A stretch of 64,000 bases of DNA, from positions 46,562,001 to 46,626,000 of the forward strand of contig NC_090349.1 in assembly GCF_035084215.1 (NCBI RefSeq). The letters are read 5' to 3'. Positions 1-64,000 of the stretch are shown here, one piece after another (positions within the stretch are counted from its first letter, which is position 1; every line of letters begins with the position of its first letter). This DNA is from Heptranchias perlo. Taxonomy: Eukaryota. The notes below the pieces were generated by a model, which ran no database searches, was not told where the DNA came from, and saw only the letters and a list, made by a program, of their open reading frames with translations. The translations under genes and the position numbers were made by a program.

Positions 1-58
1 GGACAAATGTAAGGAATCTTACAACACCGGGTTATAGTCCAACAGTTTTATTTGAAAA

Positions 59-95
59 TCACAAGCTTTCGGAGGCATTCTCCTTCGTCAGGTGA
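59..95 (-). ncRNA. Minimal type I hammerhead ribozyme motif (sense to SBNO1)
   Basis: rc: ucac CUGACGA a ggag aaugc cucc GAAA gc UU guga. Confidence 0.7.
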
Positions 96-140
96 GTGTT
101 CTCTGACTATATATGCGGTACCTTCCATGGAATCCCACAC

Positions 141-177
141 TCACCTGACGAAGGAGAAAGCCTCCGAAAGCTTGTGA
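141..177 (+). ncRNA. Minimal type I hammerhead ribozyme motif
   Basis: ucac CUGACGA a ggag aaagc cucc GAAA gc UU guga: stem I, core, stem II and palindromic AAGCUU stem III. Confidence 0.7.
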
Positions 178-339
178 TTTTCAAATAAAACTGTTGGACT
201 ATAACCTGGTGTTGTAAGAAACCCAATCCACACTGATAGCTCCCTCACCATCATCCAAAGCCTTCTAAAATCTTACTCCTTCACCCCACCTTTGCTCACC
301 TCCTAACTCTTCAACCAATTTCTGCTCAGGGACGTGGGA

Positions 340-880
340 TAAGAACATAAGAACACAAGAAATAGGAGCAGGAGTAGGCCAATCGGCCCCTCGAGCCTGC
401 TCCGCCATTCAATAAGATCATGGCTGATCTGATCCTAATCTCAAATCTAAATTCATGTCCAATTTCCTGCCCGCTCCCCGTAACCCCTAATTCCCTTTAC
501 TTCTAGGAAACTGTCTATTTCTGTTTTAAATTTATTTAGTGATGTAGCTTCCACAGCTTCCTGGGGCAGCAAATTCCACAGACCTACTACCCTCTGAGTG
601 AAGAAGTTTCTCCTCATCTCAGTTTTGAAAGAGCAGCCCCTTATTCTAAGATTATGCCCCCTCGTTCTAGTTTCACCCATCCTTGGGAACATCCTTACCG
701 CATCCACCCGATCAAGCCCCTTCACAATCTTATATGTTTCAATAAGATCGCCTCTCATTCTTCTGAACTCCAATGAGCAGAGTCCCAATCTACTCAACCT
801 CTCCTCATATGTCCGCCCCCTCATCCCCAGGATTAACAGAGTGAACTTTCTTTGTACTGCCTCGAGAGCAAGTATGTCTT
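340..880 (-). mobile_element. CR1 LINE 3' fragment
   Basis: ORF2 C-terminus YEERLSRLGLCSLEFRRMRGDLIETYKI...RRNFFTQRVVGLWN, CR1 3' UTR and short-repeat tail. Confidence 0.9.
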
Positions 881-1088
881 TTGTTGATTGGTATAGTAAA
901 GATACTATGCAAGTTGCTCACAGTATGGTTTAAATTCTGTTAGCTTTCCGACATTAGTTAAGCCTCCATTTTATGCTGAGCTCAAAGTGAGTTTCCATAA
1001 GGTTGGCAATGCTGAATTATGCTTACAATTTTTTTTTTAAAGATCACAACATTTTCCAAAATTCCATCTGTTACTTTCACCAACTTAC

Positions 1089-1274
1089 CATCTTCTTCAT
1101 CAGAAGATTCATCTCTGAAAGGGTTGAAGTCATCGTCGCCAGAGCTGACTGAGTGAAAGCTTTCTTCATCGCTGCCTTCACTTTCAGATACTTCAGATTC
1201 ACTTTCTGAAGAGCTGCTCCCAGCAAGACCTTTGCTCTTGCGGGCCTTTTTAACTTCCCTTTTGTCCTCATTAG
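1089..1274 (-). CDS. SBNO1: SBNO1 coding exon 16 (acidic/Ser-rich; gene continues left of the window)
   Basis: 186 nt, phase 1-1. [28 protein letters not shown]...[19 protein letters not shown]. Confidence 0.95.
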
Positions 1275-1384
1275 CTAAAAACCAATAAAACAATTTAAAA
1301 AGGTTCCCATGTAAAAAAAAATTACTACAAAATAAAACCTAGCAAAATACTTCCTGAATTTACATGCATGTGCTTACTTGTAGA

Positions 1385-1900
1385 AAGCTACCTATCAGGT
1401 TCACCTTAAACAAGATTGCTTCACAGGTAGGCGTAAAGAAAACAAGACATCCAGCCACGAAAAGGAGATGGACTAAAAACAGATGGGTTTTGAAGAGGTT
1501 TGCAAAGTCACGGAGAGGAATTCCAAGTATTAGGGCACAGGCCACTGAAGGCTCTGCCGCCAATGGTGGGGTATGGAGAGGCAATATACAGCCCAGAGGA
1601 ATGGAATTTTGGGAGGGTGGGGGTGAAGAGAGAAGAGATAGGGCTGGAGGAGAATGCAAAAATAGGGTGGGCAAGGCCATGGAGGGATTTAGAGATGAGG
1701 GCTTAAGAATTTATGGCATTGGGGACAGGGAGCCAATATAGAAGCGAGGACAGTGGTGATGGGTAAACAGAACTTTGTGTGAGAAGGGCAGAGGATTGGA
1801 ATGGAGAGATTTGGACAGGGAGTTCCGGCAGAGATGGACATAGAGCTAGGAGGTGACAATATTGTCAAGAACCTATAAAGATAAAATGGAGGTTGGAGAT
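1385..1900 (-). mobile_element. Degenerate L2-type LINE 3' fragment
   Basis: Purine-rich + strand. The - strand resembles L2 ORF2/3' ends (...FKTHLF) and parallels 17150-18230 and 44150-44970. Confidence 0.5.
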
Positions 1901-2359
1901 GGGGTGGTTGTTGGAGGGTATGAAAGGGCCAGAATGAATGATAAACCTGAGAAAATACATAAACTAAATGGGACATTAGAAGAGCAGGTGAGTTCTTCTG
2001 GTATCCTGACCAACACTTATCCCTCAACCATCATAAAAATCTTGCCTTTCATTATCTCAATACTGTTTGTGGGGCCTGGCCGTGTACAAATTGGCTGCTG
2101 CATTTCTCTAGATTACAACAGTGACTATACCTCAAAAGTACTTCATTGGCTGAGGTCATGAAAGGTGCTATATAAATGAAGGTTCTTTCTTTCCTAAGCA
2201 GACAGATTTATCCAGGCAGATGTTCACTGTGGGGGGAGAATTCTTTTTTCCAAAACTAATCTAAAATCTAGCTCAAGGATCAAGAATTTTGTAATCTTGA
2301 ACTTAAGTTCAGGGCTCACAATCCAAGTTAATTAATTTGCTTGAATTTACCCTAACCCT

Positions 2360-3810
2360 CGTTCAAGAAAGGGTGTAAGGATAAACCCAGAAACCCTCGG
2401 TGGTGGGGAAGCTTTTAGAAACGATAATCCAGGACAAAATTAGCAGTCACTTGGACAAGTGTGGATTAATTAAGGAAAGCCAACACGGATCTGTTAAAGG
2501 CAAATCGTGTTTAACCAACTTGATTGATTTTTTTGATGAGGTAACATCGAGGGTTGATGTTGTGTATATGGACTTCCAAAGGCGTTTGATAAAGGGGGAG
2601 TGGCAGCATGGATACTAAATTGGCTAAGAGACAGGAAACAGAACTAGTGGTGAGCGGTTGTTTTTCAGACTGAAGGAAGGTACATAGTGGTGTTCCCCAG
2701 GGGTTGGTACTAAAACCACTGCTTTTGACAGTTACATGGGTAAGATGGGTATAGAGGGATATGGGCCAAGTGCAGGCAATTGGGACTAGCTTAGTGGTAT
2801 AAACTGGGCGACATGGACATGTTGGGCCGAAGGGCCTGTTTCCATGTTGTAACTTCTATGATTCTATGATTTTCTTGATATATAATGATGACTTGGACTT
2901 GGGTGTACAGGGCACAATTTCAAAATTTGCAGATGACACAAAACGTGGAAGTGTAGTGAGGAGGGTGGTGATAAGACTTCAAGATGACAGACAGGCTGGT
3001 GGAATGGATGGACACATGGCAGATGAAATTTAATGCAGACAAGTGCGAAGTGATACATTTTGGTAGGAAGAACAAGGAGAGGCAATATAAACTAAATGGT
3101 ACAATTCTAAAGGGGGTGCAGGAACAGAGAAACCTGGAGGTATATGTGCACAGGTAATTGAAGATGGCGGGGCAGGTTGAGAAAGCAGTTAAAAAAGCAG
3201 ACGGGATCCTGGGCTTTATAAAGAGGCATAGAGTACAAATGCAAGGATGTTACAATGAACCTTTTTAAAACACTGGCTTGGCCACAAGTGGGAGTATTGT
3301 GTTCAATTCTGGGCACTTCAGGAAGGATGTGAAGGCCTTAGAGTAGATGCAGAAAAGATTTACTAGAATGGTTTCAGGGATGAGAGACTTCAGCTACATG
3401 GATAGACTGGAGAAGCTGGGGTTGTTCTCAGAGCAGAGAAGGTTGAGAGGAGATTTGATAGAGGTGTACAAAATCATGAGGGGAGTAGATAGAGAAACTC
3501 TTCCCATTGGCAGAAGGGTCAAGAACCAGAGGACACAGATTTAAGGTGATTTAAAAAAAAAGTCGCCTTCGGTTTTTTTGCCAAACACCTCGAGTGGTTA
3601 TGATCTGGAATGTACTGCCTGAAAGGGTGGTGGAGGCAGATTCAATCGTAGCTTTCAAAAGAGAATTGGATAAGTACTTGAAAGGAAAAAAACTTGCAGG
3701 GCTATGGGGAAAGGGCAGGGGTGTGGGACTAACTGGATTGTTCTTGCACAGATCCGGCACGGGCTCGATGGTCAGAATAGCCTCCTCCTGTGCTGTAACC
3801 ATTCTATGAT
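2360..3810 (+). mobile_element. CR1 LINE RT fragment with a nested young CR1 tail (about 2728-2868)
   Basis: KGKSCLTNLIDFFDEVT, KFADDTK, RGDLIEVYKIM motifs with frameshifts; ATTCTATG-type tail. Confidence 0.9.
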
Positions 3811-4859
3811 TCTATACATTATCTACTCCTCCTGGCATTTTAAAAATATACATTTTTTTGAAAAAAGATTTGAGGAGATAAAAGTTCAGCTTTATTGTCT
3901 TCCCTTCACAAGAGCCCCAGGTTCTGTAACCATCTGGTCATACTGAACTTGAAACCCTCTGCAATGTTCTTTAGATGGTTATGTGGTCAAAAGTGCACAT
4001 ATCAAAAGCGAACCCCTCCCCAAATGATATAAAGGAGTCACAACACACCAGAAGGTCCCAAGTTTGGTACCAGACCTGTACTGAGTTAAGCTAATCCTAG
4101 CTAGGTCAGCAGTTGAAGTACTATAACTGACCTCAACATCTCTCAACTAGTGAGGGGAAAAGAAGGATGAACCAAGATTCTTATGTCTGATTACTATCCT
4201 GTAACTGCTGCTGAGAAATGTGTATGTGGATATCGTATTTCCCAGTAACAGCCAAATTGTGCAGAATAGAGTACTTTTATAGCTATTAACTCATGTAGCA
4301 TTGAATTTTCAGTATTTCCTGAGCAGAATTTTGTCAAATTATATTCCTTACATATTATTAAATATAACATTTTATTGACGCAACATTAACCAGCAGACAT
4401 GGAGCTACGGTGTTTTGGAATGTCAAATAGGAAAATAGGTGGAGGCCTGAGTGACTGGAAACATTAATAAGTTTCCCAAAGAGAGGTGGAACAGCTGTTT
4501 ACATTTGCATGTTGCTTTAGCCTCGAGATAACGAGGATTATTACAATGTAATTCTAAGCATTTCTCACCATTGTGATAAAATGGTTTTCATTCAGGGAGC
4601 TTAGCTAAACAGGCAAACGAGTACTCCAAGCTCCCACGTCAAAGGGGGGCCACGTAACTTTGATAGCTTGGTAGGCCAATCTCCTCCACGGAGCTGCCAA
4701 GAGGGGTCAGAGAACGATTTTTTTGTCTCTAGCCAAGTAATCCAACTGATATATGAGCACATATAGCTTGAAACAGAGGCATAGCAAGTCATCTCAAAAG
4801 TGAGTTTTCGCCTCGAACAACAGGAGCTCTGCTTTTTATTGATTTTATGCAACGGGTGA

Positions 4860-5692
4860 TGGGCAGTCTGTGCCTGCATGCAGCAAGACCTGGACAACAT
4901 CCAGGCTTGGGCTGATAAGTGACAAGTAACCTTTGCACCAGGCAATGACCATCTCCAACAAGAGAGAATCTAACCACCTCCCCATGACATTCAACGGCAC
5001 TACCATCGCCAAATCCCCCACAATCAACGTCCTCGGGGTCACCACTGACCAGAAACTTAACTGGACCAGCCACATAAATACTGTGGCTACAAGGTCAGAG
5101 GCCGGGTATTCTGCGGCGAGTGACTCATCTCCTGACACCCCAAAGCCTTTCCAACTTTTACAAGGTACAAGTCGGGAGTGTGATGGAATACTCTCCACTT
5201 GCCTGGATGAGTGCAGCTCCAACACCACTCAAGAAGCTCGACACCATCCAGGACAATTTAGCCCGCTTGATTGGCACCCCATCCACCATCCTAAACATTC
5301 ACTCCCTTCACCACCGGCACACCGTGGCTGCAGTGTGTACCATCTACAGGATGCACTGTAGCAATTCGCCAAGGCTTCTTCGACAGCACTTCCCAAACCC
5401 GCAACCTCTACCACCTAGAAGGATAAGGGCAGCAGGCACAATGGGAGCAACTCCACCTGCACGTTCCCATCCAAGTCACACACTATCTCGACTTGGAAAT
5501 ATATCGCCGTTCCTTCATCATCGCTGGGTCAAAATCCTGGAACTCCCTTCCTAACAGCGCCGTGGTAGAACCTTCACCACAACGACTGCAGCGGTTCAAG
5601 AAAGCGGCTCACCACCACCTTCTCCAGGGCAATTTGAGATGGGCAATAAGTGCTGGCCTTGCCAGCGACGCCCACATCCCATGAACGAATAA
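4860..5692 (+). mobile_element. Non-LTR LINE 3' fragment (CR1/L2 supergroup, second family)
   Basis: RT C-terminus YKVQVGSVMEYSPLAWMSAAPTPLKKLDTIQD...IHSLHHRH; closely similar to 58575-59805. Confidence 0.85.
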
Positions 5693-6841
5693 AACAAATT
5701 GTTGGATTTCATGGTGAAAGCTGTCTTCTATCCAATCACATATTTTATGTGAAATAAATTAGTTTGTTGGTTTACATGTGTCTTGTATTGTTAGTGCTTT
5801 TCAATCCACTTTCTGTAAAGACAGGAGAATGCACAGAGAAAATTTGCGAGATCACAGTAGCCAGCATATGCAACAAGTGCTCTATGTTATGACCCCCCCC
5901 CCAGTCACACTATCATTTAACTAGAAAGTAGGAGATATGACATCCGCTTATGGGAATGCCAGTTACCCTGAACCAAAGTATCTTGTGAAACCTACAAAAT
6001 TTTTAACAGCTCACTTACACAATAATTTTAATGTCTGTATTACATGTATTCAGATTCATTTTTTACTGGAAATGGCTTAACAAATCAATGATTTAGTTTA
6101 CATTAATCAGAGAATGATCCTTGGTTGTTCCTGTGCTCCTGCTGGTGGCCATAGAATATTTGCAGAGGCCCGTAATTTTTTCTCCATGGCAGAACGTGTG
6201 CACATCGGGTAAAGTGGGAGAATTGGAAGTGGTAGGGGAAAGAAACTTTCCAAAGTAATATTAATCAAATAGAAAGAAACTGTATGGATATAAGATATTG
6301 TGCTGCCATACAATGTACAAATTGTATATTCAATTATTAGAAAAAATACGACAGGAACTCTTGGAATATTTCTACATTCCTCAATAGATCTCAAACCACG
6401 CCCACTATTTACTGTGTTGCTGAATATAATTCCATCTGATTTAGAACAGCGTTTGGAACAGCTTTTCAAAGCTCTGTTGCACCCTGTCTTTGACAAGCTG
6501 CAGCTTTTTCTCTTGCAATATTTATAAGTCTACACACCATGTTCGATTCCATGCAGTCTATTAACAGGTTTCTCTGTAAATTAGCCTTTGGTTGGTCCTA
6601 TACAAATATCACACGAGGAACTCCTAGATAAGCAGCAATTAGTAGATTCTCAAGGATCATTCTTGTATATTTTATATAGTTTGGATATAATCTAATCCCA
6701 CTAAATAACTTTGCCTCATCTGATGAGCTGCAGAATTTGCATTCATTCCATCAAACAAAGTGCGATCTTAATTGGAAGAACTTGGGCTTTGTACACTGAT
6801 GAGCATCCCAACATCAACATAAATATTTGGAAAGGTCATAC

Positions 6842-6993
6842 CTTTTCGTTTTTTTCCTTTGTTCGGTCTTGATGGACTGTCAATGGGAGAGTTATGATTG
6901 CTGGGCATGCTCATATCTATCCCCAACAAACTGTACAACTTCTTTCTGTCGGGTGCCGGGAAATGTTTCTCAACTAAAGACTGAAGGACACCT
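6842..6993 (-). CDS. SBNO1: SBNO1 coding exon 15
   Basis: 152 nt, phase 2-1. [50 protein letters not shown] (basic, NLS-like end). Confidence 0.96.
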
Positions 6994-7199
6994 CTGCAAT
7001 AATTAAACAAATACATTTAAGTTTGTGTTCAACAGCTGTATGCCAGTGCCTTGTGCTTGCTTGCTGAGAACTGTGAATTATGTAAAACAAATACCATTAA
7101 ATGGTAATACAACCCATTAACACCTGTAGATATAAAATAGTTAACTAACTCAACTCTACGTGGAAGGATTGCTTTAAAGGATTAATCCTACATTATTCA

Positions 7200-7580
7200 A
7201 TTTGAACAGATTTTCAGCTTCCTCCTACCACAACTGGTAGTGGGGTCTAGTTCTATGGGTGTTCTCAGCTTCATCTAGTTGCCATTATTCACATGCCAGT
7301 CTTCAGTGAGTTGACAGGTTATTTGTCCTAAGGGCTGAGCCCAATCCTGTCCTTCAGTGTTCAAATCCATGCACTTTCCCGAAGGAGTCAGTGAATAATG
7401 ATCAGGATTGGGTACTGGGGATGATTTCCCCCTCTCCTTCCTAGCCCCAGCCCTTGGACAGTTAGGATAACTGTAGAACCCCCACGACTGCCCTGGCTGA
7501 GAAAGGCAAACTCAGCACAGATCAGAGATGGATCTTTCCTGGTCTGTACGGCTGACACTCAGAGCCATGGGCAGCCTCAA
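7200..7580 (-). mobile_element. AmnSINE2-like tRNA SINE
   Basis: rc contains CAGACCAGGAAAG..CTGTGCTGAGTT..TCTCAGCCAGGGCAG..GGGCTAGGAAGGAG. Relatives at about 4030-4240, 13380-13680, 15660-15820, 19390-19680, 34820-34990, 43060-43260 and 62150-62430. Family name is from recalled consensus. Confidence 0.5.
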
Positions 7581-8622
7581 CCAAATAATAAAAAAATGTA
7601 ATACATAATTTAAGAACAAAGCACATATCTCGATGCTTCAAGCAACAGAAGACCTGCTAATAATGATTAAGTTTGTGCATTTGTAAAGAAGAAATCCTTG
7701 CCAGTGGGTCTTCTAATTAAAACCAGAAGATTTTTCTTTTGCTGTGTGCAAATTGGCTGCTGCGTTTCCTACATTACAAATAGTACTTCATTGGCTGTAA
7801 AGCGCTTTGGGATGTCCTGAGGTTGTGAAAGCAGCTATATAAACACAAGACTTTCTTTTTAAAAGTTTGTTTATACGAGTGCACTTTCAAGTGACCAGTC
7901 CTGTGCGCGTTCAGGTTGATCCATGGACAGTAGTGAGCCTCAGATCCACCCATACATGGTATTAGGGAAACTTTGGGCAAAAGAGAATACTTAACTTCCA
8001 TCTATGAAATGGCAAGTTTTTGTAACAAAAATTAGTGCAGGAAGTAATTGTTAGCAATCCTAAAACTATACGGCATTCATAAATTGTCCTAACAAACCAC
8101 ATTAATCCATATAATTTCAAATGTTTGACAAGGGCTGGATCTTATAATGCAAACTATTTAAACAAAATAATTACACTGTACTTCAATGTGAACAGCTATT
8201 TAAGAAACTTCCTTACATTTACCATCCCTCTGATACTTCAGAACGTTTACAAAGCATGCTAGGTACATGCATTTATATAGAGCTTTTAGCACATCTGCAG
8301 GACACTCCAAAGGGCTTCACAGCTAATTAATTACTTTATGAACTTACAACGGCAAATGCAGCAGCCATCAAGGCTAGACTTAGCCCTTCACACAAACCTA
8401 TCCTTCCTTGCGTTAGTTATTTACATATAGAAGCACAGGTAGCAAACAAATAAAATTCTCGTTGGCAACGGTTGCAGGAAAAAATCTCAAGTAGACAGAA
8501 TAACTCCCACATTCCATTTATACAGAAGAGTTCAGTCAATAGTTTTTCTATAAATTACTAGTTTTTTTGAAAACATTATTGAATATTTTACAAATACAGG
8601 CAATCATGCTGTGTAAACATAC

Positions 8623-8720
8623 TTAGCAGTTGAAACAAAATCATTCAGTTCACCACCACCCTCCTCCAGGGCTTCAAGAGTTCTTGCTTCTCCAGTGGAT
8701 TGTAGACCAATAACCACGCA
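8623..8720 (-). CDS. SBNO1: SBNO1 coding exon 14
   Basis: 98 nt, phase 0-2. [33 protein letters not shown]. Confidence 0.97.
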
Positions 8721-10129
8721 CTAAAAGTAATTCCAAAATAAAGCTATTAGAATAAGTTACATCATTTTAATTTACAGCTGTCTGTACAATTTCCCATTTA
8801 CCACTTACTGTGATAGTATTCGGTCAGGTATAGCACAGGCCAGACTCTGAGCAAAGCTCTCTACTCTGTCCCAACAATATACTTTAACTCCAGCTTCAGA
8901 ACAGCACCCACAGTACCACTTTCGTTCCACTGTCCACATCAGCTATCTGTGTGATCTCTGACACTAAAGAGTTAGTGTTAAATTATGGGCTTTTTCATGC
9001 TGTAGATTCATGTTCATGATTAACTGGGCTTAGATCACCAAACTCCTTTCAAGTAGGCACTAACAATGAGCAGAGACTTTTATCCCACAAATCTGGGCCA
9101 GATTCAAACCCACACCCCAAGGATGAAAGAACCACATGCACTGGGTCAGTTACCTCAAAGTAACTTTCATTGGCATGAAAGTACAGTGCACCTTTCACTT
9201 TAATGGAAAAGCTCATAGAAACTCTGATGGTTTCTAATGAATGCTCATAAATTGTTTTCATAAAATGCACTAACAAGCCACATCAAATGAGTCTTGAAAT
9301 ATAAATGCTGTTATCTCAAGTCTCAATAATGGTCTTCAGTGAAATCCAGTTTTCACTGGTTGGCAGCTGGGGTACTGAGGAGCCACAGCATTGAAAAATA
9401 GGACACAGTTGGCTCATTTATCACCCTCTCCTCTAAACTGAAAGAACAAACTTTAATCTATATAGGGCCTTTCACTAGCTCAAGGCATCTCAGACTATTT
9501 CACAGCCAATGAATTACTTTGACGTCGGGTCACTTGCTTTGTCGGCAATTTGCTTACAGCAGGTCCCGTAAATTCCAATGAGATGAATGACCAGATCATC
9601 TGTTTTAGGTATTGGTTGAGAAATAACTATTGGCCAGGACACTAGGAGAACTTCCTAACTCTCTTCTGAATATGCATGGGTTTTTTTTTACATCCACTTA
9701 AGCAAGCCTTAGTTGAATATCTCATTTGAAAGATGCTAGCACCAACAATGCAGCAGAAGCCCTCAGGACAGCATTGAAGTGTCAGTCTAGATGGTGTGCT
9801 CAAGTTTGGGGGTGGGGGTTAAACCCACAACCTTCTGACTCAGAGACAATAATGCTACCATGGAGTCATGGTTCATATAGTTACAAACAGCCTCTATAGA
9901 AAAAAACCAAAACAGTTAAAACTCACTAGCGGGAGCAAATATTACTCACTGCAATTCCTTTTAAGAGGCCATCAACAGACATGTGTTTATACCAGCAGGG
10001 TGGATTTTCAAAAGCACTGCATGATGTTCCTATAAATACTGCAGTACAATTCAGTTTGACGTCTAATGACCAGAATATCCCTACCCATTCTATGGCCCTC
10101 GATTACAATCTGAGAGATGAAGCACCCAG

Positions 10130-11520
10130 AGTGCCTCCATGACCTTAAGGGCTGTACTCGACATTGGCTTCATGGAGTAACAGAATTTTTCTAGACAGCC
10201 ACGACATAAAGGTCTTAATGGAGCCAGCAGCTTAACAGGTGATTTGTTAAGACATCAATGTTGCTGTATGGAGTCGACTGGCTGGAGACACACAGCTGGT
10301 AGGTGATAGGAGTGACTATATCTTTTACTGGTGTAGTACTGCAATTCACAATGGCATCATTTTTATGCCCACCCGAGGGGGCAGGCAGAGCCTCGATTTA
10401 ACATCTCATCTGGAAGAGGGCACCTCCGACAGTGCAGCATTCGGCTGGATTACGTGCTCAAATCTCTGGAGGGGAACTTGAACCCAGAGCCTTCTGCTAC
10501 CACTGAGGCAAGGCTGACTAACACCACCGCCAGCAGACAAACCAATCATCATGAATCCTTAATGTACCAGGTTAACAATGATGGCTTCTCTTGGGGAGGT
10601 GTCATTGGGCACTCCTAGGACAACAAAATGCATCAAGGACGAGCCAGTCAACAATTTTCACAATCATGAGACACACTGAACATAGTGGGTGGATCCTCGA
10701 TCCAAGAACTGGCATCTGATCGATTGCACCACTGTACAGTAATTTGACCTGAATGGTTCAAAAAACTCAGAGCCATGTGTGGATCAGAACTTGGACCAAT
10801 GAATATTAGATACAATCCAAACCGCTGCTGACAATCCAGCCACATTGGTTCAAACTGCCTCAAAACCCATTAGATGTGAAGCAGCTGAAGGACCCGAACA
10901 GGAGCCATGCATCACAGTCACTGCAGTGCTTGCCCCCAGTGTCGAACTCAGGACAGTGAGAGCAAGTGGAAGACTTACAAGGCTACTGCTACCACAATCA
11001 GCGTTGTCAAATATTGGCTTGATAAAAACGACCACTCCAATCAAAACATTCCTTGAAGAGGGCACAGAACAGCCAACTCTACTGCAAAGAAAGCACCCTA
11101 CAGAAATATTAGTGCACTGGCCCAAGTTAAGTTGTGGCAAATGAAAGATCATTGGTGAGAATATAAAAGCTGCAAAATCCAATCCAGATCAGAATGACAA
11201 AAAGCTCCATGATACGCTAAAGGCCCAAGTATACCAATAGTACAACTCTAAAGAGTATGGATAGTGTCACCTTTCTTCACTGGCAAGGCAGAGATGGCAC
11301 AAGCACTTTTGATAAAGTTTTGAATGGACAGTCCATCATTGTGACAAACACCTCAACAAAGTCACATTGCAGCCACAGCATAACCCGGCTAAGATTCCTA
11401 CAACTGCCATGGTTAGTGAAGCCATCATCGCAATGAAGCTCCAGGACCAGACGGGTTCATTGCACAGATCTTGAGGTGTAGTTGCAGGAATGTAATTGAA
11501 TAGCTATACAGACTCTTCAA
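10130..11520 (+). mobile_element. Fossil RTE/BovB-like LINE (endonuclease to RT start), interrupted by a SINE at about 10350-10520
   Basis: Frameshifted residues match RTE-clade motifs: RLAGDTQL..YIFYW, DPRSKNWHLID, RAMCGSE.WT, RW..HF..VLN, PGPDG. Confidence 0.6.
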
Positions 11521-11624
11521 AACAAGGGGCTACATACTGCATAGAGGGGGGCATTTGAAAATGAATGACCGCAATGTATTCAAGCACAGTAAACCCATGT
11601 GCTAGTATGAAGACCCTACCCTAT

Positions 11625-11985
11625 AGAACCATAAAAGTTTATAGCACAAGAGTGTGTCAGTCAACCCACATTCTGCCTATTTTGACACTTGTTGGAGCAA
11701 TCCAAACTACTCTACTGCCCCACTGCCTCCCCATGGCCTTGAATCTTTCCCTGCTTCAACTATTCATTCAAAGAGCAATGGTCTGTGCCTCAACCATTAC
11801 CTATAGCAAAGCATTTCATGCTCCAACGCTCTGTGTAAAGAAATATTTCCTAACCTTTTCTCACTATTTGTGACAATTTTGAAGTGATGACTCCCCCAAA
11901 GAGAATGTTTTTCTCTATTCACTCTCAAAACCTCAATTTAAAAAAAATCTAACAGACCTCTTCTTAGTCACCTCTGCAGTAGTGG
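11625..11985 (-). mobile_element. Degenerate CR1 3' fragment
   Basis: Resembles the CR1 3' ends at 29650-30137 and 47760-48100. Confidence 0.6.
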
Positions 11986-12519
11986 AAATACTCCTCGTAC
12001 TGCTGCAGATATCTGGAACTAAAATGTGTAAAGCAAAAATAACATGCTCTAAAAAGGGGTCAGTTTTCTTTAAAACCAATCTGTGGAAATTCTTTAATCC
12101 CCCCCAACCAAATTCAATACCATTTCAAATGCACCACAATGAACAACTTGCTAGAAAATTGCACTGGGCAAGTCACATTCCCAAGCAGGTTTTTGTATCA
12201 AAGGTCCAACACTAATAGGCATTTTACAGTGCTGTTACTGGCAACTGTGATTTACAGCTGAAGAGTAATATTGCTGGCATTAAGTTTGCTACATTTTGCT
12301 TTGTATGATGACAACCTGCAGCATTTTCAGCCTTACTGGAACTATGGATGCAGAGTTCACCTGTGGGCAATAACATTTTTCCATAATTTAGACTTGCTCT
12401 TCCCAGTAGGGTAAAAAAAAACTGTACACAGCCTTTAAGCTCAAATTAATTTCACAGTTAGTATCTACTCTAGTTGAAGGTAAAACAGATGCTTAAATAT
12501 AACATTCACAAGACAATTA

Positions 12520-12698
12520 CAAAGACGACCATTCGGTCCGTTTAATTTGTTTATCTTCAATATCCAATTGCTCCTTAATACCAGGGTTTCCAAGTCTATC
12601 CGGAGATTCCATTCCACACACTGATCGCTCTGCGTAAGGGAGAATTTCATGACATCAGTCCTAAATTTGTCGTTCATTAGCTTGAACCTGTGTCCCCT
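12520..12698 (-). mobile_element. Degenerate CR1 3' fragment abutting an SBNO1 splice donor
   Basis: RGHRFKL..DKFRTD..KF.LTQ resembles the CR1 ORF2 end; gaccgaatgg resembles the CR1 3' UTR motif. Confidence 0.6.
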
Positions 12699-12701
12699 TA
12701 C

Positions 12702-12884
12702 CTTTCCATTTTTGATTTCTTCCCGGGCGAGTTGTACTATTCTCCTAACTTTGGAAGCTATGCAGAGATATTTGAAAAACCTCTGATGTGCCGACCAGAA
12801 CTGTCCCCACATGGACTTCTTCATCCGCTGTTCTGCATCAATTAGCTCCGCCGACATCTGAAATTTCTCCCTGGCCTCCACCCA
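12702..12884 (-). CDS. SBNO1: SBNO1 coding exon 13
   Basis: 183 nt, phase 0-0. [61 protein letters not shown]. Confidence 0.97.
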
Positions 12885-14732
12885 CTGAAAAGGAAAACGA
12901 GTCAGCTTTGAAATCTAAACTTTTACACAATTCAAGACAGTTTCATTCTACAAGGGAAAGAAAACTGCTTCATTCAGTATGTCACTGCCTTCCAGTCCTA
13001 ATATTCCCATCACTGCTATAGTACAAAGTTTTAGACTGATCAGTAAATTCTACAAGAGATGTTTTCACACAGGTTATTAGAACATGGAGTGCTTTACCAT
13101 TAATAGCTATTGAGGCAGAGACAATAAATCATTTAAAGAAAAATTAGATAAATATTCAAAACATATAAAAGGCTACAGCGATAGAGCAATGGGATTACAG
13201 TAGACCTCTGTGTAGCAACAGTGACCACGGCCAAATGACCTCCTTCGGTGCTGTTAAATTGCAGTTTTATGATTAAATTGCACATTAATTTGGTGGGGGG
13301 GCGGGGGGGGTGTGGAGAAGAGAAAAAGATTAAAATATGATTCAGGTCTTTTACTTCCACCTTTTCCATTAATTTTCTTCCTTCCTCCTCTCAAAGATAC
13401 CTCTCATGTCATTGATGCATGGTCCTCCATGGGGGCATCACAGCCACACCCAGTTTTCACTCAATGTCCACACATGCATTTCCTGTAGTGGTTGCTGGGT
13501 ACCAAGAGTGGCAACCCTGGCTAATTTGTTTCTCCTTAGGGGCATCAAGGTCAACTGCTGCACCCCGTCTGCTACCAGGTTGAAATCAGCTAACTCAGCA
13601 CGAACCAAAAATCGAACCTGGGACACGGCTGGTCGGTAACGCTCGGCTAATCTCTAACTTGACCAACTGAGACATTAGGAAAGCATGATTTAGGTCTTTA
13701 AAATGCAGAGGCATAGATACTGTAGATGGAAGCAAACTATTTCATTTGGACTGCAAGCTCAAAATTAACAAGTCTCAACAGACATTAGAAGAAATCGCTC
13801 ACTTTCCACTCCTCCACCCAAACTTCAGATGAGACAATATCCCTCAACCAACATCGCTGAACAGATTATCTGGTCATCACATTGCTGTTTCTGGGACTTT
13901 GTTATGCACAAATTAGCTGCCATGTTTCCTACATTACAACAATGCATTCCGCACTTCAAAAGTGCTTCCTTGGCTGTAAGGCGCTTTATTTTAAAACGGC
14001 ACCGTATAAATGCAAGTCCTTACCTTTTCTTTATACATAATCTACTGTTTTGATTAATTACCTTTGCAGTCCAGAAAGGATTTACACAGAACATTCCCGC
14101 AAGATAAATAAGTAGGAAATACTATTTATATTATCTGTAGAAGCAGAAAATAGCGCCATGCTTTCTTATGTAGGAAATTCAAGAGTAGTGCTCCCTACAC
14201 TAAGGCTAATAGTTAGGTTGCTCTTACCATACCCTAGACGACCCAATCACTGCCTCCCATCTTGGAAGGATCACAGAAGTCAGCAATAGTTTTTAGATTC
14301 ATCCAACATTTATCTCAGATTCAGAGACTGGTCTAATTCATCTACTCCACACTTCAGCACCATGCAAAGCTCTTATGATATCCCTGGTACGAGATGTTCA
14401 CAGGAGATGGTGTATTCTGTTCAGGTGCTGGGTAAATTCAAATTGTTTACAGGCAACTTATTGCTACAGCTTTGATTTCTTACTTCCCTAACACTATGGA
14501 GCAGGGGTTTATGACCATGTATGGAAACCACCAACAGTGAAGATCTAAAATCAGTGGCTTCAAAGCACAAACCAGATGCTACTAAAATGGACTTTGCCCG
14601 TTTAAACTTAAACGTTCACAAAACTGCTAAAGAGCCTTACACGAACAAAGTGGTGACTATGGGCCACAGCACTTTCACTTCCTATTTTTACAAGTATCCA
14701 ATGAAAAGTCTGAAGTTTATACAATGACTTAC

Positions 14733-14886
14733 CAGCTTAACTGCTTTATTATACATCTTGATGTAATCTTGGCTGAGGGGAACTTCTTCAATTTTGAACG
14801 TTACTCCAGAAAAGCTCAGTTGTCTTGCTATATACATGCCCCTTAGCTTCATGTCCATGGCAACAATTTCCATTGCCCCAACACCT
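14733..14886 (-). CDS. SBNO1: SBNO1 coding exon 12
   Basis: 154 nt, phase 2-0. [51 protein letters not shown]. Confidence 0.97.
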
Positions 14887-16252
14887 CTAGTTTATTGAAG
14901 AACAAATTATAAACAAAATCATTGCATACATATATTTCTAATAATTTTATATTTATATCACACACAAAATAAATAGGCGTTGTGAAAACATCATAATTTT
15001 TTTTCAAAAATAGCTGAATTCCAGAGTGAAGAGTACGATTCAAGTCTACAATTTTGATCAGATAAGGATTACCAATCGCACTGGGCTGCTATGAGGTGCT
15101 GCCAAGGAGGGGCCAGGTATTTTCCCCGCAAAACACAAACAGGAACAGTGATTCTCTCTCCACGCTCCCCTCCAAGTCCACTAGGGGCACTTAATGGCAA
15201 CAGCCGAAAGAGTAGCCCCAGGAGCAGGTCTCCAAAGAATCCTCGGAGCTAAGGTAAAATCAGCACTCTGTGGGGATCATTTCTTCTGCTCCCCTCCCTC
15301 CAGTAATTATTTATACATGAAGTTGCTGTGAGACATTTTTACAACCTATTTAATTCAGAGTTTAAAAAAAAAGGAAAAAGTGCCACATATCTTGTGGAAC
15401 GGACTAATTCGAATATAATTTAAAATGAAATAGTTTCATGATGTTCAGCCAGTAATAATTAAACTGGAAACACAAAATTACAAACCATTACAATGCACAT
15501 CACCTTTAATCTTAACACAACAAAGAGTTCTAGTTAAGAAATTTGAGGTGACTTAAGATTGGCTGAATGCTATACTTCAAAAGGAAACTGAAATTAAACC
15601 ACTGAAACCCTCACAAACTATATACAAACTGCTATAACTACTGAAAAGTTTCTCCAGGGTACCACTGAGTCACACAGACCAGGAAGGTTTCAAGGTTCCA
15701 TCAGTCTGTGGAGTTAGCACTGCAACTAGCCTCTATGCTTCTGGGTCACGGAAGAGTCATCAAGCAGCAACCCCTGAAGAACATGTGTGTGGATGTATGC
15801 AAGGACAGGATTTGGTTCACAGATTTTTAAATTATTTGTTCTTGGAATATGGGCAACACTGGCAAGGCAGAATTTACTGCCCATCAGTTGCCCTGAGGAC
15901 GTTAAAAGTCAATTATGTAGAGTGGGACTGGAATCACATGTAGGCCAGACCTGGTGGATGACAGGCTCCTTTCCATCAAGATCATTAGTGAGTTTTTAAG
16001 ACAACGCAGCAGCTTTCATGATAATTTATGTACTTGCCCTCAAAACACCAGATTTATTTATTTAATTCAATTTTAAAACCCATGATGGGATCTGAACTCA
16101 TGGCTGCCATGATTAAGGGACTTCAGCAATTACTACACTGGGAAACAATGGTCAGAAACATCAGAGAACAGCCATTGCAACTCATCATGAAATTCAGAGG
16201 AATATGTGAAATTGGGTATTGTATTGTTTGAACATAGTGGGTCTTATTTTAC

Positions 16253-16358
16253 CTCCTTTCCACAGCCTGAATAAAATCATTGAATTCCTTGAAGGGTGTG
16301 CCTTCACCCCAGATTCCAAGTCGATTCATATAAGCCATGTTTCGTGGTTCCGATGCAC
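16253..16358 (-). CDS. SBNO1: SBNO1 coding exon 11
   Basis: 106 nt, phase 1-2. [36 protein letters not shown]. Confidence 0.97.
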
Positions 16359-16644
16359 CTATTGAGGAATGATAGTTTATTGAAGTGCAACAGAAGAATC
16401 CACTGTTCTAAAGTCCCAAAGACTTCAGCATTCCAAAATACTGCCCCAACAAAAAGGGAACTGCTACATTGTTAACAGATCACAGACGAACCATGTCCTG
16501 AAATGTGAAGAAGCTTTACAGAAAAACTCTCTCCAACATTCCTGCACTATTTTTTGTAGTGCTCAAAAATGCAACAGCGTGTCATTACAATTTACTTTTA
16601 CACAGCTGAACAAAATTCAAAAAAACATAATGGAGTTTGTATAC

Positions 16645-16780
16645 CTGTAGCACTGGCATACACCACCCTGGCCTTTGGCAATTTGTTCTGCAGTTCCAAT
16701 ACAGCCAGACCTGTTTTTGTGGGTTTTGAGGAACCAACCGGAGACAAGTTTTTAGCTTTGTGACATTCATCAAACACTAT
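16645..16780 (-). CDS. SBNO1: SBNO1 coding exon 10 (DECH and SAT helicase-like motifs)
   Basis: 136 nt, phase 0-1. [45 protein letters not shown]. Confidence 0.97.
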
Positions 16781-18448
16781 CTGAAATGATGCAGTCAAGG
16801 ATTTTTTTTTAAAGTTATACTTATGTACCATAAATAGCATGTGACCATGCAACTTGAGGCGACTATAATGAGGATTTATCTTATGTTTGAGCACCAAGTG
16901 CTGAAGCAGTTTCACTGTGGTACCAACAGCATGTCAAAGGCTTCTTGCAGCATCTCCAGCAACCCAAATTCACCATGAAAGGTTGTAATAAACTGCAGCT
17001 GAATGTCTGCAGTGTACAGAGACAGAAGAAATGCATGAAGCTTCACTGGTGTTCTGAACAGATGTCTTAGATGCACACACACAATGGCGAGGTGCTGCAG
17101 CTCCATGGCCGAATTCCACTCCATACTACTAACATGTCCCAATGCGCTTCACAGAGATGCAAGGAAGAAAATAGACACCAAGCCAAAAGGAACAGATATC
17201 AGGTGGGTCGACGAATGGCTTGGTCAAAGAGATGGGCTTTAAGGAGGGTATTAAAGGAGAGACGCAGGTGCAGAGTGTTAGGGAGGCATTTCAGAGAGCA
17301 TGATCTAGGCAGCTGAAAGCACAGCCACAAATGCTGGGGTGACAGGAGGGAGGTGCACAAGAGGCTGGAGTCAGAGGAATGGAATGTTTGATGGTGGGAG
17401 GTTTGAGTGCTGGGCAAGATTAGAGAATGGGAGGGGAAAAGCCATGGAGGGATTGAAGAACAGGATGAGAATTTAAATTGGAAGCGTTGTGGTGAAAGGT
17501 AAGCAAGACTGTGCGTGGGATAAGATACAGGCAGCAAAGAGCATGCAGGATGGGAGGCTGGCCAGGAGAACATTAAAATAGATAAGCCTAGAGGCGACGA
17601 CTGCATGGATGAGGGTCTCAGCGGCAGATGGGCTACGGTAGGGGCGAAGGCAGGCAACGTTACTGAGGTTAAAATAAGTGGTCTTTGAATTGGAGAAGAT
17701 ATGGGGTTGGCTGCTTAGCTCAAGCTTGAATAGGACAGAGGTTGCCAAAAGTCTTGTTTGGCCTGAGACAGGAATAGAATCTGTGGTGAGGGCCCAAGAC
17801 GACGGTCTCAGTCATTCCAATGTTTAATCGGGAGGAAGTTGCAGCTCATCCAAAACTAGATGACGGACAAGCAGTCTGACAGCACAGAGTGCTAGGGTCA
17901 AGAGACGTGGCGGAGAGATAGAGCTAGGTGTCATTGTGTCAAAGTTGACTCTATATATGCGGATAATGGTGTTATCAAGGGGCAGCGTGTATACAAGGAA
18001 GAGGGGGCCAAGGATGCATCCTTGGACGGCTTCCGAGATAGCGGCACAGGAGTGGGAAGACAAGCTAGTGGTAGAGATGCTCTGGCTATGGTCCAATAGG
18101 CAAGAGTAGATACAAGTGAGGGACAGTACCTCCTGAACTGGAGAACAGAGAAACTTTGGAGGAGGATGATATAGTCAACAGTGTCCCTGTAGAGATACAG
18201 TGAGAGAAAGTGGATCCTCTCGTCCACTACAGACAACAAATTAAATAATCACATACTTCATAATTAAGTGAAATGAGTGCCTGTGAAGCAGCTAGTAATT
18301 ACGGCAACTAATTAATGTTTGATTTCTGCATTAAACAGATCTTTGTGCAAAATGGACATTTTGATTTCAGAAAGTCACTTGCAGACGCATGTTTCAGTAA
18401 TGCAGTGCATCCATTATACTTCAATTTCTGCACAACCAAAAAGGATAC
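16781..18448 (-). other. SBNO1: U12-type (minor spliceosome) GT-AG intron of SBNO1
   Basis: Donor GTATCCTTTT; branch site TCCTTGAC (16794-16801) 13 nt upstream of the exon; no strong polypyrimidine tract. Confidence 0.9.
17150..18230 (-). mobile_element. L2-type LINE RT fragment
   Basis: QGCILGPLFLVYTLPL, AAETLIHAVVASRL, LLKAHLFDQA across shifted frames. Confidence 0.75.
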
Positions 18449-18610
18449 CACTCCATCGAAGTCTTCACCACACCAGTGCAGAAGCTGTTTTAACCTAGTT
18501 TTATATTTGCCACCCGACTGACTTTCACCGATTAGTGAAGAGTAGGTCGCAAAAATTACACCTTTCTTTACACTTCCATTTTGTTTCGAAGAGATTTTTC
18601 CATATTTAAA
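18449..18610 (-). CDS. SBNO1: SBNO1 coding exon 9
   Basis: 162 nt, phase 0-0. [54 protein letters not shown]. Followed by the U12-type donor GTATCCTTTT. Confidence 0.97.
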
Positions 18611-20486
18611 CTGAAATAAAAACAGCACATTTACACTGATATAATATACTGCAATTGTAATCATTAAATTTCATTCTTGCAATCTGCCAATACGCTAACA
18701 TCTCTACAGTGATTTGACACAGCAATGAGACAGCAGCATGGTTGTTAACCTACACATTTCCAACACTGGATGGCAGGATCCAGGACATGAAGAAAACCAG
18801 GCAAGTATATTTTTGAAGGAAAGATTCAAAACAAAGAACACAGTATGTTACACATGTGAATTTAAAATAAATTGGGAAGAATGCTGGAGAACAAATAATA
18901 AATGTAATTTTAAGCATTTATTTTGGTAAAATATTGACTAATAAAACTAATGCTGTCATAGGAAGCAGCTTTTATTGTAAATTTTAGTTTGAGTCAGAAT
19001 GTGAGCAAAAAGCTTACAATGTTGAGTCTATGATGATTTGAATCTTTGGAGCAGCTGGCAATGAGTTAACAATATGCCACAAGTCAAGTGTGAAAGCACT
19101 TGAGAAAGTTAGATACCATGGTCACAAAAAATGGGCGAAACCAATCCACCCGCCCCCCCCCCCCCCCCCCACCCAACCCCATGCTTTTTAGTCTAACAAA
19201 AACTTTCAATTTTCTGCCCTTCTCTTCTCTGAGGGTTAACTGCTGCCAGCAAACCATTCCACACTCCAGTACCTGACCCAAGTTTGATTGACAGTGAGTG
19301 TGGGGAAGCTGTTCAATTGTGGGTAGGATCACATGCCTCAATAAACGCTGTTGGCAAAGGCTACATCCAACAGCCACAGGAACTCGCCAGTTCAATTTCT
19401 GATCTGCACTGGGTCAGCTGCAATAACTGCAGTAATGATATTACAGTTGGCCTCAGCACCCCAGGCTAGGAAAGGGAAAATCAGTCAGGGTATCCACTGC
19501 ACTGTGCTGGAAAATGTGCACCCAGCTGCAGTACCCCTGCCCCCAGGGATCAAATAACCAATCACCGTTTAGGTTTACACAATAAAAATGGCCACTTGAA
19601 CAAGGCACCATAGGGCAACCTTCATCCGTGGAATCACGTAAGTGAGCACCTTCACGAGTGGGGTGGAGAAGAGGTGCAGTAAATTTCTAGACACCCCGGA
19701 ATACAATACACAATATCATGACATCGTAACACATTTTGGAACCCAAATCCCACTTGCAGTTATACTGCATTCAGATCCTGGCCAAACAGATTTTGTGATT
19801 TCACATTAAGCAGCTTTGAGTTATTGAATATGGGCTCCATTTCTGAGCTAGATTTCAGCTGACTTTAAAGCTAAAAGAGTTTAAAAAGGGCTTTATGACA
19901 GCACACATTTTTAGCAAAAGTAACGCAGGGAGCACATCTCAAAGAATGCTTACTGCAACAAGTGTTTATAAATAAAAACTACAGCAATTAGTCGCTTTTT
20001 AAAGAAGCATCACTAAACATGTGGTTAAAATTTAGCGAGTAACATCTAAGTTAAAATGATGTGCAATATTGTAATATTCACTGGCCAGAGAGTGGCAGGA
20101 TGGAGCCTTCACTAGGAATTCTTGACTATCCAAAGAGGAACGTCCCACAGAGAAAAATATCCACTCATAGGCCAGGCTAAGTCAAGTTAACCCAACCCAG
20201 GCATTCCTGTGGGTGATTCAAGGAGCCATGAACAGAAACATGGGAACAAGAAAAACATTTGTCAGGAAAGGAAGGGAAGGATAATTATTTTTGGGTGGAG
20301 GGGTATATTAATGAACTTAGTCCCTGGGAGGGCAATAAGAATTTTTTTTTAAAAAAAACCTGCTATCTAGGACAGTGTGTAGCAGAGGAGAAAGATGAGA
20401 GTGTAGCAGGCATGAAACACATGGACCATTTTTGATTCAATATGAAGGAGTTCTTTTATAAAAGGAGGGATTGTTCAGTAATTTAC

Positions 20487-20577
20487 CTTATTCAATGCAT
20501 GAACCTGGATATTTTTTGCTCCAATGTCCCTCAGGTCCCTTTCAGCATCATACTTCAGGTCATTGGATACACTAAAC
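20487..20577 (-). CDS. SBNO1: SBNO1 coding exon 8
   Basis: 91 nt, phase 2-0, after an 87-nt intron. [30 protein letters not shown]. Confidence 0.97.
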
Positions 20578-20664
20578 CTGTAATAAGCACAGAACTTCAA
20601 CAACTGCAGCTAACTACAATACATCTGTTTTTTAGAATTTGAATAAATGCTCATTTCCACTTAC

Positions 20665-20798
20665 CATATTGATCGTTTTCTACCTAGAAGGTAATTCTCA
20701 AAAATAATGCCAGCAATGGTTCTTCCTTTGCCCACACCAGCACCATCCCCTATCAGGAAGGCTGCTCGATCCCCATTGGGGAGGAATGTTTCATGTTG
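20665..20798 (-). CDS. SBNO1: SBNO1 coding exon 7 (P-loop/Walker A-like motif)
   Basis: 134 nt, phase 0-2. [45 protein letters not shown]. Confidence 0.97.
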
Positions 20799-20936
20799 CT
20801 ATGGTTCAAACAACAAACAATCAATGTACCTGGTCTAACAATAGCTACACACTAAATTATGAAAATACCACAGATCTTTGCATATCATTTTTTTTTTGTA
20901 AGTAAAACTAATGTTTTTTTTAAAAAAACGTAATAC

Positions 20937-21097
20937 CTGAGCAGCATATGTAACTGCTTCCAGCTGCAAAGCAGAGAGCCAACCACTGTCGATGGTCTCC
21001 TCTTGTACAGTCAGCCGATACCAAACATCAGGAGGTGTTACACTTGACAAGGAACTGGTCTCCACAACTGGATCAGGATGGCGCAAACCAACCTTCA
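20937..21097 (-). CDS. SBNO1: SBNO1 coding exon 6
   Basis: 161 nt, phase 1-0. [26 protein letters not shown]...[15 protein letters not shown]. Confidence 0.97.
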
Positions 21098-21328
21098 CTA
21101 TTAACAACACGGTGCAGACATTTGAGGTTGTAAATAAATGCATATAAGTTTATTGGTGAACTGAATGCATTAAACTACTAACATATTTCGGCTTTAGGTA
21201 ACTATGATATTCCACAATGGCATTCTATAAATAGCAATGTTGAATTTACGTTTGGAAAGTTAATATATTTTATTCACATATATGGGGCACTTCACTGAAG
21301 AACTTCAAAAACAACAAGCACCAGACTG

Positions 21329-21509
21329 TTATATATGGGAATACACAGCAGGTCACTTAAGAGCTGTAAAGAGAAAAATACATTATGGGTGTTTACCTTT
21401 CATTAGAAGAGTGTGCACCCAAAACTCTAACCCGTGTTTCTTTACTTATATTGACGACCTTTACTTATGCTGTGTATTTCCTGAATTGTGTTTTTATTTG
21501 GATTTCCAG
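21329..21509. mobile_element. Highly degenerate palindromic family-B element
   Basis: Residual inverted arms (ggaatacacagc / gctgtgtatttcc) and a tail tgtttttatttggatttccag resembling 24904-24925. Confidence 0.45.
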
Positions 21510-21674
21510 TATTTTTATGTACCTAACATTGGGAATACTACTTTTACATGTAAGTTCTATATTTTATCAGTCAAGAGTCCCACCAAAAACAGTAGTAATT
21601 TTCAGAAAAGAATTCAAACTTGAAAAGGGGTAAGCAAAAAATGTTCTTTGTATACGTAACAGATAATTACAGAA

Positions 21675-22110
21675 AGAACTTGCATTTATATAGCGTTTTT
21701 CACGACCCCAGGACATCCCAAAGTGGTTTACAGCCAATTAAGTGCTTTTGACGTGTAGTCACTGTTGTAATGTAGGGAAATGTGGCAGCCAATTTGTACA
21801 CAGTAAGGTCCCATAAACAGCAATGAGATAATAACCAGATAATCTGTTTTAGTGATGTTGGTTGAGGGATAAATATTGGCCAGGACACTGGAGAGAACTC
21901 CCCTGCTCTTCTTCAAATAGTGCCCGAGGGGGCAAACAGGGCCTTGGTTTAATGTCTCATCCCAAAGCCGGCACCTCTGACAGTGCAGCACACCCTCAGC
22001 ATTGCAATGAAGTGTCAGCCTAGATTATGTGCTGAAGTCTCTGGAATGGGACATGAACCCACGACCATCCTTCTCAAAAGGTGAGTGCTACCACTGAGCC
22101 AAGGCTGACA
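21675..22110 (-). mobile_element. tRNA-derived Deu-domain SINE (SacSINE1/AmnSINE1-like), near full length
   Basis: A-box TGGCTCAGTGG and B-box GGTTCATGTCC; Deu-like core CACTGTCAGAGGTGCC..GATGAGACATTAAACC; L2-like tail. Relatives at about 1980-2190, 7735-7860, 9460-9870, 10350-10520, 13830-14030, 42290-42820 and 57990-58120. Confidence 0.7.
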
Positions 22111-22912
22111 CTTACACAAAATTCGGTCACTGAATGGTTGGGCCATTTGACCACCTCATAGTAACTTGACTGATATGAAACTATGTAAAATCAGGATCAT
22201 GAATTCCCCTGTTGTCACTGACATTAGAGCAGGATGTCCAAACTTTCTCTCGTGGGCCAATGTGTTGCTTACCATAGAGTGCCACAGGCCACATACACAA
22301 TTAAAATACAAAAGAACTTCACTGAAGAGGGCACTACTTTTATCAGTCACTGCTCCCTCATTGGTAGATAAATCCCAAATCCACAAGTGAAACATCAACC
22401 ATTTCCAAACTATCAGAAATTTAAATAGGCCAAATTAGCAGCATAAGAAATATATAAAATTGAGACACTGGAGTCTGCGTACCGGATTGCCCAGGCTTGC
22501 ATACAGAAAGCCCACGAGCCATAGTTTGGACACCCCAACGCTAGAGCTACGATATACCGCATTAATAAGTTGTAAAATATATTCCACCAAAACAGATGGT
22601 ATGGTATTTCATTCATTTGGGGGAAAAGTCAGAAACTAGTCATATCAAAATACAACTGAAATTTGGGCTGTAAAAATGTATACGGTCCAAAAGAAATTCC
22701 ATTTAATACAAGTTACTACCTATAATCTAATTAACAAAAAGAACACAATGCAGTCTTCAATTTCCGTTCTCTCAACAGCGATAATTTCAGTGACGTTAAT
22801 TACAGTACCACACATTCAACAATGCAATTTATAATGGACCAATCATTACTTTAAAACAAGCAGATACCCTGGACGTGGACAATTCAATTTGCACTTTTTG
22901 GGGGAGACTTAC

Positions 22913-23006
22913 ATTTCATTGGCATATATTCAGCATATGTGTCTGCATGGCCCAATTCCTCATCATCTTCCTCCTCGGGTTCGTCTTCGTCTTTCGGAGG
23001 CAATTT
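22913..23006 (-). CDS. SBNO1: SBNO1 coding exon 5
   Basis: tag|AAA...AAA T|gtaagt, 94 nt, phase 0-1. [31 protein letters not shown]. Confidence 0.95.
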
Positions 23007-24300
23007 CTATTAATCATTTGAAATAAGAGAATAGGAGTACAAGCTGAATCCATAGTCTGAAGTTTCTTTACCTCAAGAGTGGATAGATGGAGCATTTTGG
23101 TAACCTACTCCAGAGAAGTTAATGTTACTTGAACTGAAGCTTCCATTTCCTTCATCCCATCAACTGTGAAAGCTAACTTTACCAAATTTTACTAGTTTTA
23201 CATGCATTAAAAGTAGTTCTGAATTGGCTGACACCCAGGATTGCCAGTCAAGACATCTCTGGGCAAAGGCAACCATGAACTCATGCACGTTGTATATCTC
23301 CATGCACAGCACAAATTTCCCCACCAAGAATAAATGGCACAAATTTTGACTTCAAAAATGAATATCACTGTGAAGTTTGTTCAGTGAAAAGCTACACTCA
23401 ATTAGATGTTGCTATGATGTGAGTGGGGGGGGGGGAAATCTCATTCATGTTACCAGGGTTCTCTTTTCTGTAAGGAATAGCAGTTAGACAAGAACAATGT
23501 TCTGTCCAATACTACTGGTACATGAACTTTTTATAGTGGTAAACAACCACATTATTAGGGTTTAAACATCAATTTTAATGTAATGCTGATACTACCTTAA
23601 TAGATCAAAATAAGCACAGATGAGAGATGCCTACAGCTGCTAATGGTGGAGTGGAGAGTGGGGGTGTACAAGAGGCCAGAAGCAGAAGAACAAAGAGTTT
23701 GGGAGGAGGGGGTGCTGAGGATTGTAGAGGTGGAGAAAATGCTTCTATAATGATATGGACTCCTCTGTGAATGCACACACAAAAAAAAAAATCAGGTTTT
23801 CACTAATTTAAAAATGTAATTGAAACAGTTTACACAAGTTGATGAAGGCAATATTTAAGTGGGAATCCATAATCATGTGTTAACTCAGGTGTTGCAATTT
23901 AGCTTTAAGATAAATTCACTCAGATTTGCACAGAATTACAAATTATAAAGCCATCCATGAAATGAATACGTTCACACGACAGCAGAACATTTATTTCACA
24001 TGCTCACGGAGAGGAGGTGAAGCAGCACAACATCCGACTCCAATTTAATCAACTTTTAAGTGGGTGCTGCATTTGTGAGCCAGGCTGTCAGCACAAGGAT
24101 CTCTACACAAGAAATAAATGTTAGATCACCACACACATACACACAGCTTTAAATGGAGAGTTACTGATCATGAAACTAGCACTCTCAATAGAAGCATGCT
24201 TAGAAAAGTCCTCTGTTTGAATGTTCCTATTGAAAATTTGTAGCAGAGGCAGAAAATTGGTAAAAATGAACTTCAAAATTCTGAATAAAGGTGTATTTAC

Positions 24301-24404
24301 CGGAGTCGGAGAAAAGCTTCGCATTTTAATATCCTCATTGACCCATATCCGAGTCACTTCTTTACTCAATGATTCCTTCTTTACAACACCATTGTTCAAG
24401 TCAG
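24301..24404 (-). CDS. SBNO1: SBNO1 coding exon 4
   Basis: cag|CT GAC...CCG|gtaaat, 104 nt, phase 1-0. [34 protein letters not shown]. Confidence 0.95.
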
Positions 24405-24718
24405 CTGCAGATAAAGTACAACTGTTTAAACTCTAAACAGACTGCATAAATCATTCCAATTATGAAATATTGTTGATAGTACTTTGAAATTTATGCATTA
24501 CATAGTGACTAAACCCAAGTTTCAAGAACACTTTTGTTAGGGTTGCATTTGACTGTATTTAGACTAAACAATAAAAAATGCATTTAATCAGAAATCTTGC
24601 TCATCCAACAATAGTGAAGGAGACTTAACCTACGTGGGATGAATCTTTAGGATTGCATTCAGAAAGACATGTTGTATCAATCAAGTTTTCTTGTGAATGA
24701 GTCTGGATATGAAAGTTC

Positions 24719-24950
24719 ACAAATAAAAACAGAAAATGCTGGAAACACAGCAGGTCAGGCAGCATCTGCAGAGGGAGAAACAGAGTTAACGTTTCAGGTT
24801 GCTGACCTTTCAACCATTCTGATGAACAGTCTTCGACCTGAAACATTATCTCTTTCTATCTCCATAGATGCTGTCCAACCTGCTCAGTGTTTCCAGCATT
24901 TTCTGTTTTTATTTCAGATTTCCAGCATCTGCAGTATTTTGCTTTTGTTT
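24719..24950. mobile_element. Palindromic Penelope-like element (family B) with a degenerate hammerhead
   Basis: Imperfect fold-back (aaataaaaacagaaaatgctggaaacac / gtgtttccagcattttctgtttttattt). CTGATGA...GACCT GAAAC at about 24819-24844. TSD tatgaaagttc at 24708-24718 and 24951-24961. Confidence 0.7.
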
Positions 24951-26893
24951 TATGAAAGTTCCTACCTTTGCACTTTCAGAATTTTCCAACACACATTACT
25001 GAGAGATCTCCACTTGTATTTGATGTACTATGTACCTAATTTGATTTACTGGTCACTTGTATTTTTAAGCACATTCACCCATATTTTTCTAAAATTGGTG
25101 CAATCAGATTATATACCGTGTAAACTTAACCCCATTCAATATAAAAAAAATTCTAAATCTGAATAAACAAAGTCAGAAAATTTTGTATTACAATCCTAAT
25201 CATTATCCATCTGTTTCAGAGCTCCACTACACAACTGGAGATCCTAAACTTGCACCATGCTACCACACACAGAGTAGACAGGTTGCTAATCGTCTTAAAG
25301 TACACTATAAAACTTCAGTGTCGACCACTGTCTTTATTTCCAGCTGTTTTATGTTAAAATTATTTTAGAATAAGTTTACAGTCTAGGCTATAACAATTTT
25401 TTTTGTTAAGTCTATTTTGCAAGAGAACATAATTGAGGATGCTAGATGCTGCAAGAACCTAGGCTGAAGAGTGGAGGCAGGATAAGCCAAAATTCACATG
25501 GGAAGAGTGCTCATTTGGGTGAGACACCAGAACACAACCAATGTCTGGGGGATTGTACGCCAAAGTGAGTCAGTGCCTTTAGGAGAGGAGCAAGTAGAAA
25601 AGGGAAAATTGATACATAAATCACTGCACATTGATTTCTTGAAAAGAATGCTTTGGAATGTCAGTTCCTCTACAATGGAATGGCCTACAGCAAGAGTGTC
25701 CAAGGTTTCTCTTTGTGACTTGCATAGTTCACATCAAGTTGGCTGGGCAGTCACTGATAAAGATTTAATCCATGATTGCACAAATTTGCATACATCTCAA
25801 GATGCTGATTTTAACATATCTTGGTGTTCTGATTTAAGACTTATCTCCCAATAAGGCAACTTCACTAAAAACTGCCCTCTCTAAACTTTTAGGCCCCTAG
25901 ACATGGGATAACTGATTTCAGGTGGAAAACAAAAAAAGTACACAGAAGATACAAATCCAAATATAAATGGCATATAACTTTTGGCTTTTCTCATTCATGC
26001 TATTCATGTAACTCAGCTACACATAGTCAATATTAACAAACAGCTGCAATATGGTTAAATAAAATACCAGAATTAGATTATAACTACATTTATAGGCAGT
26101 CACAAGGCTGCTTTGAACCCGATCGTCTATTATAAAACTTACATACAATTACATAAAAAAAACACAACATGGATACAGGCCAATCAGCCCAACTAGTTCG
26201 TGTTGGTGTTTATCCTACACATGAACAGTAGTCTTCATCCTATGTGCCTGCCCTGTTCCCATATCCTTTTAATTGACCTTTCCTTCAACAATCTATTCTT
26301 ACATGTTGACATGATCTCTGCTACAATCACTAATTCTGGCAGTGCATTCCACAGCCCCTCAACCAGGGTTGTCTTATTCAATAAAACATTTAACATATCC
26401 TTTCCAGCTTACTAAATGATGTTGCATGAAAAGCGCACACTCTGGAACTAATATAAAAATGGTCAAGTACAATTAATTAGGAAAATATACTTCACCCCCA
26501 CACCATGTGCAAGAACAACCTATTCTATAAGTGATGCCTAAACACAAAATGGAAAAAGTGACACCCAGATAAGGCAAGAGACACAAGTGAGAATTCTCAG
26601 ATTCCAGAAGAAATGTAGCGAGTGCGCAGTTTTGTTCCTGAAAGTAGATTCAGGAGACTGCCAGTGTGAAAACAGTAGTATAATTCAAACCTTCAAACTG
26701 TAAAAGCACTTTAGATCTTTACTTATTAACGTGCACCCGATAAACACCAGAGTAAGGCTTCAGAGTGGATCGATGTCCTTTCTATAAGAAATGTTATGCA
26801 GCTAACTGCTATCAAGTTGGAGATCTCCCCACCATACAGGAATGAAGCGTGCACCCATCTGTTTCCTATGGTTTGATGGCATCATTACCTTAC

Positions 26894-26932
26894 CTGGTTT
26901 ATTCATCATCTTAGAAGTGAGTAGTACAATTT
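26894..26932 (-). CDS. SBNO1: Candidate 39-nt in-frame cassette microexon of SBNO1
   Basis: ttttttcctaattaactttcttacag|AAATTG...AACCAG|gtaagg. Phase 1-1 matches the flanking exons, no stop codon, adds KIVLLTSKMMNKP. Confidence 0.55.
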
Positions 26933-27973
26933 CTGTAAGAAAGTTAATTAGGAAAAAAGGTTTCTAATACCCAGTGCTGGAAATTCTCTTGTACTATTAA
27001 GTAGCTTGCATCATTAATATTAAATGTTTCTTTCAGTTAAATAGCTAAACATAAAACTAAATAATCGCTAGATTAAAAAGATAAAAACTTTGCATTAATG
27101 TTTCAAACCGTATCGAGCCGAATGACTTCTTTGCTGTGGATTGTTTCTGAAACATTTTGTGGACTATGGATTGCACAATATGTTACATGCATACATCTAA
27201 CAACAGCAACCATATAAAGTGCTCTCACTAACGTTTTGTCTCCATTAGTTTTTAATCTGGACAAGATGGAAAAATTAGAACAAAGTGACTTCTTTCCAGA
27301 CAACAACCACACAGCCTCTTCACACTAAACTAATGAACAGCCACACGACTGCTTCGTAGGCCAGTGATCATGGAGCATGCATCAGCCTTCAAATACAAAA
27401 AGGAGAAAGCTGCTGTGTTGTCTCGATTTTTGAAAAACTTTGCATGTGTACAATCAGCCATTGTATAAGTGAGATATGCAACAGAGCTTAAAGGCTTATA
27501 GAAAAGGTGGAGCCTTCATTAACTTACATGGCTTGGGATTGAGGGCTTGTGCATTCCATGTCACTGTGCAATTTATTTTCAGTAAACCACAATTTCCAGT
27601 TGTGTGTCATATTTGTGCGTTAATTGTTATCAAATGCACATGCATAATAAATATCAAGCAGATTGTAGGCATATATGGCACCATATTCAAACAGATTCAG
27701 CCAAACCTTAGTACCTTTCCCAAAACAAATCTGTGATCAAAAAACTGTTAAATGCCAGATACACCAATGGAACCTACTTGCATCCAATGCAACTTGCCCA
27801 CTCTATTCATTGAATAAGAGTTTTTCTGAACCACATGTAAACAAAGCTACCAATGAAGAGGCTGTGTAACAACATTTAAGCGGATACTTTTGTATTTTAT
27901 AGGTTTGAATATTTCTAAAACTACACGAAATACACAATTTCAAATAAAATGGGATTGAATGAAAATAACTTAC

Positions 27974-28268
27974 TGGCTGCTGTTGAAATGGGTTGAACAA
28001 TATTGGACGGCGGCTTCATTTTCATCAGTTCAGATAAGCTGTTGCTTTTAAGTAAGTCTTTAAGCTGTATCTGGTCCTTGGTTGATGCTGTAGCTACTGT
28101 TGGAGCAGCTGTAGATGTTAGTGCAAGTGAGCTGGTCTGAACAATCTTTGCTACACTAACTGTGGGACGAGACACCGCATTAATGGGTGCCTTTGTCACA
28201 ATTAATGTTGTTCCAAGGTTTGGCAGCTGATTCAGCTGATTTAACACAAAAGTGGTAGCTGTTGGTGG
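27974..28268 (-). CDS. SBNO1: SBNO1 coding exon 3
   Basis: caacag|CCA...GCC A|gtaagt, 295 nt, phase 0-1. PPTATTFVLNQLNQLPNLG...KDQIQLKDLLKSNSLSELMKMKPPSNIVQPISTAA. Confidence 0.95.
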
Positions 28269-28334
28269 CTGTTGAGAAAAATATAAATAATTATAAAAAT
28301 GCTAATTTTCTCATGTTACAACTAGAATAACTAG

Positions 28335-28748
28335 AAAAATTGAACAGCCTGGGGCTCTTTTATCTAGAAAAGAGAAGACCAAGAAGTGATGTGTCAAGAG
28401 GTCTTCGAAATTATGAAGGGGTTCGATAGGGTAGACGTAGAGAAGATGTTCCCACTTGTGGGGGAGTCCAAAATTAGGGGCCATAAACATATGATATTCA
28501 CTAATAAATCCAAGAAGGAATTCAGGAGAAACTTCTTTAGTCAGAGTGGTGAGAATATGGAACTCACTAGAGGCGAATAGCATAGATGCATTTAAGGGGA
28601 AGCTAGATAAACATGAGGGAGAAAGAAAAAGAAGAATATGCTGATAGGGTTAGATAAAGTAAGGTGGAAAGAGGTTTGTGTGGAGCATAAACACTGGCAT
28701 AGACCAAATGGCCTGTTTGTGTGCTGTAAAATTCTATGAAATTCTATA
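28335..28748 (+). mobile_element. CR1 3' fragment
   Basis: EVFEIMKGFDRVDVEKMFPLVGESKIRGH; ATTCTATG tail. Confidence 0.85.
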
Positions 28749-29649
28749 TAACTAGGAAACAAAAAGCAGAAAGTTCAGAAATAGATCAAACATATCACAT
28801 TATATACTAACAGCTCAAAAGGTTACACCTCTCATCCTTCTCTAAAATTTAAATTCTCTTGAGGCTGTCGGTTCAATAAAATGAAGCAGTGATTATACAT
28901 AGAATTTGAAAACATCTAATTATTCAGAGTCCAAATACAGACAAACATAACACAATGGATAAGGAATAAGCTGCTTCCTTGCCTTTTTCCCTGGAAAAAG
29001 GAAAGAGATAATCCTTATCTATATTCTGTCCTTGCAGTTTTCTCCTACATTTGTGGTAATCAAACACTTCACACTTTTGTGGGAACCTCCTCCTGCACGA
29101 CTTTGCAGTCAGTTTACAGAATCCCATAAAGAGACTAACACAGAGATACATCAAGAATAACCAAATGATACATCATCTTCCACCAATTTTCCTTCATCAC
29201 TATTGCTGGGAGAAAGATATTTTTCATAGTCAAGTGCTTTAAAACAACTGTCAAAATGAAACCTATCCAGAACTTCTGGACACCAGACCATCATGACAAA
29301 ACAGAAAAAAAAATAATATTTACAACATAAAAGGAAGTGACCAGCAGGCACAGATTAGGACTTGATGCACTCTCCTTGCGTTATACATTTTTCTGTCCTG
29401 TAATCTAAATCTCTGGGTTTAAAGGATACCTATATACCAACCTGGAAATTAAACTGCAGTCTTGAGATCACTGCTCAACATCAATTACTCTATGTGGCTC
29501 CACATAAACCATTTCCCATTCACTGCATTCAAAAGGTGCTTGACATCAAGGTTTGCTTTATAGGATGGATTGACATAGGTCATGTGGTAATAAATGGCCA
29601 AAGCATTTGCAAGAATTACTAGAAATAAATTAGCTGGTATGATTCCAAT

Positions 29650-30137
29650 AGAATCATAGTTAGAATCATAGACTGGTTACAGCACAGAAGGCGGCCATTC
29701 GGCCCGTCGAGCCTGTGCAAGCTCTCTGCAAGAGCAATCCAGCTCGTCCCACTCCCCCGCCCTTTCCCCATAGCCCTGCAATTTTTTTCCCTTCAAGTAC
29801 TAATCCAATTCCCTTTTGAAAGCCACAAATGAGTCTGCCTCCACCACCCCCTCAGGCAGTGCATTCCAGATCATAACCACCCTCTGTGTAAAAAAGTTCT
29901 CTCTCATGTCGTCTGTGGTTCTTTTGCCAATTACCGTAAATCTATGTCCTCTGGTTCTTGATCCCTCTGCCAATGGGAACAGTTTCTCTCTATCTACTCT
30001 GTCTAGACCCTTCATGATTTTGAATACCTCTATTAAATCTCCTCTCAACTTTCTCTGTTCCAAGGAGAACAACCCCAGCTTCTCCATTCTATCCACGCAA
30101 CTGAAGTCCTTCATTCCTGGAAGCGTTCTAGTAAATC
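29650..30137 (-). mobile_element. CR1 3' fragment
   Basis: LGLFSLEQRKLRGDLIEVFKIMKGLDRVD...FFTQRVVMIWNALP. Confidence 0.9.
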
Positions 30138-30779
30138 TAAACTCAGTGAAAAACTAAAAAGCGCTAAAAAAATTAGGTACCTAAAAGAGTAGGCGTGCTG
30201 AACTACACTGAATAATTCAAAATTACACTACTTAAATTAGGCTTGAGCAACATTTGTTAATGGTTTTTGGTCACTCTCTACTCTTCAGGACACTACAGTA
30301 AATCAGGTTATTCGTGATGTCAAATTTTGCCTCATTCATTTATTTAAATTTAGTGCTGAAGTTTGAAAACAGAGTTGCTCAAAATGTTCTTTGCACAATT
30401 TCACAATTTATGGTAATTACCAATAACGAGCACCATTTCAAAAACTTCAAAAGAAATTACAATCATTTTTAACTTAACTAAATATATGTAAGAAATGAAA
30501 ATTGAAGTTTTGCTCGTTGGGGAATGGGGGGTGGTGAAACTGGGTTCAATCAAAAACCCATGGTCCAGACAATTGTATGCTACGAGCTGGTTCCGACAGC
30601 CACAGCATTGGCCCAATTACATGGTATCAACTCAGTACGTTGGGATTTTAAAATACTGGGCCAGAATGGCAGAGACAACCTACAACATGTGGAGTGCTCA
30701 ATCTCCAGCTGCATTGTTCTGAGATTTTAGGACAGGCTCCTTTCCACAAGGAGGGATCAGGGAGCCTGGTCATCCAGTG

Positions 30780-32915
30780 CGATACAGATCTTCCCAGTGA
30801 GCGGTTACACTCTGTCATTGGCCTGGAAGGTGTGTGGCGCTCACTAACCGGTTTCCAGTACTGGCACTCCTTTGAGGGGTGACCGCACCTCAAAGGAGTG
30901 CCAGTCCAGAGCACGGCACCGTGGGGCAAAGGACTGCACAGCGAAGTGGTTATAGGGGATTCAATAGTCAGAGGGACAGATAGGCGTTCCTGCAACTGCC
31001 GACGTGAGTCCTGCATGGTGTGTTGCCTTCCTGGTGCCAGGGTAAAGGACTTCACTGAGAGGATGCAGAACATTTTGAAGGGGGGGGGGGGGGGGGAAGA
31101 ACAGCCGGGAGTCATGGTCCATGTGGAAACCAATGACCTAGGAAGGAAAAGGATTCACGTCCTGCAGGCAGAGCATCAGGAGCGAGGGAGAAAGTTAAAA
31201 AGCAGGACCTCAAAAGGTAGCGATCTCTGGATTATTCCCAGTGCCACATGCTAATGAGTATAGGAATAGTAGGATAAGACAGGTTAATGCATAGTTGGAG
31301 AAATGGTGTAGGAGGGAGGGCTTCAGATTCCTGGGGCATGGGACCGGTTCTGGGGCAGGAAGGATCTATTCACGACGGATAGGTTGCACCTCAACAGAGC
31401 TGGGACCAATGCCCTCGCGGGGTGGTTAACTAGTTTTGTGGAGCGGGTTTAAACTAATTTGACTGGGGGATGGGCACCAGGATGAAACATGAGAGAGGAG
31501 AAATAAGGTGCACAGTGGACAGGGAGAGACAAATAGCACTTGAGTAAAGAATAGTTCAGAAATGGAGGATCAAATAGGGGGCAAATGCGAGGCAGTCTAA
31601 GATGAGTTTGGAGTGCGTGTGCGTAAATGCACGAAGCTTGGTAAATAAGGTTGGTGAGCTACAAGCAAAAGTCACTACATGGGACTATGATATAGTGGCA
31701 ATAACCGAGACGTGACTCAAAGTAGGGGAGGATTTGGGTACTTAATATCCCTGGCTACAAGATATTCAGGCAAGATAGGAGGGGTGGGGAGGTGGCAATA
31801 TGGATCAAAGATACTATTATAACACTGGAAAGGGATAAAGTAGTTGAAGGGCCAAAAGCAGAATCTACTTGGTTAGAATTAAGGAACAACAGAGGAGCTA
31901 TTATGCTACTGGGCGTATACTATAGGCCACTAAATAGTGGGAAGGAGAAAGAGGAACAAATTTCCAGGCAAATTACAGAAAAATGCATGAACTATAGAGT
32001 CGTGATAATCCCAATATAGACCAGGATAGTAACTGTTAAGGGCAAAGAGGGGGAGGAATTCTTAGAATGTATACAAGAGAACTTTCTTGAGCAGTGTGTT
32101 TCCAGCCCAATGAGGAAGGAAGCAGTGCTGGATCTAGTTCTGGGGAATGAAGTGGAGAATTTGACAAACGGTGATCATATCATTAGGTTTAGAATAGTTA
32201 TGGAAAAGGACAAGGAACAATCTGGAGGAGGACTAATTTCAAAAAGGATCTTGCCCTGGTGGATTGGAATTGAAAATTGGCAGGCAAAATCGTAATTGAA
32301 CAATGGGGGGCCTTTAAGGTGGAGATGGTTTGGGTACAGAGTAGACACATTCCCACGAGGGGGAAAGGAAGGACATCCAAAGCTAGAGCTCCCTGGATGA
32401 CTGAAGATATACAGATTAAAATGGAACAGAAAAAGAAAGCTTATGACAAATGTAAGGTATGTAATATAGTAGAGAACCAAGCTATATATCAGAAAGCACA
32501 GAAGAGATCTAAAAAAGGGAATAAGAGGGGCAAAGAGAGTATGGGAATAGATTAGCGGCTAACATAAAAGGGAACCAAAAAGTATTTATAAACATATAAA
32601 TAGTAAAGGGTAGTCAAAGGAAGGGTGGGCCCACTTAGGGACAAAAAAGGAGATCTTGTGGAAGGAGGAGATAGTAGCGATATTGAATAGGATAAAAATA
32701 GATAAAGAGGAGGTACTTAAAAAGTTGACAGCACTCAAAGTAGAAAAGTCACCCGATCTAGATGAGATGCATTTTAGGTTCTTGAGGGAAGCGAGGGTGG
32801 AAATTGTGGAGGCTCTGGCCACAATCTGCCAATCCTCCTTGGATGAGGGTGGTGCCAGAGGATTGGAAATGTTACGCCCCTGTTCAAAAAAGGGGGGAGG
32901 CATAAACCCAGCACA
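30780..32915 (+). mobile_element. CR1 LINE 5' part: ORF1 SGNH/esterase domain, APE endonuclease and start of RT (internally deleted)
   Basis: VVIGDSIVRGTDR...CCLPGARVKD...VHVETND (GDSL-like ORF1), CVNARSLVNK, LLGVYYRP, LDLVLGNE, KSPDLDEMH. Confidence 0.85.
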
Positions 32916-32934
32916 AGAACATAGAAAAATTACA

Positions 32935-33124
32935 TCAGGTTATAGTCCAACTGTTTTATTTGAAAATCACAAGCTTTCGGAGGCTTTCTCCTTCGTCACT
33001 TCACCTGACGAAGGAGAAAGCCTCCGAAAGCTTGTGATTTTCAAATAAAACAGTTGGACTATAACCTGGTGTTGTAAGATTCCTTACATTTGTCAACCCC
33101 AGTCCATCACCGGCATCTCCACAT
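32935..33124. mobile_element. Palindromic Penelope-like element (family A)
   Basis: Inverted arms about 32933-32998 and 33006-33071. TSD catagaaaaattaca at 32920-32934 and 33125-33139. Inserted at a CR1 tail. Confidence 0.8.
33001..33037 (+). ncRNA. Minimal type I hammerhead ribozyme motif
   Basis: ucac CUGACGA a ggag aaagc cucc GAAA gc UU guga. Confidence 0.7.
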
Positions 33125-33126
33125 CA

Positions 33127-33810
33127 TAGAAAAATTACAGCAAAGGGGGCCATTCGGCACATCATATCTGTGCCGGTCGAAATAGAGCGATGCAGCCTAT
33201 TCCCACTTTCCAGCACTTGGTCCCTAGTCTTGTAGGTTATGGCACTTCAAGTGCATATCCAAGTACTTTTTAAATGTGATGCCTCTACCACCCTTTCAGG
33301 CAGTGAGTTCCAGACCCCCACCACCCTCTGGGTGAAAACATTTTTCCTCAGCTCCCCTCTAATCCTTCTACCAATCACTTCAAATTTATGCCCCCTGGTT
33401 ATTGACCTCTCTGCTAAGGGAAATAGGTCCTTCCTGTCCACTCTATCTAGGCCCCTCATAATTTTACACACCTCAATTAAGTCACCCCTCAGCCTCCTCT
33501 GTTCTAAAGAAAATAACCCCAGCCTATCTAATCATTCCTCATAGCTAAAATTCTCCGGTCCTGGCAACATCCTCGTAAATCTCCTCTGTACCCTCTCTAG
33601 TGCAATCATATCTTTCCTGTAATGTAGAGTACGCAGTACTCAAGCTGTAGCCTAACTAGTGTTTTATACAGTTCTAGCATAACCTCCCAGCTCTTATATT
33701 CTATGCCTCGGCTAATAAAGGAAAGTATTGCGCATGTTGTCTTACCACCTTCAGGGATCTGTGGACATGCATTCCAATGTCCCGCTCATCCTCTACACCT
33801 CTTAGTAGCC
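33127..33810 (-). mobile_element. CR1 3' fragment
   Basis: CKIMRGLDRVDRKDLFPLAERSITRGHKF...FTQRVVGVWNSLP. Confidence 0.9.
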
Positions 33811-35592
33811 TCCCATCCTCCAGCAATCACAGGCCAGTCAGCCTTACATTGGATGTCACCGACTAACAAACTCTAAATCTACAAACTGGGAAAACATGGG
33901 AATCACTTCCCCAGTGGCACAATTAACTTTCAGTACTTGAATTTTCCCCCATAATTTTTAATTCCTTTTATTTAGTATCTATTTTTACTTTCAACCTAGT
34001 TTCACAGTAATAAACATACAAATGTCGGTATACCATATATACAAACATGGGATATCACTCTTAATTATTCCCCTATCATACAATGGAGTAATGCTTCACC
34101 CACCTTTCGCTTCCAAGGTCCCTGAAGACCTTAATGTATTATAGACTCCAGTTTGTTAGCTCACCAGCCATCCCACCACTCCCTCAGCTGCGCTCAGAAA
34201 CTGAATTTATGCTATTGCGTTGGGATTGATTAATTTCCCCTGTAACACAAATCATTCTCTTTTTGGATATCATAGCGCTTTCAAAACCCAATGTGCCCTC
34301 CTCCCATTTAGTCAGACCAAAATCCATGTAATCAGGGGCCTACTCCGATATCTGCTTGGCTCTGACTGCTTCTTCATTCGAACGTATACCTGACTTTCTT
34401 ACTCAAAACTGCCTTACAATCCTCCAGATTAATACAAGGAAATAGAAATCACATGCAATGTGGCTCAATATTCTTTGAAGAAGCATTATCAATTTTGTAT
34501 TTACAATTCAGCAGGGCACTCTTCCCACTCATTACAATCCTGAAGGGGCCACAACTGTAGCATGTGAATTATATTGTCGGGAAGCAAAACAGCAGCCGTA
34601 TTGTTCTCAAGTCACAATTTTATAGTTGGTTTACAAAGACTCTTTTGCATTTATAAATAATGCAGAAAAAAGCACTTTTGTTTAAAATCACTTCCCCTAC
34701 TTAATCTGACAGCTTGAAAAATGAAAGAAGGGACAAAGGAACATAAACCAGCAAAGAATTTGGTAGAAATTAAATTGGCTGTTTAAAGATCTGATGTTGG
34801 GACATGATTACCACCTAGTCCCCTCCTTCCAGAGAGGCACCGACTTGCTGGGATACAGTTCCACACATTCCACACAACCTTTGGGGGCATCACAGCCAAG
34901 CCCAATCTCATTCTCACCCAACATCCAAACTTCAAGCAGGAATAGCTGGGTAGCAATCCGGAGCTGGAATCCTGGGCAATTTTTTTTTGTAAGGGCTTCA
35001 GTTCTAAGCAGCAGGATGCAAAATATTTTCAACCTAAATACAACATCTAAAAGTATATATGTTACATGTTAAAAAAAAACCTAAATGTCAATTGTTTTAA
35101 AGAGACATTATTCATCACAGCTAATAAGTATGCATTCTTCAAATTTAGTTCTCTATGTGCTCATGGTGGTTTTCAATCCAACAAATCCCAATGTAAAAAA
35201 AAACAGTATTAGCCACCCACCTCTTCCAGACAGTCGGTACCTGTGTCAATGCATGACTTTCCCTCATGGTTGGAGGCAGCAGCAGGGCATTGCAACTTCT
35301 TGCCTTTGAAAGCAGGTAACGCCTAAGTTAGCACACTGAAACCTTTTGTGCGCAGAGATATGGCATTGGTTGTGCCAAACTTCTTGCACTAGACAATTCT
35401 AACGGTTAAGCAGCTGGACTACTCAGAGCAGAATGAACAGCTTCATACCGTGACAGTGTCCTCAAAGACTATTTCGCAATCAAAGCGGAGCTCTTTCAGC
35501 TAGATACAAGAATGGTTTCAATTTTTCCTCTTTTCGGGATTATCCCACTAATATAGATTCCCAGAGACCACTAGTTCTAACTGCCAAAAGAT

Positions 35593-35727
35593 CCACATCG
35601 TTCACCTGAGGAAGGAGGTAGCCTCCGAAAGCTTGTGAATTTAAAATAAAATTGCTGGACTATAACTTGGTGTTGTAAAATTGTTTACAATTGTCAACCC
35701 CAGTCCATCACCAGCATCTCCACATCA
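35593..35727 (+). mobile_element. Single-arm Penelope-like element (family A)
   Basis: TSD tgccaaaagat at 35582-35592 and 35728-35738. Hammerhead core at 35601-35639; shared terminus CCAGTCCATCACC..CATCTCCACATCA. Confidence 0.8.
35601..35639 (+). ncRNA. Minimal type I hammerhead ribozyme motif
   Basis: uucac CUGAGGA a ggag guagc cucc GAAA gc UU gugaa. Confidence 0.7.
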
Positions 35728-36905
35728 TGCCAAAAGATAGTCAGTTATCCAAAAGGAAAACTGTGCGACCACTGCAGCAAACATTAGTATATAACAGAAA
35801 TAACATGCATTTTAACAAATATAGAAACGTACAGAAACCAACTGGTTGGCAGGGACCCGCTTAAAAAAAAACTATGATCTAAAGGATGTCCAAGATATAA
35901 GACCAAGCTTCTCTCTAGGATTATCTCCTCTTGTTTGGCCTATGCACCTAGGTAAAGACCATTAAGTGTCGAGAAAACCAATAACACTATGAAGGAAGAT
36001 CATTGCAATACTACTCAAGATCACAAGATCCATCTGTACTCAAGATCACAAGTATTGACGTACCTAGCTTTAGAATCATATTTCATTTACACTAGAGTGA
36101 AAAAATTTAAGAGTGGGAATTCTTTTTTAAAAAAAAAAGCTTGACCATAACCACCTCATCTGTAATTTTTAGTTCTACAGAGCCTAGAATGGAATTCAGT
36201 TTTCATGATCACCACATATAGTGATCATCTGGTTGTAATTGATCTGCCCTTGACTGTGTTGCATTAATTTCAGTGGGTTTTGGATTTATTGATGTGGTAC
36301 TGTATCTCTAATCATGGTATTTTTTTCACCATTGGAAAGATATTTGAAATTCTTTCCTGTCCTGAAACAATGGACCATGATTGTAGGTACACGGCTGCTA
36401 ATCTAGTTGTTTTTACTAAGTAAAGAAGATATCCAACTGAAGCTTGGGAGTGCTCATGGCCTGACTCGCAGTGCTCTGCCTCTCCCCGTCCACCCACCAG
36501 ACTGTAATGTCAAGTCTGGAAATGGTGCTTCGTTATCCAGTGAGCACAGTGGTTAAATATACAGCAATCAATATACACTCCACTCACCAGCACTTTAACT
36601 GTGCTCTTCTTTGAAATTAAAGTTTAAAATTTTGAAGTGCTAGTGAGTTCAGCCCATTGTTGAATGCAACACCAATACGTTCCTGTAACTTAACATGTTT
36701 TTCAGTGTTTCAAACTCTGATTCGAAACAGGAGTGTGTTTAAAGTGAGCAGAACATCTTGTTGAACATACAGCAACCAACTGGTTTTCCGTTCAACAATG
36801 TACTCCACTCAGACAGTTATACTGCACGGACATAGTAATCTGTCGGTTATAATCAAACGCGGACCTACCCAATGCACGTCACTTAGAGTGATCCTTACCT
36901 GCTCA

Positions 36906-39900
36906 AGAACAAAAGAAATGGGAGCAGAAGTAGGCCACATAGCCCATCGAGTCGGCTCCGCCATTCAATAAGATCATGGCTGATCTTCGACCTCAACTGC
37001 ACTTTCCCATCCTATCCCCATAACCCTTGATTTCCTTAGAGTCCAAAATTCCATCGATCTCAGACTTGAATATACTCAACGACTGAGCAACACAGCCCTG
37101 TGGAGTAAAGAATTCCAAACATTCACAACCCTCAGAGTGAAGAAAGTCCTTCTCCTCTCAGTCCTAAATGGCCGACCCCTTATCTTGAGACTATGACCCC
37201 TAGTTCTAGACTCTCCAGCCAGGGGAAACAGCCTCTCAGCATCTACTCTGTCAAGCTCTCAGAATTTTATATGTTTCAATGAGATCACCTCTCATTCTTC
37301 TAAACTCCAGAGAATATAGGCCCATTCTATTCAACCTCTCCTCATAGGACAACACTCTCATCCCAGGAACCAATCTAGTGAACCTTTGTTGCACCCCCTC
37401 TAAGATAAGCATACCCTTCCTTAGGTAAGGAGACCAAAACTGTACATAATACTCCAGGTGCGGTCTCACCAGAGCCCTATATAATTGCAGCAAGACCTCC
37501 GTACTCTTATACTCCAAACCCCTTACAATAAAGGCTAACATACCATTTGCCTTCCTAATTGCTTGCTGCACCTGCATGTTAGCTTTGTGATTCGTGTTCA
37601 AGGTCACCCAAATCCCAGACTACCAACATTGCTTGATGGCTCACCTTTTAAAAAATATCCTGCTTTTCTATTCTTCCTACCAAAGTGGGTAATTTCACAT
37701 TTCCCCACATTATACTCCATCTGCCACTTTCTTGTCCACTCACTTAACCAGTCTGTATCCCTTTGCAGCCTTTTTGCATCCCCCTCACAGCTTGCTTTCG
37801 ATCACCAGCAAACTTGGATACATTACAATCTATATCAATGACTTAGATGAGGAGACCAAGTGTAAACAGCTGAAGCCCAAGCACTGATCCTTGCGGCACC
37901 CCACCAGTTACAGTTGCCGCCCCTAAAATGACCCGTTTATCCCTACCCTCTTGTTTTCTGTCAGTTATCAATCCTCTATCCATGGTAATATATTACCTCC
38001 AATCCCATGAGCCCTAATCTTGTGTAACAACCTCTTGTGTGGCACCTTATCGAATGCCTTTTCAATATCCAAATATACTACATTCACTGGTTCCCCCTGA
38101 CTTACCCCGCCAGTTACACCCTCAAAAAACTAACTGATTTGTCAAACACGATTTCCCTTTCATAAGACCATAAGAGATAGGAGTAGGAGTAGGCCATTCG
38201 GCCCCTCGAGCCTGCTCCGCCATTCAATGAGATCATGGCTGATCTGATTTTTTACCTCAACTCCACTTTCCCGCCTTTGCCCCATATCCTTTGACTCCCT
38301 TGCTGATCAAAAATTTGTCTAACTCAGCTTTGAATGTATTCAATGACTCAGCCTCCTCAGCTTTTTGGGGCAAAGAATTCCAAAGATTCACGACCCTCTG
38401 GGAGAAGAAATTCCTCCTCATTTTCGTCTTAAACGGGCGACCTCTTATTCTGAGACTATGCCCCCTAGTTTTAGATTCCCCCATGAGGGGTAACATCCTC
38501 TCAGCATCTACCCTATCTAGTCCCCTCAGAATCTTGTATGTTTCGATAAGGTCTCCTCTCATTCTTCTAAACTCTAATGAGTATAGGCCCAACCTGTTCA
38601 ATCTTTCCTCAGAAGACAACCCTTCCATACCCGCAATCAACCTAGTGAACCTTCTCTGAACTGCCTCCAATGCAAGTATGTCCTTCCTTAAATAAGGGCA
38701 CCAGAATTGTACACAGTACTCCAGGTGTGGTCTCACCAGCACCCTGTACACGTCCCTGCTTTTATACTCAATCACCCCTGAGAAATAAATGCCAATATTC
38801 CGTTTGCCTTCCGGATTACCTGCTGCACCTGTATGTTGACTTTTTGTGTTTCATGTACGAGGACACCCAGATCCCTCTGTACCGCAGCATTTTGTAGTAT
38901 TTCTCCATTCAAATAATATTTTGCTTTTTTATTTTTCCTCCCAAAGTGGATGACTTCACATTTTCCCACATTATATTCCATCTGCCAAATTTTTGCCCAT
39001 TCGCTTAACCTGTCAATATCCTTTTGCAGACACTGTGTCCTCATTACAACTTGCTTTTCCACCTATCTTTGTATCAGCAGCAAATTTGGCCTCAAGACAC
39101 TCTGATCCTTCATCCAAGTCATTGATATATATTGTAAATAGTTGAGGCCCCTGCACTGAGCCCTGCGGCACCCCATTAGTTACAGATTGCCATTTTGAAA
39201 ATGACCCTTTATTTTCTGTTAGTTAGCCAATCCTCTATCCATGCCAGTATATTACCCCCAACACCATGAGCTCTTATCTTGTGCAGTAATCTTTTATGTG
39301 GCACCTTATCGAATGCCTTTTGGAAATCCAAATATACTGCATCCATTGGTTCCCCTTTATCCACCCTGCCCGTTACTTCCTCAAAGAACTCTAATAAATT
39401 TGTCAGACGTGATTTCCCCTTCATAAAACCATGTTGACTCTCCTTGATTGCATTATGAGTCTCAATATCCTGCTACTACTTCCTTAATAATGGATTCTAG
39501 CATTTTCCCAATGACGGATGTTAGGCTAACTGGTCTATAGTTACCTGCTTTCTGTCTCACTCCCTTCTTGAATAGGGGTGTTACGTTTGTGGTTTTCCAA
39601 TCCGCTGGGACCTTTCCAGAATCTAGTGAATTCTGGAAGATAACAACCAATGCATCCACTGTCTCTGTAGCCACTTCCTTCAAGACCCTCGGATGCAAGC
39701 CATCAGGTCCAGGGGACTTGTCAGCCTTTAGACCCATTAGTTTACCAAGTACTTTTTCTCTAGTGATAGTTTTTTAGTTCCTCCCTCCCCATTGCCCCTT
39801 GATTTTCTACTATTATTGGTATATTATTAGTGTCTTCTACTATGAAGACAGATGCAAAATATCTGTTCAATTCCTCTGCCATTTCCTTGTTTTCCATTAT

Positions 39901-40612
39901 CTCCCCAGTCTCATCCTCAAGGGACCAATGTTTACTTTAGCTACCCTCTTCCTTTTTATATACTTGTAGAAGCTTTTACTGTCAGTTTTTATATTTCTTG
40001 CTAGCTTACTCTCAATTTATTTTCTCCCCCTTTTAGTCATCCTTTGCTGGTTTTTAAAGTTTTCCCGATCTTCGGTCTTACCAATAAGCTTTGCCATGTT
40101 GTACGCTTTTTCTTTTAACCTGATACCATCCTTTACTTCCTTAGCTAGCCATGGTTGGTTCACCCTTTTTGTGGAGTCTTTCCTCCTCACAGGGATATAT
40201 TTTTGTTGCGAGTCATAAAATATCTTTTTAATTATTTGCCACTGCTTATCCACCATCATACCATCTAATCTGTTTACCCAGTTCACTTTAGCCAATTCCG
40301 CCCTCATTCCTTTATAATTGCCCTTATTTAAGTTTAATACAGTAGTTTCAGACCCAAGATCCTTGCTCTCAAACTGGATGTGAAATTCTATCATGTTATG
40401 ATCACTGCTTCCCAAGGTTCATAAAACCATGTTGACTCTGCCTAATCATATTATGATTTTCTAAGTGCCCTGTTACTATGTCCTTAATAATAGATTCTAG
40501 CATTTTTCCTACTAATGATGTCAGGTTAACTGGCCTATAGTTCCCTGTTTGCTCTCTCCCTCCTTTCTTGAATAGCGGGGTTACATTTACTACCTTTCAA
40601 TCCACGGGAACC
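36906..40612 (-). mobile_element. Nested CR1 cluster: older CR1 (36906-38160 plus 40418-40612) interrupted by a younger 2.2 kb CR1 (about 38163-40417)
   Basis: ORF2 fragments SSDHNMIEF, KSPGPDGLHPRVLKE, YLDFQKAFDKVPH, LVRPHLEYCVQFW. The host sequence ttcataa(a)accat resumes across the insertion. Confidence 0.9.
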
Positions 40613-41324
40613 TTATGGCAGGAATACTGTTATCAAGCTGTATTTCTTGATCCTAACTTTCAGTGATTTGATGAGCACAATCTATCTCATGCTTTACAAC
40701 TTTGGAGATGTGGCCAGCCTGGTCCTTTGTGGAACTTATGGCTGGAACAATGCTACAAGATTTACTACTTTTCAAACCAGCCCTCCATCTCCATACCAGC
40801 AGCAGAACTTCTCTCACAACTTTCCCTACTATTGGAACTAAGTCCCACTATTATCACATGGATAAGGAAGTTTAAGTACAGAGTCAACTGCTGTGTACAC
40901 TGGGCTGCAACAAATCTGCAACAAACCCCAATGCTATTTCTCCAAATTGTATTGTGCTTCAAATAATCACCAGGTCAAGTTTTACAAAGCACCTGTCCTC
41001 ATTATGGCATCGGGTAACTGCTCAAGGTTTTGCCACTTTATTAATGAAGATCATGGGGAAGCAATTTGGTGCTATATGTGATCTCATTTTACAAGAGCAG
41101 CAGCATCTCTGATTAGTACCTGCAGCACACAAGCAGATTATAAAGCCTGTTCAACAGCTTTTTCACAACATGGGTGTAGCATGACTCGGTATGGGTGCTG
41201 TATGTTGAACATGTAAACACAAAGTAATGAAACAGGATGCCTGCCTCTTAAAATAAAACAGTCATCTAAAATTATGGTTCCTGTGGTATCAATTAGGTTG
41301 GAGAATACCCAGGCTACATCATAG

Positions 41325-42240
41325 TAGGCACAGCACAGGATTCATTAAAAACTTCCCTTTTGAAAGTTACTATTGAATCTGCTTTACCATCCTTTCAGGC
41401 AGTGCATTCCAGATCATTACAAGCCGCAGCATAAAAAAATGTTTCCTCGTGTCGCCTCTGGCTCTTTTGCTGATCACCGGTAAATCTGTGTTTTTTGGTT
41501 ACAGACCCTTCTGCCACTGGAAACAGTTTCTCCTCATTTACTCTATCAAAACCATTCATGATCTTGAACACCTCTATTAAATCTTCCCTTAACCTTCTCT
41601 GTTCTAAGGAGAACCACCCCAGCTTCGAATCAGAAGTTTACAACATGGAAACAGGCCCTTCGGCCCAACATGTCCATGTCGCCCAGTTTATACCACTAAG
41701 CTAGTCCCAATTGCCTGCACTTGGCCCATATCCCTCTATACCCATCTTACCCATGTAACTGTCCAAATGCTTTTTAAAAGACAAAATTGTACCCGCCTCT
41801 GGCAGCTCGTTCCAGACACTCACCACCCTTTGAGTGAAAAAATTGCCCCTCTGGACCCTTTTGTATCTCTCCCCTCTCACCTTAAATCTATGCCCCCTCG
41901 TTATAGACTCCTCTACCTTTGGGAAAAGATTTTGACTATCTACCTTATCTGTGCCCCTCATTATTTCTCCAGTCTATCCACGTAACTGAAGTGCCATATC
42001 CTTGGCACAATTCTAGTAAATCTCTTCTGCACCCTCTCTAAGGCCTTCACATCCTTCCTGAAGTGTGATGCCCAGAAATGGACACAATACTCCTGCTGAG
42101 GCCTAACCAGTGTTTTATAACAGTTTCACATAACTTCCTTGCTTTTGTACTCTATGCCTCTATTAATAAAGCCCAGGATCTTTTATAACAGCCTTCTCAA
42201 CTTGTCCTACCACCTTCAAAGATTTATGTATGTGCACCCC
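41325..42240 (-). mobile_element. CR1 fragment with a nested young CR1 tail (about 41626-41965)
   Basis: The nested piece is nearly identical to the reverse complement of 2728-2855. Confidence 0.85.
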
Positions 42241-42289
42241 ACATGTGGAACAATTTTTTTAAAAAAACAAAGTGAAGTCTTCTTTAGGC

Positions 42290-42820
42290 CCTGGGTCAGT
42301 GGTAGCACACATGCCTGAGTCAGACAGTTGTAGGTTCAAGTCCCACTTGAGACTTGAACATATCGGCTGGCACTTCAGTGCAGTACTGAGGGAGTGCTGC
42401 ACTGTCTGAGATGCAGTCTTTTGGATGAGACAGTAAACCTAGGCTGCATCTGCCCTCGCAAGTGGATATAAAAGATCCTATGGCACTTTTTGAAAATCAG
42501 GGGATTTCTCCCAGTGTCCTGGCCAACATTACAAAAGTGACTACATTTCCAAGGTACTTCAGTGGCTGTGAAGCGCTTCGGGACATCCTGAAGTCTACAT
42601 AAATGCAAGTCTGTCTTTCTTTTAAGATTTATCTCACCGAATGCCTAACAGATTATCTGGTCATATATTTCATTGCTGTTTGTGGGATCTCGGTGTGTGC
42701 AAATTGACTGCTGCATTTCCTACACTACAACAGTGACCACACTTCAAAACAAAAGTACTTAATTCAGTGTAACGCGCCTTGGCGCGTTGTGAAAAGCGCT
42801 GTATAAAGTGGAGTTCTTTT
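42290..42820 (+). mobile_element. Deu-domain SINE with a duplicated tail
   Basis: Same family as 21675-22110; the 3' body occurs twice. Confidence 0.7.
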
Positions 42821-43287
42821 GTCCAATTCACCAATTGAGAGATGTATTTTTAAAAGTGCAAACAGCTAGTATATTCTCCTTCAATAACATCAACACATGA
42901 CTTCCAATTAAAATTCAACAAGACCAAACAGTACAACATTTATACTAAGACCACAATTAGATTTTATACATTGCAAATGCTGCACTTGATCGAATTAGGT
43001 TGCATGATGTCCAGTTAAATATAGCTTTATCTCCACTGCCCTGATGGTTACCAACTTTATCCCATGAGTAGCTGATTCCTATCGGCCAGAGGAGTCCCAA
43101 GTTTATTCTGTGCTGAGTTTGCATTGTAATTGGTCTCAACACCAACATGTGGAAAAAAGGCAGCTAGAGTTCCTGCTGCCGATCAATATCCAACAAGCCC
43201 TGCTGGGAAATGGGTGTACGGATTCTGGGGACAAAAACTGCACAACCTCAACATATGAACTCATCGTGAAGTTTAAGAAACGCCTAC

Positions 43288-43386
43288 CTGCACATTAAGC
43301 ATTGTTGTACCCGTCACAGTCTCTGATTTCACTGCAGAAAGTGGTCCTGTTCCCATACCAAGCTCTAAAGAACTGATAGGCACTGA
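43288..43386 (-). CDS. SBNO1: SBNO1 coding exon 2
   Basis: ttcag|TCA...CAG|gtaggc, 99 nt, phase 0-0. SVPISSLELGMGTGPLSAVKSETVTGTTMLNVQ (human SVPLSALELGL...LLNVR). Not in the ORF track. Confidence 0.9.
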
Positions 43387-45257
43387 CTGAAGAGACAGGA
43401 AAACCATTTGAAGTATTAGACTACATTCTCTGTGAAAAGGTGTTAGGACTAAATCTGTCCCCCCTTCCTAGGTACACAATAAATTAAATACAAGAATGCA
43501 TTCCGCTAACATAATTACATAGTGTGCTATTCAGTTCTAGTATTCTATATACTATGTAAATATTCCAGCATATTAAACGGGACAGGGCAATGTACAGGAC
43601 CAGAAATGAGCACTGCGATTCATGTGGCCATTCTCAACATCTAATACAGTAGAACTGGTTTATTTGCACGTTCATCTACCATGTGACTAATGCTACAAAT
43701 GAAGTGACTGTGACCATCCCGACCACCATTACTGCTGTTAGATCCATTTTTTGAGCAGCTCAGTTTACCCGAGCGCCCCGGGGAGTGATGGCATTTGTTG
43801 CACTTAGAGCTGTAAGTGCCGGTTTAAAATCTTACGCTGGATGCACTGCTAAAAAAGAATTGGCCTCTATCTGCATATTGCATGCCGACTGTAATTACAC
43901 AGCGTGCACGTGCACAATAAAAACAGTGGAAAAGCAAGAGTACCCAGTAACTGCCTGTTTTCACAACTGCAAGGTCAATTCCAAAGCAGATAACCAAAGT
44001 TCCTCTATATTTATATATCTGAATACATATAGAATTCATTAAAAAAATCACTCATTTTGTACTACACTCGAAATACTGTTAAGTAGTGCTCATAATTACA
44101 ACTTATCACCTTTAATATGGTAACGATTTCAAGCCCCAAAGTAGAAACAAACTGAAGAGGAGTTAGGAGAGATGATTAAAAGCCTGGTGGACCAGATTTG
44201 AAGGTGGGAGAGACACAACAGGACACATGCATTTGTGAACAAAATTTGATTGTACACCTAAGACAGCCAAACACTTGGCCACTGAGGGTGGAGCAGAGGA
44301 GATACACAAATGATTACAGTTGGGTAAGGTGGGGCCAAGAATCCTAAATTCAGTGCGTTGGGACTTGGTGGGAGGCATGAGAGCGCCAATGGAGCTCAGC
44401 GAGCACTGGGGTGATAGGCAAGCAGTATGTACCTGAGGGATAGGATGCAAGGAGCAGGGTTCTGAATGAGTTGGAGGTTATGTAGAGTGCAGCTGGGGAG
44501 GCCAGCAAAGAACATGCCAGAGAAGTCGACCCTGGAACCAACAAAGGCATTAATGAGGGTTTCAGCAGTGGTGGGGTTGAGGTTAAGGGTGAAGGAGCGC
44601 AATATTGCAGATGTGGAAGTAGCAACTCTTGATGATGGATTGGATATGGTGTTTGAAGCTCGGGTTCAAACAGGACATTGAGACTGTGCACCTTCAGTTC
44701 AGCCTAAGCAAACAACCAGTAAGGAGGACACAATCCGGCTAGGGTGGGGAATTTTTAAAAACAGAAGCCCAACAGGATAGCTGGGTCTTGTCGAATGTTA
44801 AGTTGCAAATTCTGGCTCATCCTTTACTCCATGTCAGAGAAGCAATCAGATGGCTTAATGGTGATCGTGGACTCATGCTGGACAGTAGCCTGAGCTGGCC
44901 TTGACACACTGTGAAACTGGTCCCATGCCTGTGGATAATGTTACCAAGGGGCAGCATCTAAAGAAGGAATAGGAGGCGGCCAACAATTTTTTTTTAATTC
45001 ATTCTTGAGATATGGATATCGCTGGCAAGGCCAGCAATTATTGCCCAACCCCAGTTGCCCTTGGGAAGGTGGTGATGAACCTTCTTGAACTGCTGCAGTC
45101 TGTATGGTGAAAGTGATCCCACAGTCCTGTAAGGTAGGGAGTTTCAGGATCTTGACCCATCGGCAATATATGTCCAAGTCAGGATGGTATGTGACTTGGA
45201 GGAGAACTTAGAGGTGATGGTGTTCCTATATGTCTGCTGCCTTTGTCCTTCTAGATG

Positions 45258-45572
45258 ATGTGGAGATGCCTGTGATGGACTGGGGTGGACAAATGTAAGG
45301 AATCTTACAACACCAGGTTATAGTCCAACAGTTTTATTTTAAAATCACAAGCTTTCGGAGATTATCCCCTTCATCAGGTGAGTAGTGAAGGAGAGGTTCT
45401 CAAATCGCATATCTTATATTAGGCTGGGACACCATCACACCAATCAAAGGTGTCATTGGTGTTCAGACAGGTTAGCCACGGAAAACAGTAGGTCCCAGTA
45501 TGCTGAATACACAATGTGTCACATTTTAAAATAAGATTGTTGGACTATAACCTGGTGTTGTAAGATTCCTTA
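45258..45572 (-). mobile_element. Penelope-like element (family A) with a partial inverted arm, nested in a LINE
   Basis: TSD cttctagatg at 45248-45257 and 45573-45582. Hammerhead core on - at 45345-45381. Confidence 0.8.
45345..45381 (-). ncRNA. Minimal type I hammerhead ribozyme motif (sense to SBNO1)
   Basis: rc: ucac CUGAUGA a gggga uaa ucucc GAAA gc UU guga. Confidence 0.7.
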
Positions 45573-46104
45573 CTTCTAGATGGTAGAAGTCATGTTTGTT
45601 TGGGAGGTGCTGTCGAAGAAGCCTTGTCGAGTTGTTATGGAACTTTGGCATTTCCGAGGTGGCAGCTATTGAAGGAGATTTGGTGGCTATATTAGGGCAG
45701 GCAAAGTAGAACCAAGTGACAGTTCTGCCATGGAGGAGAGACTATGGAGAACGATGCAATGGTTGGGCTGCAGCAAATGCAGAGTTCACGAGAGGCAAGG
45801 TGGGTTCATGTGTTACAGATGCAGTCCCAAGAACGTCAGTGGTGATGTTGATCCGGGTAATCTGTGATACTGACATGGAGGAAACGAAAATGGGATTTTA
45901 ACATGAAATTGTGGCAGAGTGCAGAGCTGGGTGGCAGCAACGCATTTGAGGACTGCAGAAAGGAAAGTGAGGGTTAGGTATTGGGTAGTAGTTGCAGAAG
46001 ATGGAGGGCGTTTTTTTTTAAAAAGAGAGAGGCTGACAAACCAAGACATGCTTCAATTCAGATAATCACAAACTATGTGTAAGCAAGGGCAAACTTTTCC
46101 ATCT

Positions 46105-46325
46105 ACTATAAGTGGATAGGATCTGGAATGCACTGCCTGAGAGGATGACGGAGACAGATTTGATCATGGCCTTCAAAAGGAACTGGATAAGTACTTGAAA
46201 GGAAAAAATTTGTAGGGCTACGGGGATTGGGCAGGGAGTGGGACCAGCTGGATTGCTCTTGCATAGAGCTGGTGCGGACTCGATGGGCCAAATGGCCGCC
46301 TTCCATGCTTTAACCTTTCTATGAT
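46105..46325 (+). mobile_element. CR1 3' tail
   Basis: Matches 3600-3810. Confidence 0.8.
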
Positions 46326-47343
46326 AAACTAAATTGGTTTAATAGGGCGGCTTGGAAAAATGAGGTGCTACTGAAATTTCCAACAGTACCGATCAAAATC
46401 TCAATATTCTTAGTCCGTTCATTTTGTAGACTCAGATTTTGTAGATGAATTAGGTGTACGCAACCCTAACAAAAACACTCCACGATGCTCTTTTCACTGT
46501 GTTTTTGCATTGTACAAAACAGAACATTAGTATGTGCAGTTACCTGGCAAATAAAGAACAATTGCATGCTTTAAGTAGACTAGCAGGAAATCTAGATGCT
46601 GCTTTAATGGTGGAAGGGAAGGTAATTCTGTTCAGTGATTCCAGTGGCGTGATCTCCTAATAAAATTATCTGGGGACTATGACAATTACAGGCCTTAGGG
46701 CTCCAAATTAACACAAGCTTACTACAAGGAGACCAGCAACAATCTGAAGTAATTAGTTTGTGAATAATGTGGTACCACCCTTGTACTGATTGAGGTCTGA
46801 GCAGCTCCATTCCCTCTCCAAATAAGGACTGGGGGAATACTACATGACACAAGCTATCCTTTAATTTGAGATAAACCATTCCTGCTCAAGACTTGATTGA
46901 TCTACAGCATTCACCAAAGACCAGGATGGAAGAGAGAGAAAACACATCAATAAGGGGACTTTTTTTAAAAAAATGTTTTATCCGCTTATTTTGAAGTCTT
47001 TCTAGACTCTCATTTCCACTGCTGACATGATGAATGGGCAAATGGCCTGCTGCAGACCTCCACCAATACCTCCTTTGGCCAGACCCAGGAGGATCAAGGT
47101 ACCAAGCCAGGCAGTATAGTCTAATTTTCCAGCCCAATACAGGAATAATCTGAAACCTCCACTTGGCAGAGTGATGAAGCCTATGCTCTCCTTACTGAAA
47201 GCCATCTCAACCCACAGGTGAGCAAAGAAAAGTACAGAACAATGACAAAGAAGCTGTAATGTGGAGATGCCGGTGATGGACTGGGGTTGACAATTGTAAA
47301 CAATTTTACAACACCAAGTTATAGTCCAACGATTTTATTTGAA

Positions 47344-47384
47344 ATTTACAAGCTTTCGGAGGCTTCCTCCTTCCTCAGGTAAAT
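47344..47384 (-). ncRNA. Minimal type I hammerhead ribozyme motif (sense to SBNO1)
   Basis: rc: auuuac CUGAGGA a ggag gaagc cucc GAAA gc UU guaaau. Confidence 0.7.
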
Positions 47385-47401
47385 GTCAGGGAGTTCCTGA
47401 C

Positions 47402-47442
47402 ATTTACCTGAGGAAGGAGGAAGCCTCCGAAAGCTTGTAAAT
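47402..47442 (+). ncRNA. Minimal type I hammerhead ribozyme motif
   Basis: auuuac CUGAGGA a ggag gaagc cucc GAAA gc UU guaaau. Confidence 0.7.
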
Positions 47443-47759
47443 TTCAAATAAAATCGTTGGACTATAACTTGGTGTTGTAAAATTGTTTACAAAAGAAGCT
47501 GTAGGAGAGGAAACAAAAAAAAAAACTGAAGAGACAGATAGAGTAATAACCAGAGGCTAGAAATTAAACTGTGCCATATTTCTGCACTGAAGCTTAATGT
47601 GTTTGTACCAAACTATTCTGTCTACCAGTTTAGTTCTAACGAGTTATCTCCTAAAACAGTGGTCAAGAGAGCTTACTGCAACACATTCCACTTTTGTACG
47701 ATAATACTGCATACAACAATTTCCAGGCTTTGGCAATTGAAGAAACACTAAGCTTGTCA

Positions 47760-48862
47760 TAGAATTATAGAACGGTTACAGCACAGAAGGCGGCCATTCA
47801 GCCCGTGCCGGCTCTTTGTGAGAGCAATCCAGTTAGTCTCATTCCCCCGTAGCCCTGCAAATTTATTCCCTTCAAGTGTTTATCCAATTCCTTTTTGAAA
47901 GCCATGATCGAATCATCTTCCACATAATAACTATTTGCTGCGTAAAAACATTTTTCCTCATGTCACCTTTGGTTCTTTGCAAATCACCTTAAATCTGTGT
48001 CCTCTGGCTCGCGACCCTTCCACCAATGGGAACAGTTTCTCTTTATTTATTTTATCTAAACCCTTCATGATTGTGAATACTTCTATCAAATCTCCTCTGC
48101 TCTAAGGAGAAAAACCCTGGTTCTCCAGTCTATCCACTTAACTGAAGTCCCTCATCCCTAGAGCCATTCTCGTAAATCTTTTCTGCACCCTTTCTAAGGC
48201 CTTCACATCCTTCCTAAATTGCGATGCCCAGTATTGGACACAATACACAAGCTGTGGCTGAACCAGTGTTTTATAAAGGTTCAACCTAACTTCCTTGCTT
48301 TTGTACTCTATGCCTCTATTTAGCTTTTTTAACCACTTTCACAACCTGTCCTCCCACTTTCAAAGATTTGTGCACATAAACCCCCAGGTCCCTCTGTTCC
48401 TGCACCCACTTTAGAGTTGTACTATTTAGCTTATATTGTCTCTCCTCATTCTTCTTGCCAAAATGTATCACTTCGCACTTCTGTGCATTAAATTTCATCT
48501 GCCCATAGTCTGTCTATGTCCTCTTGAAATCTACTGCTATCCTCCTCACTGTTTACTACACTTCCAAGTTTTGTGTCATCTGCAAAGTTTTAAATTGTGC
48601 CCTGTACACCCAAGTTCAAGTCATTAATATATATCAAAAAAGCAGTGGTCCTAGTACCGATCCCTGGGGAACACCATTGAATACCTTCCTCCAGTCCGAA
48701 AAACAACCGTTTACCACTACTCTCTGTTTCCTGTCACTTAGTCAATTTCATATCCATACTGCTGCTGCCCCTTTTATTCCATGTGCTTCAATCTTGCTGA
48801 CAAGCCTATAATGTGGCACTTTATCAAACGCCTTTTCAATGTCCATATACACAACATCAACC
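47760..48862 (-). mobile_element. CR1 RT fragment
   Basis: KFNAQKCEVIHFGKKN...EQRDLGVYVHKSLK; same subfamily as 2360-3810. Confidence 0.9.
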
Positions 48863-49224
48863 GTCAAATGGTTTACTGTCTTTAACCATGCTAAAAATTG
48901 TTATGCTTTGATCAAAATACAGTTTATTCTGACTGTGTAGCTTTTGAAGACAATTGCTGCCTGACTAACAGGTAACTAACTCTTCACTGCCACTTTGAAG
49001 GGGGAGTGGGCGACACTCTATCATTAAACTTCTGTCACAAGAAAATGTCAAAAATCAGGAGGCCAGTCGTGACCACATTCAGAAAAGTCGTGCTAAAGTC
49101 AATTAATATGCAATAAAAGGCAAATATAAAATCTACTTTATTTTTTATTTACAGGTCGAAGCATATTATTTGCTCATGGTAAGGGTAACCTTTTTTTAAA
49201 AATTATGAAAAGCTAGGAACAGTG

Positions 49225-49920
49225 ATGGTCCAAAGAGATTTAGCGGTCCATGTACACGAAAATGTACATGATCAGGTACAAAACAATCAAAAGGGCTAAT
49301 GGACTGTCAGCCTTTATATCTAGACAGCTAGAATATAAAGAGGTGGAAGTTCTGCAACAGCTATACAAAGCCCTAGTTAGACACCATTTAGAGTATTGTG
49401 CAAAGTTCTGGACACTGCACATTAGAAAGGATACATTGGCCTTGAAAAGAGTGCAGCGCAGATCCACCAGAATGTTACCAGGGCTCCATGGGTTGAATTA
49501 TGAGGAGATTTTACATAACCTAGGTTTGTATTCTGTGGAATGTAGAAGGTTAAGGGGTGATATGATTGAGGTTTTTAGGATTTTGAAAGGAAATGATAGG
49601 GTAGATAGAGAGACATTTTTTCCGCTGGTGGGGGAGTCTAGGACATAGGGACATAGTCTTAAAGTCAGAGGCAGACAATCGGGAGAGAAGTTAGGAAACA
49701 CTTCACGCAAAGGGTGGTAGAAGTGTGGAACACTCTCCCACAAAAAGCAGTAGATCTTGGCTCAATTAATAATTTTAAATCTGAGATGGATAGAATTTTG
49801 TTAGTCAAGGGTATTAAGGGATATGGAGCCCTTAAATGGTGTTAGGATTCAGATCAGCCATAATTTCATTGAATGGCGGAAAAGGCTCGAGGGGCTAAAT
49901 GGCTTCATGTTCCTATGTAA
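49225..49920 (+). mobile_element. CR1 3' fragment
   Basis: LYKALVRHHLEYCAKFW...RRLRGDMIEVFRILKG. Confidence 0.88.
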
Positions 49921-51705
49921 CAGCATACTGCAATGGTCGTACAAAGTGTGCACAAATACATGAAAACTTATACGGAACACACTGTATTTCAGATTCATTT
50001 TTATGATCAAATGCGCCAGAAAACTGGAACAAAATCATATGAATTGTCAAATTTATAGAAGTAAAAATCGTACCAGTCACAGTTTGGTATAAAAATCACA
50101 GGACGTCGCAGCCTTACCCATCATATTATCAAAGTCAACGTTACTTAGCCAGAGACAAATAGTGTTAGCAACATCCCACTAATTGTGACTGATCCAACAA
50201 ACTAGTAACGTTTTTCTGTCATTATATACCTCCTGCACACTGTTCTCTCAAACAGGACTCACCCCAATACACACATTATTGTTTTAGATTTTGTCAAGTA
50301 TATCAAATGATTTACACTACAGAGAAGCAACTTCTGTTAGCTACTGATCCTGCCTTTCAGTGATACTGCAGTTTAAAGTCTGGAGCTGCCTTGTCCCACA
50401 TGGAAAAACATAGGCAGCTCTAGAAATGAGGTCTTCAAAATGTTATTTTTGTTAACATGCCTCCTACAAGTTTTGCCACACATATTCCAATCCTAGCCCC
50501 TGAAATAAGTTTGAAATGATTTCTACCTGGAATCAGTTGGTGGGATTTTGACTCACCACTGAGAGAAATACCTGAAATTTCAAGTCGGTATCCATGCTTA
50601 ACCCAATGACTTTTAAAGCAAAATTTACATAAAAAAGGGCAAACTAAACCAAAGACTCTGTACATTGTAAAACATCTTCCATCCACTTTTGAAATCTATC
50701 AGCATCGCATGAATATATCAAAATATCATTTATTTAAAAATATAATGAAAGCCAGGCCTGTTGAGTGTTAACCAACTCATTTTAATTTAAAAGTACAAGC
50801 TTCTTGATGCAGTTGACATCATACATGATGTGTGCAACAACTTTCATTATGTTACATATCGGTTAACAACAACTTGCGTTTATATAGCTCCTTTAACATA
50901 GTAAAGGATCCCATGGCACTTCACACAAGTGTAACCAGGCAAAAATTGACACTGAGCCAAAGGAGACATTAAGACAGGTGACCAAATGCTTGGTCAAAGA
51001 GATAGGTTTTAAGCAACATCTTAAAAGGGGGAAGAGGGAGATGGAGATGGAATTCCAGATATTATGGACGGCTTATGGCACAATCGCCAATGGTGGGGCG
51101 AAGGAAGTCAGGGATGCATAAGAGGCAAGAGTTGGGGGAACGTAGAGCTCGCGGTGGGTTGTAGGGCTAGAGGTAACAGTTAAAATGCAGAAATTATTAG
51201 CAAAAAACAGGAACTGACTCAATGAGTTCTAAATAATGGAAACTGCAACTATGGCTAAAAATACACAAAGCTACAATAAGTTTCCTTTGAAGCAAATTGT
51301 AGATGGACCAATCACATACACTTCAAGACTAAAGTCAGAGCACTATCATAATACGACGAAACAATACAAATAGCAGTACAACCCAGGAAACATGTATGAT
51401 CTGTAAGAAGTTTATGGCAGGTAATCTGGCCCAAATTTGCACCAGAACATGTTTTTGCATATTATGCATTTACAAGAATTCCACAATTAAAATATGGGCC
51501 AAAGATGCATACAATATTGATGCTTCAATCCTCAGCTTCCTCTTCAATTCAATGAAGAGCATGAACTATTAGAAAAGTTACAATGTAGAATGGCAACTGA
51601 TTGCATAAATTCACATTCAAGATAAAGAAAGAAAAATACTATCTAAATGTTAACTAAAATGAATAACAATGCAAATACCAAATAAGATTAGGAAGCCATC
51701 TTTAC

Positions 51706-51837
51706 CTGCTGTATGCCACTGGATGACAGAGGCGACATCAAGCCAGTGTCAAGTGGGTCTGCATCGAAGAGGTCATTAGGGCTAATTCCACTTTCGCTCA
51801 AAGCAGCAAGTAGAAGATCTTGGCCTGGGTCTGTCAT
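51706..51837 (-). CDS. SBNO1: SBNO1 coding exon 1 (start codon)
   Basis: cag|ATG...CAG|gtaaag, 132 nt. Translates [44 protein letters not shown], matching the recalled SBNO1 N-terminus [25 protein letters not shown]. Confidence 0.95.
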
Positions 51838-54800
51838 CTGTAGATTAACAGTAGAATGTGTTACATTGGGATTTTTTTTTTAAAAAGCCTCCATTAGGCA
51901 TAGTAGGCCCACCCAAAAAATGACATTTACTGATTAGACAAAGTAAAAGTGACTGTTAAAAGCAGCAGCTTTGAATCCATATTCTGCAATTGCTTTAGTT
52001 TTTCTGCAGTCACAAGAGTACTGAAGTGGTCCGTACCCAAGATGGACAGCATTGGATGGGGTATAGCAATGGCAAAACTTCCTGGTGCACCATGTAGTGT
52101 AACTGTACTGCCATGGGAAAATGGAAAAATATTCCAGGTTCTCTTCTAGCAGCTGGATTAAGCACCATTATTGGAGGCCCGAAAGCAGGTTGATCACCTT
52201 CTCAACCAGATCTAGCACTGGAACAATGGCATCCCCAAACAAACGCTGCACCAGTCAGCAGGAATCAGGCCCAGCGTCCACAATCAACCAGCTCAGCTAA
52301 AACAATTGCTCAATGAAGAATATATATACTAGGGAAATTTTAGGAAACCACAAGGGCATTTGGTCCAACAAGCCTATTTCTTTTCAGTTCTCAACCCCAC
52401 CTTCCCACCATATCACTCAAACCCGTACTTTCCCAGAAAAAAAATCTAGTTCTTCTGTTGAATCCATTTATATTATTTGTAAGTTTAAACACATCTTCAA
52501 TAACTAAATCCAAGCGTGCCCCGCCCATTAATGATTGTCACAATTCATTTCCATATGCAGAGCTAGTCTTTTAATTTTAACTTGGTGATAGCTTTGCTGT
52601 CAAATTCAACCAACTTGCAATGAAATGTTAACCTCACTTAGAGTTTGTTTCCCAGGATATTGAGCTCCCAATTTCAGATTGGTACACTAAAAGCAAATTA
52701 AGCAAAGAACAGAGCAGGTTATCTACTCACAACTGAGGAGAAGAGGTGCCAATGACAGCACAGGTTTTTAAATTAAAATTTTAATGACATTGCAGTTCCA
52801 AACCAATGTGCTTTTTTGTTAAGACCAAAATGGAAATGTTTCTTTAAAATTAAAGTGAACTTGTAAAGTGAGTTGAGGCATAATTTCCTTTAATCTAAAT
52901 CACTTTGTGAAATATATTCAATGCAACTTCAATTAAAGTAAATCTAACAACCAAACTACTGTGTAAATGCACTTCATCCACACCAATTGGCATAGATCCC
53001 TCCCAACAAATTTGTTATTAATAAAGGATACCAACAGAACACGTTACAAAAAGTTCAGAGGAAAGGTGTGTGTGAAACTTAGCCGTTTATTACTCAAAAA
53101 AATGAGCAGTCTCCTAATCTCTCGGCCATCAATTCAGAAAACTCCAAAATGTAAACTGAACCACAAAATCAAGGGGGGCATTCCTCACAAACCACAATAA
53201 AGGATATAATTCCATCCACAACACAAAAGAATTGGGGCATATCCATGGAAAAAGAGACAATGGGAGAAATCTCTCGAGATAGACGCGTGCCCCAATGACA
53301 GGCAGAGCAAAGCCATGATACAGTACATCCAAATAGGCTGCTCCTGATCATATTTTGTTGAGCATAGTTGAACTGAGTTGCGTTGATCAGAATTCAACAT
53401 ACTTCTATTGTGGCGTTATAATTAAATTTGCTTGGAAGCTTTTTATTTTGCGAAGGAGAGCGACACACACCGAGAAAATAATAGTTGGTCACCCTTCAAT
53501 CAAAAACCATTAGTAGGTATGACAGCCCAAGGGATCTTAGCTGGTGGACCAGCAAACCAGAAGTCACGACTTCAAATCCCACTATGGCAAGTTATGAAAA
53601 CTGCCAGATTGTCAGAAAAACCCAATTGGAACCTTAAGGGACGTACTTGCCACCCTTACCCAGTCTGGCCTACACCGACTCCAGTCTCACATTACGTAGC
53701 TTAATACCGGCAGGACAAGTAAGGATGGGCAATACTGGCTCGCAAGTTTCATCCACATCTCTAACAAAAATAATGTATAGCCCCCCAGACAGCCAAATTA
53801 ACAAAAAATGAAGCTGATTCTATTTGGAAGTATTAACTTTCCTATGTGCAAAACTTGAAAACAGCCACTTTTCAAAAAACATTTGAATACATAATCTTAA
53901 AATCTAGATGATGGAATAGCAAGTTAAAAAGCATCCTGTTGAGATAACATCTACACTGTAACCAGAGATATTCAAGGATCTGAACATAACATAACTGGAA
54001 TCTGCCCAGATATTTAAATCCATAAACACTCCAACTGCTCAAATAATAATCTGAAATAAGTGCTCCACTGTCCATAAATGGCGTGGTCCCTTTGAAAATT
54101 GTTATGAATCACGAAAAACATTTTGTCCACGTGTTGAGCACAAGGTCACCAGTAATTGAGGTTTTGCAGACCTCCCCTCTTTACCCCCGCATTAGAAGAG
54201 GAGTTTTCAATAAAACACCAGTTTCTCTCACTTGTACTTTCCCATCAGAAACTAATCAGAACCACAAAACTGGTAATTCGGAATACCGTCTAAAGCAAAC
54301 AGACCTAAAGGGTCAAAGTAAACCTTCAAACTCTTTCCCACGCCGCCTTCGCCCCATTCCACACCCACGCGTTTTAAAAGTCACACACAATTATCTTATT
54401 AAACCAGGGTGTTTATTTTTCTCTGCCTGGGGTGAATTATACACACGGGGATTTAAAGCTTAGTTCATGGGCCATCCTATAAAAAGTAGACTGAAACATG
54501 TCAACAACCCTCACGTTTTTGTTTTGAGAGAGAGGACTCCTTACATTTAATTAGAAAAAAAAACACAGAAAAAGTTTCAACTTTTGTGGTTCCCCCAAGC
54601 CACTTAGTCCCCCTCCTGAGCAAACACTCAGCTCCACCCGTACCCTCCTTCGGGTTCGGGTAACTTTGTTTACAGCCCTCGCTGCCCAATTCTGGAACCC
54701 TGGCCGTTCATACAAAGATAGACATTCTCAGGACGGTTAAACTATTAAACGCGCGACCGTCCCAGAGTGTGGAGAGTGGGGGGGGGGGGGGGGATAAAGT

Positions 54801-55377
54801 AGATCCTACTTAAATTGGGTGGGGGCTGGGGAAGGAGAATAAATTAATACAAAGGGGAGGGGGAAGATCATTTAAAGAAAGTGAAACCGTAACCTTCTAC
54901 TTATAACACGTGCTCACTACAAACTTCCGGGTTGTTTTGTGGCTGCGTAATGGTGGTTAGAGGGAAGCGTGGTCGAAACTGGGAGACTTCGGGCAACCGA
55001 GAACAGGAAGGGGGGAGAAACTGGAATAAAATAAACCGATCGCAACCCACTCACACGAAGGGTGGAGTTCCAATAGAACCAGGCCCAGAGCCTCACGCCG
55101 AGTACTGACCTAAAATCGACATTTACAAAAAAATTTATACGTAAATAAAAACAAAAAAAAAAGACCCCGCGCACCCCGCCCGGGACCGCACGATGACAAA
55201 TAAAAAATCCCGAGCCGACCGAGCGGCGCCTTGCGCTCCGTCAGGAGAGGGAAGCGAAAAACGGCCTTTTTCCTCATGATTTTTACTTCAGACTCGCGCT
55301 AATTCCCCTCCTGTCGGTGTCCCGGTGGGTTTAGGTACAATTCGGTGCCGGGAAAAGAAAGCGGCCGTGACACTTAC

Positions 55378-55480
55378 AGCTCCGCTGAGGCGAGGACACA
55401 GTGCGCGCAGGATCCGCTCGGCCGCCCGCCCGTCGCTCTCTAGCCAGTCGCCGCCATGTCAGCCGCCATCTCCCATCACG
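55378..55480 (-). other. SBNO1: SBNO1 exon 1 (non-coding 5' UTR; TSS approximate)
   Basis: GC-rich segment in the CpG island ending at a strong donor GCT|GTAAGTG (rc of cacttac 55371-55377). It would splice to the exon that begins exactly with the ATG at 51837. Confidence 0.7.
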
Positions 55481-56175
55481 TGACCCCCGGCCGAGCGCTT
55501 CCCCCAACGGTCCGCTCGGGCTCCGGGCTGCTGACGGTTTCAGCCAGACGCGGTGCCACCGGAATCAGACAAACGCGTAAAAAAGTTAAAAGATGTGGCA
55601 TAATTTTGTTGAATTTACGTTTTCTAAATCTCCCCAAATCACCGGCGGCAATTCCCGGTCACGTGACCGTCCCCGATTGCCAAGGCAGCGAGTCGCCCAC
55701 TGCGGCCAATCCTCGCCCGCCTTGACGTCAGCGTGGCCAATAGAAAACGAGCGCGTAATTCAAAAATCACCGGGGCCGTTGGGATCAGCCTAACTTGCTG
55801 GCAAGGGGAGTGGGCGGGGACACCCGTGATTGACGGCTCGGCCGGCCAACGGGCATTGAATATCCGGAGCGGCGGCGGGCGCTGCCAGCTAGCTATGTCC
55901 AATCAGAGGCGGCCTGAGGCGGGCCTTTTTGTGCGGATAACAATTTTTTTATTAAGGGAAGGTATTAAGTTAGGGTGAGGGACAGAGCGGCCATTTAAAT
56001 TGATGAAGGTTTTGGGCGCTCAGACTATAAGGGGTTGAAAAATTGTGTGTTCTTCAAACCGGAGTTGAATTTGTAGCTTTTTATTTGCTATTCCTTTGGT
56101 AAATTATTTGCAGTAGAAATGGGTAAAAAGAATATTTGTTATTTTATGTAATTTCTGTTGCCGTTATATGTGACC

Positions 56176-56192
56176 GGCGCCATCTGGTGGCC
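56176..56192 (-). promoter_or_regulatory. CTCF consensus site
   Basis: Reverse complement reads GGCCACCAGATGGCGCC, a near-perfect CTCF core. Confidence 0.7.
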
Positions 56193-56407
56193 GACGGGCG
56201 GCGCTGCAGCTTGTTCGCTTTTTAAAAAAGTGTTTGTTGTTTCGAGTAAATACGGTAATTTTCAAAATGGCGGAGCCGTTGCGCTAGTAGGCCCCGGACC
56301 AGCTTCCCGGCAGGAAAGCGAGCCGCCCCTCCCCTCCCCGCCCCGCCCGGTGTTACTGCGCTCCTTCACAATGCGGTGAGCTTTCTCAACATGTTTTAAT
56401 CCTTCAG

Positions 56408-56499
56408 GGAAAACCAAGGCCGCGGCTCCAAGGCCGGAGAAAAAAAGCGGCGGAGGCAAGGCCGCGGCGGCGAAGGAGAACCAGCGGGCCATGAACGAG
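56408..56499 (+). CDS. KMT5A: KMT5A (SETD8/PR-Set7) N-terminal coding exon; start codon and upstream exon unresolved
   Basis: ttcag|GG AAA...GAG|gtacgt, 92 nt. Reads (G)KTKAAAPRPEKKSGGGKAAAAKENQRAMNE, in frame with the next exon. Confidence 0.65.
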
Positions 56500-58146
56500 G
56501 TACGTGTGGCGGGGGGCGGGGGGCGGGGGGGGGGGGGGGGAAGGGAGGCCCGGCACCCGAGGCCCGTCACCGAACCCCCGGGCTTCTCGCTTCATTTAAA
56601 GCCCTGGGTGTTGAACGCACCGTTTCCTCGCTCCCCTGAATGAGGAGAGGCCGATAAACAATAAATAAATAAATAAATTTAACTTTCTATTTAATGATAC
56701 TTATTTTAAAAAGCATTTAATGTGAACCGAGGGTGAGCGATTTACAAGCTGCTGTGTCTCAGGTGATTGACATTATTTGACTATTATTGCTGCTTTTAAA
56801 CTTTTTTAAAAAGGGTGCAGTTATTAATCATAATTAAAAACAAAAGAATCATAAAACCAGCGTTAAAAGCATAAATATAATTGGTCATCTTCAAGAAGAG
56901 TTGAGTTTGTAAAATTAACTTTTAAAATAATGAAGTTTTACTTCTGATATTTTGCCCCTTTTTGAAGAAGATTTCTGGGGTTGGCATTTATCGCCCGTCT
57001 GCTGATTGCCCTGCGAATGGTGGCGGTGGGGACCACCACCTCGACCTGCTACAAGCGCCCGCCTGTCACTGCGGCCGAGCTCCCTCGGCCCACAGCCAGG
57101 CTGCTGCTTTGCTGCATGGGGTGTGGGCTCGGAGTGGGATGAGCTGCCCCGTCAGCTTCTTCCCTTCCTTCTCCAGCAGGAGCGTCTCGCCATCACAATG
57201 CAGGACACCCCATGACAGCTCTCTCTTCCCGACCTCTGCCCAGTCCCTTAGTTCAGTTCATGCCCCCAGGCAAGTGATTTTGTTTTATACTGAAATTACA
57301 TCGATTTAAGCATCAAGGAGTGCTGTTGATTTTTGTCTGATTGCACTTCTGTGGGGTTTCTTTTTCTGTTAAAGGTGACGTAGTTGTTAAAATGACAGGC
57401 AGATACAAGTAAGAAAGTTATTTTTGAGTTGTAAAGCATGTTAGTTGGGAGGAGAATCCGGTATTCAATTACTTACAAATGCTCATATCACGGAAGTTTC
57501 CTCACCACCTCAAAGTAGCTTAATAACTGAGTAGTTTTTGGTTATTTCATATTTCTTTCATGGAAAAATATGGGAATGTGTACAGTGTGAGTTTTAAATG
57601 CAGAATTACTGGGGCAGATTAGCATTTAAACTCTTGGAATACAAATTCATTACTTCTGGGCTAAAATACTAGTTAAAGCAAAAAACCCAGCTCTTGGATT
57701 CTCCACTTCCCATTGATAGTTCATGGCACAGTACTTTCTGCTTCATTCTTTGGGCTGCAAAAATTATAAATGCTCATTAAAATTCACTTTTTTGGTGTTT
57801 TAAAATGGGATGTCCCACCTAGCCATGTGTGGTAACTCCTCCATACCCTAGTAACCAAGTCTGATCTTTGCTTGTTTACAAACAACGATGCCTATCGGCT
57901 GTGACTTTCATGTTCCAACCAATATCTAATTGATCAAGATGGTCATTTAGTCGGCCTTAGTGGGCATTTAGCTCATTGTTATTTGGGAGACCTTGCATGC
58001 AAATTATCTGTCACGTTTGCCCACATGAAAGCATTTAAAAGTAATTTGTTGGCTGTAAAGCACTTTGGGACGACCTGAGGACATGAAAGGCGCTATGACT
58101 GCAGACTCTTTCCCTTTCTTCCTAACCAATGTATGTGTTTCAACAG

Positions 58147-58309
58147 GAGAATGTGCACGCTAAATCAAAGATCCTTCATCGCTTGAGCCCTGCAAAAACC
58201 CCTGCTCCTCGTGCCCCACTTCAAGATGAAAACTCTGTTGCTTCAAATAATCAAATGAAGTCCCAAGTCAAATGTACTGTAAAATGTGAAATGCAGAAAG
58301 AGGAAGGAG
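58147..58309 (+). CDS. KMT5A: KMT5A coding exon (SP site and D-box region)
   Basis: cag|GAG...GGA G|gtacgt, 163 nt. ENVHAKSKILHRLSPAKTPAPRAPLQDENSV..., homologous to recalled human ENVFTGQSKIYSYMSPNKCSGMRFPLQEENSV. Confidence 0.9.
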
Positions 58310-58574
58310 GTACGTGAGGTTAACAGCTGCGGATGATTCAGGAGTGTTTCTGTAAAGAAAGCAAACACAGCTGTTGTTTCAAAAATGCCTTGTTTTTAAT
58401 TTACTGTAAAGCTATAATGGTTGTTGCAGGACATCAAAGCCAGTGTTGCTTAGTGGGGCTAATAATTACAGATACACTATATAAATACTGAAATAAATAG
58501 CATGGACGACTTAAATTGGGATCTGGGCAATCGTTGAAGTCAGGATGCTGTTGGGAGTGGGAGATGTTAGCCAG

Positions 58575-59805
58575 GACCACTTGGCTCCAGACCTCATTAC
58601 AGACTTGGTCCAAACATGGACAAAAGAGCTGAATTCCAGAGGTGAGATGAGAGTGACTGCCCTTGACATCAAGGCAGCGTTTGACTGAGTGTGGCACCAA
58701 GGAGCCCTAGTAAAATTGAAGTCAATGGGAATCGGGGAAAACTCTCCAGTGGCTGGAGTCATACCTAGCACAAAGGAAGATGGTCGTGGTTGTTGGAGGC
58801 CAATCATCTCAGCCCCAGGGCATTGTTGCAGGAGTTCCTTAGGGCAGTGTCCAAGACCCAGCCATCTTCAGCTGCTTCATCAATAATCTTCCCTCCATCA
58901 TAAGGTCAGAACTGGGGATGTTCGCTGATGATTGCACAGTGTTCAGTTCCATTCGCAACCCCTCAAATAATGAAGCAGTCCGAGCCCGCATGCAGCAAGA
59001 CCTGGACAACATCCAGGCTTGGGCTCATAAGTGGCAAGTAACATTCGCGCCAGGCAATCACCATCTCCAACAAGAGAGTCTAACTACCTCCCCTTGACAT
59101 TCAACGGCATTACCATCACCAAATCCCCCCACCATCAACATCCCGGGGGTCACCATTGACCAGAAACTTAACTGGACCAGCCATATAAATACTGTGGCTA
59201 CAAAAGCAGGTCAGAGGCTGGGTATTCTGCGGCAAGTGACTCACCTCCTGACTCCCCAAAGCCTTTCCACCATCTACAAGGCACAAGTCAGGAGTGTGAT
59301 GGAATACTGTCCACTTACCTGGATGAGTGCAGCTCCAACAACACTCAAGAAGCTCAAAACCATCAAGGACAAAGCAGCCCGCTTGATTGGCACCCCGTCC
59401 ACCACCCTAAACATTCACTCCCTTCATCACCGGCACACAGTGGCTGCAGTGTGTACCATCCACAGGATGCACTGCAGCAACTCGCCAAGGCTTCTTCAAC
59501 TGCACTTCCCAAACCCGCAACCTCTACCACGTAGAAGGACGAGCAGCAGATACATGGGAACAACACCACCTGCACGTTCCCCTCCAAGTCACACACCATC
59601 CCGACTTGGAAATATATTGCCGTTCCTTCATCGTCACTGGGTCAAAATCCTGGAACTCCCTTCTTAACAGCACTGTGGGAGAACTGTCACCACACGGACT
59701 GCAGTGGTTCAAGAAGGCAGCTCACCACCACCTTCTCAAGGGCAATTAGGGATGGGCAATAATTGCCGGCCTCGCCAACGATGCCCACATCCCATGAACG
59801 AATTT
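58575..59805 (+). mobile_element. Non-LTR LINE RT fragment (second family) in a KMT5A intron
   Basis: ALDIKAAFD, GVP.GSV, MFADD, YKAQVRSVMEYCPLTW; 3' stem-loop tail. Confidence 0.88.
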
Positions 59806-60179
59806 TTAAAAAAAGCTTTCTATCACGACAGATGTAATGTCATTATTCTGATTTATTCTGAGTTGAATGAAGAAGACTTAAGTTGCGTGGCCTATAGTTT
59901 TGCCTGCTGCGTACTCTGCAGTGATGGTGCATTAATAATGGTCTGAGACTGGTTGCTGAGCGTGGCTTTCAGCCAGGCCTGCCTTGTGTATGCTGCTTGG
60001 CTTGAACTGCAATTCTCCTGCGTGGGAGAGAGCTCCAGTTTAAAATTCAAACATCCCGACAGTGAGAGCCTGAACTCTAACCACTTAAATAAATCTGTTC
60101 CAACTTGATTTTAAAAGTGCCTGGGAGATCCAAAGAGCTCTACAGCATTTTGAAACCCAGTTCAAACCCAAGTGGAAGA

Positions 60180-60520
60180 TCGGAAAAGGAGTGGGCCATT
60201 CAGCCCCTCAAGCCTGTTCCGCCTTTCAATTAGATCCTGGCTGATCTGTATCTCAACTCTATATCCCTTGATTTCCTTACCTAACAAAAATCTATTACTC
60301 TCAGTATTAAAAGCTCCAATTGACCCCCAGTATCCATAGGAGAGAGTTCCAGATTTCCACTACCTTTTGTCTGGAAAAATGCTTCCTGTTTTCATTCTTG
60401 AATGGCCTAGTTCTAATTTTTAAGATTGCGCCATCTTGACCTCAATTCCTCCTCCAGAGGAAATAGTTTCTCTGTATCTACCCTGTCAAATCCTTTTATG
60501 ATATTAAAGAGCTCAATTAG
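60180..60520 (-). mobile_element. CR1 3' fragment
   Basis: Similar to 360-740. Confidence 0.75.
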
Positions 60521-61493
60521 TGGTTTTGTGCGACTTCTCTCCAGAGTTGGGTTAGGCTTTGGCTCCAGTTATACTGTAACATGAGCTCCTCAAGGAAGTG
60601 GAACAACTTTGGAGCAGTGCTAAACAGAAATAGTACGCCATACATTCCTCATCTTAGTAAAGTACTTCACAGTCAAATACCCAACTGTGTTCCTTAACAT
60701 AACCGTGTAGGATTTGTGAGTAGGCTTATCGGGCAGATTTCCAGCTGGTTATCTGTCCACCTATTCACACACTTATTTATTCCAACAAGACTCCACTGGC
60801 TGATGGTGTATCAGACTGGAGCAGGGACACAGTGATTCATGGCGATAAACTGGTGACCGTGGTCTGTTGTGGGGGAGGGGAGGGCTGGAGGTAGACTTTG
60901 TTACCTCTACCTTGTGTTGGTTAATGATTTGTACGAGCTTGGAGATATACATCTCGGTGTAACCTCACCTATTAAAACTTACACTAACTGCTTCAGAAGT
61001 TCTCCAGACACAGCAAGGACTGAGGGAAGTTACAAAGTTACCGGCTTCGTCCTAGAAGTGACTTTAGATTTAGCCTTTTGCAACGAGAAGAAATTAGCCA
61101 AAAGAAGTGTAGTTTCTGCTTTCTATGTTTGTTCTGATATTTTGGAATTTTTCTTTCACCATTTACTTTCCTCACTCAATCCAAGAACTGTTGAGAAATA
61201 ATAACTAGGATTTGAATGATAACTGAGACTTTGCTTGTGTTTCAATTTCTAACGTCTGTGCTAAACGTTGGGGCCACTAACCAGAGTCACTATTCCTGGA
61301 AATAGTAATTCTAGGTTAGGTTTAGTCTCGTCTCTTTCCCATTTTAGTCATAGTCTTGATAAGAGATTTGGTCCTTATCTTAGTTCTGCTGACAAAAACA
61401 TACAGCTGATTACTGAGAGCAAAACTGTGCATTTTGAATTGGTCCTTTAATTTATTTAGGCTTGTAATTTTAATAAATCTGTTGTTTTTGCAG

Positions 61494-61734
61494 ATGAACA
61501 AAACCTTTGCGTGTTCGATGCTGACAGTTCCACTAAGTCCAGTAAGGAGCCGAACAGTGAGAGAAACGTGGCCAGCGAGGAAGGAGCGGAGACTGCAGCA
61601 ACTGTTCCCCACACCGGCTGTGAAATCGCTAAAAAGAAGTCCACTGCTCAGCCTTCTGTGGGCAAGAATGATGCTAAAACAAACGCAAAATATGTTCGGA
61701 GGAAGGGTAAAGGGAAACCTCCGAGCCGCACACC
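61494..61734 (+). CDS. KMT5A: KMT5A coding exon (disordered, basic)
   Basis: tttttgcag|AT GAA...ACA CC|gtaagt, 241 nt, phase 1-2, consistent with both neighbours. DEQNLCVFDADSS...KYVRRKGKGKPPSRTP. Confidence 0.85.
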
Positions 61735-61829
61735 GTAAGTTTATCTATTCATGATGATGCTGTTTGTCCTCTGCTGTGTTTGAGCTTTTTTCTCTCCAGC
61801 GAAGGGCACAACTTCGAGGTGTTTTTTTT

Positions 61830-62130
61830 AAAATGATGAGGTCTCGATAGAGTAGATACGGTGAAACTGTTTCCACTGGTAAGAGGGTCAGTAACCAGAG
61901 GGGACAGATTTATGGTAATATGGGGCAATGAGAATTTTTTTTTACGCAGCGAGTTGTTATGATCTGGAATGCGCTGCCTGAAGGGGCAGTGGAAGCAGAT
62001 TCAATAATAACTTTCAAAAATTTACAGGGCTATGGGGAAGTAGCAGGAGAGTGGAACTAATTGGATAGCTCTTTCAAAGAGCCAGCACAGGCTCAATGGG
62101 CCGAATGGTTGTCTCTGCTGTATCTACGAT
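61830..62130 (+). mobile_element. CR1 3' fragment
   Basis: Similar to 3470-3810. Confidence 0.8.
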
Positions 62131-62594
62131 GATGTGCCCATTATCCCATTATTGATGAGAGTCTGGACAGTGTGTGTTGATCGGCAGCTCACCAGAGTGG
62201 GGCTTCGTTGTTAGCCTGCTCCTATTTTCACCCAACATCTACACACGCCCACTTTGAAGCAGGACGGTCACTGGGTAGCGAGCAGGAGTAGGAACCCTGG
62301 CTGATATTTTCCCCCTCACTAGCTGCAAATACTAAGGCCAGTTGGAGCTCCCTGGCTGAAATCGGATGACTCAGCGCAGATCACGGACCAGATCTGGGTT
62401 CTGTTTGGCTGAGGGGAAGTCATTCTTGTTTAATTATTTAGCAGATGGAGGGAGTGACTTAAACACCTATTTGGCTGGATTTCTCTCTCTCTCTGGCTGC
62501 CATCCTACAATGACTGTTTTTCCTCTGACTGTTTTCTCCTTTAAGCAAATTTTTCCTTTTTTGTTTTTCCCCCCCCCCCCCCACCCCCGATCAG

Positions 62595-62682
62595 TGCGAA
62601 AAGCCCAGCAGGCCAGTATCACAAGGTCACTGATTACTATCCTATTCGAAGGAGTTGTAGGAAGTGTGAAGGGCAACTGAAG
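62595..62682 (+). CDS. KMT5A: KMT5A coding exon (PIP degron)
   Basis: 88 nt, phase 2-0. AKSPAGQYHKVTDYYPIRRSCRKCEGQLK (human QNRKLTDFYPVRRSSRKSKAELQ). Confidence 0.93.
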
Positions 62683-63489
62683 GTAAATCTTTATTTGGAA
62701 CTCATGGTGTGGCACAAGAGGTCGGGTCCTAATTTAAAGTCACATGTGTCGGCCTCCGTGCCGCTGGGATGGGATGTCAGTTTGTGTCTGCGATTTCCCC
62801 ACGTGTTAAGTTCCCAGACTTGGCTTAATTGACCAGGAGCTGCCCACAGACAGATGGAAATCTGTGGCTGCGCTGCTCTGAATCGCTTTGTGCTCTTATA
62901 TTGCCAGAGGTTTGCTCGTGCCCCTGGGCCAGAGCTTCAGGCGGGGCAGTATCGAAATAATTTCTGGGAAAGATGCAGGTTTTGAACCTGACCCCAATCG
63001 ACGGCCAATGCTTGCATGTTTGTGAGATTTGGATTTCTCTATCCTTTCGGTGTCTGGGAGTTTGAATTGTAGTTTTGTTTTTATGGATCATCTGTCACAG
63101 CTTTCAGTCAGCTTCCCCCAGGGAGGGTGCTTCCGGCCACTGCCTGATTTTGCCGGGGAGAGCGGTTAGGAGTTCGGTGCAGTGATGTTGAGGGAGTGGG
63201 TCCTACCACTTCCATCTCCATTTACACAAAGGTTCATTTAATAACGCTGATGTGCATCCTCGCACTGTGCCTTGCGGCAACCTCTTACCCCCCACTCCCC
63301 GGCCTATTGCATTGCAGTGATCCCTCGGCCTTTCACAGTGCTACTCTTGTGTGGGATCATAGACACACGTGGGTCTTTGTGATGGTGGGGCTGGAGCAAC
63401 ATATACTGCCTGTAACCTGCACATTGAAAACAGACTGGCATTTGAAACTCAAAAGACCCAGTGACTCAATCTGCTTTCTTTTCCAATAG

Positions 63490-63549
63490 TCGGAAGAGAA
63501 GAAAATAATCGATGAACTGATTCAGAATGCGAAAGAAGAAGGAATGAAG
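63490..63549 (+). CDS. KMT5A: KMT5A coding exon just before the SET domain (gene continues right of the window)
   Basis: tag|TCG...AAG|gtacag, 60 nt. SEEKKIIDELIQNAKEEGMK (human SEERKRIDELIESGKEEGMK). Confidence 0.93.
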
Positions 63550-63597
63550 GTACAGTTAAAATGCTGAAAAGTGTGACGTTAAAAGTTGACCTGCCCA

Positions 63598-63930
63598 GGG
63601 ATCCGGGTGGTGGTGGTGCAATGGGCTGGACTCTCGCCATTCACCTCTGGGTCATGGGTTCAAACCTAGCCCAGATTGATGGGATGCCAGCGTGTGTGCT
63701 AGCTGTAAGGGCGATATGTGAAAGCAGTTTGGCCCATTATCTATTTTGGGTTTGGGCCTGCACAAAACTGGTACTAATTGCCATTCTCCGGTACCTGGGG
63801 ACAGTTGGTTTTGGGGATGGCAAATGCTGCACTGGTGCAATAATGGGCAGGGTGCTGTCCTGAAGTTGGGGCTGAAACACGTCACAAGAGGTAACGTAGA
63901 GGGAGCTTTACTCTGCACCCACCTGCTTGA
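63598..63930 (+). mobile_element. LF-SINE-like tRNA SINE
   Basis: CATTCACCTCTGGGTCATGGGTTCAAACCTAGCCCAG, TATGTGAAA and ACTGGTACTAATTGCCA resemble the recalled LF-SINE consensus. A second tail copy lies on - at about 8815-9000. Confidence 0.5.
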
Positions 63931-63938
63931 CGCTGATT

Positions 63939-63941
<3 letters not shown>

Positions 63942-63978
<37 letters not shown>
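63942..63978. repeat. (TG)n microsatellite
   Basis: About 18 uninterrupted TG units. Confidence 0.98.
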
Positions 63979-63980
<2 letters not shown>

Positions 63981-64000
63981 TTTAACCTTTTTTTGTGTGT

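Follow-up and report, generated by a model that had tools for sequence, protein, structure and literature searches.

The window, that is, the whole stretch of 64,000 nucleotides of Heptranchias perlo DNA that was analysed, contains an SBNO-type gene, which we take to be strawberry-notch (SBNO1-like), and five short related inserts (Table 1). Pfam AAA_34 (PF13872) was matched in all four exon frames tested, with E values from 4e-19 to 5e-14; copies 2-5 of the insert are intronic, flanked by the first coding exon found, at about 51.7-51.8 kb, and by its successor among the exons found, at about 28.3 kb; copy 1 is situated beyond the final one detected (about 1.0-1.3 kb), in a stretch into which the gene presumably extends. 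The inserts had been delimited in a preliminary description of this DNA, and their coordinates are confirmed here; a blastn search of the window with five queries taken from the inserts (word size 7, E<=1) revealed no sixth copy, all other matches being short (12-31 nt) and at chance level. Because the window start truncates copy 1, the counts of target-site duplications (TSDs) cover copies 2-5, all four of which carry one, of 15, 11, 10 and 12 bp, respectively, in agreement with the range of 10-15 bp given earlier. TSD length is variable and poly(A) is absent from the inserts; the left TSD of copy 2 is housed in a repeat which, from the frame seen in it, is presumably CR1-like.

Table 1. Features of the window; positions with a plus sign are counted past the predicted cleavage site.
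Feature	Position	Strand	Remarks
Host gene, SBNO-type	985..51879	-	exon peptides; Pfam AAA_34
Copy 1, head-to-head palindrome	1..219	-	long arm cut by window start at +62
Copy 1 min-HHR, long arm	59..95	-	C3 at 91
Copy 1 spacer, 37 nt	100-136		
Copy 1 inverted arm	137-219		ends at +46
Copy 1 min-HHR, inverted arm	141..177	+	C3 at 145; predicted cleavage after 173
Copy 2 left TSD, 15 bp	32920..32934	+	right copy 33125-33139
Copy 2	32935..33124	+	7-nt spacer; long arm ends at +91
Copy 2 inverted arm	32936-32998		begins at +35; motif cut short at C3
Copy 2 min-HHR	33001..33037	+	C3 at 33005; predicted cleavage after 33033
Further conserved RNA structure downstream of the hammerhead (copy 2 positions)	33055..33106	+	
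Copy 2 AC-rich tail, +56..+91	33089..33124	+	long arm only
Copy 3, single arm	35593..35727	+	ends at +93; TSD 11 bp, 35582-35592/35728-35738
Copy 3 min-HHR	35600..35640	+	C3 at 35606; 6-bp stem I, 5-bp stem II
Copy 3 AC-rich tail	35690-35727	+	long arm only
Copy 4	45258..45572	-	long arm ends at +91 (45258); TSD 10 bp, 45248-45257/45573-45582
Copy 4 AC-rich tail	45258-45293	-	long arm only
Copy 4 min-HHR	45345..45381	-	C3 at 45377; N7 = U
Copy 4 upstream sequence, about 140 nt	45382-45522		
Copy 4 short inverted arm	45523-45572		covers +4..+53
Copy 5, perfect palindrome	47259..47491	-	0/96 mismatches; 5-nt spacer
Copy 5 arms			long arm ends at +91 (47259); inverted arm ends at +55 (47491)
Copy 5 AC-rich tail	47259-47294	-	long arm only
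Copy 5 min-HHR, long arm	47346..47382	-	C3 at 47378; stem I variant uuac/guaa
Copy 5 min-HHR, inverted arm	47404..47440	+	C3 at 47408; identical to long-arm motif
Copy 5 TSD, 12 bp	47247-47258/47492-47503		

The architecture of the inserts is uniform at one end and irregular at the other. All four complete long arms share a 3' end, located +91 to +93 past the predicted cleavage site and carrying the same end motif at +91; the 5' break point and the sequence upstream of it are different in every copy. In four of the five inserts an inverted arm is present, joined head to head to the long one and devoid of its 3' 38 nt (copy 4), 36 nt (copy 5), 56 nt (copy 2) and, by inference, 45 nt (copy 1); the tail is thus one-sided in all four palindromes, and two of the four tails (36 and 38 nt) fall within 30-40 nt. 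The upstream sequence of copy 4 finds no counterpart in the rest of the window at E values under 0.88, and no Pfam match was obtained in the one 33-residue frame tested. The first bases of copy 3 repeat the 3' end of the element itself, as an 8-nt direct repeat (35592-35599/35719-35726) which overlaps the TSD by one base. The recent activity proposed in the preliminary description is supported by the youth of the inserts: between the two arms of an insert there are 0-2 differences, amounting to 4 of 292 positions over four inserts (2/83 in copy 1, 0/63 in copy 2 and 0/96 in copy 5), and the divergence between copies is 4-16%.

A relaxed descriptor (stem I of at least 4 bp, CUGANGA, 0-1 extra nt, stem II of at least 4 bp, GAAA, 0-6 nt, UH, stem I'), applied to both strands, recovered exactly the seven intact hammerhead motifs reported previously, the chance expectation being a mean of 0.013 and a maximum of 1 per 64 kb in 150 fourth-order Markov simulations. 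They cannot be taken as seven independent pieces of evidence, since five insertions, of two subfamilies, stand behind them; within copy 1, a single loop base distinguishes one motif from the other. The CUGANGA core, one extra nucleotide before G10.1, the G10.1-C11.1 pair, GAAA and UH are common to all seven, as is GAAAGCUU. Variation within the motif is located at N7 (C, G or U), loop II, inner stem II and stem I, the variants being those already described. Stem III is indeed palindromic, but the palindrome proper is AGCU (A15.1-U16.1; present in the four variants extracted) and not AAGCUU as had been stated, because the outer A-U would pair A14 with the cleavage-site U17. No hammerhead family appeared among the 14 matches of an Rfam scan up to E 10, which would be unsurprising for minimal motifs devoid of stem III; its three best matches, miRNA models all below the gathering score, reflect the palindromes and were rejected. 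Where an insert holds two motifs, these are on opposite strands, and in predicted folds each is masked by the other: P(stem II) is 0.0 in context for six of the seven, and at most 0.002 over five window sizes for that of copy 4, the motif of copy 3, antisense to the host gene, being the only one predicted to fold as a hammerhead in context. Judging from these folds, the motifs in place are probably for the most part masked by their own palindromes and inactive.

A second conserved RNA structure lies 3' of the hammerhead, and consists of an outer stem (+22..+27/+68..+73) and an inner hairpin (+40..+55; 33073-33088 in copy 2), the latter with a G-C to A-U change between subfamilies; in a four-helix structure, 3 of 23 pairs covary, a value reached by 37 of 500 shuffles on only five related rows. 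The base of the hairpin coincides with the start of the inverted arm in two of the four palindromes (+53 and +55). Three of the four 3' junctions, reading CACATCAT, suggest a microhomology of 2-3 nt (or 1-3 nt).

Taken together, the inserts are most likely pLTR ends, heavily 5'-truncated and dead on arrival, which derive from an autonomous Penelope-like element (PLE) with its own endonuclease, recently active in a shark lineage; the putative PLE membership is drawn from the RNA motif and the architecture of inserts that have no linked RT or GIY-YIG sequence. That the motifs are Penelope-type minimal type I hammerheads, as first suggested, is upheld by their fit to the PLE min-HHR consensus, given as CUGANGAH-G..C-GAAAN-palindrome-NU-H with an AU-rich 3' flank in Fig. 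S3 of PMC4209133; the inserts that bear them are retrotransposed. Compared with the metazoan PLE min-HHRs of that study (Cervera and De la Pena 2014, PMC4209133), the inserts are alike in the core, the extra nucleotide, G10.1-C11.1 and GAAA, in the palindromic 15.2-16.2 without loop 3, in the short helix I and in the AU-rich 3' flank; G-C-U-U after GAAA is that of the turtle (Chrysemys) and Philodina rows of Fig. S3 and ucac/guga in stem I that of the lamprey row, and pairs on opposite strands are common to both. Indeed, dual min-HHRs 100-700 bp apart on opposite strands are already reported there, most motifs being classed as singles from truncated PLEs. The inserts differ from the set described there in a helix II of 4-5 bp, at the short end, and in being without a linked ORF; the rows of Fig. 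S3 and Table S1 used for comparison include no cartilaginous fish.

The architecture points in the same direction: a fixed 3' end with varying 5' truncation is the look of ordinary autonomous PLE ends (PMC4209133; PMC3846280; PMC8557442), and a tail of 30-40 bp at one end only is a PLE signature (PMC8557442; PMC3846280). With the inverted-pLTR insertions of endonuclease-bearing (EN+) PLEs (Penelope/Poseidon, Neptune; PMC3846280, PMC8557442) the inserts share an inverted copy shorter by the tail, a TSD, 5' truncation, a partial tandem and unrelated DNA between pLTRs; the account of Adineta Pen2/Pen3 includes head-to-head palindromes, TSDs of 8-10 bp and solo pLTRs with unrelated DNA trapped between them (PMC3846280). 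The differences concern the TSDs, of 10-15 bp against 8-10 bp in EN+ PLEs, and the size of the inserts, only 135-315 bp. The closest biochemical parallel is found in Poseidon of the anole (PAc; Frangieh et al. 2024, PMC11167929), for which one of the two RT start sites described lies 111-118 nt into the ORF and the cut site at 26, that is, 85-92 nt past the cut site, in an AC-rich stem-loop; PAc is reported to extend both target strands and to use uncleaved RNA. PAc and the inserts thus agree in a 3' end that lies in structured, AC-rich RNA some 90 nt beyond the cut site, in a pair of start sites separated by the length of one tail and in an uncleaved template, even if the match in spacing may be coincidental. 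In the account of PAc, the ORF starts at stem II, whereas no frame is open from stem II onward in the inserts, and initiation is reported as non-homologous to the cut DNA, in contrast to the microhomology that the insert junctions suggest.

The search for a protein partner was carried out with weak probes. A six-frame scan of the window with eight PLE-type motif patterns gave isolated, unconvincing matches only, the RT motifs seen being of CR1 type, and Pfam on seven repeat-derived frames gave weak matches only (RVT_1, E 0.04; KA1, E 0.06). A profile of four arm translations obtained no match at E<=0.001 among 1.84 billion representatives, and two candidates for the frame leading into an inferred ATG none at E<=10, in searches limited to 17-26 informative residues and to collections without eukaryotic genomes; an exact 24-nt pattern, sought in GTDB contigs as possible host contamination, gave no match. 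Two other arm frames had one match each, both to Heptranchias perlo gene models at other loci, neither with a PLE domain, from which it follows that the repeat is dispersed.

A scheme accounting for the inserts can be outlined. A GIY-YIG endonuclease would nick both target strands 10-15 bp apart; reverse transcription, primed by the first nick, would begin inside the element RNA at a constant position where the AC-rich tail ends, 91-93 nt beyond the cleavage site of the hammerhead on its 3' side; the end point is read from the inserts, the enzymology being conjectural. A second copy, begun 36-56 nt further 5', and twice at the base of the conserved hairpin, as its end points indicate, would be attached head to head, the first cDNA folding back or, alternatively, the second nick serving as primer. 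As seen from the arms, synthesis stopped soon past the hammerhead, and repair left the TSD. Eight of the nine arms run across the cleavage site, which indicates that the template was uncleaved RNA; the exception is the short arm of copy 4, which stops 3 nt from the predicted cut. The hammerhead would be carried along as a standard part of the pLTR.

It is possible, if rather unlikely, that this hammerhead is vestigial, a reading about function that does not conflict with a PLE origin: the motif would be kept by constraint on the whole pLTR end (candidates being protein binding, the promoter and the RT start) or by the youth of the family, cleavage being no longer needed. The invariant core and tolerant sites emphasised in the preliminary description bear on this only in part; computed on one long arm per insertion (five of nine arms, the four inverted arms being excluded), 0 of 11 core columns vary, an invariance that does not significantly exceed that of the 3' flank, where 14 of 87 vary (Fisher p 0.17; p 0.068 for a 17-column extended core) and the longest invariant run is 15 nt. 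The vestigial reading is favoured also by the N7 U of copy 4, which, against copies 1 and 2, amounts to a change from CpG to TpG, by H17 being U, by an energy model in which the double-hammerhead dimer is 2.5 kcal/mol worse than two monomers in all four variants, the predicted cofold minimum being a stem-II-swapped dimer, by the published lack of cleavage in eight of nine Xenopus dimers, and by the hammerhead catalytic mutants of the anole element, which according to PMC11167929 still insert in vitro. Against it, 9 of 20 non-core hammerhead columns vary compared with 0 of 17 core columns (p 0.0014, a post hoc contrast among five related copies), and stems I and II are preserved by two both-sided changes, one in each helix on only five related rows; the compensatory change described for stem I (ucac/guga versus uuac/guaa) is a single event, seen in one insertion only. 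Moreover, the motif is retained across the metazoan PLEs listed in PMC4209133, and the anole hammerhead is described as cleaving with its protein present (PMC11167929). Selection on the ribozyme, as initially proposed, therefore remains plausible for the source lineage but is weakly supported by the copies in the window (core versus flank p 0.07-0.17); the differences between copies come mostly from different source subfamilies, so that any selection acted on the source elements.

A more specific proposal, advanced tentatively and considered unlikely, is that the inserts record the course of PLE integration: both nicks would prime cDNA on one pLTR RNA, at two sites set by its structure, namely the end of the AC-rich tail, via 2-3 nt of target pairing, and the 3' base of the covarying hairpin, the two cDNAs would be joined head to head, and the short arm of copy 4 would be the product of ribozyme-cleaved RNA. 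If true, this arm would represent in vivo cleavage by a PLE hammerhead, traced in a genome for the first time.

A separate non-coding family, the reading of the preliminary description, appears improbable; it would be non-autonomous, a non-LTR retrozyme or SINE-like pLTR derivative that spreads through a short RNA of its own, possibly a ~127-nt circle, with a PLE protein acting in trans. The five inserts are all short and non-coding, and the 8-nt repeat in copy 3 is what copying of a 127-nt circle or tandem over more than one unit length would leave, which makes a short circular or tandem source conceivable for this copy; solo pLTRs are enough for integration in trans in Adineta (PMC3846280), and pLTR-derived non-LTR retrozymes with a mean consensus of 363 bp are given for one chondrichthyan genome in Li et al. 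(bioRxiv 10.64898/2026.07.22.740005). As described in that work and by Cervera and De la Pena (2020, PMC7229834), non-LTR retrozymes are, like the inserts, short, non-coding, related to pLTRs and provided with a type I hammerhead; they are however defined as head-to-tail tandem repeats, those of PMC7229834 with canonical hammerheads and circular RNAs, whereas the inserts are dispersed, inverted and bear minimal motifs. Re-initiation giving a partial tandem is ordinary PLE behaviour (PMC8557442), and the RNA of the anole element is reported to require the first 172 nt of the ORF, well beyond the RT start site (PMC11167929), so that copies ending at the start site would be without the binding signal. 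No head-to-tail tandem of two hammerhead units was found within the window, and a distinct non-coding family is disfavoured by the 5' break points and upstream sequences, unlike in all copies next to a fixed 3' end.

Foldback DNA transposons and MITEs are defined by symmetric terminal inverted repeats and a constant TSD length; such an element with a chance hammerhead-like string in its inverted repeats would explain why four of the five inserts are palindromic with long, near-perfect arms, but is very improbable given the variable TSDs of 10-15 bp, the asymmetric arms with their one-sided tail, the single-arm copy 3 and a motif that is no chance match (0.013 expected per window). Equally far-fetched is the co-option of the intronic motifs for SBNO pre-mRNA processing in the manner of the conserved intronic hammerheads of amniotes: domesticated intronic hammerheads are known (PMC6155905) and three motifs (91, 45377 and 47378) lie on the strand of the host gene, but all three have a predicted P(stem II) of 0.0 in context, the inserts are young and TSD-bearing, and minimal motifs as monomers are published to cleave poorly or not at all.

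The truncated pLTR ends most likely provide a new and clean case of an element type already known, not a new type; no description of the shark family was found in the literature, and the supplements of bioRxiv 10.64898/2026.07.22.740005 may list it. Their recognition extends this kind of element to a shark family and gives a name to a dense young repeat which neither ORF tracks nor Rfam reveal, and which leaks into gene models, as seen from the translated arms in two Heptranchias protein models. In the accounts of PMC8557442 and PMC11167929, the origin of the inverted and tandem structures of PLEs and the cleavage of their hammerheads in vivo are stated to be open. Tiny, TSD-flanked inserts of low divergence, collected genome-wide, would permit direct counts of junction microhomology, of the position of the second start and of truncation at the cleavage site; at a density of five per 64 kb, the shark genome would hold copies enough for a statistical test of the two start sites, of their joining and of the cleavage trace.

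The five short inserts located in the preliminary description are indeed present at the positions it gave, and no sixth copy was found by blastn within the window; the target-site duplications (TSDs) claimed for four of them are exact in copies 2–5, to which the count is confined, copy 1 being truncated by the window edge. The hammerhead motif had been rightly identified: the seven motifs claimed are all the matches of a relaxed minimal-hammerhead descriptor on both strands of the window, for which 150 Markov simulations gave a chance expectation of 0.013 matches per window on average. Hammerhead families are absent among the 14 Rfam matches to the window at E up to 10.

Positions in the window of the inserts (copies 1–5) and of associated features; +n, nucleotides past the predicted hammerhead cleavage site
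Feature	Position	TSD (bp)	3' junction reading CACATCAT	C3 of antisense donor	Inverted-arm end	Tail absent from inverted arm (nt)	Expected pre-mRNA hairpin
Copy 1	1-219			145	+46	presumably 45	1-219
Copy 2	32935-33124	15	33124/33125	33005	+35	56	32932-33072
Copy 3	35593-35727	11	35727/35728	35606			
Copy 4	45258-45572	10	45258/45257		+53	38	
Copy 5	47259-47491	12		47408	+55	36	47294-47492
Copy 2 outer stem	33055-33106 (+)						
Copy 2 inner hairpin	33073-33088 (+)						
Copy 3 8-nt direct repeat	35592-35599/35719-35726						
Copy 4 upstream sequence	45382-45522						
Copy 4 short arm	45523-45572						
28-nt inverted repeat	24721-24748/24887-24914						
Self-matching parts (examples)	37251-40418, 47759-48857, 58975-59813						

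The motifs fit the consensus of the minimal type I hammerheads (min-HHRs) of Penelope-like elements (PLEs), as defined in Cervera and De la Pena 2014 (PMC4209133), and share with its turtle and Philodina rows the G-C-U-U following GAAA. According to the same source, coelacanth and Xenopus genomes contain thousands of min-HHRs, mostly singles from truncated PLEs, and paired motifs lie on opposite strands, 100-700 bp apart. An inverted 5'-truncated PLE copy with a one-sided tail of 30-40 bp, TSDs of 8-10 bp and unrelated DNA trapped between solo terminal repeats (pLTRs) appear in the accounts of Arkhipova et al. 2013 (PMC3846280) and Craig et al. 2021 (PMC8557442). Frangieh et al. 2024 (PMC11167929) show for the anole Poseidon protein that both strands are cut and are extended on an uncleaved RNA template; synthesis begins at two internal sites separated by one tail length, mostly 111-118 nt into the ORF, in which the hammerhead is cut at 26. 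From these four papers, every architectural feature observed here is known for PLEs; the inserts are real and belong to an already known kind of element, their PLE membership being putative and based on RNA motif and insertion anatomy. Searches for an RT or GIY-YIG sequence linked to the arm, all of them weak, found none. In a 2026 preprint (10.64898/2026.07.22.740005), tandem retrozymes derived from pLTRs are reported from a single chondrichthyan. The literature searched contained no account of the present shark family, though Repbase and Dfam may hold one.

Each insert carries a long arm, whose end motif at +91 is common to the 4/4 complete ones, copy 3 running on to +93; in four of the five a shorter second arm, 96-100% complementary to it, is joined head to head and lacks the tail. 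Upstream of the hammerhead, break points and sequence vary between copies. Copy 4 has there about 140 nt that match nothing else in the window, either an extension of the pLTR or host DNA caught up in the insert. Copy 3, a single arm, is preceded by a direct repeat of the element's own end, which is either a partial tandem formed by re-initiation or the product of copying more than one unit of a 127-nt circle. Since arms within an insert are nearly alike (4/292 sites differ), whereas divergence between copies is 4-16%, with 1/2/4 forming one group and 3/5 another, the insertions are probably young, unless the arms were homogenised by hairpin repair, and the differences between copies would be mostly inherited from different source elements.

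By analogy with the anole work, integration would proceed through two staggered nicks in the target DNA and internal priming at +91 to +94, with a second product beginning 36-56 nt upstream of the first; twin priming and fold-back give identical central-junction sequence, so that the copies cannot separate them. The predicted cleavage site is crossed by 8/9 arms. The short arm of copy 4, which differs from its own long arm at 2/50 sites, starts instead at +4, three bases from that site; either a cleaved template or a second RNA could explain this one case. Within an invariant 6-bp outer stem lies an inner hairpin (+40..+55; tabulated for copy 2, stem and hairpin occupy corresponding positions in the remaining long arms) showing a compensatory G-C to A-U change between subfamilies, its 3' base coinciding with the inverted-arm start in 2/4 cases, a small number; this conserved RNA structure 3' of the hammerhead is a candidate RT-positioning element. 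At the three of four 3' junctions reading CACATCAT, the TSD assigns the last 3, 1 and 3 bases of that sequence, respectively, to the target, and copy 5 has no element/target overlap. A CA start in at least two of three targets has a chance of about 0.012, calculated post hoc; the shared bases could be due to microhomology priming or endonuclease preference, the numbers being small. The copy 3 junction continues as ATG, a hint, not confirmed, of a source ORF starting at about +93.

Copies 2-5 lie between exons found at ~51.8 kb and ~28.3 kb of a minus-strand gene with Pfam AAA_34 in 4/4 tested exons, which we take to be strawberry notch (SBNO1-like); copy 1 lies past the last exon found (~1.0-1.3 kb). 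A GC-rich stretch at 55-56 kb lies 5' of the first coding exon. Internal self-similarity covers about 13.8 kb of the window, presumably mostly decayed CR1-type LINE pieces (a label from RT motifs). Two 28-nt sequences, perfect inverted repeats of each other and 138 nt apart, enclose a weaker inverted pair; they resemble a small repeat of MITE or SINE type, unrelated to the inserts.

In four copies, stem I together with C3-U4-G5 gives CAG/GT on the antisense strand, correctly oriented as a splice donor in SBNO pre-mRNA and perfect (CAG/GTGAGT) in copy 1. Two 40-residue arm translations each gave a single match, to Heptranchias perlo gene models of a paraoxonase-2-like protein (22/24 identical) and of LZIC isoform X1 (25/28 identical), so that the repeat is present at other loci and the host is probably this sevengill shark or a related one; the former carries 21 sense-frame arm residues, and the latter has an extended N-terminus that includes the antisense arm and exits it at about the donor point, reflecting either exonisation or a gene-model artefact. 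Near-perfect hairpins of 63-97 bp are expected in the host pre-mRNA, possible substrates for A-to-I editing or small-RNA production; in Rfam the palindromic inserts give miRNA matches that stay below threshold.

Folded in a context of 440 nt, or as limited by the window edge, 6/7 motifs have a predicted stem II probability of 0.0; only that of copy 3, antisense to SBNO, is predicted to fold as a hammerhead (0.99). As paired motifs lie on opposite strands, no single-insert transcript carries a tandem dimer, and in 4/4 variants two monomers are predicted to be favoured over a double-hammerhead dimer by 2.5 kcal/mol, soft evidence since nearest-neighbour energies leave out core contacts.

The claim that the inserts form a non-coding family subject to selection is not established. 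With each insertion represented by a single long arm, 0/11 core columns vary against 14/87 in the 3' flank (p 0.17; 0.068 with the core widened to 17 columns); against non-core hammerhead columns (9/20 vary) p is 0.0014, the test being post hoc and its rows related. In copy 4, the U at N7 is also a change of CpG type. For a four-helix structure, pairing holds in 94.5% of cells, a level reached by 3/500 shuffles, and 3/23 pairs change on both sides, a count reached by 37/500. One lies in stem I, where copy 5 alone differs; another is the fifth pair of stem II, which is G-C in copies 3 and 5 and A-U in copy 4 but does not pair in copies 1 and 2; the third lies in the hairpin 3' of the ribozyme. 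Too thin as proof of catalysis, the column and pairing signal is consistent with a structural constraint on the source lineage and reaches beyond the ribozyme.

Follow-up and report, generated by a model that had tools for sequence, protein, structure and literature searches.

A perfect hammerhead-bearing fold-back in an SBNO1 intron of the shark Heptranchias perlo is probably an inert stub of a Penelope-like element insertion

An intron of SBNO1 in the shark Heptranchias perlo carries a short insert in which a hammerhead ribozyme motif is present on each strand of an exact palindrome. What kind of element produces such a structure, and does it do anything for its host? The first-pass annotation had read it as an ambisense, viroid- or retrozyme-like layout that would protect the host pre-mRNA, and had offered as a fallback that it might be a by-product of Penelope integration. 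We analysed the insert within a window of 64 kb, the whole stretch of DNA to which all positions refer (Table 1), and compared it with related copies across the genome.

The two arms are perfect reverse complements of 97 nt with GAGTT in between, and the 12-bp target-site duplication (TSD), AAAGAAGCTGTA, stands at both ends and does not extend to 13, all as first described. Two details changed. Base 47492 is common to arm 2 and the right TSD copy, which corrects the first reading, and the 5-nt spacer, although present between the arms, is not foreign, as the whole of 47390-47492 matches the terminal repeat (pLTR) of the parent at 103 of 103 positions. The insert totals 233 bp and consists of two head-to-head pLTR copies of a Penelope-like element (PLE), with neither a TATA box nor an ORF. 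We used a u scale counted on the minus strand, with 47395 as u1 and 47259 as u137. On this scale the hammerhead occupies u12-u52, with the predicted cut after u46, and the 35-nt tail (u103-u137) is found on one arm only. Parent copies L230, L247 and L184 contain both the tail arm (132 nt) and 47390-47492 (103 nt) letter for letter; L231 has no exact match to the insert arms. The parent leader variant is present at 40 places in the genome. The insert thus has the features of an endonuclease-positive (EN+) PLE insertion, namely an inverted 5'-truncated copy, a one-sided tail within 30-40 bp and a TSD.

Table 1. Positions of the insert, its parts, the host intron and the other family insertions in the window.
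Feature	Position	Strand	Remarks and basis
Left TSD copy, 12 bp	47247..47258	+	sequence repeat
PLE tail of 35 nt, confined to this arm; in full-length parents it stops just 5' of the ATG of the ORF	47259..47293	-	tail type in PMC8557442 and PMC11167929
Arm 1, pLTR copy in host-gene sense (minus strand)	47294..47390	-	arm plus tail (132 nt) equal to parent copies L230, L247, L184
Hammerhead 1, minimal type I: CUGAGGA, extra A, helix II of 5 bp, GAAA-GC-UU; predicted cut 47350/47349	47344..47384	-	motif features as in PMC4209133
Junction, parent leader letters GGAGTT, part of the tail-less arm; compared with the commonest junction, one G is shared or extra	47390..47395	+	
Arm 2, inverted pLTR copy without tail	47396..47492	+	47390-47492 equal to parent, 103/103
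Hammerhead 2, minimal, identical to the first; predicted cut 47436/47437	47402..47442	+	
Right TSD copy	47492..47503	+	sequence repeat
SBNO1 intron bearing the insert; bounded by the first coding exon (51837-51706) and by a probable alternative exon (about 43386-43288)	43387..51705	-	
Family insertion in the same SBNO1 intron; intact sense hammerhead, inverted arm starts downstream of the cut (natural unshielded control)	45258..45573	-	
Single-arm family insertion, 11-bp TSD, antisense to SBNO1	35594..35727	+	
Fold-back family insertion; minus arm without the first C of the hammerhead core	32932..33124	+	
Fold-back family insertion across the window start; hammerhead on both strands, 12-bp TSD	1..217	-	

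Elsewhere in the genome, the pLTR unit sits 3' of the end of a GIY-YIG-like ORF. A genome search with this parent protein gave 65,320 first-look candidates, and 124 were scored. The full-length parent ORF has 918 aa from stop to stop (902 aa from the Met), matches RVT_1 (E 3.8e-10) and harbours the motifs DKG, YIDD, CX4CxxC and YLI-C-C-YIG. The GIY-YIG-like motif, YLIRCRKGCPRAWYIG at aa 808, has the two internal Cys that characterise EN+ PLEs; the Pfam GIY-YIG model had no match in the parent and the nuclease call rests on motifs. C-terminal fragments of the parent gave no match in Pfam, and a C-terminal fragment gave none in the PDB. In L057 and L061, direct pLTR copies are present on both sides of the ORF, which is therefore flanked by pLTRs with a hammerhead. 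CRGNLCKTC at aa 769 agrees with the linker motif of the Neptune clade as defined in PMC8557442, where the motif is common to Neptune and Nematis. Judging by its motifs, the parent is an endonuclease-positive PLE of Neptune type, the clade being assigned from the linker motif and the vertebrate host. The 918-aa ORF (902 aa from the Met) is free of stops at four loci (L057:3735-6491; G000 C10, C14, C18, C27), and the family may therefore still be active. Contigs of organism C (runs X8 and X5 examined) cover the element and organism B gave none at 85% likeness, suggesting that the family is patchy among relatives; neither organism gave usable cover of the flanks of the insert.

The host gene, SBNO1, lies on the minus strand, and the Heptranchias perlo protein P0001 matches it at 100% identity. 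Upstream of the insert, the splice 55378-51837 was shown by contigs of three putative RNA runs (one sample, contigs only), and these contigs run on beyond the stretch examined. The likely alternative exon at 43386-43288 on the minus strand has AG/GT ends, is matched by bird and bony-fish homologues and is missing from isoform P0001. The first exon of SBNO1 (55378-55693) lies in a CpG-rich stretch; a second covered segment, from 56336 (56336-56500), possibly belongs to a neighbouring gene with a shared promoter. Pfam gave no match for the two host-exon ORFs. Another short repeat is present as an inverted pair (46157-46325 and 47764-47914), with one member on either side of the insertion; spaced 1.4-1.7 kb apart, the two could pair into a second intronic duplex. 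The pLTR unit itself occurs in five insertions of the window, four of them with an inverted arm. One of these shares the intron with the insert and carries, 1.9 kb away, a sense hammerhead (45383-45343) that is unshielded, its inverted arm beginning at u51, past the cut site.

The annotated hammerhead was recovered on each strand, with the core and helix I pairs 6/6 starting at +47402 and -47384. It has the CUGANGA and GAAA cores, helices I and II and a palindromic stub replacing helix III, and belongs with the minimal type I hammerheads. Rfam gave no match at gathering score within the 64-kb window, and at E<=10 it gave 27 weak matches with none from the hammerhead families. Rfam matches to miRNA precursors were below the gathering score and were rejected, as they reflect the hairpin. 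In the folding model, helix III of the monomer would require a 2-nt loop, which is forbidden. Among dimers, the double-hammerhead fold has -18.3 kcal/mol, and the best alternative is more stable at -27.1. A single minimal motif gave no cleavage in the experiments of PMC4209133. Both ribozymes of the insert are likely to be inert passengers, because each depends on a partner on the same strand and, in a relative, on the protein of the element.

The same model predicts the 97-bp rod that the first-pass annotation had proposed as a silencer of the ribozyme (MFE of -172 kcal/mol for the minus-strand insert vs. -29.5 for one arm). The rod would bury the motif further, yet little activity is expected beforehand. 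The antisense arm does precede the sense arm on both strands, because the geometry is head-to-head, as in 24 of 24 sampled fold-backs. Dicer or ADAR may plausibly process the predicted hairpin; in transgenic Drosophila, siRNAs that match the inverted repeats of Penelope are described (PMC3681739). The viroid- or retrozyme-like layout is not borne out. The insert has one hammerhead per strand and no same-strand tandem, whereas a non-LTR retrozyme consists of two or more units in a row on one strand, all of them with a hammerhead. A viroid-like ambisense RNA would be a circular replicon with ribozymes in both polarities; the insert as observed is a TSD-flanked chromosomal insertion.

To what extent the insert is typical of its family was estimated from 1.31 Mb of sequence, taken from large contigs as 131 stretches of 10 kb that lie at round-number coordinates. 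This sample yielded 66 matches in 33 stretches; the 34 tail-bearing rows, minus one duplicate (L156), left 33 insertions, and six lone tail-less matches were left unclassified. A head-to-head arm was present in 24 of the 33, making the fold-back the family norm. A TSD of 11-18 nt was found in 27 (one further call was spurious and five had none), and an intact hammerhead on both strands in five. Extrapolated to the genome, these figures give approximately 60,000 fold-backs (38,000-89,000) and 12,000 double-hammerhead copies (4,000-29,000). Exact 11-nt anchors gave at least 22,459 head-to-head pairs genome-wide in five distance bins (0-30 nt, 1,621; 31-60, 1,634; 91-120, 11,673; 121-150, 6,421; 151-180, 1,110), a count that covers these five bins and includes duplicated segments. 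The anchor distance of the insert is 129, and its short size class comprises about 18,000 exact-anchor pairs.

The first-pass annotation had also called the insertion very young. Support for this is only loose: the absence of differences from the parent at 235 sites limits divergence to at most about 1.3% (95%), and perfect arms are common, being present in five of the 14 measurable short fold-backs of the sample (17 tried, 3 not measurable). No empty-site joint was present among the 15 listed of 118 DNA-run joints.

Whether the fold-back is a stub or has arms of up to 2.2 kb, its outer ends lie in two ranges, u101-107 and u135-139. In eight of ten long loci (partly picked for having pairs; arms of 0.27-2.2 kb) the arms end at u101-107 and u135-137. 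The inner ends show a pile-up directly upstream of the hammerhead, followed by a tenfold drop. This pile-up is near the expected RNA start, because TATAAA starts at u-28 or u-20 in the subfamilies checked (u-20 in the subfamily of the insert). For this subfamily the textbook start would be near u10, and the arms of the insert begin upstream of it, at u0 and u6; the insert may simply derive from a longer RNA by ordinary truncation, with the join at the GGA-GT-TCC mini-palindrome. The 21 near-twins carry the extra leader on the tail-less arm in eight cases (insert included) and on the tail arm in six, six being symmetric or unclear and one having no tail; neither arm is therefore regularly nested in the other.

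Several other origins of the end points were considered and rejected. In vivo cleavage came under suspicion because 7 of 33 tail arms start in a second cluster, which lies 7-20 nt downstream of the predicted cut. It was rejected, as the 31-60 bin shows no excess over the 0-30 bin and the 50 junctions listed per bin, inspected by eye, hit AT-rich palindromes or cross the cut site. In bins 0-60 there is no peak of inner ends at about 42, the distance expected from cut RNA. Stalling of the reverse transcriptase at the ribozyme fold was ruled out because the peak lies beyond the fold. Transposition as a unit was dismissed for three identical C3 junctions (L226-L228), which share their flanks and resemble a segmental duplication. 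Some junctions showed further peculiarities. Those of L235, L236 and L237, three cases only, end at an A about 30 nt past TATAAA, followed by CC/GG, and this extra CC/GG might come from a reverse transcriptase running off a capped 5' end. The junctions of L234, L238, L244, L248 and L249 have short templated duplications of nearby sequence that resemble synthesis-dependent end joining. In G000:C1:45197913 and C1:10761465 the arms differ in subfamily letters (core CTGAGGA vs. TGACGA), hinting at two template RNAs in one event or at later mutation.

The palindrome centre is spanned by no listed read or contig, and the contigs of DNA runs X1 and X3 that cross both insert junctions (one sample, possibly the assembled individual) reach just 23 letters into the insert, less than the 31-letter bridging rule. 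They do, however, enter it at both ends in the right head-to-head orientation; the TSD is clean, the tail one-sided and the junction letters those of the parent, and the structure has more than 22,000 relatives, with a TSD of its own in 27 of 33 sampled insertions. We give an assembly artefact next to no probability. That the antisense arm has been retained because it silences a harmful ribozyme in the host pre-mRNA would fit the predicted dominance of the rod, the intronic position of the insert and the mild depletion of retrozymes in Xenopus introns mentioned in bioRxiv 10.64898/2026.07.22.740005. It fits poorly with a monomer that cannot close helix III and a double-hammerhead fold weaker than the alternative dimer, with the unshielded sense hammerhead in an intron for which spliced SBNO1 contigs exist, and with the many fold-backs from which the hammerhead is wholly absent. 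Among the 24 hammerhead-bearing insertions of the sample (introns and strands pooled), 11 were unshielded, 12 shielded and one partly shielded; for three of the unshielded ones, an arm might lie outside the range covered. The host protection first proposed is unsupported by these data, and we consider it very unlikely.

Copying of the whole fold-back, as a self-propagating ambisense unit of retrozyme, viroid or MITE type, would account for 21 near-identical fold-backs, eight of them with the same junction letters, and for the strong over-representation of the size class. Those eight junctions, however, occur both ways round relative to the tail (three vs. four, and one without tail), which argues against copying as a unit. 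Moreover, most junctions differ between copies, there is no same-strand hammerhead pair for releasing a monomer or a circle, and lengths are continuous up to 2.2-kb arms, so that this origin is extremely improbable. A more serious competitor is inversion by self-priming, in which folding back at a small palindrome lets an antisense RNA or a single cDNA act as its own template, leaving the same dead-end element. The arms are identical, junctions favour local palindromes (GGA-GT-TCC, TCA-CC-TGA, AAGCTT, TTTAAA), and PMC3846280 reads junction palindromes as self-priming on an antisense template. A single tail-first cDNA would always put the loop letters on the tail arm, but they lie on the tail-less arm in eight of the 14 asymmetric near-twins, the insert among them, and in L156 the tail arm measures 44 nt and its inverted partner about 970 nt. 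Variable trimming on an antisense template could yield non-nested arms too; on the other hand, microhomology joining of two cDNAs equally favours palindromes. Overall, self-priming is unlikely, though it deserves some weight.

The fallback of the first-pass annotation, a by-product of Penelope integration, is the reading that the data support: the insert is identical to the parent repeat, has a one-sided tail and a TSD, lacks a TATA box and an ORF, and belongs to a structure of family-wide frequency. Probably, the two head-to-head pLTR copies were made in one integration event, in which each nicked strand primed a short cDNA and the ends were joined. A lizard PLE protein cuts and extends both target strands in vitro; it starts at two internal sites separated by one tail length, and its main substrate is uncut RNA (PMC11167929). 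This evidence concerns a Poseidon-clade lizard element. By analogy, the GIY-YIG nuclease would nick both strands about 12 bp apart, and the two 3' ends would prime reverse transcription from internal RNA sites that lie about 35 nt from each other, so that one end has the tail and the other does not. Both cDNAs would stop near the 5' end of the uncut element RNA, and short self-complementary letters, here GGA-GT-TCC, would help to join them. The resulting copy would be dead on arrival.

Such an event resembles LINE-1 twin priming, in which both target strands prime cDNA and an inversion arises within the TSD, joined through microhomology. The inverted part of a LINE-1 copy derives from another stretch of the RNA, whereas in the shark insert both cDNAs would cover the same stretch, which gives a palindrome. 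The units of EN+ PLEs in PMC3846280 and PMC8557442 share with the insert the head-to-head inverted pLTR, the 35-nt tail at one end, the short TSD, the small junction palindrome, the pLTR hammerhead and a parent with a C-terminal GIY-YIG; they differ in that the shark insert is the pLTR alone, without ORF or TATA box, and that the shark genome has about 18,000 exact-anchor pairs of this size class. As in the minimal hammerheads of metazoan PLEs (PMC4209133), the motif is of type I, with an extra base between 9 and 10.1, G10.1-C11.1, a palindromic 15.2-16.2 and no monomeric helix III; unlike them, the putative shark ribozyme has a helix II of 5 bp and a helix I of 6 bp. Poseidon of Anolis carolinensis (PMC11167929) likewise has two end points about one tail length apart and a ribozyme that is mostly uncut in integrated copies. 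Its ORF starts inside the hammerhead, whereas in the shark parent the ATG follows the tail, and it is without the extra CX2-5CxxC motif of the shark parent. Non-LTR retrozymes, as presented in bioRxiv 10.64898/2026.07.22.740005, are also non-coding, with a type I hammerhead and a PLE pLTR origin, but they are same-strand tandems with at least two hammerheads, whereas the shark insert is one inverted pair with no route to a circle.

Published work already describes pLTR inversions that have the tail and a TSD, siRNA derived from inverted repeats of Penelope, and opposite-strand hammerheads, which PMC4209133 records 100-700 bp apart. According to PMC8557442, how the tandem and inverted structures of PLEs originate is undefined. 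Our literature search, with supplements and subscription papers outside its scope, found neither a description of this shark family nor two-strand priming as a source of PLE palindromes.

The insert is thus probably a real, ordinary and inert stub of a known kind of retrotransposon insertion. As a single copy it is of little importance, but the population to which it belongs, with tens of thousands of junctions and intact 902-aa ORFs, is useful for testing two-strand priming, the RNA start and the silence of the ribozyme in vivo. Annotators should beware of pLTR fold-back stubs, which mimic miRNA hairpins and ambisense ribozyme RNAs. As a tentative extension, which we rate as possible but doubtful, the approximately 18,000 short fold-backs could be the genome-wide footprint of PLE integration (a dimeric particle, priming of both target strands at two internal RNA sites, an uncut 5' leader as the sole part copied, twice, and a final joining of the ends), with the intronic copies giving self-silencing hairpin RNA. 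If this is true, each intronic copy would produce a hairpin RNA against the ribozyme and the RT-start region of the element, and the family would seed its own silencing by small RNAs or ADAR.
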